The notes: generated by a model from the sequence alone, not told the origin. DNA of 64,000 nucleotides from Macrostomum hystrix (GCA_950097015.1 CATNEN010000039.1:5766001-5830000); one strand, 5' to 3'. Shown: positions 1 through 64,000, numbered from the stretch's first letter. Numbers and translations are program-made.

Positions 1-185
1 ACTCAGAGACATAAGAGCCTGAGACTCAGAGACATAAGAGCAGGAAGTGCAGGTAGTCAGAAGGTAGACTCAGAGACATAAGAGCCTGAGACTCAGAGAC
101 ATAAGAGCAGGAAGTGCAGGTAGTCAGAAGGTAGACTCAGAGACATAAGAGCCTGAGACTCAGAGACATAAGAGCCTGAGACTCA
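1..185. repeat. Minisatellite: 23-bp ACTCAGAGACATAAGAGCCTGAG subunit in a 67-bp higher-order period, truncated by the window edge
   Basis: The unit recurs at positions 1, 68 and 135. Confidence 0.9.
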
Positions 186-427
186 TAGGTGGCAGTTTCA
201 AAGATAGTGTCTTTAGGGACGTTAGGCCTACCTAGCAACTAAGCAACTGATTCTAGCTAGTTCAGTGTCAGCTTTCGTTAAACCCGACCAGCCTCACTAA
301 TTCAGACGAGTTAAATTCAGCCGGGAGCTATCGAAAGCTATGCAAAATGTTGATGTAGCACTGACATTTGATTTGTGTAGCAACCTGCCAGCCAGGAATA
401 TAGCTGACAAGATGGTCTACAGTGCTT

Positions 428-3006
428 CTAGACATAAGGGACTACATTGGTAATCGTACAGAACAGGCAGGGCCTTACACTGGACAGTCCGTTATCGTCC
501 TGGCAGCCAGGAATCTGATGCAGATAGCCGTAGCCAATGCCACAGCCCAGGACGCCGTCACCGCCCCAGTCGGGATCGGGCGTGACGGTAAGCTGGCGGA
601 ACTGATCAGTGGAGCTGCAGTAGACATACAGCTGCAGTACAGAGCAGGGAGGCCGGGACTCAATCAGCTCGAACAGGTCCTCGTGAGAATTCAGCGAAGC
701 TGCTTCTTTAATTCCAACTATTTCGTCACCACCACAAACAGCGGCACCAACAATGAAATCGCTGCCAGGATGCAAGCCAGCTAGACTGGCTGGGGAGCCG
801 GGTGCTACATCAAGAATGCGCCAGGCTAGCGCCGGCTGGCCCGCATGGCTGCACAGCCTCACACTGATGCCTAGCAGGCCCTGGCCACCCCACGAGTTGT
901 TGGCTGACAAATCTGATGACCCTGTTGTCGTGACAATGGCTACACTGACTTGGCGCACCTGTCTTACCTTGCTGCTGTACACAGACAAGTTAATGAAGGT
1001 GGGAGTGGCCAAGACTGCACGTTCAGATGATATAGCTGAATGCCAGTTTTTCGGCATTAGCATGCCATGTGGCTGTTGTTCTGCAGTCTAAATTGGAATA
1101 AAATTTTATAATAAATGATGATGTGATGCCATTTAATATATTACTTAATGACCTTTAGGGTGCCACGTTTCCTCTTACGACTTAAACTAATATTAATTTA
1201 AAGTTCTTTAGATTGGCAAGCTATATTTTAACAAGCTAAGAATAGGCCCTATGATTTATTCAATGCAAAGCTTGGTTACTTCCCAAAAATATTTGGAAGT
1301 CTAGCTACTATTATGAAAAACTATAATTGCAGGAGTGCTGCAGGCAATGGTACATCATTTGGTCACACTATGCAAGTCTGCCCATTTTACTGACTCCTCA
1401 GCACAGAAACTCTAAAACTGTATGCAAGCACATGCTCACACAAGTGGGTACATCTGCATTCTGCATTAACTTTCTCATTGTCAAACAGTGTAAACTTTCA
1501 TTGTGAGTTGGAGGTTGGCCCTGAAGGGCAAAATTATATAACAAGCCCTTAGGTTTTCTCTCTAAATGGAGCTACAGCCCAAAGGCCCAAATAAATGAGG
1601 TCTTGCCAAGAAGTCAAGTTTAGGTACCTTGGTGCAGGAGGCAAATGAGTTAACCATGCTGCCACACACCCCTAGCAATTCTTTGTCCAGGTCAATGATT
1701 TAGAGTAGCTGTGCCATATAAGGCAAAATTGATTGATGTGAAGCTACTTATTGCAAGTTTTTTAAGTTGAAGTTTTAAATAAATTGAAGTCACTTTTTAG
1801 ACTTACAATCTAATATAGCAATTAATTCTATAACAAAACCTAAAACTCAAGCCTTAGATAATAGCTAAATGTTAACTTACCATATATTGTCCATTAATGG
1901 CTAATATAAAGTCAAAGAATGGTTGAAGACCTGCTTGTTCAGCTGGTGAATTAGGCTGAACCTAAAATGTTTCAGTTTATGTGTAAATATAGTGTTAAAT
2001 TTAAGAATAAAGAATAAAAAACATATGTACATATGCATAATTACTTGTCTTCTTAAATTGTGAACTGTAGTTTGTTAATATTAAACCAGCTATCCTATAG
2101 AACTGTTTGTTTAATGATTTTTCCACTTCAAATTATTTATTTTATATTTGCATAGTTCAAAAATATGAAACACATAAACAAATTAACAGTCAAACACACG
2201 GGAAGCAAAGTTGTTTGTTATAGTTTACTCACCACATCATCACAATACGAGGGTATACTACGTGTACACTTGGACATGGTAATAGTGTGAATTAATTATA
2301 CTATCTAAGACACATCATTTTTATGACATTTAGATTTATGCGCTGAAGTGGCAGAATCTTAAAAGTGTATCAGCCTTGTGCAAGCAAGATGCGAGACATG
2401 AAAAAATATATACAGTCAAAAGGTTGTGGCTTGTGTTATATTGTGATTTGATGTGGCAAATGAACTATAACAAAAAACTTGCTTCCCGTGTGTGTTTAAC
2501 TGTTAATTTGTTCATGTGATTCATATTTTTGAACTCTGCAAATATAAGAGAAATGATTTGATGTGGAAAAATAATTAAACAAATGGTTCTATAGGATAGC
2601 CTAAAAACCATAATTTTGTGCTAATCTAAGTGGGTGTAATGTGACAATGAAGTTTTATTTAGCACCCTATACATGAACTTAAACACTTAGACCCCCTAGG
2701 TAATAAAAAGTATAGTACAAAAATATCACTTTAAATTATTAGGCCAGCCAATGCTCTAGCACAAAAGAATACACTGCTCTATAATAGAGAAATTGAAGTG
2801 TTTATTATCTTGACTACCATAAACATAGTTACCAATTACCACATACATTTTGAACCCAAGTTGCCAAATGAGATTTTGAGGAAACTGGAAACCAGTATAT
2901 GCCAAAATATAGCTTTTAAAAGTTTGAGACTTACCCTTAAAATGTGATATGCATATTTACTACCAGGCTTTTGATTATTATATGAATTGCTAAATATGAG
3001 ACCCAT
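428..3006 (-). CDS. GORASP2: Golgi reassembly-stacking protein (GRASP55/65 family), 3 exons, about 270 aa
   Basis: Exons 3006-2935 (MGLIFSNSYNNQKPGSKYAYHILR), 1961-1881 (VQPNSPAEQAGLQPFFDFILAINGQYM) and 1087-428, joined by phase-0 GT-AG introns. GRASP motifs YSSK, WGGQGLLGISVR, SPASLAGL and PDPDWGGDGVLGCGIGYGYLHQIP are present, with a Gly2 myristoylation site. A possible donor (GTAAGG at 478) means the true 3' end may lie outside the window. GORASP1 versus GORASP2 cannot be resolved. Confidence 0.9.
1385..1672 (-). mobile_element. tRNA-derived SINE family 2, decayed copy in a GRASP intron
   Basis: The reverse complement GGGGTGTGTGGCAGCATGGTTAACTCATTTGCCTC...CATTTATTTGGG...GGGCCAACCTCCAA...GGAGTCAG aligns with the copy at 52270. 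Confidence 0.65.
2089..2600. mobile_element. Foldback/MITE-like element with about 160-bp imperfect terminal inverted repeats
   Basis: GCTATCCTATAGAAC...TTCAAAAATATGAA...CACACGGGAAGCAA on the left mirrors TTGCTTCCCGTGTG...TTCATATTTTTGAA...GTTCTATAGGATAGC on the right. Confidence 0.8.
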
Positions 3007-4555
3007 TCTTTTGTAGGCAAAAATTCAAGGTTAACATTTAGTCAGTCAGCTAAAAGGACAACACCAAGGGTAAAAACAGTAGTCTAGCCTAGATATGGTA
3101 AGCTAGAAGCAAGACAGCAATCAATAATTAGCTAGCTACCCTATCTCTTCAACAACAAAAAGTTCATAGCTGTCGACTGCTACTACTTTTACATTTGCAG
3201 TAGGCCCTAAGCTAGCTAAGCAAGCTATTAAAAACTAAGCATTATGTAAATCGCATTAAGGACAAAATGAAAATGGGTGAATAGTGAAGCCACAAATTAG
3301 ACTAACTTTAGAAGTTTAGCTTAGTCCCAGCTAATCTATGTTTACGAAGTAATAGTAAGCTATTAATAGTCGACTTATTTGCATACATTGGCGTCAATTC
3401 AGAGCGTCATGATGATATAGCCGGGTGACTATTTTCTTCTATTTTCGTTTAAAACAAGCTGTAGCAAAATACTTAAAAAACAAACAGCTTGTTTGTTGTT
3501 TAAATTCGTGTACTTTATACTAGTTTAAGCAAAAATTTCCCAACTAAGTCTGTAGAAAGACTACAGTCACATCATTGCTTCAATGTCAAAGAGAAAAAAA
3601 AGAAATAATAATCGATGAGCTATTAAATAATTAGCAAACTTAGAAACACAATTAAGATTACTTTAACTCGCACAATTTTAAACGTAGCAAGTCAAACTTA
3701 AAAATATAATAAGGGTATACAATCCTTAAAAGAACCTTTAAGCTAAACAAATAATCCCCTTAAAAGTCCCCATAAATGTTTTCTATATCAAAAGTTGCTA
3801 TTTATATTTTTTAATATAATCACTTAATGTTGCAAAAAAACTTTCTTTTTTCAAATATGAGTTTTGGTTTCTCCGCCGCTTCACAAGAATTTTAGTGCAA
3901 AAATGTTTATAAGTATTATTTTTTATTGTAATTTTTTATTGTAATTTTTTCAGTAGATTAACTGTTTTATTATTTAAAGCCAACCTAATAACATGTAATA
4001 ATTAATGACATGAAAGACTTAAAAAACTAAGCAAAATAAAATTAGGCCTAAATTGAAGAAAAAACTGGAATAGAAATTTCAGTTAAAAATCAGATAAATT
4101 ATCGTTACTAAAAGCCACTGGAGTAATACGAATATAATGGAAATACGATTTATAAAAACTGAGCTTTGAAGCTATCTAAAACATATCGCCAACATGTAAC
4201 TACTTTCTTGTTATCTAGAAATGATCTAGCTTTAAAAAATATCTTTTCAAGTAAGTTTAAAGAGTATAACTGCAATAATAATACTTTCTTGCGATTATTC
4301 ACTCGAACAAGGCTCAAATTAAAATAATAATAGCGCTTAAATCTTAATGGTGTTACTTCGATGTCTTTAAATGCAAGAATGCAACTCTAAATGTAAATTT
4401 CAGGGTAAGTAAAGACAAAGCAAGTGCAAGGAATTGACACTTAATCAGCTTTCATTGAATGGAGGCTAAATTTACAGAAAATAGTCAGCTAAAGCGACCG
4501 ACAAGGTAAATCTCCTAAGTTCTCTTTAACTCTTTAAGATATGATCCGATAAGAA

Positions 4556-7104
4556 ATGAATCTAATAAATTCAATTTATCAAACTCTGCCCAGGATTCTT
4601 ATGAGCTCAGCTCCGATCAACAGGGTAAAATCTAGTCCCTCAGAAAAGAAGCAAAAAAATCTGCAGCAACAACAGAAAAAGCCTCAGCAGCAGCAGCAGC
4701 AACCACAACAACAGAATGATCCGCAACCGCAGCAGCCAGATTTACTTCTAAGCCTAGCTGCTGACCCCAGTCAAGCAGATCGACTGCGCAGCCTGCTGCT
4801 CCAGACGCCCCAGTCAGAGCTGCAAACTAGCGAGCCTGGTACCGGCCACTCGCCTCTGATTAAGGCTGCGCTCTATGGCAACTCAGCAGCGCTGCGCCTG
4901 CTGGTCAGTCGGGGAGCGGACGTCTCGGCTGTTGGTGTTGGCGGGAACACTGCATTGCATCTGAGCGCTATGCGTGGCGACTCCGACTCTGTGCGCTGCC
5001 TGCTAGACGCCGGAGCTCAGTCGAATGCGGCAAACTCGGCCGGAGAGACGCCCGCTGATTTGGCCACCAATGAGGAGGTTTGTCGTCTGCTGGCTGAATA
5101 CTGCCGGCTGATGCCTCGATCGGGGAAGTACACTGACGAAACAAAAGCTGATGCTGCGCGCATAACAGAGTCGTCAGTTTCCCAGGTACTCGTAGGTCTG
5201 CAGTGCCGTCTTGTTTCTAGGGCTTAAAACGTTTCCCTTAGGAGAAGTGAAGAATGGTTCTGCAGGACGACAACAAATTTCCTGTCGTGCAGATATACAT
5301 TTATTCTTATTTTTAGCTCCCATCAGCCGCTCCTGGTCAAGCGTTGAACGTAGCACCCTCCGTCACACATGCGCCAGCTCGGCTTCCCGGTGCCATCTCA
5401 GGACCGAAGAAGCTGAATCGCAGCGGTGGCCACAATCTGGGAGGCACCGCCACCCTTCAGCAAGCCGCAGAGAAAAGAGCGGCGGTGAAAGACTTCTTGC
5501 GGCGGCGCAGCAATGGAGTTGTGGCGAAAACGCCGCATCAGGAGTCACCCTCTGAGGTACATAAGGTGCAAGTAACTTTGCCGAAGCACCCGGAGCAATC
5601 GGAAAGTCTAATGCCCAAGCCGGATGGCGACAGTTTGACGAATGCTGCAGTACGGGCATCTTCAGAGGTGGAAAGGTACAAGAAATGATCTACTGCAGGC
5701 GCATTTGTATGGTTCTATCACCGTAACATTTATTTTCAATTTACAGCTTTACTATGCCGAATATCGAAAGCAACAAAAATAAAGCAAACGCAAGCAGCCC
5801 TAGAAAAGAAAGTGGCCTCTTAAACGGAAACTTGTATGACAACGCAGGAAATGCCCACCAAAATGATTGTAACACAGCCGCAAGTGAGCCAGGCAACAAA
5901 GCCCACATGCCAGAGTGCAACCTGAGTAACAAGGATCTCATGTTACCGAGAGAGCCCCTACTCCAATGGCGTCAGGGTCCCCTTTTGGGACGCGGAAGTT
6001 ACGGCAGCGTTCATCAGGGCCTCACTGACTGCGGTCGCATCATCGCCGTTAAGCGCGTGTGCGTCGACTGCGAAGCTGAACTTCGACGCATCCGACGCGA
6101 GGTCGAGATCTTGAGCTGCCTGAGCCACCCCAACATCGTCCAGCTGTTCGGCACACGGCAGTCCGGCGGAGACTTTCACATCGCCATGGAGCTGGTACCT
6201 GGCGGCAGCGTTCGCAGCTTGCTGGACCGATTCGGTGCCCTCACTGAGCGGCAGTGCCGCGGCTACCTGGGCCAAGCGGTCAGTGGCCTGGCTTTTCTTC
6301 ACGACAACGGCATCCTGCATGGTGATATCAAGGTTTTCAATGCACCTCTATGCAATAACTGCTCTTCTATACGCCATTTTCTGTGAAAAATCCTACAAAT
6401 CTCGACCGAATGATCAGTTTATTTTCTATTCGAAAAATCTATAAACGTATTTTTTGATCGTGTGCAGTATTTCTTGACGTCACCATTTTTAAGAAGCTTG
6501 TAGTTTTTGGAAAAGTAAAGCACACATACCGGGGTTGGACCCAGACTCAGATATTTGATGCTATTGTGTAAACAAAAGAGCCTCCCTTGCGCCACCTTTG
6601 AAGGGCCACAACATCATGGTGTCCGACGCTGGCATTGTAAAACTGATTGACTTTGGCTGCTCGCGGCGCCTGCATCGCCAACTCGGCCAGGAACAGCCGA
6701 CAATGCCATCGTCGATGGTCGGCGGCAGCGCCGCATCACTGGACGCCGCCTCATTGAACGGCACGCCCTACTGGATGGCGCCCGAGGTTGTGCTGGCATT
6801 CGGCTGCCAGCCGACCAGCCCTGATGAGAGCGGCGGCGGCGCCGGGCTGCAGCTGAAGTCCGACTGTTGGTCAGTTGGCTGCACATTGCTGGAGATGGCC
6901 ACCACTCTGCCTCCCTACGCCGACATGTCTCCGTTTGCAGCCGTGTTCGCGATCGGCCGCGGCACACCGGAGCCTCCAGCGCTGCCGGTCGGCTTCTCTC
7001 ATCGAGCGGTGGACTTCTACGCTGCCTGCCTACGGCGGGAACCCAAATTTCGACCATCCACGCAGGAGCTACTGAGGCACGAGTTCTTGTTGGCTTCTCC
7101 CTGA
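4556..7104 (+). CDS. Ankyrin-repeat STE11-family Ser/Thr kinase (MAP3K19/YSK4-like), 4 exons, about 691 aa
   Basis: Exons 4556-5185, 5317-5675, 5747-6332 and 6604-7104 (intron phases 0, 2, 0; all GT-AG). N-terminal polyQ and ankyrin repeats (GHSPLIKAALYG, GNTALHLSAMRG, GETPADLA). Kinase motifs GRGSYGSV, IIAVK, HGDIK|GHN, DFG, GTPYWMAPEV and KSDCWSVGCT. The start could instead be ATG 4601. Confidence 0.88.
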
Positions 7105-9481
7105 GGTGACGACGAAGTGACGTCACCAGAGCCTTGCCAGCGCATATCTTGAGTCTTGCGATTAGTAATTTGCAGTTGGAAATTAGTTATTTTTTTCCTT
7201 TTCATTTCAAAATTTGAGTAGATTTTTGACTGCTTCGAAGAATTAAATTTTCTAAGAGTATTATCTGTTATTTACACAGTTTATCTTCTTCTCACCAAGA
7301 TATTTTTAGCTCACCAAAACCTGTAAATTGTATTTGATGTACATGTCCAATATGACTGCCTGTATCATGACAAACTTTAATCATTCTCGAATTACAATAA
7401 TATCTTAGAGCTACTACTCTTCGTGTTTTTGCGCTGTCCGAATACAGTTTTAAGCTAGAATTTTAAAAGTATGCGAATTAGGGCATCGTAAGTTATAAGT
7501 CGTCAATTTAATTTACGCAAATATGCATCGTACTAGTAGTACTTTGCACATTTCACATGTCATAACAAATCAAAAAATTAGCTAAATAATTTTATGGGAC
7601 AATCGACTTTCTTCAGGTTGGATACTTTGACGCATCATTTGCCTTATAACTCTGCATTTTATTTCTGCTATAATCTTTATTGTCAAATTACCATGCACTA
7701 ATTCTACCGGACAATAGTGCTCCGGACTGTCTTTGAAAGAACTTAATTTAATGGCTTTGGTCTTGATTTTTCTTTATTCCTCTAGAATTTCATAAAATAT
7801 ATAGTTTTTTAGGTTAATTAAAACGTCTATTCATTTTATTTTGGTATGATATAGATCTTTGTTATCCGAATCAGTGAGGTTGCAAGTAAAGTAAATGATC
7901 AACGATTCGTAAGTTGTAACTAATCATTTTGCACGCAATATGACACTTTACCGCATTATAGCCATATTTAGCATTTTGCCTTCGATACACATTTGGTGTG
8001 CTGATGTTACCTTCTCAGGTGACACCAATTCTCCTCTGACTATAAATTGTAACTTTATAGCCGCATGCTTTCTCAGAGAACCATCAGCAGAAAATCTTAA
8101 TTTTCGTATATGGTGACGTTAGACTTTGAGCAGAGTTTACCTGGAAAATTTCATTCCTGCTGATTTTGATTTTTTTTCTCATCCGTGATGGCTTCGAAGC
8201 CACTCTGCTCCCCATGCGTCTATTCCGCTTCACTGACGCAGCCAGAGCAGCTTTGAAGGTTTTGTCAAACTTCTGAAAGGTGACATTTCCACATCCAAAA
8301 TGGCGCTCACTTCATAACTTGTTAACTCCCGGAGTTGACTGTCGCAACTCGCTTCAGCAGAAAGATCGTTTACTAGAGTATCCAACAGGCTGTTGTCGAG
8401 TGCCTTGCTGAATCCGATTCCAGGCACAGGCAAGCCAGTGTACTGATTGAACATTCGCCCACGGCCACGGAGTTGGCATACAAAGTCGATTTCATCACGC
8501 TGCAACCCGCAAATCTCGCCTCCTTCTATACAAGGGTAGTGTATCATGTTCTCAGAACGCTCATGTCAGGTGTTAATATAACAATATGGATAGGCTCATA
8601 GAAATTGACAGTAATCTATTTATGAGATCTATGACATAGCCATAGACATTGACAGCGGGCGCGACAGCTGGCATGAAATGGAGTCAATGCATTGAAATGA
8701 AGGCGTTTTTGCCATAGACAGTTGCAGCGGGCGCAAAATTTCATTTCTTGCCCGCTGCTGGGGCTGGCTCTTTTATGCCATAATAATAATATACCATTAA
8801 TACCCATGCTTTAAGGGCGTTAATGGAAAATCAGAGGGCGCCGTTAGGTTTTTGACCGATTCGCTCATTTCTGCCCTAAGCAGCCTATCCATATTATTAT
8901 ATTAAAAACCAATAATAAGTTAGACATTTTTGCTATTTTTACTCGTTCTTTTCGGCTCAGAACTAAAATGAAATACAGTTTGCATTTTCTGCCATATAGA
9001 CCAATTCCACTTATCAAGACTAGCACAGAATTTACACATCAAGACTAGCAGTTTGACTCGTTGGCCGAGGAATAGCGTTTCTCGGCCCGCCTTTGAAATC
9101 AAGAAAGGATACAAATCCACTTCACGGCCCTCGGATTCTCCTGCTTTCTGCCCTAGAAAGCCTGAAGGATTTATATAGTCACTGTAGCCTCATAGTAAAA
9201 AATTTGCATGTTAGTCCAAGTAAAGTACTCGTCGGTTTATAATCTTGATATTTTTTCGTGTATACGAGGTGTTACATGGTTTCCCTACCTCCAATACTCG
9301 CCATAGACACTAGTTTTCACCGATTACCAGTTATTTAGCGGAATGCGTCAAAGTCCTCTTCGCTTAAACGCATAGCTTTAAGTCTAGACGTCGCATTCGT
9401 AATTGCAACAAGCAAACAAGCGAGCCCAAAAAGCCAGAATTTTGCTAGGCTACTAACTTCGAATCACTCGCTGGATTGGAC

Positions 9482-10812
9482 ATGGCCACGAGCTCGCCGA
9501 ACTCACAAAGTGAGCCTACGTCGGCGCTCATAGAACCTGACGGCTTCTCGAGCTTGTCGTCGTCTGCGCTCAACCATCTTGAGCAGTCGATGTCGTCCAT
9601 CATGGAGATGGCGGTTCGGGACCAGGTCCACAAAAGTTTGCAGCGCATTGAACGGTACATGGCCAGGCGAAATCCTGGCGCCCTGCAGAAAATATTCAAC
9701 TCTTATGCTTCGGGAACGTTCGCTGATCCGCGCAACACCAACCAGAATGCCCAGGTCGGCATGACGCGGTTCCTGGTGCCGCCTCCACAGAGGCTGTTAC
9801 AGAAGCAGCAGCAGCCGAAGGAGGAGCCGATAGTGTTTAACTATAAACAAAGTCGAATGGAGCAGGATCATATTGACCTACGAGTGGTTGGTAAGCTGGC
9901 TTAATAAATCGTTTCATTACCTATGCATTGAATCCAGAAAATGAGCATTTTCTTTTGCACAGCATAGCAAAAGAAAGATAGCCTTAGACAATAATTTAAA
10001 GCACGTAGAATTTAACGTAGTATGCTGCGATGATATAAATTTATTTGAATTCAACAAAATTTGTGAACTGCCGTCAAACGATTTTACCTACCACAGAGCA
10101 CATTAAGATTCCTCACGGCATAGCGCTGCGCAGTCTGATAGTTCCACCGCCACCAGATGCTCTGTTTACCGATGACTATCCGGACATGCCACTGGAAGAG
10201 CTCCTACAACAGCAGCAGGGCTTTGAATGGTTAGATACCAATGTTAGCAACGCTGAGCAATGTGCTCGGCGAGCAATGACCCGCGAACTTGTTAAACAGA
10301 GTCTCGACGACTGGGTGTTCCTCTACTTCCGGGTGCAGAAACGCAACTGGGAGAGCACGGTGGTCGAGGAGAAGAAGAACGCCACCGATGTGAACATGTA
10401 CGCAGAGGACCAGGTGCACAAGTGGACGCTGAAACTGCGCTTCAAAATGCTGCGAATGGCGCCCATTAAGACGGCTCTAACCGCGTTCCTGTCCCGCATG
10501 GGTCTGGAGAGCAACCCCAACATTGTGTTTTGTCGGGACGGCTTCTATGGCCTAATGGACGTTGGTAACATTTACGGTGAGCTCACCAAAACGCCCTGCT
10601 CCACGATCAGCTTCAACTCAACGCCGAAATATCTCGGCCTGAAGAACGGCGATGGAATCTTCGTAAACTCGGTTAGCGGCACTCAACGCCAGATGATGGA
10701 GGACGTACCCAGACAGGATGTCCCGAAGAAGAAGGAGCACAAACAGCACGAGGCTGGCGAGGATGAAGAGGGCGAGTTCGAGTTCATTGAGGAGGGCGAT
10801 GAAGCGGAATAG
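9482..10812 (+). CDS. Uncharacterised 374-aa protein with a SUMO-like (Rad60-SLD-type) domain and an acidic tail
   Basis: Exons 9482-9890 and 10097-10812, joined by a phase-1 GTAAGC...CCACAG intron, with GC-rich coding-like composition. SUMO-like segments: DHIDLRVVG, RFKMLRMAPIKTALTAFLSRMGL and NSTPKYLGLKNGDGIFV. Confidence 0.75.
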
Positions 10813-12229
10813 GTTGAAGAATCGTGGGGCCTATTTGCTAGGCAAGACAAAAGTTTTAAACATTGAAATTGAAAATAACCTTGAGATTACAAACTGTCCG
10901 TATCTCAAGGCTGAAAAGCTGTTTCATTTTCCGCATAACTTCCAAAACAAAGCTTCCAAACAAATGTTAAGAAAAGCACCAAAAGCACCAAGGCTTTCAT
11001 TTTCTAATCCTTGCAAAATGCGCGACAGGATCTAAGAGACCTCAGAGGCCTTTTATTTGCTAAGTATTGATGCGAATAGCAGTACACAATAAAACAGAGC
11101 AGCAGGAATCAAAGCCTGAATTCTCTCACTGTTGTTCAGTGCCTTCGTGCGGTTGATATGACAACTTTCCGCTCCCAAGCTGTAGTTCCTTCTCCTCTCT
11201 TTCAGCTGTGACTTCCTGCAGAATGAATAGCACATTTTCGCAACAATCGCTCAGCAATCCCTCTTCCAGCAGCTTCGCCAGTCTGTTTGATTGACATAAT
11301 ATTCGTCACTTCTCCTCATCCCCACAATGTCTTGGTTTCTTCCGGCATTTTCCTTGCATCCCATCCCATTACACAGTTTTCATCTTCCGCACACGACATC
11401 TTTCTTATCTTTCTAAGAAACAGGGCAATTTTCATTTTGCCGAACAAGGAAATTGTGCGTCCTTTTGATTGACACATGGATTCCGGGGTTTATTCTTCTG
11501 TCCCCGTATTTTCATTTCTCTGTTTTTTGACTTGACTTCTTCGGAGTGCTCGATGGAAATTAATGGTACTACGCTTTTGAGCTCATAGCCAGGAACGAAT
11601 TTGTGTCTGGCGCAACAAATGCGCTCCGTATAGTGGTCCAATGACGAGCGAGCATCTCGTTTATGGGCGTGAAACTAACCCATTTTAAACAGTTTTCCTA
11701 AATGCGGCCAACAAGGTTTCCAATTTAATCCCATGAGATATGTGACTTATGCGCACCAACTTGAGGAAAAAAAGGATCAATTCAGTTTAACCAACCTGTG
11801 CATTGGTAGGAAACTCATTTTCAGCCCCTTACTTAAACAAAATACATGCATGGAAATATACTAGCTTGTAGATTGATTAGATAGATGAAGTTTAGATAGT
11901 CGCGATTCCAATCGCGCATTATAAAAACTGCTGCTTGGACATTTCTTGCACTTTAAAAGGTTTTTAATCCAAAAAAAATAAACTTGCACTTTTTAGCTGA
12001 TTGTTCTCAGATTTAAATGCACTTTAGCAGAGCCGCGGTCGTGACTGGGCCTGCCCATGGTCGATTGCTTCCATCCAATCAAAGTGGGCGGTGGGTGATG
12101 ACATAAACCTTATACTCGTAAGATAGAAGGCGGTGATTACTAATCGCTCTGCTTCACCTAAGACATAAATCTATAAAAAGCAAGTTTTATAAATCCTAAA
12201 GTTTTACGGGCCTCGTATTAGCCTTCATA

Positions 12230-13059
12230 ATGAACAGAGAAAACTGCATGCGACTTGGAGTTTGTGTGCTTGTTTGGTTGATTGCAGCCGTCAGCTGCGC
12301 TGTGCTGCCACCACAGCCTCTGAGCTACAGCTCCGTTGGTTGCTACGTCGATGGTTCGAATAGCAACAGAGACCTGCTCGGACTGCAGAATGTGCTCAGC
12401 TTCGGGCCATACAATACGGACGGCGACGCCCCAAATTTTGTCCTGAAGATGGCTCCCGGAGAGCTGCTGACGCTCGAGCTGTGCAGCCGGATCTGCTCCT
12501 ACGGCAGATTTCGCTACTTCGGCACGCAGTCCCAGGGCTACTGCGGCTGCGACTCAACCTACGGCTCATTGGGAGCCGCACCTGCCAGCGATTGTAATGG
12601 ATATCCTTGTTTTGGTAATGAGTTCCAGAAGTGCGGCGGAATCTCCAGGAATTCCATCTACGAGAACTTCTACTCACCCAGTAAGTGAGAAAAAATACAT
12701 ATTCAGAATACCTCTGTGAATATTTCTCTCACCAAGTAAGTGAGAGCATATTCAGTATTCCTCTGAGTCCGGTTTGCTAATCTAATTCGAAGCCTTTCCG
12801 CCAAAACCTACTCACAGTTGGTCCCAAGATGTCAAAGCTGTCCATGGCTTCCATGCCGAGCTTTTCCGTCAGTGCCGGGACTCCGTCGCACAGCAGCGTG
12901 CTCGCCACCAGCGACATCGAGTGCGCCGCCGCCTGCCACCGCAGCCCGGACTGTCTGGTGTGCGCCTTTGCCGAGTCCAGTCGAATGTGCCGCCTCATGA
13001 AGTTCTTCGCTGTGCCCAGCGAGGTCGCCAGCGAGTCGCAGTGGGTCTGGACCAAGTAG
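12230..13059 (+). CDS. Secreted WSC + PAN/apple-like protein, copy A (about 230 aa)
   Basis: Exons 12230-12680 and 12818-13059 (phase 1). Signal peptide, 8-Cys WSC domain (VGCYVD...LTLELCSRIC...YFGTQSQGYCGC...C...C.G...QKCGG...NSIY) and PAN-like ECAAAC...C..C...CRL. Confidence 0.88.
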
Positions 13060-13529
13060 CGGCTGTTGAAGGCCACTGATAACTTAAATAACTAAAGAGA
13101 AAGATAAATAACTGCAGAAACTCGTTTAATATTTCCCGAGCTTTTTCGTAGCCATTTTATTGCATCGAAGCAAGCAGGCTGTAGACTACTCAAACAATAA
13201 TTGATATCGATTAACCTGGCGAAATTGATTCACTGTTGACTGCTTTTTTGAAGAGTTAATTAAGAAAATAATTGCTGCCTTCTCAGAGCATCAATGGCAG
13301 CTGCGACATTTACAGAAATCGTTTGCTTTTAGCATCAATTTTTAATTATAAAAATAATTATACTTTCCTTAGTTTAATAATACTCGAACATTTTAAAACG
13401 AGGAACACTCAACTGGTAAGACAAATTTACGAAAAATGGTCAAATGATTTATGCAAGTCTAAAACTGGTCATGGTCAAACGATTAATGACGATTAAAGAC
13501 AGAAGCCTCAGCAAATGCTATGCATGGAT

Positions 13530-13690
13530 TCCCAAAGCCTCATTAGCCACTGCAACTGGAGTCCCAAAGCCTCATTAGCCACTGTAACTGGAGTCCCAAA
13601 GTCTCATCAGCCCCTGCAACTGGAGCCCAAAGCCTCATTAGCCCATGCAACTGGAGTCCCAAAGTCTTATTAGCCACTGTAACTGGAGTA
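13530..13690. repeat. 32-bp minisatellite (CCAAAGCCTCATTAGCCACTGYAACTGGAGTC), about 5 copies
   Basis: Direct tandem units about 470 bp downstream of copy A. Confidence 0.85.
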
Positions 13691-16660
13691 CTCGAGCTTA
13701 CAGCAGCCCCTCTAACTGGGATCCGGAGCTTCAGTCGAGGTTGAGGGCCGTACTAGAGGCGTACTAGAAAGCAGGCCAGTACCATTATGGTTAGTAGGTA
13801 GGCTGCGGCCGAGCCCAGTCGCTAGTTTAAGTAGCTAAGTTAAACTAGCATATTTCCGATTAAGTCGCTCACAGTTAAAGCCATCCTAGAGGCCCAAGCA
13901 ATTTAGCATTCCGGAAGCATTGTGCGAATCGCAGAATCGAATTCGTAAAAGGGACTTTCATGTGGCGAATCACTCTCCTCCCTTTGAACCCTATCCCGAC
14001 CTAGGCTGTCTCTTGGCTTTTACAAGAGATGGGCTTCGTCGATGGCTTGATGATTATCGACGTGCGGCTGATCCGTTGGGTCAACAGCGTCCTCAGCGGG
14101 GATAAGCCTTTGGGGGCACACTAGAGCCTCAGCCGAGCCTTCCGCGCCTGTGGCTCGTGCCTGCGACCAACCCAAGGGCCAGCCCGAGCCACAACTCCGA
14201 TGACTCGGAGATCCTGGAGACAGAGATGTCCTTTAAAGTGTCTCGACACCCTGCCTTCATGCTTCTGCCACCTGGTGCGAGCAGTGGAAGGTCGAACTGA
14301 TCGTAGCGAAATGCTGCCACCATCTTCACCCAACGACAAGCACCGAGTGAACCTACAGGAAGGAAGGCGGGGCAGGAAATCGACTTCGAACAGAACCCGA
14401 CCTTTCTGGGCCTTCTGTGCCGACTGGGCTTCAAACCTCCAGCTCTGCCAACGGAAGAACCACCAGCATGAAGCCATTGAAGCCCTTGCGGAGGTAAAGC
14501 AAGCCGTCCTTCGAAAGTCTGCATCTCCACCACGAGAGCGATCGCGGAGTATGGCACCAGCGTCTAGGCAGCGAGCGCAGTACCTAGCACCGGGAATTTT
14601 TTCTGGCTATCCAGCAGATCAGGAGGACCGCTTATACTGTTACGACGGTCGGCTTGCCACCAGAGCGGCCGTCCTTTCGAGAAGGCCCTAAGACAATGAG
14701 AGGAGGTCCTGGTCCACCCAACGGCGCAGCGGGTCACCACGGAGTAGCTGACAGCTGAAAAGCACCGAAGGTGGGACGCCAACAACAACGACGTCAAAGA
14801 CGTTCTCAATATTGATTGCAACCGCATCCACTGAGGATGCGGGAGAGACGGCTCCCTGTGAGCTCCCGGCCATCTCGGAGTTGGATTGGAGCGACTGCTA
14901 CCAACACAACGTCCTCGCATTGCTATCGCGGAAAATCTACTCTGCCCTGAACTGCGCAGCCCCAGACACGGAGCGCCTCATCCTCTACGTGTGTCTGCGG
15001 GGTGACCCAGTCACGGCCCGGTTCGATTTCGTTCTCGAAGATCGCTTCTCCACTCGAAGCAATTGTGAGACCGTCTTGTATCCAGCTGGCGGATAGCAGC
15101 GTCGTTCGGGTGCTGGCAAACGGAATAAGTTTAAGGTATCAAGAAATAGTACGTAAAAACTTTGAAAACAAACATCCACTGCCGAAAACAAATAATTTTC
15201 GACAAAAATGGAGCTTCCTGTGCCTACTTACAGTTAACTAAGATTCAATTCACATCGGACCTTCGTCCTTTTTAAAAGTTTTAAGTCTGCATGGATACCG
15301 TCTATTGTGTCCCGCAGGGGATGTCGGCTTAAGGATTAAGGCAATCCTCGAAGCTAACTGACATCGGGCTCCATTATAGAGCATTGAGTTGAGATACTCT
15401 TTCATACCCAAACATTTTCAAGAAAATATTTTGCATTGACATTCCACTTGACTTGGCAGTAGCGGGCCAGCAGCCCGCTCAAAACGTTTGATCGCAGCTA
15501 TAGTTGGTCATTTGTGCTTTCGAACGAGATTCTGGGAGACCACCCGTCCAAAAGGCGTTGCTAGGAGCTGTTGTGCCCACAGCTACGATCAGATTACCGC
15601 TTACCCAAAGCAAACGCTGATTTTGCGCAACCGCGGGCTGCAGTGCAGATGGCCTACAAACCGTGGCCACTTGAAACTGTGACTTCCGTCCAGCAGCTGG
15701 CAGCGGAGAGCGGCACCAAGCACGAAGGCAGGTGCTATTATCACTGTCGGTTCGTCTTCCAGGTGGCTGACAACTTGCAGCTTATCCTCGATGTGGAGAT
15801 ATGAGGTGTGGAGAGGATGGCGGCTTTTGGTCGACAAGCGACAAGGTCAGCATGTTCCTCTCACCCGCAATATTCCGCTCGTCTTCAGCATCCGCGCTGC
15901 ACCTAGCCGTTGATCCTGGCCGAAGTCACTCATACCGACAACACAGCCATGGCCACCGAGCTACGCTACGGAAGACTAACGGTGGCCGATAAACAACGGT
16001 AAGAGTCATCAAGTCATTTCTGTTGAAACCGGGCATGCGACGCGCCGTTGTTATTCTGTGGTCGGTTAGTCGGTTGGTCGGTGGTTTTCAATCAATATCA
16101 ATAATCAATTGAATCCATTGAAGTCTAAGATTGAATCCATCAGGCAAAGAGGTGGCAAAACCGTGCTTCACCTCTTTCGAGCTGTGTTGAAAATAAAGCT
16201 GAATACGGCCCTGAATACGGTTCGTGTCGGTAGCGTTTCAGTTACTTGAATCTGGACAGAGGTCGATGACTGAATACTAAAAACACTTATATCCTCTGTT
16301 TGGATTCAGTTGAGATCAGTTGGGCTAAAACAGCCTGCAGTTTAGCAGTTTAGAAAGTCGCGATTCAAAGTGCTCTTCATCCGAACTGTTGCTTAGACAT
16401 ATCTCGCACTAAAAAAATATATTTTTTAATCCAAAAACACTCCAAAACTTTCACTTCTCATCCAATTGTTCTCGATTTTAGATGCACTGTTAGAGTGCCA
16501 TTGTTGTGGAGGGCATACCCATCACCAATTGCGCTTAACCAATAAAATCCAGCGCAGACAATGCGATATAAATAATATAAATGACAACCTCTCGTCCTCT
16601 GCTCGCCGTGATTTACACAACAGATACGCTCATACCACTCGATGGTTTCTAGCCATAAAA

Positions 16661-17489
16661 ATGCTGATTAGAAACTGCATGCGACTTGGAGTTTGTGTGC
16701 TTGTTTGGTTGATTGCAGCCGTCAGCTGCGCTGTGCTGCCACCACAGCCTCTGAGCTACAGCTCCGTTGGTTGCTACGTCGATGGTTCGAGTAGCAACAG
16801 AGACCTGCTCGGACTGCAGAATGTGCTCAGCTTCGGGCCATACAATACGGACGGCGGCGCCCCGACTTTTGTCCTGAAGATGGCTCCCGGAGAGCTGCTG
16901 ACGCTCGAGCTGTGCAGCCAGATCTGCTCCTACGGCAGATTTCGCTACTTCGGCACGCAGTCCCAGGGCTACTGCGGCTGCGACTCAACCTACGGCTCAT
17001 TGGGAGCCGCATCTGCCAGCGAGTGCTCGTTTCCCTGCTATGGAAATTTATCCCAGAAATGTGGCGGTAGTTCCAGGAATTCCATCTACGAGAACTTCTA
17101 CTCACCCAGTAAGTGAGAGAAAATATACATATTCAGAATACCTCTGTGAATATTTCTCTCACCAAGTAAGTGAGAGCATATTCAGTATTCCTCTGAGTCC
17201 GGTTCGCTAATCTAATTCGAAGCCTTTCCGCCAAAACCTACTCACAGTTGGTCCCAAGATGACAAAACTGTCCATGGCTTCCATGCCGAGCTTTTCCGTC
17301 AGTGCCGGGACTCCGTCGCACAGCAGCGTGCTCGCCACCAGCGACATCGAGTGCGCCGCCGCCTGCCACCGCAGCCCGGACTGTCTGGTGTGCGCCTTTG
17401 CCGAGTCCAGTCGAATGTGCCGCCTCATGAAGTTCTTCGCTGTGCCCAGCGAGGTCGCCAGCGAGTCGCAGTGGGTCTGGACCAAGTAG
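16661..17489 (+). CDS. Secreted WSC + PAN/apple-like protein, copy B (about 229 aa)
   Basis: Exons 16661-17108 and 17248-17489. Nearly identical to copy A, intron included. Confidence 0.88.
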
Positions 17490-17974
17490 CGGTTGTTGAA
17501 GGCCACAAAAAATCCAGAAGTAACTTTCGATACTAGTCAAAGCGTTGACATTCGCTTTAATCTGTATCACGATTTCAGATCATTGAATCCGACTGGCATT
17601 AGCTTGTTTGATTAACTGGACAAAATAAGATTCGCTGTTGACTGCTTTCAAGAATGCGCTAAGAAGTGAATCATAGGATGCCCTGAGCATTCAGATCAAT
17701 GCGAATGCAATATTTTCAGCTATATCTTGCCGTCAGCCGATTAGTTTATTTGTGAAATCGACTATTAACCTGTTAACTATGCGGTGTATTTCAGTTTCAG
17801 TCATTTTCAATACAATCTGAAATTCGGTAAAGATTTTGTAAAAGTAGATTAACCAGTAAATGTAAGACATAGATTCAAGTACGGAAGAAATGCTGAAGTG
17901 CTAGCTAAATTGAAAGAGTGCGTTCTCTGATAGACAACGACGGTTAAGGACTACATCAGCCACTGTACGCTCGT

Positions 17975-19040
17975 AACGGAGTCTTGTAGTCACAGTAGCA
18001 GCTGTAACCGGAGTCCTGTAGTCACAGTTGCAGCTGTAACCGGAGTCCTGTAGTCACAGTAGCAGCTGTAACCGGAGTCCTGTAGTCACAGTTGCAGCTG
18101 TAACCGGAGTCCTGTAGTCACAGTAGCAGCTGTAACCGGAGTCCTGTAGTCACAGTTGCAGCTGTAACCGGAGTCCTGTAGTCACAGTAGCAGCTGTAAC
18201 CGGAGTCCTGTAGTCACAGTTGCAGCTGTAACCGGAGTCCTGTAGTCACAGTAGCAGCTGTAACCGGAGTCCTGTAGTCACAGTTGCAGCTGTAACCGGA
18301 GTCCTGTAGTCACAGTAGCAGCTGTAACCGGAGTCCTGTAGTCACAGTTGCAGCTGTAACCGGAGTCCTGTAGTCACAGTTGCAGCTGTAACCGGAGTCC
18401 TGTAGTCACAGTAGCAGCTGTAACCGGAGTCCTGTAGTCACAGTTGCAGCTGTAACCGGAGTCCTGTAGTCACAGTTGCAGCTGTAACCGGAGTCCTGTA
18501 GTCACAGCAGAAGCTGTAACCGGAGTCCTGTAGTCACAGTTGCAGCTGTAACCGGAGTCCTGTAGTCACAGCAGAAGCTGTAACCGGAGTCCTGTAGTCA
18601 CAGTTGCAGCTGTAACCGGAGTCCTGTAGTCACAGTTGCAGCTGTAACCGGAGTCCTGTAGTCACAGCAGAAGCTGTAACCGGAGTCCTGTAGTCACAGT
18701 TGCAGCTGTAACCGGAGTCCTGTAGTCACAGCAGAAGCTGTAACCGGAGTCCTGTAGTCACAGTTGCAGCTGTAACCGGAGTCCTGTAGTCACAGCAGAA
18801 GCTGTAACCGGAGTCCTGTAGTAACAGCAGAAGCTGTAACCGGAGTCCCTGTAGTCACCAGCAGAAGCTTTCAGTTGAGTCCTGTAGTCACAGTTGCAGC
18901 TGTAACCGGAGTCCTGTAGTCACAGTTGCAGCTGTAACCGGAGTCCTGTAGTCACAGTAGCAGCTGTAACCGAAGTCCCTGTAGTCACCACAGAAGCTGT
19001 CAGTACAGCGCAGGTTGAGTCCTGTAGTCACAGCTGTAAC
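17975..19040. repeat. 32-bp minisatellite (CTGTAGTCACAGTWGCAGCTGTAACCGGAGTC), about 30 copies
   Basis: Period 32 (GCTGTAAC at 18001, 18033 and onward). Confidence 0.95.
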
Positions 19041-21563
19041 TGGAGATAGGCCCAAATGTTTTCTTTGCCCATGCAATAATTCGTTTCCAGACTATCGTTG
19101 TCTATCAGCTGAGTATTAAGTCACGTCAGCACTCCATTATTCTAAAATCATACTTCCGAATAACCATCCATAATGTTTTGCAAGCAGACTTACAAGTCAG
19201 AAACAAAAGTAGTAAAAATATTTTTTTCAAAGGGAATTAATCTTGCCACTATCCACGTATCCAAAGCAACAGCAGGCTGCTTTGCCAATCCGATCGATAT
19301 GGACATCGACTAAAAAAATGAATATGATCCGAGAACAAAAGAGCAGAAGCTGTCGCTCTAAACATGATGATAGGCTTGTTTTAATTAAAAGAGGCTCACT
19401 AACACACTGTTGCGGGCCCATTGTTTCCGGATCAAAGAATAACCAGGAAGAAATGAAAGGAAGTTTTTTACCCCTCTGCATTCTGGGGGGGGGGAAATTG
19501 CAGCGAAAGACAATTGACGATCACAAAGGAACCATCGAGCTGCAGAACTGTCGCGACAGAAAGCGACGTCACTCCGCAGTTCTTGGGTCTGGCAAGTTTT
19601 AACCTAACCAGTGATTTCGCGGCACCGAGATTTCCTAAGCAATCTGATTAACACCGGCTGAGTTCTATGCGCCAAGCACGCGCGGCTATTGTGAATGCGT
19701 CCTTTTGTGTGCGGCTCTCGCTACCCCGTGCTGAGCTAGTCAACTTCTGACCTGTTCTAGCTTATGCTTGAGTCGGTTGCTTTGCCTCAGCATTTCAAAA
19801 CTTCTTTCACGGAAACTTTCAGAGGCTGCTTCCGATCGGCTGTTTGGCAACACTCCGGCCTACCAATTTCCTGCTACCAAAACCCGGCTTCCCTCTTGTG
19901 TTTGCTGTTTCTAGTAATGAAATTTCATAGAACTTATGCTTTAACTTATGCTGTTAGAACTTACGCATTATGCGTGGTACTAAATAATGTAATTCACACA
20001 AGAGCTTCGTTTCTCTAGTTTGCCCGTTGCAATTACGCGGGATACATGCCATATTTCCCACCTCGACGTAACTCTACTCGACTTGTAGGCCCACCTCGAG
20101 TCGGGCCTTTGCCCGCTAGGCAACAAAATAAGTTGGAAATATTATACATTTACGAGCGTATCCCCCACTTGTCCCGGTCAAATAAGTCTATGGTCTAGTG
20201 TTGAAGCATCTATTTGTCCGGGACGAAGAAATATTTATGGTTTAAACGATATTCATTGTCATGTACTGTAAAACGAGAGCTATTAAAGTCGCAGATTCTA
20301 TATTACCTGTGATATTAGCGGTAATATAGAATCTGATTAAAGTTAGACAGCTAGCCATGCAACTGAGAGAAGTTGTTAACAAACCATTTCGAGCATAGAG
20401 ACGATGGATCACGCTGGCAAGCCTATTGGGTTGCACGGACTGACGTCCACGGAAGTTGAACTCGTCGCTGAATTATCTACCAACGACTGTCGTAGGGACG
20501 AATTATTGTCAGATTTTCTATTTATTGTTCATTGAGGACAACCTTGGTAAAAAGGATGACGATACTCCACTGCCACCTGGATTCCAAGATGAGCTAAAGG
20601 AACTCGCTATTGAAATTTCCGATCTTCCTGTGAGCTCGCGGAGGCAGATGGAAGAACATGGACGCAACTTTCTAGAGTTCTTGAAGAGTCGTGGACTGAC
20701 TACTGATCTAGGAAGAGTTAAACGTTTCAAACATGTTCGTCACCTAATCTGCTTCCTTCGCTGTTTTAAATATATTAAATAAACATACCGCGATAAAAAA
20801 TAATTAAAAATGTACCTACAAACAATGCATTGTTACTCACTAAAGGGAAAAAAGCAATGAGGGTAAAAATGCGATACAATGCTGCCCATTCTGCTAGCCC
20901 GACAGCACACCTGGGGTACACGACTTTCTATGAGGAGCTTTTTTTCTATGGCCCGATCGTATTCCCTTTCTCACGTGAATGCCGGAAAGCACTGTATATT
21001 CCCTGTTCAAAGGCTGCTAAAAAGATTTCTCTTAAAAGTACTTGACAAAACAATAGGGCCTTAGCTATCTCATTAATGCATTTTTCGATTCAAATCGGCT
21101 TTGAAAAACTTTTTAATGAATCGAAAGCCTTCCGTAATTCATGTTTAGTAGGAATTGGCACACTTTTAAACTGGTGCATCAAACTGCCCTCGTTGTGTAC
21201 CGGAGGTTAGTTCTTATGGACGTCAATCGCACGACTTTAAAACGTGGAAGCAGCGAGAGTCGGGCACATGCCGCTCTGTCTATGACGAGTAAAAATAATA
21301 GAAAACCAACTCAAAGTTTTCCCTATTTCCAAACCGTTTTTTAATCGAAAGAAAACAAAAACTAAAAGCTGGTAGACTTAAAAAAATTGCGATCGATCAT
21401 TCGCAAATGTCGGAAAGAGGTAGCAATGCAGTTTTGTTGTTTATCCGATAATAGCGGCGTTAATGGCTAAAACCCGCGGCTAGAGAGCACGTTTTGTAAG
21501 CAAAACAGAGTCTATAAATCTTTATCAAAGTCGTGGTTGATTTTGTCTGACAACAAGCTGAAA

Positions 21564-22342
21564 ATGTTGGTTTCGTTTTTAACCATCTGGCAAGTGCTGG
21601 CGCTGGCTGCAGTGAAAACAGCATCAGCTTCCATTGTGCAGCCACCAGAACTCTTGAACTACCGATACATTGGTTGCTATAGCGACGAATCAAGTAGTAG
21701 CAGAGACCTGATCGGCCTGCAGGGTGTTCTTCAGCTGGGACCCTACGCTACCGACGCTGGCGACAGGACCTTCGTGTCTAAAACGGGCCCGGACGGCATG
21801 ACAATAGAGATGTGCGCCAGGATCTGCTCCTACGGTCGCTTTCGCTACTTTGGCACCCAGGCAAGGAGCTACTGCGCCTGCGACTGGACTTACGGCTCTT
21901 ACAGCGAGGCCTCAACGAGAAGCTGCTACTACAGGTGCGATGGAGATGCACTACAGTTTTGCGGAGGTGACTTTAAGAATTCAGTCTACGAAAGTACCTA
22001 CCCCGCATGTAAGTTTTAACAATGCTCCAAGAACCATTCGTGTACTGTGCTCGTTTTCAACAATGACCGACTAGCTGCAATGTCGAAAATCCCTCAGTTG
22101 GACCGAAGCTGACGAAGCAGGCAGCGGCGTCCATGCCAACCATCTCTGCGGTCAGCAGCTCGGTCAGCCATCGTAGCCAGTCAGCGCGGAGCGTTGTTGA
22201 ATGCGCGGCAGCCTGCCAGCGCAGCGCGGACTGCATCGCCTGCTGGTTTGTGAAGTCGAGCCAGATCTGCCGCCTGATGCGCTTCTTTGCTGTGCCCAGG
22301 GAGGTGGCCGGCGAGGCCCAGTGGGTCTGGATCAGGCAGTAG
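21564..22342 (+). CDS. Secreted WSC + PAN/apple-like protein, copy C (about 229 aa)
   Basis: Exons 21564-22008 and 22098-22342 (phase 1). Signal peptide MLVSFLTIWQVLALAA; YIGCYSD...MTIEMCARIC...FCGGDFKNSVY; ECAAACQRSADCIACWF. Confidence 0.87.
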
Positions 22343-22943
22343 TTCCTTGCTGACAATCGGAATGCTGGAATAATTTACAACAAGCAACTCTAGCTGATCA
22401 TTCCTAATTTGTTTGATAATTGATAATCCATGACACACAAATCGCTTATAAACGTTTAACTAGACATTCCTAAAAGTCAATTAATGATAAATTAGTAAAA
22501 TGTTTCTGGCAATTTATTATTGCAAAAATCTTTCGGCTCACAAAAATATAAGAAAAAGATTCTGCATGCTTAATGGACTCCGGATTCTGAACAAGAGGAA
22601 TCGATCAATAGGCCGCATTAGGTTGAGTGCGAGATAAAACTCGATTTCGCTGTCTTTAAAAGCTCATTAGAGAACCATTTAATAAGCGGTCTCTTTCTGC
22701 TGGCTTTTGTGTTCATTCAGCAAAAGTTAAAAGGTGTATCTTCAAATACTTCAGCGGAACCCTGACTTAATGGCTTCACTATAGTTAGTGGATAAGGCAG
22801 ACAAAAGGAAAAAAATCTAAAATGAAGTAAAGAGAGCATTAGCAGCATTAACAGCTGCTTTGAAAGCGATATAAATAGGATTCGGAAAGTTGCCTGCTGA
22901 TTCCCAGACTTCGCCGACAATCGTAGCCAAACCAAACTCCAAG

Positions 22944-23701
22944 ATGCGCACGGCAACAAGACAATTGTTGCTGTTGAGCCTGCATTGCTTGGCCTGCTGT
23001 GCTGTGATGCTGCCACCACAGCCTCTTGGATATCGATACGTTGGATGCTACGTCGATGGAACTAATGCCAACAGAGATGTGAAAGGTCTGGAAGAAGTCA
23101 GCAGCATTGGAGTCTACTCAACTGACCCGGGGAATCCCGTCTTCGTATATGACGCAATTCAAATGACGCTGGAAAAGTGCACTTTAATTTGCTCTTATGG
23201 GCGCTTCCGTTACTTTGGCACGCAAAGCCGCGCTTACTGCTGCTGCGGCTCATTTGGCTCGCTGGGCATTGCTGATGAATCCGATTGCATTTATCCATGC
23301 AATGGGAACACGAGCCAGACATGCGGCGGAGATTCACGGAATTCGATCTACGAGGCCCTGTACACACCAGGTAGATCCTTGACGCCGGTGTTTAGGGTAA
23401 ACTGTATCTATAGCCTATAGCCAGACTTAAATGACTTAACTGCACCTTTCCCACAGTCCAACCCAAGATGTTGAAGGTGGCTGCCGCATCTATGCCGAGC
23501 ATCACGGCCAGTTCAGGCTTCAAGAACTACCGCAGCGAGACGGCCTTCAGCACAATTGAATGCGCGGCAGCCTGCCAGCGCAGCGCGAGCTGCATCGCCT
23601 GCTGGTTTGTGAAGTCGAGCCGGATCTGCCGCCTGTTGCGCTTCTTCGCCGTGCCCAGCGAGCTGGCCAGCGAGTCTCAGTGGGTCTGGATCAAGCAGTG
23701 A
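22944..23701 (+). CDS. Secreted WSC + PAN/apple-like protein, copy D (about 223 aa)
   Basis: Exons 22944-23370 and 23457-23701 (phase 1). YVGCYVD...MTLEKCTLIC...QTCGGDSRNSIY, then a PAN-like exon ending WVWIKQ. Confidence 0.87.
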
Positions 23702-24894
23702 TCAGCCTCGATAATCGAACATTATCACTCGAAAGTTAACTCGAAAGCAACAAGAAATCCGTCTATGAAACTCAGAGAAAAAAATTAAACGACTTGATGC
23801 GATGAGCAAAGTGCACTTTTTGGGCAGAATTCTGCTTGTTCTTTGACTTTTTCCTCAGAAACAGCCCATCGAGAAGAGAAGACATGAAATAATATATTTA
23901 AAATACCTTCTAAGTGTTTGATCGGGTGTTTGATCTAAGTAGTTGCTGTCTGACGAGCGTAAATGTTGCTGTTGGAGTAGTGCGCCTGCGCATCGGTATC
24001 TCTGTGCGCGTGTTCAGGGTCAGCGGTGTGGGTAGAACTGTCTAGGGTCGATAAGAATCTCATCGCTCGTGACGTTACAGCATTACCAATAATTGTTTCC
24101 TCAATTTTCATTGCTGGGTAATCCGCTCACTTAGAAATTTTTTAAAGGCAGGAATTCAATAAAAAGTTAGGAAATGACTCGGATTGCTGCCACAATTGCA
24201 GTAGTCTGCTAGAGAATCTTGCGCTATGAACATTCGTACTCGATATACTACTAAATTGAGTATTATGTCGTTAGCGCCGTTGATTTCAGCTTGCTAGTAG
24301 CCGTACGTACATGGCATTTAATGTTTGCAGTTCGGATATCTGCCTAGCGCAGTCGCTGATCTGGTTTTAACCAGCTACCCTAATTCACTGAAAACTTCAG
24401 TTGCTCATCGTTTCGAGGTCGCTGTGGGAAAATGGCTTTCACAATGAACTGTAGTTAAAAAACGGAGTTCAAAAAATGCAGTGTGGTTGGAAACTATATT
24501 CCCATCAGGCCGGCCATCTTTGCCAATTGGATTGTTAGTCACGTAGCACAGAGATAGTTCTGAGCCAAGTCACAGTCACGTGATCTACGTTTATCCGCTT
24601 TTCAGGGCCCATGCCTTCATAGCGGGATTTGAGCCGAATATTCTGAAGGACGATGACAGACAAAGCCGGTGAACAGGACTCAAAAAGTAGAACAAGCGAG
24701 AAAGAATAGGAAAATAGGAAACGCATAGCAACCGGGCAGCAGAACTTTCTAAACTTTCTTCAAAAAACTAAACTATGTGAAATTTAGGTTTAGCAAAAAT
24801 TTAACTTCTATGAACTTCCTACACACAACTTTTTTTCTAGAACAAAATTTAGTAGTATCTATGTTAGTAGACTATGGTTTTACTCTGTGCCATA

Positions 24895-26570
24895 TGGTGG
24901 AATCCGAGCAGCAGGAGTTGTAGCTGGAATCGTAGCAGTAGTTGAAGCTTGAATCGTAGAAGGAATTGCAGCTGGAATCGCAGCAGGGGTTGTAGCTGGA
25001 ATCGTAGCAAGAGTTGCAGCTGGAATCACAGCAGGAGTTGCAGCTGGAATCGCAGCAGGGTTTGTAGCTTGAATCGCAGCAGTTGTTTTAGCTTAAATCG
25101 CAGCAGGGGTTGCAGCTGGAATCGCAGCAGGAGTTGCAGCTGGAATCGCAGCAGGAGTTGTAGCTTGAATCGCAGCAGGGGTTGTAGCTGGAATCGCAGA
25201 AAGGGTTGCAGCTGGAATCGCAGCAGGAGTTGCAGCTGGAATCGCAGCAGGAGTTGCAGCCGGAATCGTAGCAGGAGTTGCAGCTAGAACCGCAGCAGGA
25301 GTTGCAGCTAGAAGCGCAGCAGAGGTTGTAGCTAGAATCGCAGCAGGGGTTGTAGCTAGAAGCGCAGCAGAGGTTGTAGCTAGAATCGCAGCAGGGGTTG
25401 CAGCTAGAATTGCAGCAGGGTTGTAGCAAGAATCGCAGCAGGGGTTGTAGCTAGAATCGCAGCAGGGGTTGTAGCTAGAATCGCAGCAGGAGTTGCAGCT
25501 AGAATCGCAGCAGGAGTGGTTGCAGATAGAACCGCAGCAGGAGTTGCAGCTGGCATCGAAGACGGGGTTCGCACATGGGCTGAATCGGACGTTTTCAAAA
25601 TTGAATTTAGCTTTGACGTGCCTTGCCGTTAACTGTCGAATTTAAATCGGAGTTTGTCACTATTGAAAATCGTGGTTCAAAATTGAGGGTAAAATGGTGT
25701 AGAATCGCAGCAGGATTTGCAGCTAGAATCGCAGCAGGGGTTGTAGCTAGAATCGCAGCAGGAGTTGCAGCTAGAACCGCAGCAGTGGTTGTAGCTAGAA
25801 CCGCAGCAGTGGTTGCAGCTAGAACCGCAGCAGTGGTTGTAGCTAGAACCGCAGCAGGGGTTGTAGCTAGAACCGCAGCAGGGGTTGTAGCTAGAATCGC
25901 AGCAGGGGTTGTAGCTAGAATCGCAGCAGGGGTTGTAGCTAGAACCGCAGCAGGGGTTGTAGCTAGAATCGCAGCAGGAGTTGCAGCTAGAATCGCAGCA
26001 GGAGTGGTTGCAGATAGAACCGCAGCAGGAGTTGCAGCTGGCATCGAAGACGGGGTTCGCACATGGGCTGAATCGGACGTTTTCAAAATTGAATTTAGCT
26101 TTGACGTGCCTTGCCGTTAACTGTCGAATTTAAATCGGAGTTTGTCACTATTGAAAATCGTGGTTCAAAATTGAGGGTAAAATGGTGTAGAATCGCAGCA
26201 GGATTTGCAGCTAGAATCGCAGCAGGGGTTGTAGCTAGAATCGCAGCAGGAGTTGCAGCTAGAACCGCAGCAGTGGTTGTAGCTAGAATCGCAGCAGGGG
26301 TTGTAGCTAGAACCGCAGCAGGGGTTGTAGCTAGAATCGCAGCAGGGGTTGTAGCTAGAATCGCAGCAGGAGTTGCAGCTGGCATCGCAGCAGGGGTTGC
26401 AGCTAGAACCGCAGCAGGAGTTGCAGCTGGCATCGCAGCAGGGGTTGTAGCTAGAATCGCGGCAGGAGTTGCAGCTGGCATCGCAGCAGGGATTGTAGCT
26501 AGAATTGCAGCAGCAGTTGCATCTAGAACCGCAGCAGGGGTTGCAGCTAGAACCGCGGCAGGAGTTGGAG
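24895..26570. repeat. 24-bp minisatellite (GYAGCTAGAATCGCAGCAGGRGTT) with a 488-bp higher-order duplication that includes a unique spacer
   Basis: The spacer GGCATCGAAGACGGGG...AAAATGGTGT occurs at about 25552-25700 and again at about 26040-26188. Confidence 0.92.
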
Positions 26571-26934
26571 CAAACAAGCGAGTGAGTGGGGATAAATGCA
26601 AAATCAATATGCAATAAAGGGGATAAAGCCAAGCTAGTCTAGAACTGGGGGTGGTTAAAGATATGCCTCATGGAATCAATCATGTCGCTCCCTGATCGTG
26701 AAATTCTGGGCAAACACACGTCTGTCATGAGTCAGTTTTCAGCTAGTCTGACAAGGAGCTTTGTTGTTGGAAAATGTTGACTTACCAAACGTGACCACAG
26801 TTTGTCTTTATAAAAGGACTGAGTCTAACGGTAAGTCGAATCATGGGGCAAACTTAAAAAATTAAAAGTAAAGTTAACTCACTATTGACGACAGTTTCAG
26901 TTCGTCCAAGTCTTATTCAATGCTGTAGGCAACC

Positions 26935-28446
26935 ATGTACCTTCTACTAATGTCAGATTCGTCGAAGGTCAAGCAGTTTCTGGCGCTGACGCTGGTTCTG
27001 ACGTCAGCGGCACTTGGCTTATTCGTGTCTGGCCAGCCGACCGTCAAGTTCGTCAGCTACATCGGCTGCTACGTCGACGGAAACGACACCTCCAGGGATC
27101 TTCGCGGCCTCAGAGGGATCCGCCAGCTCGGCATGTTCGATAGGATCAGCCCGGAAGGTGGCTACATCTTCCGCGCTGACATGTCAGTCGGCGTGTGCAC
27201 GGGCCTGTGCTCTCTTGGCCGTTTCCGCTTCTTCGGTCTGCAGGCGACTGGCTTCTGTAGCTGCGGCCGGACCTACGGGCTGCACGGAGCGGCTGCCGAG
27301 ACCGACTGCAGCCAGAACTGTTTGGGCAACGCCTCGCAGAAGTGCGGCGGCTGGCTGCGGAACTCTGTCTACGAGATTTCCTATGAAGATGGCGAGTTGC
27401 GGCAGATTTTTGGCCTGGGAACTGATTCCAGGAACTTTGGTCAAAACTGGTTTTCAGTCAAACTGACGCCTAGCGTTGGGTTTTGGGACTAAACTATTTT
27501 TTAGGAATTCCAAGCAAAAGTCGGCCAAAACGCATGCATCAATGCTCTTTAACAGTAGAAAGCTATTGTTCCACTGGGGGAAGACCAAGGGGCTATTTCA
27601 AATACCCACTGCCTACTCCACGATGGCTCCCAAACCGAATGAGGGATTTTTATGAAAGGATCGAAATTTTCCGCCCTTTACGATCTTAGACTTCCTAGGC
27701 CGTCGGACGTCAGCATCTTCGAGATGTCTATTGATTCTGGTGACCAAGGCCTAAGACCCTGGTGACAACGATAAGTAAGATTACTCAGTACAAACATCCA
27801 TGGCGAATCCATTTTGGTTCAAAAATGACAAAACCAAGAAAGACGAAAGTTGTTTCGTCCGATTGAGCGGAAAATTTCCTGGCGATTGGTTAAATATTTT
27901 GGAAGATACAGAAAAAGAGGAAAAATGGGGTTGCCGTGGTCTTTCTACTGTTAAGCTTAATACGCTTAATAATAAGCTTAATAAGATATATACATACGAG
28001 TACTTTTTGTCTAATTTCTTAAGCGGGTTAGATAGAATTGTACATCTAACCCAGAAGTTAGCTGTCGCTCAACGCACAGTAGGACTTTAGATCTAATCGC
28101 TAGAGAAAAAATTCTCCTAGCTCTTCTTGCTGTCTCCTGACGAAAGTCAAAAGTTTCGTTAATAAAGTTTAATTTTGTATGTTCAACTCCTGCAGCCACC
28201 GGCATCTACAAGGCGACATGGTCCTCTGGACGGCCTCTGGTTCTAGGCGCTGGATTTAGCGTCAACACACACTGCAACCTGCCGGCCAATGTGGACTTTG
28301 AGTGCTTCGCCGTCTGCCACAACAACCCGGGCTGTGTCGCCTGCACATTCGAGCAGGTCAGCCGGATGTGCAGACTCATGCTGTTCGCCGCTGTGCCGAG
28401 CGAGGTCGCCGTCAGCGTGTCTCCTTGGCTCTGGTTGAAGCTCTGA
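26935..28446 (+). CDS. Secreted WSC + PAN/apple-like protein, copy E (about 235 aa), probable GC-AG intron
   Basis: Exon 1 is 26935-27391 (donor G|GCGAGT). Exon 2 is 28196-28446, absent from the ORF track, and reads ATGIYKATWSSGRPLVLGAGFSVNTHCNLPANVDFECFAVCHNNPGCVACTFEQVSRMCRLMLFAAVPSEVAVSVSPWLWLKL*. Confidence 0.8.
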
Positions 28447-28544
28447 CGGACTGATTAGTCCACTGCTAGGAATGGTGATTTGCTAGCCGATCTAACTAAC
28501 CAGACATTAAAGACAGTTCATTATTTTATAACTGTGAAAGACAC

Positions 28545-28990
28545 GAGACGAGTAGCAGATAGATTAAAGCTTTTGCCTCTCACTCCAAGGTCCCTGAGCT
28601 CGATTCCGCGGCGAGGCCACATTAATTTTGGGCGCTGCCGCAGTAAGAGTGCTACCCTGACTTAGGGTCTTGTCCTAGATTTTAAACCCTTGGAGGGCCA
28701 ACCCTTAATACACAGTTAGAGTTGTACACTGCCTGTAGATGAGAAAGTCAGGGCAGATGTATGAGTGTGTACTCAGGAAGACAATGCTGCAGGACGGACC
28801 GGCAGACCACCCTGACTGGCCCCGCGCCATCGCCTGTCTGCGGGCCTACAGGGGTTAGCGGTATGGGCGACCCTCGCCTTCCCTCTGTGTACATGGACCA
28901 CCCTGCAGCTAAGTGAAGTCAGTGTACTCAGGAGTCGGTGTCTACTGTCACTGAATGATGTACCAGCTGTCGAACGAGACCTTGAAACAT
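28545..28990 (+). mobile_element. tRNA-derived SINE family 2, long copy
   Basis: Degenerate A/B-box head plus body blocks TTTGCCTCTCAC, GGCGAGGCCACATT, GAGGGCCAACC, TACACTGCCTG..GATGAGAAAGTCAGGGCAGATGTA and CTGAATGATGT shared with the 47168 and 52270 copies. Confidence 0.7.
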
Positions 28991-29375
28991 AACTTTTTGT
29001 CTGTAAGCTTCTAGATCTCTGCATCTCTTATTAGTTTCAATTCATCAAAGGCTACAGATTGGAATAGTAAATTTTCATTATTGCTTCATGGCAGGCAAAT
29101 AAACAACAGCTTGCAACTGAGCAACATATCTGGGACATGCTTGAGACAATAACCGCTTTTCTTTTAGCAGCAATCCTGCGCGCCCTCATGTGAGAGTTGG
29201 TCAATAACATAAGCCAGTTGCTAGGCAGTGTCACAAGCCCAGCCTACAGAAAATGGGCATTGTCGCCTATTCGCTCGTCGGATTCAAAGCGGGTCGCTTT
29301 CAAATCGCTTTCGCCGCTACCTGACAAAGCAATCAAACTGGGCAGCCTAGGGAGAGAGAGAAATCCTCAGCAGCA

Positions 29376-31174
29376 ATGCTTCAAATGTTACATCCCCTAA
29401 TATTCTTGCTATCAGCTGTTCTGTGCGGCACAGTGGTGTCCGGCCAGCCCACAATTAGTTCCACCAGCTACATCGGCTGCTTCGTCGACGGTCCGGACGG
29501 CAGCAGAGACATGGTGGGCATGAGCGCCTTCTCAGTATTCGGCTCAGTCAACGTCGGTTTCGGGCTGGTCTACAAGCCGGACATGACAATCCAGACCTGT
29601 AGCCGCCTGTGCGCTCTGGGCCGCTTTCGCTACTTCGCATTGCAGGCCACTGCGTTCTGCGCCTGCGACTCCACCTACGGAAGTTACGGTGCGGCATTGT
29701 TGACTGAATGCAACCAAAACTGCGCTGGAAATACGTCGCAGGTCTGCGGAGGCGCGTATAGGAATTCCATCCACGAAAATGTTTATGCTCTAGGTAGGAC
29801 ACTTGATTTGTTACTTGAATTTGTTATCTGTGATTCGATAAAACTCGAAAGCAGCTCATTTTACTAGTATAATATTTTTTTACGGTTTGCTCCCGTTTCT
29901 TTCCCTTCCGGTTTTTAGTCAAGAACAAGACCATAACAACCATTTGAGACTATACCGGACCACATCAGACCATTCTAGATCACATCAGACCATTCTAGAC
30001 CACATCAGACCATTCTAGACCACATCAGATCATTCTAGATCACATCAGACCATTCTAGACCACATCAGATCATTCTAGACCACATCAGACCATTCTAGAC
30101 CACATCAGACCATTCTAGATCACATCAGATCATTCTAGACCACATCAGATCATTCTAGACCACATCAGATCATTCTAGACCACATCAGATCATTCTAGAC
30201 CACATCAGACCATTCTAGACCACATCAGATCATTCTAGACCACATCAGATCATTCTAGACCACATCAGATCATTCTAGACCACATCAGATCATTCTAGAC
30301 CACATCAGACCATTCTAGACCACATCAGATCATTCTAGACCACATCAGATCATTCTAGACCACATCATACCATTCTAGACCACATCAGACCATTCTAGAT
30401 CACATCATATCATTCTAGACCACATCAGACCATTCTAGATCACATCAGATCATTCTAGACCACATCAGATCATTCTAGACCACATCAGACCATTCTAGAC
30501 CACATCAGATCATTCTAGACCACATCATACCATTCTAGACCACATCAGACCATTCTAGATCACATCATATCATTCTAGACCACATCAGACCATTCTAGAT
30601 CACATCAGATCATTCTAGACCACATCAGATCATTCTAGACCACATCAGATCATTCTAGACCACATCAGATCATTCTAGACCACATCAGATCATTCTAGAC
30701 CACATCAGACCATTCTAGATCACATCAGATCATTCTAGACCACATCAGACCATTCTAGATCACATCAGATCATTCTAGACCACATCAGACCATTCTAGAT
30801 CACATCAGATCATTCTAGACCACATCAGACCATTCTAGATCACATCAGATCATTCTAGACCACACCGTAATATAACCGGACCATTTTCTAATGCATGCCT
30901 GTTTACTTTCAAACCCCCTTCCGAAGGCTCAAAGTTCACCAAGATGTCGTCTTCTGCCTACAGGCTGGTCGTGGACTCCGGCCAGACAGCCGTAACCTAC
31001 TGGAGCCAGCAGCCAACATCCAGCAGGATGAAGTGCGTGGCCGCCTGCCAGCGCAGCCCGTCATGTTTCGCCTGCGCCTTCGTGCAGTCAAGCCTGGCCT
31101 GCCGGCTGCTGACGTACGCCTCGGTACCAGCCGCTATAGCGAACGAGACAGCATGGATCTGGATGAGGAACTAG
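29376..31174 (+). CDS. Secreted WSC + PAN/apple-like protein, copy F (about 221 aa)
   Basis: Exons 29376-29793 and 30927-31174 (phase 1). YIGCFVD...MTIQTCSRLC...QVCGGAYRNSI; MKCVAACQRSPSCFACAF...WIWMRN. Confidence 0.85.
29955..30865. repeat. 20-bp minisatellite (CACATCAGAYCATTCTAGAY), about 45 copies, in the copy F intron
   Basis: Exact 20-bp periodicity built from two related 10-mers. Confidence 0.95.
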
Positions 31175-32180
31175 CAAGGCCACTAAGTTCGATTGAAAAA
31201 ATCCTCAGAAAAAAATTGATCAGTTTGACAAAGCTTTTCAAAGAATGAAAAAATGGCGCCATGGATGCAAGTTTTAGGGCCACCTGTGGAACAATGTTGA
31301 GAAAAACAGAAACTTTTGGAAGCAATTTTCCCCATTGAAAACCACCTCTATTCATTCTCAAATTCTATCGTGTTCAGTCGTTTGACGACAGGAATCGAGC
31401 CAGCCATTCAAAATTAGCTAGCAATGACGGCGACAGTTCCATACTGAGAAACAATGTCGAAAATATAACTTTGCGTTTTTGTGAGGCTTTTGTGCCTTTT
31501 TTAAGGCAAGCTATTGTGAAGAGACTTCTACTAGCGGTATACGCGCGAGTGAACTGAATGAGAATTTTTAGACACGCGAAACCTATGGCTCTTGGCAGAT
31601 ACGGTTGCAAAGAAATATTTTAGCTTTCGTGCAGTGGTACGTTTAGATCATGATTTCTTTAGGGAGTCTATTCGCTTATTACGACAGATTTTTAAGCCGG
31701 TGAAGCATTAACGTCACTTTACAATAGGAATAGAAATATTTGGAATCATGACTTAACTTTGTTTTCATCGAAAACTGTAGCTCGGCTGTCGGCTGTTATT
31801 GGATGTCACTTCACATTTCCTGCAACACAGTGCCAGTCACTGACTGTTGACAACAAGAAGATCTGGACTTAAGTTGGTTCAATGCCGCTTTGAATAGCTA
31901 TCGACTTGCAGAGCCCTTTAGTCACAAAATTGAGAACAAAGGCGCGTTTAAGCCAAGAATTTTTAACCAGAACACACGTGTCTAAACCAGATCCTTTGGT
32001 TATTTTCAAGAAGGAACTCAACCTAAGGCACTTAAACACTGAAAATTCAGTTGAAGCCTTCGAAAATCGATCCGAAAGCATTTGATATTTTTAAGTTAAA
32101 AAGCAGACTTTCTGCATAGATCGGCCTTGCTTGCAACAAAATACAGCCCGGGCTTCAGTTCCGACAAGGATTAAGCGACT

Positions 32181-34461
32181 ATGTCTGGGCTCGTAGCACT
32201 AGGCTTCTATTTGGCAGTCTGTTGCGTTGCAGGTAAGATAATCGCATAATGACTTTCAATGAAATAAAATCAGAGCTAATGAAGGATTTGGAAAGTTTGT
32301 GTTCATGCCAACAGCAACCCAGCCGGGGCCACTGTCTCTAGCTAGACGTGAGTACCACCTTGTTAACGTGCCCATATACGTCAACGTTTCAACGGCCAAA
32401 CGCATCGTCAGTTTATCCAATGTGCGCTCTGAGATCGACTGTGTAACAATGTGCCAAGCGGTTGGCTGCGCTCTGGCCGTTTCTCGACAGGCCCTCGGAA
32501 TCTGTAGCATGGTGGCCAGCGACGGAGATTCTGCAGGCAAGAGTACCGAGGTCACACGGATTCAGCTGGGCTCCGAGCCAGATGCGAGAGTGTGGAAAGC
32601 AGTGCCGGAACTGGGAAGCCAAGAGGAACTGCCAGCGAAGATTAATGTCACATTTGTGTTTAATTGTGAGTCATGAAGCTGTAAGCATCAAAGAATTTCA
32701 CTCAACATTTCAGAACATGAAAATATCAACAAATGATGTACTTCAACAACGCCATAAGTGCTTGCCTCGTAGCTTAGGCAGTCGATAGAGCTCAGAGCAG
32801 GGCAGGCTTGTGCAGTGGTTGAGTAGCAATTGTTACCAGAGGTACAGTAACACAACCATTACGAACGTTGCCATTAACCTTACTTGATCATCCAGCAGCA
32901 GGCCACAGGTTTTAATAGGCACCAGGTGCCCCAGACAGTCGGGGCATGGTGTCATGGACTCTGCATTGTCGTCGCGACCAGGCTTATTATTCCTTTACCT
33001 TACAGTCTTCCTTTTTGTGGATGACGTCCTACAAGATGTAACAGCGATCCAATAGAATTGTTCGTGAAATTATTATAATTCAAATTCATGCCAAAACTGC
33101 ACTTTAAACTGCACTGCACAAAAACTATACAGTTGTGGCACGAATTCGAACTAAAACAATTTCAGGAACGATTATATAGGATCGTCGATGAAGCCTGAAG
33201 CGAGCGACGGTATCACATTGTCCCTTTGAGAGTGTCACGCAGAAGGACTGTTCGGTGTGTGTTTAAGTTTAAGTTTTTTGGTAGTTGGTTTAGTCCATCA
33301 GGCAGGGCTTCGGACTGAAGCGCAGCGCCCACCAGCTGGCCAAAAAATTACCCCAATCAGCATGTTTAACAATGTCAGATAGAAAAGCCGATCATATCAA
33401 ACCAGGAACTAGCTTTTATTTATCAATTTACGAAGGTCTACCAATCTGGGATCCATGCTGCTCAGAAAAACTTTATCTTCTGATCGCGAAATCTGATCAG
33501 ATAAAAGAAAAAATTAATTCCATCTGTATACACTCAAGAGCTGGGATGTCATTAGGCGTGCAACTTTAACATTTAGACACCGGCCAAGGAAGAACCGGCC
33601 GGGCACAGCAGGCAAACATCAGCCAGCCTGGTTGCTACCGGGTTGAAGCGGTTGGTGCCAGCGGTGGCAGCTCTAACGCAAGGCAGGGAGGCAGTGGCGC
33701 TGTGGCTAGCGGTAGCTTCACGGTGGCAGTAGCCGGGACGCTGCTGCTAGTTGTGGTCGGTCAAGCTGGGGGCCCTGGAGTCGGCACTAGTGCAGGCGGA
33801 GGCGGTGGCGGCGGTAGCTTTGTCTACACTGACACGAACGAGAGCGGACAGAGGCAGCTCTTCATTGCGGCAGGAGGCGGCGGAGGTGCCTCAAGCAGTA
33901 ATAACGGTGAGGAGTTATAGCATAAACCCTCAATCATAATTTTTCTCTTGGCCAATTTATTCAGCACTTCTCAAAGCAGGTCAGTCTGGCCGGAGCGGCA
34001 GTGGCGGTGGCGACTCTGTCGGCTCCAGCGCGCCCTTCGTTGGCACAGGCGGCGTCGACGGCCAGCCGGGCTACAATGATCCGGCCGCGGCCAACCCGGC
34101 TAAGAATCACGGCGGCTGTGGCGCCGGCTGGCTTGGCAGTGCGGTCAGCGCAAGACGCCGCGACAGTGACGGCGAGCGAGGCGGCAGCTGGGCCGATAAC
34201 TGGCTGGGCGGGCTAGGTGGCAGCAGCGACGGCGGAGACGGCGGATTCGGCGGCGGTGGCGGCGGCGGCGGCAGCATGGGAGCCGGCGGTGGTGGAGGTG
34301 GCTACAGCGGAGGCGGCGCCGGCCTGAAGGACGATCACGCTGGAGGCGGTGGCGGCTCTTATTGCAGCCCCGCCGCAGCTGGCTGCCTCACTGGCATCAG
34401 TGTCAGCATTGGAAATGGCTACGTTACAATGCGTCTGGTGACGCCATTCGGCAGTTGTTAA
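32181..34461 (+). CDS. Secreted PAN/apple-like + ALK/LTK-type glycine-rich domain protein, 4 exons, about 409 aa
   Basis: Exons 32181-32232 (signal MSGLVALGFYLAVCCVA), 32315-32665 (EIDCVTMCQAVGC...GICSM), 33577-33906 (GCYRVEAVGASGG...LLVVVGQAG...GGGGGGGSFVY...LFIAAGGGGG) and 33965-34461 (GGCGAGW...GGFGGGGGG...GGGGGYSGGG...AGGGGGSY...NGYVTM). All introns are phase 1. Acceptors at 33977 and 33980 are also in frame. Confidence 0.83.
33046..33184. mobile_element. Small degenerate inverted-repeat element (MITE-like) in an intron
   Basis: CGATCCAATAGAATTGTTCGTGAAATT mirrors AATTTCAGGAACGATTATATAGGATCG. Confidence 0.5.
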
Positions 34462-34640
34462 GAGCTGTGATAAAGCTTTCAGCACGGGTATCATATATTT
34501 AACGAAAAATTACTGCAACAAAGCTTTATATTCGTAGTTTTCTGACCGTTTTATAATGCTTCAAAATACAAGCATTGATTTTGCTTAACTATTTAACAAA
34601 TGAAAAAAACGGTGTCATTCAGTTTTCCTAATATAGAAAA

Positions 34641-34890
34641 GGGGTTTTAGCCTAAGTGGTTAGAGCGCCGGACTCGCGGCTTAAAATTTGTGGGTTCGAT
34701 TTCCGACTCCACTAGAACAATTTGCGTCCTTAAACACTTAACTCTGTGTTTTTCTGTTCACCCAGCTGTTTTATGGGTACCTGCATAAGCTGGACCCAGT
34801 CCATGGACTGAAAACCACACTCAGATTTCAGGTGCGCCGCGCAAAAGCTGCGGCTGTGCTGTCGGCTGCACATCTGGCCCACTGTTATGA
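34641..34890 (+). mobile_element. tRNA-derived SINE family 1 (CORE-like central domain)
   Basis: A box TAGCCTAAGTGG and B box GGTTCGATTTCC, followed by CACTTAACTCT...TTCACCCAGCTGT..ATGGGTACC. The body is shared with the 41288, 51255 and 54090 copies. Confidence 0.78.
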
Positions 34891-35157
34891 CAAGGGACTG
34901 CGATGGCATGTGAAAGTTGCTTCCAAAGTTGCGTATTTTTGTATTGAATGTTAAAAATATTTTTTTTGCAGAAAAAATGTCTACAATACTTTTTTATTAT
35001 TGTACAAAAAACTAAAAAAAAGATAGCTTTCCGGAAAAAATTGTCAGCTAAACTTTTCTAAACTTTGAAACGTGCCTCAAGAATTAGTGAATAGTGTTTG
35101 TCGTAAGAAAGCATCTAACTCGATTTCTCGATAACGTCGTCAATATCCGCTGTTCCA

Positions 35158-35916
35158 TCACAGCTTCAACCAGACGTTCAGTGTCTCGATGGCAATCTCG
35201 GCAGGCACAGCGGCAAACCTCACTAGGCGACACATCTGGCGCGACTGTACAAACGAGAATGCGAGACAGTTAGCGCTGAGCTGGCAAGCGGCAGCGCACT
35301 CGAAGGCTTGAGAAGCCGGCTGGCTCCAGTGCGTATTGTTAATTAGTACTCCCGGAGCAGGCTCAAGGACAGATGCGGAAACGGACATCAACTTGTAGAG
35401 TCCAGTGCCTGAGGACATTGTTAGAAAGACACCGCGCTAGTAACAGTTCTCAAAAATAAATTATATGTAACTGCCATTTACTGTATGCTTACCTGGCTTG
35501 TAGAAAGTTTCATAGACTGAATTTTGGTTAGGACCGCCACAGATCTGCGAGGAATTTCCTACACAAGCTTGAATACAACCTGTTGGATTCGGCCCATAGC
35601 GTCCATATGTCTGACCACAGAAGCAGAATGCTGTAGCTTGCACGCTGAAAAAGCGAAATCTACCCATGGCACAAATTTTGCTGCACATTTCGATTGTCAT
35701 ATCAGTTGTGTAAACGCATCCATCCTGCATTCCTGTGTAGGGACCGATGCGAGAGTAGCCAACAATGCCTGTTATGTCTCTATTGCCATCTGAGCCATCA
35801 ACATAGCAACCAATATAGTTGAAGCTACTAACACTCGGCTGCCCCACCGCTACGGAGAACACAAGCGATGCCAGCAGTGTAATCAACTCGACACAGCTCA
35901 CCATTGTTAAGACCAT
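35158..35916 (-). CDS. Secreted WSC + PAN/apple-like protein, copy G (about 224 aa), inverted relative to A-F
   Basis: Exons 35916-35493 and 35408-35158 (phase 1). YIGCYVD...MTIEMCSKIC...QICGGPNQNSVY; ECAAACQLSANCLAFSF...CRL. Confidence 0.87.
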
Positions 35917-38024
35917 AGAGTCGGATAACTATCTGGGCGAGAAGTTTCTGGTAGCATCCAACTTTGTACCTGTCTGCTTATCACAATGGCTGGACTTTTA
36001 TGTGACCATGCCTCATTGGCTGGTGAGTGAGGACCTTACAACTTTGGTGTCTCTTAAAACGCTATGCCAGGAGTTAGCGCGGGTACATTAGCGAGTGGGA
36101 AAGGCAATCTTGCCTAAACTTTTTTATGTTCTTAATTAATGCCTAGATGAGTATGGTTAGGCTTTTTGGGTACTAATGGTACCTACAACTTGACTGTGCA
36201 AGTCAGTCGCATGTCTATGGCCTCGAAGCAAGTGAAAGTTAAGCGAAAGCTCTCATCAACCCATGACAATTCAGAGTTATGTCTCGTAGCTTCAGATGAG
36301 CCACCTGATTTAAAGGATATTATAAAATTGGCAAGACATATCTTCGAAAAAAATGTCCCAAATGCTAATGCAAAAACTAAAAATGAAAGAAGCGAAAGTA
36401 AAAAAGATTCTATATTATAATATCTAAAAACTTGCTAGAACTAAACAATGGAACGAACTGCCAGCAGGCTTGCATCAATAGATGTATTGTCCAAATACAA
36501 GGAAGCGCCAGTGTGCCCGTATAGTTCACTGGATTTCTGCCTGCACTTCCAATAATGGCTCATCTGCAACTGCAGGAAGTGGGTCGGCACGGCAAGGCAA
36601 CCATTTCCTGTCGCGGTAGGCAAACAGTCCACAGAAGGAAGCGAAGGGGCTGCCAGCACGATTGCTCGGTCCAAAGTTCCGGAGAAATTTTATGACTAAC
36701 AACCAAATCTATCCAATTAGTTTGCACTCAGCACCAAGGGCTGAGGGGAGTGAGACTAAACTGATTTTCGGCCGAATCTTATTTTCATAGCTTCCAAGTT
36801 AAGCAACAAAGCTTTCGTGCTTCTGCGAGACCAGCTGCTAAAGCTTCCTCCAAGCCTTACCCTAAATTGCATCACTATTGTCTTTAAAGCACTACCAATT
36901 ATATGAAGTGGTTTTTCTGTGAGTCCTGAATAATGGTCACCCGGAGCCGGAAAGCCAAATTGTAGACAGGAAGGCAATCATAAAATTGTTTTGTTGGAGT
37001 GCGTTCAAGATGTGAGGCTTTTTATAAATAATATAATCGTGTGACGGCGGGACTAGTGCATCTGCACTTAATCGGCCTGTTTAGCCGGGGGGTCGGTGCA
37101 CCCAGACCAGCCAGCACGGCGGCTAACCCGAGGTGTGAACTAGGGAGGGGTGTTCAGGATGACAATTCAGTTCGAGTGTTCGAGTGTTCGGGATTCGGGG
37201 TTAAACCGAAAAACTAATATATTAATAATTATTTATTTTTTTAAATAACTCATGTTATAATAACAAAAAAGTATGAATATTATAAAGAAATAAATTATCC
37301 TCTCAGACCCTCACTTTTGGATTCGAATCCTACTAAATTTATATTACTCGTAGTTCCTACAAATATTCGACAGGAATCGCTCGAATCTAAGATCCTCTTA
37401 TTTTAGTTGTCATCATTTTTAATATTGGGGATTAAATTGACACCTCATATTCAATGACTGTAGTGATTAAAATTGGTTATCAAAAAAATATTTTTATTCA
37501 CAGTTTTTAAGCCTGTGAATAGAATTTCTTGATTTTTACTTTCATTTGTTTATTAGCTTTTTGGGCTTTTTATTGTTTGAATGTTTGCTATCCATCATAG
37601 GAGCTAGTCTATGGCCTCGACCGAAAAATCGCGATCCAGTTCTATTATATATTCATCTATGGTATAAAGTAGTTGTTTCTAGTTTAGAAAATAATACTGT
37701 GCTATTGAGCCTTACAAATTTTCTCGCTCAGTTTCAAAGATTATAAATACCCTTTATATAATTATAAATATATATTTATAATATTTATTTATAATCATTG
37801 CTCAGTTTTGGCTCAGTTTACAATAACCCTAGATAGTTCACTCTTGTTTATATTTTTGCAACTACTCTTTGGATAGTAGCGTGAACGAACATGGATGCGT
37901 CAAACGATCTGAAAATAAGTAGCAAAAGTGATGTATTGTCGTTTTCGTGTCAGCTTAGTCACGAAATCACCCCTAAATGTAAGCTTGCAAAACATCAAAG
38001 TTAAGTGCACTCCCATTTATGGTC

Positions 38025-38398
38025 TGGTGGCCAGGGTCTGCTGAGGGGCGTCAGGTCGGGCGGCCAGGGTCTGCTGAGGGGCGTCAGGACGGGCGGCCAG
38101 GGTCTGCTGAGGGGCGTCAGGACGGGCGGCCAGGGTCTGCTGAGGGGCGTCAGGACGGGCGGCCAGGGTCTGCTGAGGGGCGTCAGGACGGGCGGCCAGG
38201 GTCTGCTGAGGGGCGTCAGGACGGGCGGCCAGGGTCTGCTGAGGGGCGTCAGGTCGGGCGGCCAGGGTCTGCTGAGGGGCGTCAGGTCGGGCGGCCAGGG
38301 TCTGCTGAGGGGCGTCAGGTCGGGCGGCCAGGGTCTGCTGAGGGGCGTCAGGTCGGGCGGCCAGGGTCTGCTGAGGGGCGTCAGGACGGGCGGCCAGC
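38025..38398. repeat. 33-bp GC-rich minisatellite, about 11 copies
   Basis: Unit GGCGGCCAGGGTCTGCTGAGGGGCGTCAGGWCG. Confidence 0.95.
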
Positions 38399-38404
38399 CG
38401 CTGC

Positions 38405-38690
38405 TTGTCAGGAACAGCATTCCACCGCGATCCCGAGTGCGGTTAGTCTCGCAAAGCAGGGCAGCTGTAGGCTTCGTCTACGAAATGTCTGTTGCAGACA
38501 CGCAAGCCTCTTTTGCGGATGAGTGCCAGGCAGCTCAATGAATTCCAGTTGAAGCAGAGCAGACGTTGCCATTGACTGGCAACCACATGGTCGCTGGGAA
38601 AAGTATGCAGCCTTATGGCCATATTTTGGTGGGGCAGGTAACAGAGGTGAGAAAATGATAGGGCAGCGGTGCGTCACAACACAATGGACA
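38405..38690 (-). pseudogene. Disrupted THAP zinc-finger domain (probable DNA-transposon remnant)
   Basis: From ATG 38622 it reads MAIRLHTFPSDHVVASQWQRLLC...GLRVCNRHFVDEAYSCPALRD*PHSGSRWNAVP, giving the FP, W, CxxHF and AVP THAP signature with an in-frame stop. A CVVTHRC segment lies upstream in another frame. Confidence 0.65.
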
Positions 38691-40044
38691 AAAACTCAGG
38701 GATGAACTTAGAATATATGTTTTCATTGTATGCAAAAGAAAGTTCAATAGTTCAAGTCACCGGTGTGTAATATAACTGTCGTTTAATTTAGAACAACTAT
38801 GTATTAGACAATAATTTGCGAATTTATTTATTAGGTTCGAAAGTATATAAAAAATGGCCTTGAACGTCCCGTGAACAGTTTTATTGGTATATAAAAACTA
38901 AACATTTAATCTATAATATCAAGATTCCACTGAGGAAGTAGACAGCAAAAATATGAACTAATCAAAAACTTGAATTTATCATGGCCAAAGTGCACAATGA
39001 CAGCTACACCAAAGCTATGGAAACCTAAATGGCAAAAACTGATATTAAAAATGTTTCATACTGCAGATAACTACACAAACACACAGGCCAATAAATTGTA
39101 CGGTGTACAAAGGCAAGAAGCATGGATTACCTAGACTGGAAAGCCTCTGAACTGTAATTTCAGAATTTGATTTGAGAAAGAAAAAAATAGGAAATCGATC
39201 GAAAAAGTAGACAAAACCCAACGTCCTCAGCTCATAGGAGTTTTAAAAAGCTAACGGGAACTAGAGAACAAAATGAATGAATAAATAGTTCTGTTGAATA
39301 GTTGACGCGATTCCAAGTGAGAGAACACTATAGCCGAACCGGACGGTGAAAATGTGCAAAAAACACGATCGACTAAACAGCGAGACAGTGGGAGTTCAGG
39401 GAATTTGTAGGAAGTAAAAATTAAAATAACAAGACAAAATTCGAAATAGTTCAAGCTAGAGGAGTGAAAAACTAAGCACGAAGCATCAGTGAAAAAGCGA
39501 TCAAATAATGTGTAGAAATGGAAGTGCAGTAACCAAAGAATGTCTGTAAATATTCAGTACCAGTTCATTATTTCAGTACCAGTTCTCTGGAGAGAGTACT
39601 GATGTACTTTTCCATTCTCTGCCAGCTATATTTGATATTTTACATAGCTGTTTTATACAGTCAAAAGTGCCAAATAAGAGTGCGCTGTATAGCAGAGAAG
39701 AAAAATAAACAACAATTTCTGGCGGCCATTATTCTGTCTGGAGACAAAGAAGAGTTCTAATTTTATAACAGACTTTATAGAGAAACCCAAAACCATTTGA
39801 AGAGTGAAACAAAAACTATAAAATTAAAGCAAATTTTGTTTTTTTAAGCATCAGCAATGAGAGCAGAGAGCGAACTGGCGATGCATAGTGAGTAGCCAAG
39901 GTGAGACAGATATTCATTTTTAGAGTATGAATTTCAGTAGACATCAGAGAGAGCTTTCGGCACGTTTTTAAAATTGATTTCTTAATAAAGGGAAATCCCA
40001 ACGGGTTATCCAGTAAGTGCCACTTGGGTGGTTCTTCTATGGAG

Positions 40045-40720
40045 AATACCTAGTTGGGATTTACCAGGAAGACCACTTGGGATTCCCCAGAAGTCAACTT
40101 GGGATTCCCCAGAAGTCCACTTGGGGTTCCCCAGAAGTCCGATTGGGATTCCCCACGAAGTCCACTTGGGATTCCCCAGAAGTCCATTTAGGATTCCCCA
40201 GAAGTTCACTTGGGATTCCCCAGAAGTCCACATGGGGTTCCCCAGAAGTCCACTTGGGATTCCCCAGAAGTCCACTTGGGATTCCCCAGAAGTCCGATTG
40301 GGATTCCCCACGTAGTCCACTTGGGATTCCCCAGAAGTCCACTTAGGATTCCCCACGAAGTCCACTTGGGATTCCCCAGAAGTCCATTTAGGATTCCCCA
40401 GAAGTTCACTTGGGATTCCCCAGAAGTCCACTTAGGGTTCCCCAGAAGTCCACTTGGGATTCCCCAGAAGTCCACTTGGGATTCCCCAGAAGTCCGATTG
40501 GGATTCCCCACGTAGTCCACTTGGGATTCCCCAGAAGTCCACTTAGGATTCCCCACGAAGTCCACTTGGGATTCCCCAGAAGTCCACTTAGGATTCCCCA
40601 GGAAGATTCCCCAGAAGTCCACTTAGGGTTCCCCAGAAGTCCACTTGGGATTCCCCAGAAGTCCGATTGGGATTCCCCACAAGTTCACTTGGGATTCCCC
40701 ACAAGTTCACTAGGGATTCG
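40045..40720. repeat. 22-bp minisatellite (CCACTTGGGATTCCCCAGAAGT), about 30 copies, just 3' of the PC stop codon
   Basis: Direct tandem units whose variant patterns recur in a higher-order block. Confidence 0.95.
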
Positions 40721-40791
40721 AAATTCAATCACAATTCACACGTAGCTGGCCTCCATGATTTAATTCTCCATGATTAAATGTGTATGTCTAT

Positions 40792-43700
40792 TCACTCCAT
40801 GTCGATAAGCAGATCGTTGCCCTCAACCTTGTCCCCGGCGCCAACGTGAATGTTCTTAATACGACCGGCGATCGGTGCGGTGACCACCAGCTCCATCTTC
40901 ATGGCCGACACCACCATCAAAGGCTGGCCCTTCTCCACCAGATCGTCTGCTTGCACTTTTACGTCGAGAATTTCGCCAGGCATCGGAGCGCCGATTGAGC
41001 CCTTTACGGTGGCCTTTGCCTTGGCCCGGATCTTCACATTCTTGGAGGCCTCCTGACAGAATTTGAAGGTTTGCGTTTAGAATTGGCGCGCATATACTAT
41101 ACTGTCTACTGACAAGTAGGTAACTTTGCATTTATTCAATTGAAAGCAAAAATTTTTGTGTAAGTGTTAGTGTTATTATTGTTTTGATAAATAACTAAGG
41201 TCTCCTACTTTAATATGCCGAACGGGACAAAATTGATGAAAATCTTTATTAACTCTCATTAAAGCAACAACTTGGCAGGAGCAATTTGAATAATAATAAT
41301 AACAATAATATAATAATTTATTACACCTGCCAGATGGCCAGATGTACAGCCGACAGCACAGCCGCAGTTATCAGAAGGCTGCGTACGGCTGTTCAGTCCA
41401 TGGACTGGGGGGACTCAATTACCCAGCTAATGCTGGTACCCCTTTTACAGCTGGGTGAACTGAAGCAAGGCAGAGTTGTGTCTTGCAAGAGCAGGACCCC
41501 CGAACTTCAATTCTGACTTAAATCCTCATTGATCCCAATCGGTTCACAGTCAGCGTGGATTAACCTTGTCGTTGATGTAGACCACCCGCTGCTGGCCGTT
41601 GAGCTCAAAGAAGCACTCGCACTTGCCGGCCTTGTCCGGCTCAGCCACGGCCAGAGGCTTGATGTAGATGGTCTTGCCGCGCTCCAGGTGGATCTCCAGC
41701 TCTTCGGCGATTTTGGGACCCTGGAAGAACACGCGGGTCTCCAGCTTGTCGACTGGGCCGTACTTCTGCCTGATGACGGCGAATTCGTCGAAAACCTTGG
41801 GATAGAGGGCGGCGCTGATCACGTCCTTGTCGCTGATCTCCTGGTCGCCGAATTTCTCGAGCAGGCCGGCTCGCAGTGCGTCAAAGTCCAGCGGCGGCAG
41901 CTCGGCGCCTGGCCGGCCGGTGAAGCGAGGCTTCCGGCCCTGAAGGACGCCGCGCGCCAACTGCTCGGGAAAGCCGCCTACAGGCTGGCCAATTAGGCCG
42001 TCGAAGAACTCCACAACCGACGTGGGGAAGGACAGCTCGGAGGCTTTGTCCAGGACGTCCTGCTTAGACAGGTTGTTGGCCACCATAAACTGGGCGAGGT
42101 CGCCGACGATTTTGGAGCTCGGCGTCACCTAGACGGCAGAGGAAGGCCTTGTATTTTGTGGTCATAAAAGATGGACAGGGTGAGAGAAAGGTGGACAGGG
42201 TGAGAGAAAGATGGACAGGGTGAGAGAAAGATGGACAGGGTGAGAGAAAGTTGGACAGGGTGAGAGAAAGATGGACAGGGTGAGAGAAAGGTGGACAGGG
42301 TGAGAGAAAGATGGACAGGGTGAGAGAAAGTTGGACAGGGTGAGAGAAAGATGGACAGGGTGAGAGAAGGTGGACAGTTTGGCAGGTTGATGGACAGGAG
42401 ACACCAACCTTGATGATGTCACCCATGAGTTCGTTGGCCTCGGCGAATTTCTTCTTGACGAGCTCGAACTGATGGGCCAATCCCAGGCTAATGGACTGGA
42501 ACTGCAGGTTGGTGTACTGGCCGCCTGGAATTTCGTTCTCGTAGACATCCGCGTTGCCGCTGCGCATTGTGCTGGTGCACTCGAAATTGGCGTACAGGCG
42601 TCTGGGACAGGGCAGGGGAATGCGAGACTTCAACTATCGATTAGCTGCTAGCTGACACTGCCCTGACCCAAGCCTCACCTGGCCACCTTCCAGTCCTGAC
42701 TCAAACCTCACCTGGACACCTCCCATTCCTGACCCAATTAGCCTCACCTGGCCACCTCCCATTCCTGACCCAATTAGCCTCACCTGGCCACCTCCCATTC
42801 CTGACCCAATTAGCCTCACCTGGCCACCTCCCATTCCTGACCCAATTAGCCTCACCTGGCCACCTCCCATTCCTGACCCAATTAGCCTCACCTGGCCACC
42901 TCCCATTCCTGACCCAATTAGCCTCACCTGGCTACCTCCCAGTAGGCGCTGTACTGAGTTACATCAGCCAGCTGCAGGCCGCAGTCTTGCTGCAGGCAGG
43001 ACACCAGGGCGCCCATCGATGCCTGCGAAGTGATGCCGCTCATCGAGTCGACGGCGCAGTCGATGATGTCGGCTCCGGCCTCCGCGCAGGCCAGCAGGGT
43101 GGCAACGCCAGCTCCGGCTGTGTCGTGGGTGTGCACATGCAGCGGGTGATCCGGAAAGGCCTTCTTCAGTGCGCCGATGAGGGCTCGGGCGCCGGCTGGC
43201 TTCAAAAGGCCTGCCATGTCCTTCACGGCCAAGATGTGAGTGCCAGACTTCACCAGCTGGTCGGCGGTCTTTAGATAGTAATCCATATTGTACTTCTGCG
43301 ACCTGCACGCCAAGGTGTTCAGGGCATTTGGTGAGATTAAGACTGGACCTCACTGGAATCTACAGACTAGATCTCATTGGAATCTACAGACTAGATCTCA
43401 TTGGAATCTACAGACTAGATCTCACTGGAATCTACAGACTAGATCTCATTGGAATCTACATACTAGATCTCCATTGAAATCTGCAGACTAGATCTCACTG
43501 GAATCTACAGACTGGACCTCACTGGAATCTACAGACTAGATCTCACTCGAATCTAAAGACTAGATCTCACTGGAATCTGCAGACTAGATCTCACTGGAAT
43601 CTGCAGACTAGATCTCACTGGAATCTGCAGACTAGATCTCACTGGAATCTGCAGACTAGATCTCATTGGAATCTACAGACTAGATCTCATTGGAATCTAC

Positions 43701-46700
43701 AGACTAGATCTCATTGGAATCTACAGACTAGATCTCCTTGGACTAGATCACTAGATCACCTCACCAACTGAATTTATCGAAAAAACTTTTATTGAGTTCT
43801 TTGAAACACTGCTCACTTGAGAACATCGCCAGTGTAGCAGACGGCAGCTTCAACAACGCCGCCAGCTTGGCGCACAGCGTCCATGCCAACTTCCATATTA
43901 GGAATGTAGTTGAGCGAGTCGAACACGCGGAAGATGTCCATGCCGGATTTGACAGCCTGCTCGCAGAATTTGTACACCACATTGTCCGGATAGTTGGTGT
44001 AGCCCACGGCGCTGGCTCCGCGCAGCAGCATCTGGAAGGGAATGTTCGGCACCAGCTGTCGCAGCTCCTCCAGCCGTTCCCAAGGGCACTCGTGCAGGAA
44101 GCGCATCGCCACGTCGAAGGTGGCGCCGCCCCAGCACTCCAGCGACAGCAGGCCGGACAGATTCCGGGCAGCGTAGGGGGCGATCTTCAATAGGTCGTAA
44201 GTTCGAACCCGGGTGGCCAGCAGGGACTGGTGAGCGTCGCGCATTGTTGTGTCGGTTAGCAGGACGCCCGGATGGTCCTTAATGGCGCGAGCGAACGCCT
44301 CCGGGCCCTTGTCGACCAGGATTTGGCGCCAGCCCTTTGGCGGCGCGACAGCTGCATTTGGAGGCAGAATGAATCCATACTCATGGCTCCGTACTCAGTT
44401 CACTGCTCATTGCTCACTGCTCACTGTTCACTGCTCATTGCTCACTGCTCACTGTTCACTGCTCATTGCTCACTGCTCATTGTTCACTGCTCATTGTTCA
44501 CTGCTCACTGTTCACTGCTCATTTTAAACGGCTCACTGCTCATTGCTCACTGCTCACTGTTCACTGCTCACTGTTCACTGCTCATTTTAAACGGCTCACT
44601 GCTCATTGCTCACTGCTCACTGTTCACTGCTTCCTGTTCACTGCTCACTGTTCACTGCTCACAGCTCATTTTAAACTGCTCACTGTTCACTGCTTCCTGT
44701 TCACTGTTCAATGTTAAAACAGTGCATTGCTAAATCCTCACCGTGGGTGTTTTAACTCTAAATAAGCTCGTATATCTTTCGTTAAATTGCAAACAAAAGT
44801 TGCAGAACTCACTGTAGTCGATCTTCGGCACCAAAGGCTGCACATCCGGGATCCGACTGTCCGGAATGCCTAACGGTGTCATCGGCCCGTTGACGAGGGT
44901 CTCAGCTGAAACATTACAGAGTAGGCATCTCAGAGATTTTCAACAACAAAACAAATGAGAATAGACTAGTAAAAACCATTGAGAACTAAAATGGACTCAC
45001 ACCTGATGACTAGGTGAGGAGGATGGTGGACTCACACCTGATGACTAGGTGAGGAGGATGGTGGACTCACACCTGATGACTAGGTGAGGAGGATGGTGGA
45101 CTCACATCTGATGACTAGGTGAGGAGGATGGTGGACTCACACCTGATGGCTAGGTGAGGAGGATGGTGGACTCACACCTGATGGCAGGGTGAGGAGGATG
45201 GTAGACTCACACCTGATGGCAGGGTGAGGAGGATGGTGGACTCACACCTGATGGCAGGGTGAGGAGGATGGTGGACTCACAACTGAAGACTAGGTGAGGA
45301 GGATGGTGGACTCACAACTGATGACTAGGTGAGGAGGATGGTGGACTCACACCTGATGGCTAGGTGAGGAGGATGGTGGACTCACACCTGATGACTAGGT
45401 GAGGAGGATGGTGGACTCACACCTGATGGCTAGGTGAGGAGGATGGTGGACTCACACCTGATGGCAGGGTGAGGAGGATGGTGGACTCACACCTGATGGC
45501 TAGGTGAGGAGGATGGTGGACTCACACCTGATGGCAGGGTGAGGAGGATAGTGGACTCACACCTGATGGCAGGGTGAGGAGGATGGTAGACTCACACCTG
45601 ATGGCAGGGTGAGGAGGATGGTGGACTCACACCTGATGGCAGGGTGAGGAGGATAGTGGACTCACATCTGATGGCAGGGTGAGGAGGATGGTGGACTCAC
45701 ATCTGATGGCAGGGTGAGGAGGATGGTGGACTCACATCTGATGGCAGGGTGAGGAGGATGGTGGACTCACACCTATGCTGGCATCACAGCAGATAACCTG
45801 CACTCACCAATGAAGTGAATGAGGCGTTGCGCCCTGTTCTTGTGCGGCTGCAGTTTGAACAGCTCAGGGTGCTGGTCGATGAAGGAGGTGTCCGTTGTCC
45901 CGGACAGGAACTTCTCGCTGCGCAGGACATTCAGCAGGAAGGGAATGTTAGTCTTGACGCCGCGCACCCGGAACTCCCGAAGCGCCCGATCCATCTTGGC
46001 GGCGCAGTCGCGGAAGTCCTTGGTGTGAGCAATGACCTTGCACAGCAGGCTGTCATAGTAGGGCGAGATGATGGCTCCCGCGTAGGCGCTGGCAGAGTCC
46101 AGGCGGATGCCGATGCCCTGGCCGGGCCTGAACACCTCCAGGCGTCCAGAGTCTGGCTGGAAGCCCTTCGACACGTCTTCAGTGGTGACTCGGCACTGCA
46201 TGGCGTAGCCGTTGACTTCAATGCGCTCTTGCTTCAGGCCCAAGTCGCGAAGCGAGAAGCCTTCAGCCAGCCGGATCTGCGAGTGAATGACGGCTGGTTC
46301 CTTCAGCCTGTTCCCCTCAGTCTGTCCTTCAGCCTGTTCCCCTCAGTCTGTGCCTTCAGCCTGTTCCCCTCAGTCTGTGCCTTCAGCCTGTTCCCCTCAG
46401 TCTGTGCCTTCAGCCTGTTGCCCTCAGTCTGTGCCTTCAGCCTGTTCCCCTCAGTCTGTCCTTCAGCCTGTTCCCCTCAGTCTGTCCTTCAGCCTGCTCC
46501 CCTCAGTCTGTGCCTTCAGCCTGTTCCCCTCAGTCTGTCCTTCAGCCTGCTCCCCTCAGTCTGTCCTTCAGCCTGTTCCCCTCAGTCTGTCCTTCAGCCT
46601 GTTCCCCTCAGTCTGTCCTTCAGCCTGTTCCCCTCAGTCTGTCCTTCAGCCTGCTCCCCTCAGTCTGTCCTTCAGCCTGTTCCCCTCAGTCTGTCCTTCA

Positions 46701-49700
46701 GCCTGCTCCCCTCAGTCTGTCCTTCAGCCTGTTCCCCTCAGTCTGTCCTTCAGCCTGTTCCCCTCAGTCTGTCCTTCAGCCTGCTCCCCACAGTCTGTTT
46801 GTTTAGCGTACTTTAACGAATTTAAGCTCTTTCATTTTTGGCAATTAAGCAAGCCACTTCGCTGCACTGAAGGTAGACAAAGAAACGTTGGACGGAGACC
46901 AGTGGAGAGACAGACAATCAGGTGAAGGAAAAGTAGGCTAATGCAGCTTCTCCCGCAAGTGTAGTACAGAAAAAAACACAATTAACTCAGCATCAATTCA
47001 ATAAACTGACCCCCATACACGATAATGCAGTTTCTTGGGGCAGGACAATACGCGGTACACCACTCAAGGCTGACATTCCCACAACTAAATGGGTGTGCAG
47101 AAGAGGGCAGAAAAGAATAGTACATTTTGCATACTGCAAAACTGACCAATTATTTGTTTCTGGGGTATGGGGGTAAGTGGCAGAGCGGTCTAACGCATTT
47201 GGCTCTCGCACCTTGAAAGCCAACCTCCGTGGCACAGCGAGAGTGTTCACTGCCTGACGATGAGAAAGTCAGGGCAGATAATACACCAATCCGAGTGAGC
47301 ATGTGTATCGTATCTGTGTGAGTGTGACTGAATGCTGTCACTGAATAATGTGCCAGAGCTCGCAGCCCTGGGACCTAGATTCAGAGGTCCATGGCTAACT
47401 AATGAAATAAATTGCACTTTTGAACGAAGCGTAGGGTCACAGCAATGTCATTTGAACACTGAACACCAGATAAAGACAAGCTGGGCACAGGAAACTGTAC
47501 AATTTTTGTTCCAGCCTGAGTTTAGCATTCTAAAAGAAGAAAGAAAGCAGGAAATGAGTAAGCTGTGTTCAGACAAAAGGTTTAAGTGCAAAGTACAATT
47601 ATATAACCCAAAGCAAACAGTTTGTAAACACTTCGAAAAAATTTCCACAATGTTCACCGAATATTGTTATCTAATGATAAAGCCACAACATAAACGTTAT
47701 GGGGGACTTTTTTACAAATTAGGATAGGAACAAGGGAAGGTCAAAGTACACGTTTTATCACTAGAATTGTATGCCAATCTTATTTTTGATACCTTGCCTA
47801 AAAAACTAAAAACACTTGTTTAAAAATCAACCTAAGAACACAAAGACACCCAAACACGAAAAAAGCAATTTTAAAGGGGCGAATGCCCCCCAGCATACAA
47901 ATGACCCCCAGTGTGTACAAATGACCCCCAGTGTGTACAAATGACCCCTAGAGTGTAAAAATTACCATAGAGTGCACAAATGATCCGCAGAATGTAAAAA
48001 TGATACACAGTGTACAAATGACCCCCACAGTACACAAATGACCCCCACAGTATACAAATGAGCCCCACAGTACACAAATGACGCCCACAGTACACAAATG
48101 ACCCCCACAGTATAAAAATGACCCCCACAGTATAAAAATGATCTCCACAGTACACAAATGACCCCCACAGTACACAAATGACCCCCACAGTATAAAAATT
48201 ACCTCCACAGTATACAAATGACCCCTACAGTACACAAATGACCACCACAGTACACAAAAAACCCCCACAGTACACAAATGACCCCCACAGTACACAAATG
48301 ACCCCCACAGTACACAAATAACCCCCACAGTACACAAATAACCCCCACAGTACACAATGACCCCCACAGTACACAAATAACCCCCACAGTACACAAATGA
48401 CCCCTACAGTACACAAATGACCCCCACAGTACACAAATAACCCCCACAGTATACAAATGAGCCCCACAGTACACAAATGACGCCCACAGTACACAAATGA
48501 CCCCCACAGTATAAAAATGACCCCCACAGTATAAAAATGATCTCCACAGTACACAAATGACCCCCACAGTACACAAATGACCCCCACAGTATAAAAATTA
48601 CCTCCACAGTATACAAATGACCCCTACAGTACACAAATGACCACCACAGTACACAAAAAACCCCCACAGTACACAAATGACCCCCACAGTACACAAATGA
48701 CCCCCACAGTACACAAATAACCCCCACAGTACACAAATAACCCCCACAGTACACAATGACCCCCACAGTACACAAATAACCCCCACAGTACACAAATGAC
48801 CCCTACAGTACACAAATGACCCCCACAGTACACAAATAACCCCCACAGTATACAAATGACCCCCACAGTACACAAATGACATGCACAGTATAAAAATTAC
48901 CTCCACAGTATACAAATGACCCCCACAGTACACAAATGACCCCCACAGTATAAAAATGACCCCCACAGTATACAAATGACCCCTACAGTACACAAATGAC
49001 CCCCACAGTACACAAATAACCCCCACAGTATACAAATGACCCCCACAGTACACAAATGACATGCACAGTATAAAAATTACCTCCACAGTATACAAATGAC
49101 CCCACAGTATACAAATGACCCCCACAGTACACAAAAGACCCCCAGTGTACAAACGATACTCAACGATATAAAATGTTCCCCGGAGTAAGCAAACTACCCT
49201 CAGTGCATATTAAATGACCTAAAAGTACATCCTGATTATTGTGGTACAGAGCACTGAAGTCAGGGCAAAAACATTAAAAGTACACCAGTGCAGCTTGTTA
49301 TACTGCAGATCACAACAGTAGCGGAACAAGTTGCACTTTTATAAATGACCCAGTGCAAGGCATATTGATTGGACCAGTAAGACAGACAGAATGTGAAAAC
49401 ACATTGTATTTTCAAAAAGCAAGGTCGGATACAAGTTTTCGGCCGCAGTCCCGAATACTCACCTGGGAGCGCACAATATCGATGCCTGTTATCTCCTCAG
49501 TGACAGTGTGCTCAACCTGCAGGCGGGCGTTGACCTCAATGAAATAGTACTGGCCAGACTTCACGTCGTACAGGAATTCCACAGTGCCGGCGTTCTCGTA
49601 GCCGACGTGTCGCATCAGTTTCACCGCGTCGCGGCACATGCTGCGGCAGACGTCAGGATTGATGTTCGGCGCCGGGGCGATCTCCACCACCTGCGGGCGG

Positions 49701-52171
49701 GAGGCGCAGCTGGCAACACTGACGAGCGCGGCTCCTAATCTGCTAACACACTGCTAACCCTTCATCTTGCCTCATTGAGAGCCGACTTGGATTCATAATT
49801 TTATCAGTTTCATTGTAACTAAGAATACCCTTTCTCTCTCTTCTCACAGACACTAATCCTTCATCTTCCACTACTCACGGACACTAATCCTTCATCTTCC
49901 ACTACTCACGGACACTAATCCTTCATCTTCCACTTCTCACAGACACTAATCCTTCATCTTCCACTTCTCACAGACATTAATCCTTCATCTTCCACTTCTC
50001 ACAGACACTAATCCTTCATCTTCCACTTTTCACAGACACTAATCCTTCATCTTCCACTTCTCACAGACACTAATCCTTCATCTTCCACTTCTCACAGACA
50101 TTAATCCTTCATCTTCCACTTCTCACAGACACTAATCCTTCATCTTCCACTTTTCACAGACACTAATCCTTCATCTTCCACTTCTCACAGACACTAATCC
50201 TTTATCTTCCACTACTCACGGACACTAATCCTTCATCTTCCACTACTCACGGACACTAATCCTTCATCTTCCACTTCTCACAGACACTAATCCTTCATCT
50301 TCCACTTCTCACAGACATTAATCCTTCATCTTCCACTTCTCACAGACACTAATCCTTCATCTTCCACTTTTCACAGACACTAATCCTTCATCTTCCACTT
50401 CTCACAGACACTAATCCTTCATCTTCCACTTCTCACAGACACTAATCCTTCATCTTCCACTTCTCACAGACACTAATCCTTCATCTTCCAGTGCTCACAG
50501 ACACTAATCCCTCATCTTCCAATGCTCAAAGACACTAATCCCTCATCTTCCAATGCTCAAAGACGCTAATCCCTCATCTTCCAATGCTCAAAGACGCTAA
50601 TCCCTCATCTTCCAATGCTCAAACACGAATACCTCATCTTCCAGTTCTCACACACACGAATTCCTCATCCTATATCCGAACCTGAAACGAACCTTCTGGT
50701 GCCTTCGCTGCACTGAGCAGTCCCTCTCGTACAGGTGCACAACATTGCCGTGCCGGTCGCCCAGAATCTGCACCTCGATGTGCCTCGGATTCTCAACGTA
50801 GCGCTCAATAAACAGGGCTCCGTTGCCGAACGCGGCCTTGGCCTCAGAGGTGGCCCGGTTGAAGGCCTCGGCCAGTTCCGACTCGCGCCGAACAATCCGC
50901 ATGCCGCGGCCGCCGCCACCGTAGGCCGCCTTCAGCATCACCGGGAAACCGTTTGATGAGCAGAATGCAGCCGCCTCGGCCTGGCTGGCCATGGGACCCG
51001 GGCTGCCGGGCACAACGGCCACGCCGGCAGCAATGGCGGCCTCCCTGGCCAGGACCTTGTCGCCCATCTGCTTGACGGTCTCGGGTCGGGGGCCGACAAA
51101 TGAAATACCGGCGTCCACGCAGGCCTGAGCGAATTCCGACTGCTCGGATAAGAAACCGTAGCCAGGATGGATAGCGTCGGCGCCCGTCTCCTTGGCAACC
51201 TGGAACGGCGGGTCAATTATCGAGTTAATAGCTCGACAGTTCCAGACAGTTTCCACTAAGTGCCTTGCTAAAGAACACAATTGTTCCAGTGGAGTAGGGA
51301 ATCGAACCCCCGAACTTCAAGTTGCAAGTCAGACGCTCTAACGACTAGGTAACAACCACTAGTAGAGAATTTAGTATAACCTACTACATGCCCTGTCATT
51401 ACTTCCCCCTTCTCTCTGTGCTTGTTTGAGTTGTTAACGCTCGCGCGCCCACTTATTTTACTTTCTCCTCTTTTCCTCTGTCTGTTCGACTTATTATCTA
51501 ACCTTCACTTCTCTTTCCTTGCCTCTTCTCTGATTGGCTAGCCGTACGTCTCCCTTTCCTCACCCCCTCCTTTTCAACTCTTACCCTCTGGCCCGTCCTA
51601 ACTCGTGTAACTCCTCTGCCCCTCCTTAACTCTTGGTTGATTCTCGGCTAGCATTCTGGGCTTCAAATATATTACCCTGGTTAAACAGTCTTTGTTTCGT
51701 TCAGTGCCGTAAACACTGTCTCTTATTGCGAAGACTTAATTAGTTTTTAGAAGTCACTACTACATGTACAACAATCGACTCATTGCGGTACTTGTTCTGA
51801 TGCCTTACCCGAATGATGGAGGGAATGTTTAGGTAGGCTTGCACAGGCTGCATGCCCTTGCCAATCAGGTAGGACTCATCGGCCATGGTCCTGTGCAGGT
51901 GCATGGTGTCAGCCTCGCTGTAGACACCAACTGTGCGAACTCCCATCTCTGTGCAGGCCCTATAAATCCGAATAGCAATCTCGCCGCGGTTAGCAACCAG
52001 CAGTTTGTTAATTCGCCTGTAGTCACCGCCGGTGCCACCATTTGCTTGCTGCTGCTGCTGCTTGTGGCCTTCAGACTGACTACCAGCACCCGAAGCAGCG
52101 GTGAGGCTCCTGTAGATGGGCTGCGATGGGCTCATCAACAGCGATCGGCTGGGTAACAGCAGGCGCTGCAT
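40792..52171 (-). CDS. PC: Pyruvate carboxylase, mitochondrial, 10 exons, 1195 aa
   Basis: Exons 52171-51809, 51199-50693, 49690-49463, 46276-45808, 44905-44813, 44351-43817, 43302-42928, 42601-42409, 42128-41565 and 41052-40792. All introns are GT-AG and phase-consistent, giving 3588 nt. Motifs: [75 protein letters not shown] and the biotin site AMKM. The N-terminus resembles a transit peptide. Confidence 0.97.
41288..41515 (-). mobile_element. SINE family 1 copy with a (TTA)n tail, in PC intron 9
   Basis: The reverse complement matches 54130-54340 (TTCACCCAGCTGT, GGTACCAGC, AGTCCATGGACTGAA, GCTGTCGGCTG, GGCAGGTGTAAT). Confidence 0.75.
42168..42385. repeat. 20-bp minisatellite (TGGACAGGGTGAGAGAAAGD) in PC intron 8
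   Basis: About 10 tandem units. Confidence 0.93.
42660..42940. repeat. 36-bp minisatellite in PC intron 7, made from the exon 7 splice-donor junction
   Basis: Unit GCCTCACCTGGCCACCTCCCATTCCTGACCCAATTA; the last unit overlaps the exon end. Confidence 0.92.
43338..43758. repeat. 24-bp minisatellite (CTAGATCTCAYTGGAATCTRCAGA) in PC intron 6
   Basis: About 17 tandem units. Confidence 0.93.
44392..44710. repeat. 7-bp repeat (TCACTGY / TCATTGY) in PC intron 5
   Basis: Heptamer periodicity with occasional ATTTTAAAC interruptions. Confidence 0.9.
44992..45773. repeat. 35-bp minisatellite (GGACTCACACCTGATGACTAGGTGAGGAGGATGGT) in PC intron 4
   Basis: About 22 tandem units. Confidence 0.95.
46299..46797. 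repeat. 26-28-bp minisatellite (CCTTCAGCCTGYTCCCCTCAGTCTGT) in PC intron 3
   Basis: Tandem units next to the exon 4 acceptor. Confidence 0.93.
47168..47390 (+). mobile_element. SINE family 2, internally deleted copy in PC intron 3
   Basis: GTGGCAGAGCGGTCTAA A box; CACTGCCTGACGATGAGAAAGTCAGGGCAGAT is identical to the 52270 copy. Confidence 0.7.
47885..49150. repeat. 20-bp minisatellite (ACCCCCACAGTACACAAATG), about 60 copies, in PC intron 3
   Basis: Exact periodicity, with blocks of variants duplicated at higher order. Confidence 0.95.
49843..50645. repeat. 31-bp minisatellite (CACAGACACTAATCCTTCATCTTCCACTTCT) in PC intron 2
   Basis: About 25 tandem units. Confidence 0.95.
51255..51360 (-). 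mobile_element. SINE family 1 5' fragment (tRNA-like head) in PC intron 1
   Basis: The reverse complement GTTACCTAGTCGTTAGAGCGTCTGACTTGCAA...GGTTCGATTCCCTACTCCACTGGAACAATTGTGTTCTTTAGCAAGGCACTTA runs into the family body. Confidence 0.7.
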
Positions 52172-52269
52172 TGCTGCTTAACTAGTCTTACTTTTTTGTT
52201 TTAAAATATGGCGACAGTTTTGGTAAATATTATGTTTCGTCCTATTAGATGTTCTGCAAGGCCATTATT

Positions 52270-52600
52270 AGGGGGTCGGTGGCAGAGCGGTTAATACGTT
52301 TGCCTCTCACACCACGGTCTCTAATTTGGATTACATGGCGAGGTCACATTTATTTGGGGCGCAGCCACGGAGAGAAGGCTTGGGGCTTGTTGTGCCATTG
52401 AGGGCCAACCTCCAAGGCACAGTTAAATGTACACTGCCTGACGATGAGAAAGTCAGGGCAGATGTACACACCTGTGTGAGTGTATGCCTGCGTACAGTAT
52501 ATATGTGTGTGTGTGTGCTCAGGAGTCAGCAAAATGGGCAGAATTGCCTCCTCGCTGGCTGCGGGTCTAGTGTTACTAAATGATGTGCCATTGCCTGCAG
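52270..52600 (+). mobile_element. SINE family 2 copy immediately upstream of the PC start codon
   Basis: GGGGGTCGGTGGCAGAGCGGTTAA head plus the shared body blocks. Confidence 0.72.
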
Positions 52601-53537
52601 CCCTCCTGCAGTTTTATTTTTTCATGAAAACATTTTTGTTTTCAAAACTAAATTGAAAATTCAAATTGAGATAATAATACTTGCTTTCCTTAATAATTCA
52701 ATATTCAAGAATCTATGCAACATAACATACATGTATAAGGACTAAGCACTGCACTGCTGCATCTTTCTATTGGAAATAAAAATACTTCATGATTTAACAA
52801 AAAACTGATAATTATGAAATATCAATGGATTTATCCTTGAGTCTTAAAGTTTGCACTGTACATATTTAAGGATATACATGTGGATATAGGCCTGTACAAA
52901 ATCTACGGGTGTCAAAAATGTGGCTCCAAAGCACAATGCTACACAAAATGCTATAATAACCTAACTAACTTTATAAAAAAGAAAAGCTAGCACACTGCAG
53001 CGCGATACCCTTGCGAAGTATATGGTCAGAAAACCAGAGAGATTTACCCTAAGGAATATGCTTATGGTGGGGACTCTAGTGAGCAAAAAATTGTAAAAAT
53101 GAAAAAGATAAAAAAACAATGCTATGTTCTGATGAAAAAAAAGAACATAACTTTTATGTTAAGAAAACAATGCCTACTATCAATAGAAAGAAGATAAAAT
53201 TTACTTTACAACAAGTGTTTTTACGCTACAATTAGTGCAAAAACAAAAAAGTTATACTGTGCTAAAATTTGTTTTTTAGTATTTGCTGTGTGATCGAAAT
53301 TTAGAAAAAACTTCCTTACATAGAACTTAAAAAATTTAAAGTATTTGTTGATACTGAAACAAACAAACAAAAAATTAAGAAATAGGATATAAAAATTTAT
53401 ATTAACAAATCTTTTTTAGTAAAAGACTGTTTTTTACTTTGTGAATTTTTTGGTTAAAATTTTCTTTTTCTTTTTTGCAATCATTGTTTATAGTGTTTTC
53501 CAAGTGTACACCATTAATATTTTACATAGAATTTTAT

Positions 53538-53839
53538 CATACATGCTCAACCTCCCAAATCTTAGCCGGCCGTGCGACTTAGTTTTCGCTCTATTTACAA
53601 CTTAGTTTGCTCTCATCTGCAACTAAGTTCATTTCATTGCTCTATTTATGACTTAGTTTGCTCTCATTTGCTCTCTTTTTCTCTCCCCTTTTTCCTTTTC
53701 TTCACGCCTTCCTTTTTGTCCCTTGGTCCCCCGTTTTGATTTTTTTGCGCTTGGTCAATTGGTTTTTGCGACTTACCTAGCTTGGCCCTCGTTTCACCTG
53801 GCCGGTTTGGCCAGGTTGGCCGGGTGTTGCGTATGTATG
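53538..53839 (+). mobile_element. hAT-type MITE, copy 1
   Basis: TIRs CATACATGCTCAAC...GTTGCGTATGTATG with ATTTTAT on both flanks. It is the inverted homolog of 57257-57537. Confidence 0.78.
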
Positions 53840-54089
53840 ATTTTATGTAGAATATGATATACTCAAACCTTTTAATTTTCTTTTAGCTGAATCTCCCGGA
53901 AACATGTTTCTCTAATTTACCCCATTTACACATTTCAGATGGCTTTTGCAATTGACTGTAAATAGTAAATTGATGTCTATGCAACGTCTATTTGCTAAGC
54001 TATGGAATAGGTATGGCTTTGCCACTTCTTTAAAGCCAAAAGAGTTTTATATTGTAAACAAATAAACACATCTTGTCAGCATAGTAATC

Positions 54090-54340
54090 CTATGGGTTTG
54101 ATTCCCAACTCCACTGGAACAATTTGTGTCCTTTAGCAAGACACTTAACTCTGCATTGCTTCAGTTCACCCAGCTGTTAAATGGGTACCAGCATCAGCTG
54201 GGATAATTGAAGGTGGGTGTGGCGTCCCCCTAGTCCATGGACTGAACAGCTATATGCAGCCTTCAGATGCGCCATGCATTAGCTGCGGCTATGCTGTCGG
54301 CTGCACATCTGACCCAATTGGGGCAGGTGTAATCAATAAA
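54090..54340 (+). mobile_element. SINE family 1 copy (CORE-like), 5'-truncated
   Basis: B box remnant followed by GTGTCCTTTAGCAAGACACTTAACTCTGCATTGCTTCAGTTCACCCAGCTGTTAAATGGGTACC. Confidence 0.75.
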
Positions 54341-56863
54341 CAACAATATAAAATAAAAGCAACTATAATGTTGATCAAAAAATTGTTATAACTTTTTATT
54401 ACTTGACCAATTTTGATGAGTGAGATGTCTTTTAACTCAGACAAGCAAGATCTGACACACAAGAAAACCAAAAATATGGATTTTTTTTAATTTCTCACTG
54501 GAGCCCCTACCTATGGCTATATTTAGTTGAACTTGCAGTTTTGTTATTGTAAGGCCTATAAAAATCTCTTATCATATGCCTCATTGTAAACAGATCAGGC
54601 AAGTAGTAGGCCCTAGACTATTCTTGGAATTTTAAATTGTAATGAAGCAAATGCATTGTCATTTTCATGTTAATCTACAATATTCAAAGCAGTCGAACAT
54701 CAAAAAACCACAAATGAGTAAAAAATAGAAAATAGAAAGTATCAATTTTATAACAAAGTGTTAAGTGTGGGGCACATTTAATACATACAATTTCTGCCAT
54801 TCCCACACGCTTTATAAAGTGGGGGCAATGGCACCTCGGTTCCCCCAGTTCCTAGTACCACCAAAGTTCAATACTCGATAAACCAGGGTTGGGCATTCGT
54901 TTTGGCTTAATTAATCTATTTGAAATGTAGGCCATAACAATATTTATATCAACCGTAATATAAATATTTCAACAAGGCTTCATAATCATACGAGCGTCTT
55001 CTCACTCGTTACAATAGAAGGTACAAATTTACTACTGCAGAGTCTGTATAACACATAGAACAAATCACGAATAAGCCCAAACCGCTATGACGTCCTCCTC
55101 GGGTGTCGAATTAATTGGCTCTCATTTCGGCCGCGAGTTCCTGCAAAACTTTGCCTTTAAATTTTTTACGCGTTTTATAACAAAATTTACCGCGTTCATA
55201 CATTTTATGAACTCGTTAAGCTAACTAATTCCGCCATTATTTTATAACTATGAATCATAACAATTTTAAAAGATATTTTTTGAGATTAGAAAATTTTCTA
55301 ACCATTTTTCGACTTCGAGTTTAAAATCACTTACGGTCCCCGACACAAAATTGACTGCATTGTCGTAGCTAGTCGATTCGATCACAAGCCTCAAAATTCT
55401 ACCACCGAGTTAAAAAAACATCGTAAGGCATGCCTATACTTTTCTCTTAAGATTCAAAAGAACAAAAACAAATTGTTCTAGAAATCAAACACAAATAAAT
55501 CGTCACATAAAGAAAATATCGAACAAGCAAAAAGTTAGGTTATAATTTAGAATACCAAACAATATCAAAATATACAATTTGTATATGTATTTATCTGCAC
55601 TAATTTTTCCAACTCCTACAAATTATACAAATGTTACAATTTAATGTAGAATTATACAACAAAGATATTATCAATATCAGATAGGCCTAGTTAAAATTAA
55701 CAGTATGAAACAAAAAATACTTTGAAGACACACAAGACACTGAAACAAATAGAAAGGAGTCACTTAAAACAATCAGAACAAACTAGGTAAAATGTAACAA
55801 AATTTCAAAGACAAGCTAAATTGGTTGAGCAAGAAATGGTTCCTAATAGTAAGATTTGGAAAATATACAGATATGCAGATACACGATATATAATTAAAAA
55901 ACGGCATACAGTAATTTCAGTTAAACTAGCGCGCGCATCCCATGAGCAAAAAATTCTATTGTAAGAAAACAAACTTAGAATGGGATTTCATACAGAAAAA
56001 TGAATAAAATTCTTTTAACGTTAGAAATGCATCTAATGTTTTTCGCTCAGGATAGGCCTACTTTACAATTTTTTCTAAACGTATTTGTTCTCATAACTAA
56101 GTATTCTAAATTATTGAAAACAAGCTTAGACTGACAATTCAATATAAAAATATTAAACAAAGGCATTCCAGGATGCTGTAATTGTGATTGACTGAAGTGC
56201 AGCGACTTTTGTTTTACTGCTGTCGCTAAAATACCGTTTTAAGGCAGTTTTAAGCTATTTTAAGCTAGGCCTATTTGAACGCACCCTTAATTGTGTACCC
56301 CTCGAAACGTTGTGAAACCAAGAGAAACACGCACAATTTTCCACTAAAAATACACTGTGAAAACTAATGATATAAAATAGTTTCCTCTTGCAAACTAAAT
56401 TTAATGAAGTTTTTAACATTTTTTACCTAAAACATTAAGATAATCCTGCTTCCCATTCCAATTAGTTTTTTACTTTTACCCACTAACCCACCACCCACTT
56501 AAATGTTGTGTGTGCTTTTTTCTTGCGTAACAGTTTTTCTAAAGACACTTATTTTTTGCGCATTTTTATGGCCAGCAAATTTTTGGGATAGAAATAAGGG
56601 CCTATGTTAGCTTTAAAGGAAATACGGACACATAGCAGTGATAGCACATACATAGCATTATAATATAAATATAGGCAGGCCACTATTATAGCACTAGAAA
56701 TTGATGAGCCAAGTATGGCATCCGTTTTTTATGCATCAATACATTCAGATTATTGTGCCACCCTGCCATGTCATTGTTGGTTTGAACATCCTCACTGAAT
56801 GCAGAGATTCTTTTAATTGGGAAGCTTGTTATTGTCACCCACATATTTAAAAATGTATTTTGA

Positions 56864-57099
56864 TCATTTAATGAAGGCAGTGCTTATCCCCACAGTACCA
56901 TAGAAATAATTTATGTCTAATTCCTACGGTACCGTGGGAATAATTTCCTGCTTATCCGCATGGCACACTGACGAGATAGCTGTCCTATCTTCAACATATT
57001 CCATGGGAATAATTTCCTGCTTATCCGCATGGCACACTGACGAATAAGACAAAAATTATTTCTACGGTACCGTGGGGAAAAGCACTGCCTTTAATGAAA
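56864..57099. mobile_element. MITE-like inverted-repeat element with an internal direct duplication
   Basis: AAGGCAGTGCTTATCCCCACAGTACCATAGAAATAATTT mirrors AAATTATTTCTACGGTACCGTGGGGAAAAGCACTGCCTT. TGGGAATAATTTCCTGCTTATCCGCATGGCACACTGACGA occurs twice inside. Confidence 0.7.
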
Positions 57100-57256
57100 T
57101 ATATATATATATATATAAATGTATGCATATACAAGCCATTCATATATATGCTTAAAAAGCTACTTGCTTTCCAAATGCAACTTTTTGGCCAATTACTTCC
57201 TATTTCATGGCAGAATACAAATATGACAACTTTTTGGACACCCTCATATATTTAAT

Positions 57257-57537
57257 CATACATGCGCAACACCTGGCCGACCTGGCCAAACTGGCCAGGT
57301 GAAACGAGGGCCAAGCAAGGTAAGTTGCAAAAAACAATCAACCAAGCACAAAAAAATCAAAGGCGGGACCAAGGGACAAAAAAAGGAAGGTGTGGAGAAA
57401 AGGAAAAGGGGAGAGAAAAAGAGAGCAAATGAGAGCAAACTAAGTCGTAAATAGAGCAATGAAATGAACTAAGTCGCAAAGGAGAGCAAAAACTAAGTCG
57501 CACGGCCAGCTAAGATTTGGGAGGTTGCACATGTATG
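57257..57537 (-). mobile_element. hAT-type MITE, copy 2, with a perfect 8-bp target-site duplication
   Basis: TIRs CATACATGCGCAAC...GTTGCACATGTATG; TATTTAAT at 57249-57256 and 57538-57545. Confidence 0.82.
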
Positions 57538-58292
57538 TATTTAATAGATTGGGGTTAGGTCACAGTAGACTATAAATTACAATATATGTTAGGGTTTGGC
57601 ATTAATGGGCCAGTCTGTGGAATTTGTCTTGCATAGTTATGCAAGATAGAGCATTTGCTGAAATCTCTGTCTTTGCCCAACTGTTTCATTGTCCATTTGT
57701 TATCCATTGAATTCAGCAGGGTGCAAGCTAAATATCCCCATTGGAAGTCATCCGAAGAGGAAATGCCACTGCCACAATGTCTGCCAACAAATGCAGTTAT
57801 CACATGCCAATGCTAGTTGTCCTGTTGCAACCATTGTACAAACAAGGCACTTTTCCGCCATGATGCATTTGACAGTAAAATGTATACTCATAGAAAGCAA
57901 ATGTAATATTTAAACCTTCCAAGATGAATTGTACAGCCAGTATCAGCTGCGCAGCATGCAATATCTAAGGCTTTTAATTGACAAATTACTCGTAGCTGCA
58001 TTTCCATCCCATTGCTTGGCTTTTATTTTTTATAGATGTTAGCTACAATAATTCTAAAAACTATTATCTATCCAGCACCAAGCAGATTGAGTCTAAAACT
58101 TTTATTTAATATATCAAATGACTTTGTGTGCAACTATGCAAATAGCAGCGCATGTGGACTCGGAGTTGTAAATACCTGCTCATTCCTCCAGTTGCTCGCA
58201 GACATCTTCAAACGGCAAGAGAGAGACGCGAGAGTGAGACCAAGCTCGAAGACTGAGACCAGTTGCAACCGCCGCCCAACCACCTGCAGAGG

Positions 58293-60045
58293 ATGCAGTG
58301 TAAGATAGCAGTTCAGTTGCACAGTAGCGACTCGCTGCTTGTGCTCAAACAGCAGCTGCTCCAGCGGGCTCCTTCTAGGACCTCGCTGCTGTCGCTGCCA
58401 TGCTTCCTTTATGGTCAAATTCCTCTGTCCGACGATATAAGCCTGGCCAGTCTGATGGTGCGCCAGAGCAGCTCCGCTCTGGTTACCGCCGAAGTCACAG
58501 ACAGCTGCGTCAGCATCACCCGCATCAGCGGCGTCCGCTACACCAACGATGCGCCCTGGCAGCCGGACGCCCAGTTTAACGCCCTGATGCGGCTGCACGG
58601 CATGTCCTCCGATCCCGTTAATTGGACCCGGCCTCAGCTGCGCCTGTGGCTGCACTGGGCCGCCAAGAAGTTCCGCCTGCCCGAGCTGCACCAGCCGGCC
58701 TGGCAGTCGCTGACCGGCCGAGCCCTCGCCGCCCTCACGCCGCCAGAGTTTGCCCAGCTGTGTCCCAGCGATGCAGAGTGCGGCGAATTGTGGACCCATT
58801 TGAAACTGCTGCGCCGGCTTCACATGGCCGCTGTGCCGCAGCGCAAACTGATGCGGCCACAGCAGCAGCAGAAGCGTCAGGTGCTCACTTTGCAAAGTGC
58901 TCAAGCCGCCGAAGCTGTACTGGCGCCCACGGCTGTTGTGGTTGTGCCTCCACCGAAGCCTGTTCAACTACACTCGCAGCTGCCTCCGCCACCTATGCAG
59001 CAGCCGCAAGCACAACTGCACGGCAAGATGCGAATCAGCCGCAGCGTCAAGGGCTCTCAGGTGAGAACTGAACTGACAGCAAAAAATGAACCAGTCCTGG
59101 AACGTGTGACACCCATCTTGCAACCAATGACCCAATACCCATCCTGCAACTTATGGCCCAATACCCATCCTGCAGCCAATGACCCAATACCCATCCTGCA
59201 ACCAATGACCCAATACCCATCCTGCAAACAAAGACCCATTACCCATCCTACAAACAAAGACCCAATACCCATCCTACAATGACCCGATACCCATCCTACA
59301 AACAGAGACCCAATACCCATCCTACAATGACCCGATGCCCATCCTGCAAACAAAGACCCATTGCCCATCCTACAATGACCCGATACCCATCCTACAAACA
59401 AAGACCCAATACCCATCCTACAATGACCCAATACCCATCCTACAATGACCCATTATCCATCCTACAAACAAAGACCCAATGCCCATCCTACAATGGCCCA
59501 ATACCCATCCTGCAACCAATGACCCAATACCCATCCTACAAACAAAGACCCAATACCAATCAAAAATGGCTTGATGCTCGTCTTTTCCTTTTCAGTCGGC
59601 TTGCACGACGGTCAGCGGCTCGTGCGGCGGCGAGCTGTGGAAATTTCTTCTAGACCTGCTGACCGACTGCCGATATCGACGAATCCTTCAATGGACAGAC
59701 GACGACGATGGCACATTCGCGGTGCTGAACCCGTCTGCTCTGGCCACAGTCTGGGGCAGCAGGCGCGGCAATCCGCGGATGACATTCGCCAAGATGTCGC
59801 GCGCTCTACGGAACTATCAGCGCGGCGGCATGCTAGAGAAGGTGGTGCCAGCTGCGGCAGGGTCTGACGATGAATCATCGAATGCGGCGAAGCCTGTTAT
59901 CAGCCGGTATGTCTATCGATTCCTGTGCGACATGCCCAGCCTGCTGGGCTACTCGGTGGCCGATCTGCGTCGCCTGGTTGACAATCAAGCAGCCCTTGGC
60001 GGCATCGACATTGACGCCATAGCCTGTACGGCCGACCAGTTGTAG
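58293..60045 (+). CDS. ETS transcription factor, GABP-alpha-like (OST-like + PNT + ETS), 2 exons, about 405 aa
   Basis: Exons 58293-59060 and 59596-60045 (phase 0). PNT domain DPVNWTRPQLRLWLHWAAKKF...LTGRALAALTPPEF...LWTHLKLLR. ETS domain ELWKFLLDLL...WT...WGSRRGNPRMTFAKMSRALR...RYVYRF. The tail CDMPSLLGYSVADLRRLV resembles GABPA/ETS1. An upstream exon is not excluded. Confidence 0.85.
59110..59560. repeat. Degenerate 20-23-bp minisatellite (GACCCAATACCCATCCTRCAA...) in the ETS intron
   Basis: Recurrent ACCCAATACCCATCCT core. Confidence 0.88.
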
Positions 60046-63000
60046 CGTGCGCGGGTCCGGGGGCCTCTGAAGGTAGGGTGGGTGGACTCTGGATGTATTG
60101 CTAAGGATCTACATGAATTGATTAGTACTAACCTAATTTTCACTAAGTCCTTTCGTTTCTTACCTTATATTTAGCTAGTTTCACTTCTTTGAAATTGCTT
60201 TTCACCCCCATTTTATCTTTAAAAAATGGTTTACAAAATTTTTTTTAACTTTCTCTCCCATCCTCAACTCTTCTCTTACTTACTTCTCCCTATATTTTGT
60301 TCCATATAGTTTCTATACACATTGCACTGTCACCTGGCTATTTAACCTGGCAAACTGGGCGAGTTATCTAAATTCGCTCATAAAGGAAGCATTCAGCGCG
60401 CCAGCTTGCTCTGCTGTGCCTCCCTGCTAATTAATATTTTCGCTCTGCAAGAATGCGACTGGCCGTCCTGTGTCTTTCTGTTTTTATTAGTTTCCTCTGT
60501 CGTCACGTGTTTGTTTTGCTTGCCTTCTGCTTCAAATCACTTCTAATTACTATAGATGTCTAGCTAAATTGATTTCTAATTGCGCTTAACAATACGTATG
60601 ATAAGTTATATTCTAAATCTAATGTGCTCTCTCTTTATAATAAAACGTATGGCTATTTAACACCCTGACTAGTAGCTCAAACTAGGTTTAGCTTCTTCTG
60701 TTCATTCCTTAATTATCGTGCTGCTTGTTAGTTCAATAAAATTTGTTTGTTTAGCGGATGTATTAGCCATCTAAATTTGCGTAGCGGAGTATTTTTGGGT
60801 ACCTCGATTAATATTTTATACGATCACATAAAACTGTTAGTTAAACTTTAATTCCTCCATGCTTGTTTGATTTTAAAAAATCCTTGAATATACTAATACC
60901 CGTGTGACTTATGTCTTGCCCCTTAACCCAACAAAGAAATAGTGTTTGGCAAGCGTTTGGCTTTCCAGAAGCTGTCTGGAAGTAGTGCTGACTGTAGTCG
61001 TAATTTCCTGGCTCTTGAAATTTATGTTTTGTAGCTGTTTTTGCAATGCTAGGCCTATTTCTCAATTTTCCTATTAATTTTTGTCTAACAGTTTCTCTTG
61101 AGGTTTGTGCTGTTTTATGTTTGTGCTGTTTTAGAGACAAATGCTTTTAACATGAGAAACAACGCAAATAGATGTGACGAAATTGACATCTCGATGAGTG
61201 ATAATAATTGTAGCGAACATGGATAATCATAATTACTCATTATGGATAAAACTGCGATTTAACTTTTCAATTGACGTGTACCACTTTTATTTCTGATTTA
61301 AACTTGAATCAAAGCAATACAAAAATGTGTACTATTACGAATAATATGTCTAACTTGGTAGTCTTCAATAAAAGATGCGATCGAATGAAAGAAATCAAGA
61401 CAATATATTTTTACGCTTTTGCTGATATTCTGATATTTTATTATCAAACTTTTGTTTTCGAATCTGAAGACTTCCGACATAAGGAACAAAATATGCATAA
61501 CGTAAAATAAAATCCGGTTTGTAAACTACTTTTATTTTAGAGGGTATGAAATGTTTCTAATATGAACTTAATAGCGATGCAGTCAAGGGCCAGTTTGGTA
61601 TAGTTATACCCGATTATACTTGATTTTAGCAAGTGCACAACTTTAGGTATTTGTTTAAACATATGTTACCCTATTTCCGCTATTCAAATTGTGCCGCCTA
61701 TTCCAGCTGATCTTTGTATATAAAGCATAAACGTACACATTGACTCAAACGTAATCCTGTCCTCAAATAAATCTTTTGATTTGAGCCATACTGAAGTCAG
61801 TGTTTATTACTGAGAATTCGAATAACGTAATATATTCGTTAATCTGGTTTGTCAGTGCTTTCCACTTAAAGTTCCGACTCAGTTAAATACCTACCTCAAA
61901 GAAATCCACAGCTTACGACATCATTTTTGTCATCCAAGTCGTCCTTTCATCTCGGCTTCGTCATACCCTATTATAAATACCTATTACCTATTTTAACTAT
62001 TGTCTCCTACCAACAGTAGTCCCTAAACATCTAAATGTCTAGCCTAAAAGCTCTAAAAGAAGAAGTTGATCATCTAAGAAATGCCTTTCCCAAGAGCCAT
62101 CGTATATTTGTTGTTTCTTCAGCTAACCTGGATGAACTGAATTGCAAATTCTTTTTTAAATCTCAGTCATTTGAAGTAACTGCAACAATTATGGTAAGCT
62201 TTTAACATTTTTCTCTTTATTAAGCTTAGGCCCACAGGCACTGTTGAACATTTATATCTAACTAGGACAGAGATTACTTTGTTGTAAGGCATGGTATTAG
62301 AAATACAATTTTTTTTTATAAAATTCTTTATAAAAGAAAAAAGAACTTTTTGAATAAAATTAGGCTTCTTCGTAACCTAGCATTCTAATTCTTTTTCTAT
62401 TGCTAGGCCCCTAACTTAGCTTACTAGTGACTTAGACTTGTGGACACTTTGTCATCTATAAAACAAAAGTTTTCAAAGTTAGAACAGAACCACCCCTCCC
62501 CACCCCACCCCACCCCACCCCACCCCTCCTCACATCGTGTTGGCACCTATCTTTCAACTCTTATAATGAAATCAGTTTTGACACCTCTTTTTGACAATTT
62601 AGAGTGTGAAGTGTGTTCACACCTCTGCCCCACCATCCCACCCTCACTTTATTGATGACAAACTTGATTGCTTGTTATTAGTAGATGACAAACTGACCAA
62701 ACGTTAAAGCATGCCAATTGGCTGGATGACAAAGTATCCTACCTTCCAAGTAGATGAGAAGTAGTAGATCCAAAGTTGTAGGCCTAAGATGACAAACTTG
62801 TAAAATGACAAAGTTTTAAGATGACAAAGTTCTAGGATCCCAAATGTGGGTGGTTATGACAATATGTAGAGTCTAATGAGGGCTAATGAGTAAGAGGACA
62901 TATGAAGACACCTCAATGTCTTCAGACGCCTACAATGGGAACTCCTAATTCTTCATGTTTAGGGCTTAAGCCCTTTAGAAATTTCAATGCCATATGCAAA

Positions 63001-63287
63001 TTATGGGATAGAGTATACTATAGTCTATTGACTGTTGGTAGGTAATGTAAAGATTTCACAGGATTTATAACAAAGGTATTTCTTTAGACTGGCTGCAGTC
63101 TCCCTGACTTTGCAAATCCAGTACTACATTGGTCATCATTGGCTTCCATTTTTTATTTTTTTAAAGACATAGTGACATAATTCTCTCCTTAATTTGCAAC
63201 TTAAGTCTTTTTTGCATGTCCAAGTCCAAGCCCACATGAGCAACCTCAACTCAGGGGAAATAATTCACTCTGTGCTATGGTGACATA

Positions 63288-63631
63288 GGTCCCAGGTCAT
63301 TTTGGTGACAAGATATTTCGGTGACATCGTTTTGGTGACAAAATGGGTCAGTTTGGTGACAACTATTCTTGCACCTGAATATGCTTAGGAAACAGCCTTC
63401 CAGTTCCATGTGCTTAGAAAACAGCCTTCCATGTGAACTACGCACACCTATTATGTATTATTAAATAATGATGAATAATAATGATTAGTTCACATGGAAG
63501 GCTGTTTCCTAAGCATATTCAGGTGCAAGAATAGTTGTCACCAAACTGACCAATTCTGTCACCGAAACGACTTGAGTTGTCACCGAAATGACTGTCACCG
63601 AAATGTCTTGTCACCGAAATGACCTGGGACC
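63288..63631. mobile_element. Foldback element with long TIRs built of TTTCGGTGACA subrepeats
   Basis: GGTCCCAGGTCATTT...CTTGCACCTGAATATGCTTAGGAAACAGCCTTCC mirrors the right end. The flanks GTGACATA and GTGACACA look like an 8-bp TSD with one mismatch. Confidence 0.82.
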
Positions 63632-63799
63632 GTGACACACACAGCAATGACACCAAGTTTAGTAGGGGTACAAATAAGTCCCACTTGTCAAATGATGGCA
63701 TGCCAAAGCATCTCACAGATAAGCACCCTGATTTTTATATGCAAATTGTTTTATCTGCTCTGTTTACAACTTGTCTCTTGTACAAACATTTTTTATATT

Positions 63800-64000
63800 A
63801 ACTTTTCTATATTCTTATTCTTTCTTCTCTTCTCTTTTCATTTTTTTCTTCCCTTCTGTCTTTTTCTGTCTCTCTCATTCCTTGTCCTTCTTTTCTTTTT
63901 GTACCTTGGTCTCCCCTTTCAGTTAATTTTTTGACTCACTTTGCTTGGCCCTCATTTCACCTGGCTGATTTTGCTGGTTTGGCAGGTACTGCACACCTGG
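63800..64000 (+). mobile_element. Old diverged relative of the hAT-type MITE, truncated by the window edge
   Basis: CCTTGGTCTCCCC...GCTTGGCCCTCATTTCACCTGGC resembles 53720-53805. Confidence 0.5.

What the first reader, a model, noticed from the sequence alone, without database searches (positions are those of the whole stretch)
12230..35916. Tandem cluster of seven diversified secreted WSC + PAN/apple two-domain genes
Seen: seven paralogs in about 24 kb share one plan. Exon 1 carries a signal peptide and an 8-Cys WSC domain, a phase-1 intron follows at the same position, and exon 2 carries a minimal PAN/apple-like module ending in a W-x-W-like motif, with no TM segment. Cysteines and G(R)FR(Y/F)F are conserved while the loop after 'RD' varies strongly. 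Established: WSC domains bind carbohydrates (yeast Wsc1, fungal beta-glucan-binding proteins; also present in Kremen and polycystin-1), and PAN/apple domains mediate glycan or protein binding. Inference: a lineage-specific family of small soluble two-site lectins, possibly a variable recognition system for immunity, mucus, adhesion or reproduction. I know no named family with this exact minimal architecture.
Basis: partly seen in the sequence, partly recalled or inferred. Interest (0 to 1): 0.82.

Follow-up and report, generated by a model that had tools for sequence, protein, structure and literature searches.

The report
Flatworm secreted WSC-PAN gene cluster
Seven neighbouring two-exon genes in a Macrostomum flatworm genome each encode a small secreted protein made of two related binding modules (WSC, then PAN/apple); they are one local branch of a family of about a hundred or more such genes that I found only in Macrostomum, and what they do is still untested.

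Summary
The window has exactly seven intact copies, each with a signal-peptide-like start and an 8-Cys WSC domain in exon 1. A phase-1 intron follows at one homologous codon, and exon 2 is a short PAN/apple module that runs to the stop. All seven match Pfam WSC. Five of seven match PAN_1 above cut-off, and exon 2 models confidently as a PAN fold.

M. lignano gene models of 205-235 aa, some derived from RNA-seq, carry both domains with the same junction, so the exons are spliced together at least in the sister species.

The cluster is not a unique seven-gene invention. The genome (earlier notes name it M. hystrix) has at least 95 WSC-exon/PAN-exon pairs in many clusters. Two earlier reports of this scan described the same family on other DNA of this genome.

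The copies are old and under purifying selection (dS saturated, dN/dS 0.2-0.7), with patches of gene conversion. I found no sign of diversifying selection.

The minimal architecture appeared only in Macrostomum. WSC plus PAN_4 co-occur elsewhere in larger environmental proteins.

The most likely function is secreted lectin-like binding. A seminal-fluid role is a reasonable lead, because WSC proteins dominate prostate-limited transcripts in M. lignano, but it is untested for this subfamily.

The parts
12230..12680 (+). c1 exon 1: signal-peptide-like start plus WSC domain; phase-1 donor A|GTAAGT
12818..13059 (+). c1 exon 2: PAN/apple module up to the stop codon
   Evidence: folded, pLDDT 86, PAN matches
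16661..17108 (+). c2 exon 1 (WSC). It is 96% identical to c1 over the 836-bp gene body only
17248..17489 (+). c2 exon 2 (PAN)
21564..22008 (+). c3 exon 1 (WSC, best Pfam score at 53 bits); donor T|GTAAGT
22098..22342 (+). c3 exon 2 (PAN)
22944..23370 (+). c4 exon 1 (WSC)
23457..23701 (+). c4 exon 2 (PAN; PAN_1 at 19.7 bits, just under the cut-off). Its 3' 144 bp are 91.7% identical to c3
26935..27391 (+). c5 exon 1 (WSC). The homologous phase-1 donor is GC (G|GCGAGT); an alternative GT lies at 27439
28196..28446 (+). c5 exon 2 (PAN), acceptor CTGCAG|CC
29376..29793 (+). c6 exon 1 (WSC)
30927..31174 (+). c6 exon 2 (PAN; PAN_1 at 19.4 bits). The 1.1-kb intron holds a minisatellite with a unit of about 20 bp at 29958-30864
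35493..35916 (-). c7 exon 1 (WSC), the only minus-strand copy
35158..35408 (-). c7 exon 2 (PAN, best PAN_1 score at 31.6 bits). It lacks the fifth Cys and the first Trp of WxW

Best explanation
The region is a tandem cluster of seven intact two-exon genes, eight with a neighbour just outside the window. It lies in a Macrostomum flatworm genome.

Shown:
- Each gene encodes a protein of about 221-235 residues: a cleavable signal peptide, a WSC domain with four disulfides, and a short PAN/apple domain with two core disulfides that ends the protein.
- Both modules have the PAN superfold, so the product is a compact, disulfide-rich tandem of two related extracellular binding modules.
- The cluster is one local branch of a family of at least 95 genes, specific to Macrostomum as far as I could search.
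- The family grew by old tandem duplications, is kept by purifying selection and is patched by short gene-conversion tracts.

Inferred:
- The proteins act outside the cell as soluble lectin-like binders. The WSC half would contact glycans, as in fungal WSC proteins. The PAN half would contact a glycan or a protein, as in HGF, factor XI and apicomplexan PAN lectins.
- The variable loops would tune ligand preference between paralogues.

Lead, not shown:
- The most likely setting is a secretory gland product, and seminal fluid is the best single candidate. WSC-domain proteins are the largest annotated class among prostate-limited transcripts of M. lignano.
For: - Seven paired exon sets, all open.
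- WSC matches in 7 of 7 and PAN_1 matches in 5 of 7 above cut-off.
- A conserved phase-1 intron with canonical splice sites. The same intron is present in distant paralogues such as L002.
- Eight invariant Cys in exon 1 and four in exon 2.
- A hydrophobic N-terminus and no TM segment.
- The exon-2 model has pLDDT 86. Foldseek's listed top matches (to rank 50) are PAN/apple domains, apart from two thyroglobulin chains in the full-length search. VIA Z is 6-7.5 with rmsd 2.2-2.9 over 60-74 residues.
- M. lignano proteins of 205-235 aa have the same plan, junction and C-terminus. GenBank models of that genome come from a genome-guided RNA-seq assembly (PMC5730564).
- The full-length M. lignano homologue folds at pLDDT 88.7 and pTM 0.75. 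Its WSC half matches Kremen, Wsc1 and glyoxal oxidase at E about 1e-6.
- In the genome, 93 PAN exons have an exon-1-like WSC 80-2710 bp upstream on the same strand, and two more were shown by tblastn.
- dN/dS is 0.2-0.7.
- About 26 of the 45 BLAST-annotated prostate-limited M. lignano transcripts hit WSC proteins (PMC5977470 Table S1). Knock-down of the WSCD2-like Mlig-pro46 lowers sperm competitive ability (PMC6953679).
Against: - No expression data for this genome were available, and no ligand was tested.
- The published prostate-limited WSC transcripts could not be matched to the WSC-PAN subfamily. At least one of them has two WSC domains instead (PMC4490696).
- The genome holds more than 400 WSC units, so a reproductive role for some WSC proteins says little about these seven.
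- c4 and c6 fall just under the PAN_1 cut-off.
- c5 needs a GC donor or a weak GT donor.
- The signal peptides were judged by hydropathy only.
Confidence: 0.7

Rival explanations
1. The proteins are seminal-fluid (prostate gland) products transferred at mating. They bind glycans on sperm or in the partner's antrum, and the large family reflects sexual selection.
For: - WSC-domain hits dominate the annotated prostate-limited transcripts of M. lignano.
- The WSCD2-like Mlig-pro46 affects sperm competitiveness.
- The prostate transcript RNA815_80.4 has WSC domains.
- Several listed transcripts of 500-1000 nt align to only one WSC domain, which leaves room for a second, unrecognised domain.
Against: - No sequence link could be made between those transcripts and WSC-PAN genes.
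- Subfamilies of the cluster predate the split from M. lignano, and dN/dS is below 1. That is slower turnover than is typical of fast-evolving seminal proteins.
- The genome has hundreds of other WSC units.
Confidence: 0.3
2. They are innate-immune or mucus lectins that recognise microbial wall glycans (beta-glucan, chitin) at the epidermis or gut.
For: - WSC domains of fungi bind wall polysaccharides, and PAN lectins of Apicomplexa bind galactose. This is established family knowledge; SML-2 and MIC4 appear among the structural matches.
- The family is large, clustered and secreted, with variable loops.
Against: - There is no signal of diversifying selection.
- There are no induction data.
- Nothing in the flanks is immune-related.
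Confidence: 0.2
3. They are structural or adhesive secretions (eggshell, cement or adhesive glands, rhabdites) in which the disulfide-rich modules cross-link a matrix. The odd Cys count would allow intermolecular disulfides.
For: - Five of the seven mature products have 13 Cys.
- The WSC halves are acidic and the PAN halves neutral to basic.
Against: - The proteins are small and lack low-complexity or repeat regions typical of matrix proteins.
- The odd Cys is not invariant: c7 lacks it, and c4 and c5 have 14 Cys.
Confidence: 0.1
4. The exons belong to separate genes, or the copies are decaying pseudogenes, so the architecture is an artefact of reading ORFs.
For: - No transcript data exist for this genome in the tools.
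- c5 lacks a GT at the homologous donor.
- Some family members elsewhere are visibly degraded: L004, L006 and the second L005 copy.
Against: - All 14 exons are open, and the phase and position of the intron are conserved in all seven copies and in distant paralogues.
- dN/dS is below 1.
- RNA-seq-based M. lignano CDS span both domains with the same junction.
- 93 of 115 PAN exons in the genome sit just downstream of a WSC exon.
Confidence: 0.03

Closest known systems
Macrostomum lignano 'WSC domain-containing protein' models (e.g. BOX15_Mlig013640g1 = P0006; A0A1I8GV01, A0A1I8GZK9, A0A1I8IHA2)
   Same: They share the signal peptide, WSC, PAN plan, the length (205-235 aa), the exon junction (Y-x-P, one codon, then the PAN part) and the C-terminal W-x-W-x-K. 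Identity to the window copies is 43-56%. Both sub-branches of the window cluster have M. lignano counterparts.
   Different: They come from another species. They are named only by automatic annotation, most of them after the WSC domain alone. No paper I could find describes them.
Prostate-limited WSC-domain seminal-fluid candidates of M. lignano (Mlig-pro46, RNA815_80.4 and others; PMC5977470, PMC6953679, PMC4490696)
   Same: They are small secreted WSC-domain proteins of the same genus and belong to the same large WSC expansion.
   Different: Membership of the WSC-PAN subfamily is not shown. RNA815_80.4 has two WSC domains, and no PAN domain is mentioned in those papers.
Yeast Wsc1 cysteine-rich domain, fungal WSC proteins and human Kremen1 WSC
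   Same: They share the WSC fold, the eight-Cys pattern and the CGG motif. Structural matches have E about 1e-6. WSC is a PAN/apple-fold derivative (PMC9024836).
   Different: Wsc1 is a membrane-anchored wall sensor. Kremen is Kringle-WSC-CUB with a TM segment. Fungal WSC proteins carry enzyme domains or WSC repeats. None is a signal peptide-WSC-PAN mini-protein. Pfam finds no other domain in the window products.
Apicomplexan tandem PAN/apple lectins (Sarcocystis SML-2, Toxoplasma MIC4) and the HGF / plasminogen N-terminal PAN domains
   Same: Exon 2 shares their fold (Z 6-7). SML-2 is likewise a small secreted tandem of two PAN-fold modules that binds sugar.
   Different: Sequence identity is only 12-20%. 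Their modules are both classical PAN domains, without the WSC-type long loop and its two extra disulfides.
Environmental multi-domain proteins with several WSC domains plus PAN_4 (P0071, P0169, P0111)
   Same: WSC and a PAN-clan domain occur in one chain.
   Different: They are 426-809 aa with two or three WSC copies, and the PAN is the PAN_4 type. Their organisms are unknown (metagenome or Logan contigs). They are not the minimal one-plus-one plan.

Membership tests
WSC domain (Pfam PF01822) | Match to the family HMM above the gathering score | tested here: met
   All seven exon 1 products score 37.5-53 bits against a cut-off of 27.8.
WSC domain (Pfam PF01822) | Eight conserved cysteines and the CGG motif | tested here: met
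   Eight invariant Cys and an invariant C-G-G in alignment A1.
WSC domain (Pfam PF01822) | WSC fold as in Kremen1 and Wsc1 | tested here: met
   Tested on the full-length M. lignano homologue P0006, not on a window product: Foldseek E 1.5e-6 to 1.4e-5 against 5fwv, 7pz2 and 9n3u.
WSC domain (Pfam PF01822) | Carbohydrate binding | not testable with these tools
   Needs a glycan array or pull-down with recombinant protein.
PAN/apple (Pfam PF00024, PAN clan) | Match to a PAN-clan HMM above the gathering score | tested here: inconclusive
   Five of seven are above 21.4 bits (23.5-31.6). c4 scores 19.7 and c6 scores 19.4, just under the cut-off.
PAN/apple (Pfam PF00024, PAN clan) | Core pattern C-x3-C on a helix, then C ... 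C-x-L on strands (two core disulfides) | tested here: met
   Four invariant Cys in E-C-x3-C ... C-x4-F ... C-R-L. The helix at residues 32-41 of the model carries the first two. Disulfide pairing itself was not measured.
PAN/apple (Pfam PF00024, PAN clan) | PAN fold: five-stranded sheet around one helix | tested here: met
   The model of c1 exon 2 has pLDDT 86. Foldseek's listed top rows (to rank 50) are all PAN domains. VIA Z is 6-7.5, rmsd 2.2-2.9, over 60-74 aligned residues, against HGF, plasminogen, SML-2, MIC4 and FXI, with a thyroglobulin region on top. Z under 8 alone would be weak; the uniform list and the Pfam matches carry the call.
Kremen / WSCD sulfotransferase / polycystin-1 type WSC proteins | Companion domains (Kringle and CUB; sulfotransferase; PKD, REJ and TM) | tested here: not met
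   Pfam finds only WSC and PAN, and there is no TM segment. The stop codon follows the PAN module directly.
Secreted protein | N-terminal signal peptide and no membrane anchor | tested here: inconclusive
   Each copy has a hydrophobic core (12-aa KD 2.0-2.8) followed by small residues and then Q-P or P-P-Q-P, and no later hydrophobic 19-mer. No dedicated predictor was available.
Macrostomum seminal-fluid proteins | Prostate-limited expression and transfer in the ejaculate | not testable with these tools
   Only family-level literature is available.
Diversified recognition families under positive selection | dN/dS above 1 in the variable loops of recent paralogues | tested here: not met
   Pairwise dN/dS is 0.2-0.7. 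The divergent c1/c2 patch has pN 0.20 against pS 0.71. Site models were not run because dS is saturated.

The most novel reading that the evidence does not exclude
The WSC-PAN family could be a Macrostomum-specific arsenal of a hundred or more seminal-fluid lectins. Its two PAN-fold halves would bridge sperm or ejaculate glycans to the partner's reproductive tract. Gene conversion would homogenise the scaffolds while the binding loops are kept distinct, as in the c1/c2 patch. This would be a new molecular class for sexual-conflict studies in hermaphrodites.
Probability: 0.2. Interest if true: 0.65.

Novelty: new variant of a known kind. Interest (0 to 1): 0.4.

Why it matters
Macrostomum is a model for regeneration and for sexual selection in hermaphrodites. 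Its seminal-fluid candidates are dominated by poorly described 'WSC' proteins. Defining a large, genus-restricted family with a fixed two-module plan gives those studies concrete gene sets to knock down and to place by in situ hybridisation. It also adds a natural example of WSC and PAN, two branches of one fold, joined in a minimal secreted protein. It does not reveal a new mechanism, and the same family has already been reported twice by this scan.

Tried and rejected
- I tested whether L002 is an intron-less paralogue, which would have proved the join. Its 257-aa open frame turned out to read through a short in-frame GTGAGT...TTTTAG intron at the usual site.
- I looked for a gene-conversion donor for the c1/c2 divergent patch. 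No other place in the assembly matches either version better (73-79%) than they match each other (83%).
- I tested ORF 32299-32676 as an eighth, orphan PAN exon. Pfam finds nothing and hhalign gives 1% probability.
- I tried to link the published prostate-limited transcripts to this subfamily. The supplements hold BLAST tables but no sequences or primers.
- The ESM Atlas look-up found no large cluster with both WSC and PAN. This is a lead only.
Each exon was handled apart, and natural full-length M. lignano proteins served as stand-ins.


Full report
**What is there.** The window is eukaryotic. Earlier notes of this scan place the genome in Macrostomum. My own searches agree: the best outside relatives are M. 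lignano proteins at 43-56% identity. The window is G000:C39:5766001-5830000 of a 220-Mb assembly. It is not human.

A tblastn of the candidate exon products against the whole window finds exactly seven exon-1 places and seven exon-2 places, paired in order on the same strand. Six pairs are on the plus strand and one is on the minus strand. All 14 reading frames are open.

**Domains.**
- Pfam WSC (PF01822) matches all seven exon-1 products above the gathering score, at 37.5-53 bits.
- PAN_1 (PF00024) matches five exon-2 products above its cut-off. The other two, c4 and c6, score about 2 bits below it, with weaker PAN_3 and PAN_4 matches alongside.
- The exon-1 alignment has eight invariant Cys, an invariant G-R-F-R-x-F and C-G-G.
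- The exon-2 alignment has four invariant Cys in the classic PAN spacing, a fifth Cys in six copies, and W-x-W in six copies.
- The loop after RDxxG has a mean pairwise identity of 0.23, against about 0.6 in the neighbouring core, and it carries indels.

**Gene structure.** In every copy, a donor in phase 1 lies five codons after the NS[IV][YH]E motif. An acceptor in the matching phase lies upstream of the PAN frame. Introns range from about 84 bases to about 1.1 kb.

Six donors are GT. In c5 the homologous site reads G|GCGAGT, so this is either a GC-AG intron or use of a weak GT 48 bases on. This point is open. The same intron sits in a distant paralogue: L002 has a 66-base GTGAGT...TTTTAG intron.

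Every search and fold used single exons of the window or natural full-length proteins of M. lignano.

**Are the exons one gene?** M. lignano has predicted proteins of 205-235 aa that align end to end with exon 1, one junction codon, and exon 2. They end at the same W-x-W-x-K tail. Some of them are GenBank BOX15_Mlig models (P0006, P0009, P0074). That annotation was built from a genome-guided RNA-seq transcriptome (PMC5730564). So the two domains are spliced together in real transcripts of the sister species.

Within this genome, 93 of 115 PAN-exon matches have an exon-1-like WSC 80-2710 bases upstream on the same strand.

**Fold.** c1 exon 2 was folded with a 29-row alignment of paralogues and M. 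lignano proteins. The model has pLDDT 86 and pTM 0.74, with a helix carrying the C-x3-C pair packed on a five-stranded sheet.
- All the Foldseek matches listed (to rank 50) are PAN/apple domains: HGF N domain, plasminogen, SML-2, MIC4, factor XI, prekallikrein, leech antiplatelet protein and a fungal copper oxidase. E-values are modest, about 0.01.
- The second-look aligner gives Z 6-7.5, rmsd 2.2-2.9, over 60-74 of 79 residues.
- Z below 8 is not decisive alone. Together with the Pfam matches and the uniform hit list, I take the PAN fold as established.

The full-length M. lignano homologue P0006 folds at pLDDT 88.7 and pTM 0.75. Its first half matches Kremen1, yeast Wsc1 and a glyoxal oxidase WSC at E about 1e-6. 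The Wsc1 structure paper shows that WSC itself is a PAN-fold core wrapped by a long disulfide-stapled loop (PMC9024836). The product is therefore a tandem of two related modules.

**Secretion.** Each copy starts with a hydrophobic stretch followed by small residues and Q-P or P-P-Q-P. No later segment is hydrophobic enough for a membrane span. No signal-peptide predictor was available, so this rests on hydropathy and on the disulfide-rich extracellular domain types.

**Size and spread of the family.**
- The genome holds more than 400 WSC candidates.
- Profiles of the window's exon 1 and exon 2 find at least 150 and 115 places. Only the best candidates are scored, so these are lower bounds.
- Pairing them gives 93 genes, plus two more confirmed by tblastn. 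They lie in clusters on contigs C1, C15, C33, C39 and C3.
- The local cluster has an eighth member about 10 kb before the window (L001).
- Two earlier reports of this scan described the same family on other pieces of this genome. They name the species M. hystrix and estimate 150 to hundreds of copies. My count is compatible with theirs.

**Outside Macrostomum.**
- A profile of the whole unit, searched against 1.84 billion representatives, returned mainly multi-WSC proteins. Every hit that matched the whole unit in one stretch and that I looked up was M. lignano.
- A word search with the PAN part alone found only M. lignano.
- WSC and PAN_4 do co-occur in larger proteins from environmental contigs. 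The domain pair is therefore not unique, but the minimal secreted form seems to be.
- Limits: transcriptomes of other flatworms may be missing from these libraries, and only the top 150 hits were visible.

**Evolution.**
- Apart from c1 and c2, synonymous divergence between copies is saturated and dN/dS is 0.2-0.7.
- A tree of exon-1 parts puts all seven copies in a well-supported clade (SH-aLRT 97) with M. lignano proteins interleaved. c1-c4 form one branch and c5-c7 lie outside it. The cluster's sub-branches are therefore older than the species split.
- c1 and c2 are 96% identical, but only across the 836-base gene body. Of their 33 differences, 20 fall in 63 bases that encode the WSC long loop. 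There pS is 0.71 and pN is 0.20, against pS 0.022 elsewhere. This is a mosaic of old and homogenised sequence, which points to gene conversion and not to a burst of adaptive change. No donor is present in the assembly.
- c3 and c4 share a 144-base tract of 91.7% identity in the PAN exon.
- I see no evidence for a hypervariable recognition system.

**Function.** The anatomy is shown: secreted, two binding-type modules, conserved scaffolds, variable loops. The activity is inferred: soluble lectin-like binding, with two sites per chain.

For the biological setting the only outside data are from M. lignano. About 26 of the 45 BLAST-annotated prostate-limited transcripts hit WSC proteins (PMC5977470 Table S1). 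One prostate transcript has two WSC domains (PMC4490696). Knock-down of the WSCD2-like Mlig-pro46 lowers sperm competitive ability (PMC6953679). None of these could be tied to the WSC-PAN subfamily, so I hold the seminal-fluid reading at about 0.3, immune or mucus lectins at about 0.2, and matrix roles at about 0.1.

**Verdict.** It is overstated on uniqueness and on 'variable recognition'. This is a new variant of known kinds (WSC and PAN binding modules), uncharacterised in the literature I could search, and already met twice in this scan.

Noticed in passing
window 12581-12643 versus 17012-17071: c1 and c2 are near-identical over 836 bp, except for a 63-bp patch in the WSC long loop that holds 20 of their 33 differences (pS 0.71 against 0.022 outside). 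This is a conversion mosaic, and no donor is present in the assembly. c2 keeps the N-x-S sequon here (GNLSQ); c1 has lost it (GNEFQ).
   Followed up: yes
window 22197-22340 versus 23556-23699: The 3' parts of the PAN exons of c3 and c4 are 91.7% identical, while the rest of the two genes is saturated. This is probably a short gene-conversion tract.
   Followed up: partly
window 27388-27397: c5 has GC instead of GT at the homologous phase-1 donor (GAT G|GCGAGT). It may be a GC-AG intron.
   Followed up: partly
window 17958-19000; 24898-26573; 29958-30864; also about 38.0-38.5, 40.0-40.7, 46.3-46.9 and 47.9-49.2 kb: There are several long minisatellites, with units of about 32, 24 and 20 bp. One fills most of the c6 intron. 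They produce long spurious ORFs on both strands.
   Followed up: no
window 33702-33917 and 34276-34458 (+): Two glycine-rich ORFs lie between c6 and c7. They hit successive parts of Pfam ALK_LTK_GRD (positions 77-118 and 172-203) at E 0.03-0.07. They may be exons of a gene with an ALK/LTK-type glycine-rich domain.
   Followed up: partly
window 32299-32676 (+): This ORF has a PAN-like Cys spacing (E-I-D-C-x3-C ... C ... C-S-M). Pfam finds nothing and profile comparison gives 1% probability, so it is unresolved.
   Followed up: yes
window 428-1063 (-), 4556-5227, 5754-7104, 41550-52171 (-), 58263-59282: The flanking genes are ordinary: GRASP55/65 PDZ, ankyrin repeats, a protein kinase, a biotin-carboxylase (pyruvate-carboxylase-like) gene and a SAM/Pointed domain gene. 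None is related to the cluster.
   Followed up: partly
all seven copies: The WSC halves are acidic (pI 4.5-6.0, c5 7.4) and the PAN halves neutral to basic (7.5-9.6). Five of the seven mature products have an odd number of Cys (13), which hints at a free thiol or an intermolecular disulfide.
   Followed up: no
L005 8161-8352 (-), L006, L004 (G000:C39 13.39, 13.34 and 11.24 Mb): Some family members elsewhere look degraded, with lost core Cys or a truncated WSC exon. The family therefore includes pseudogenes.
   Followed up: no
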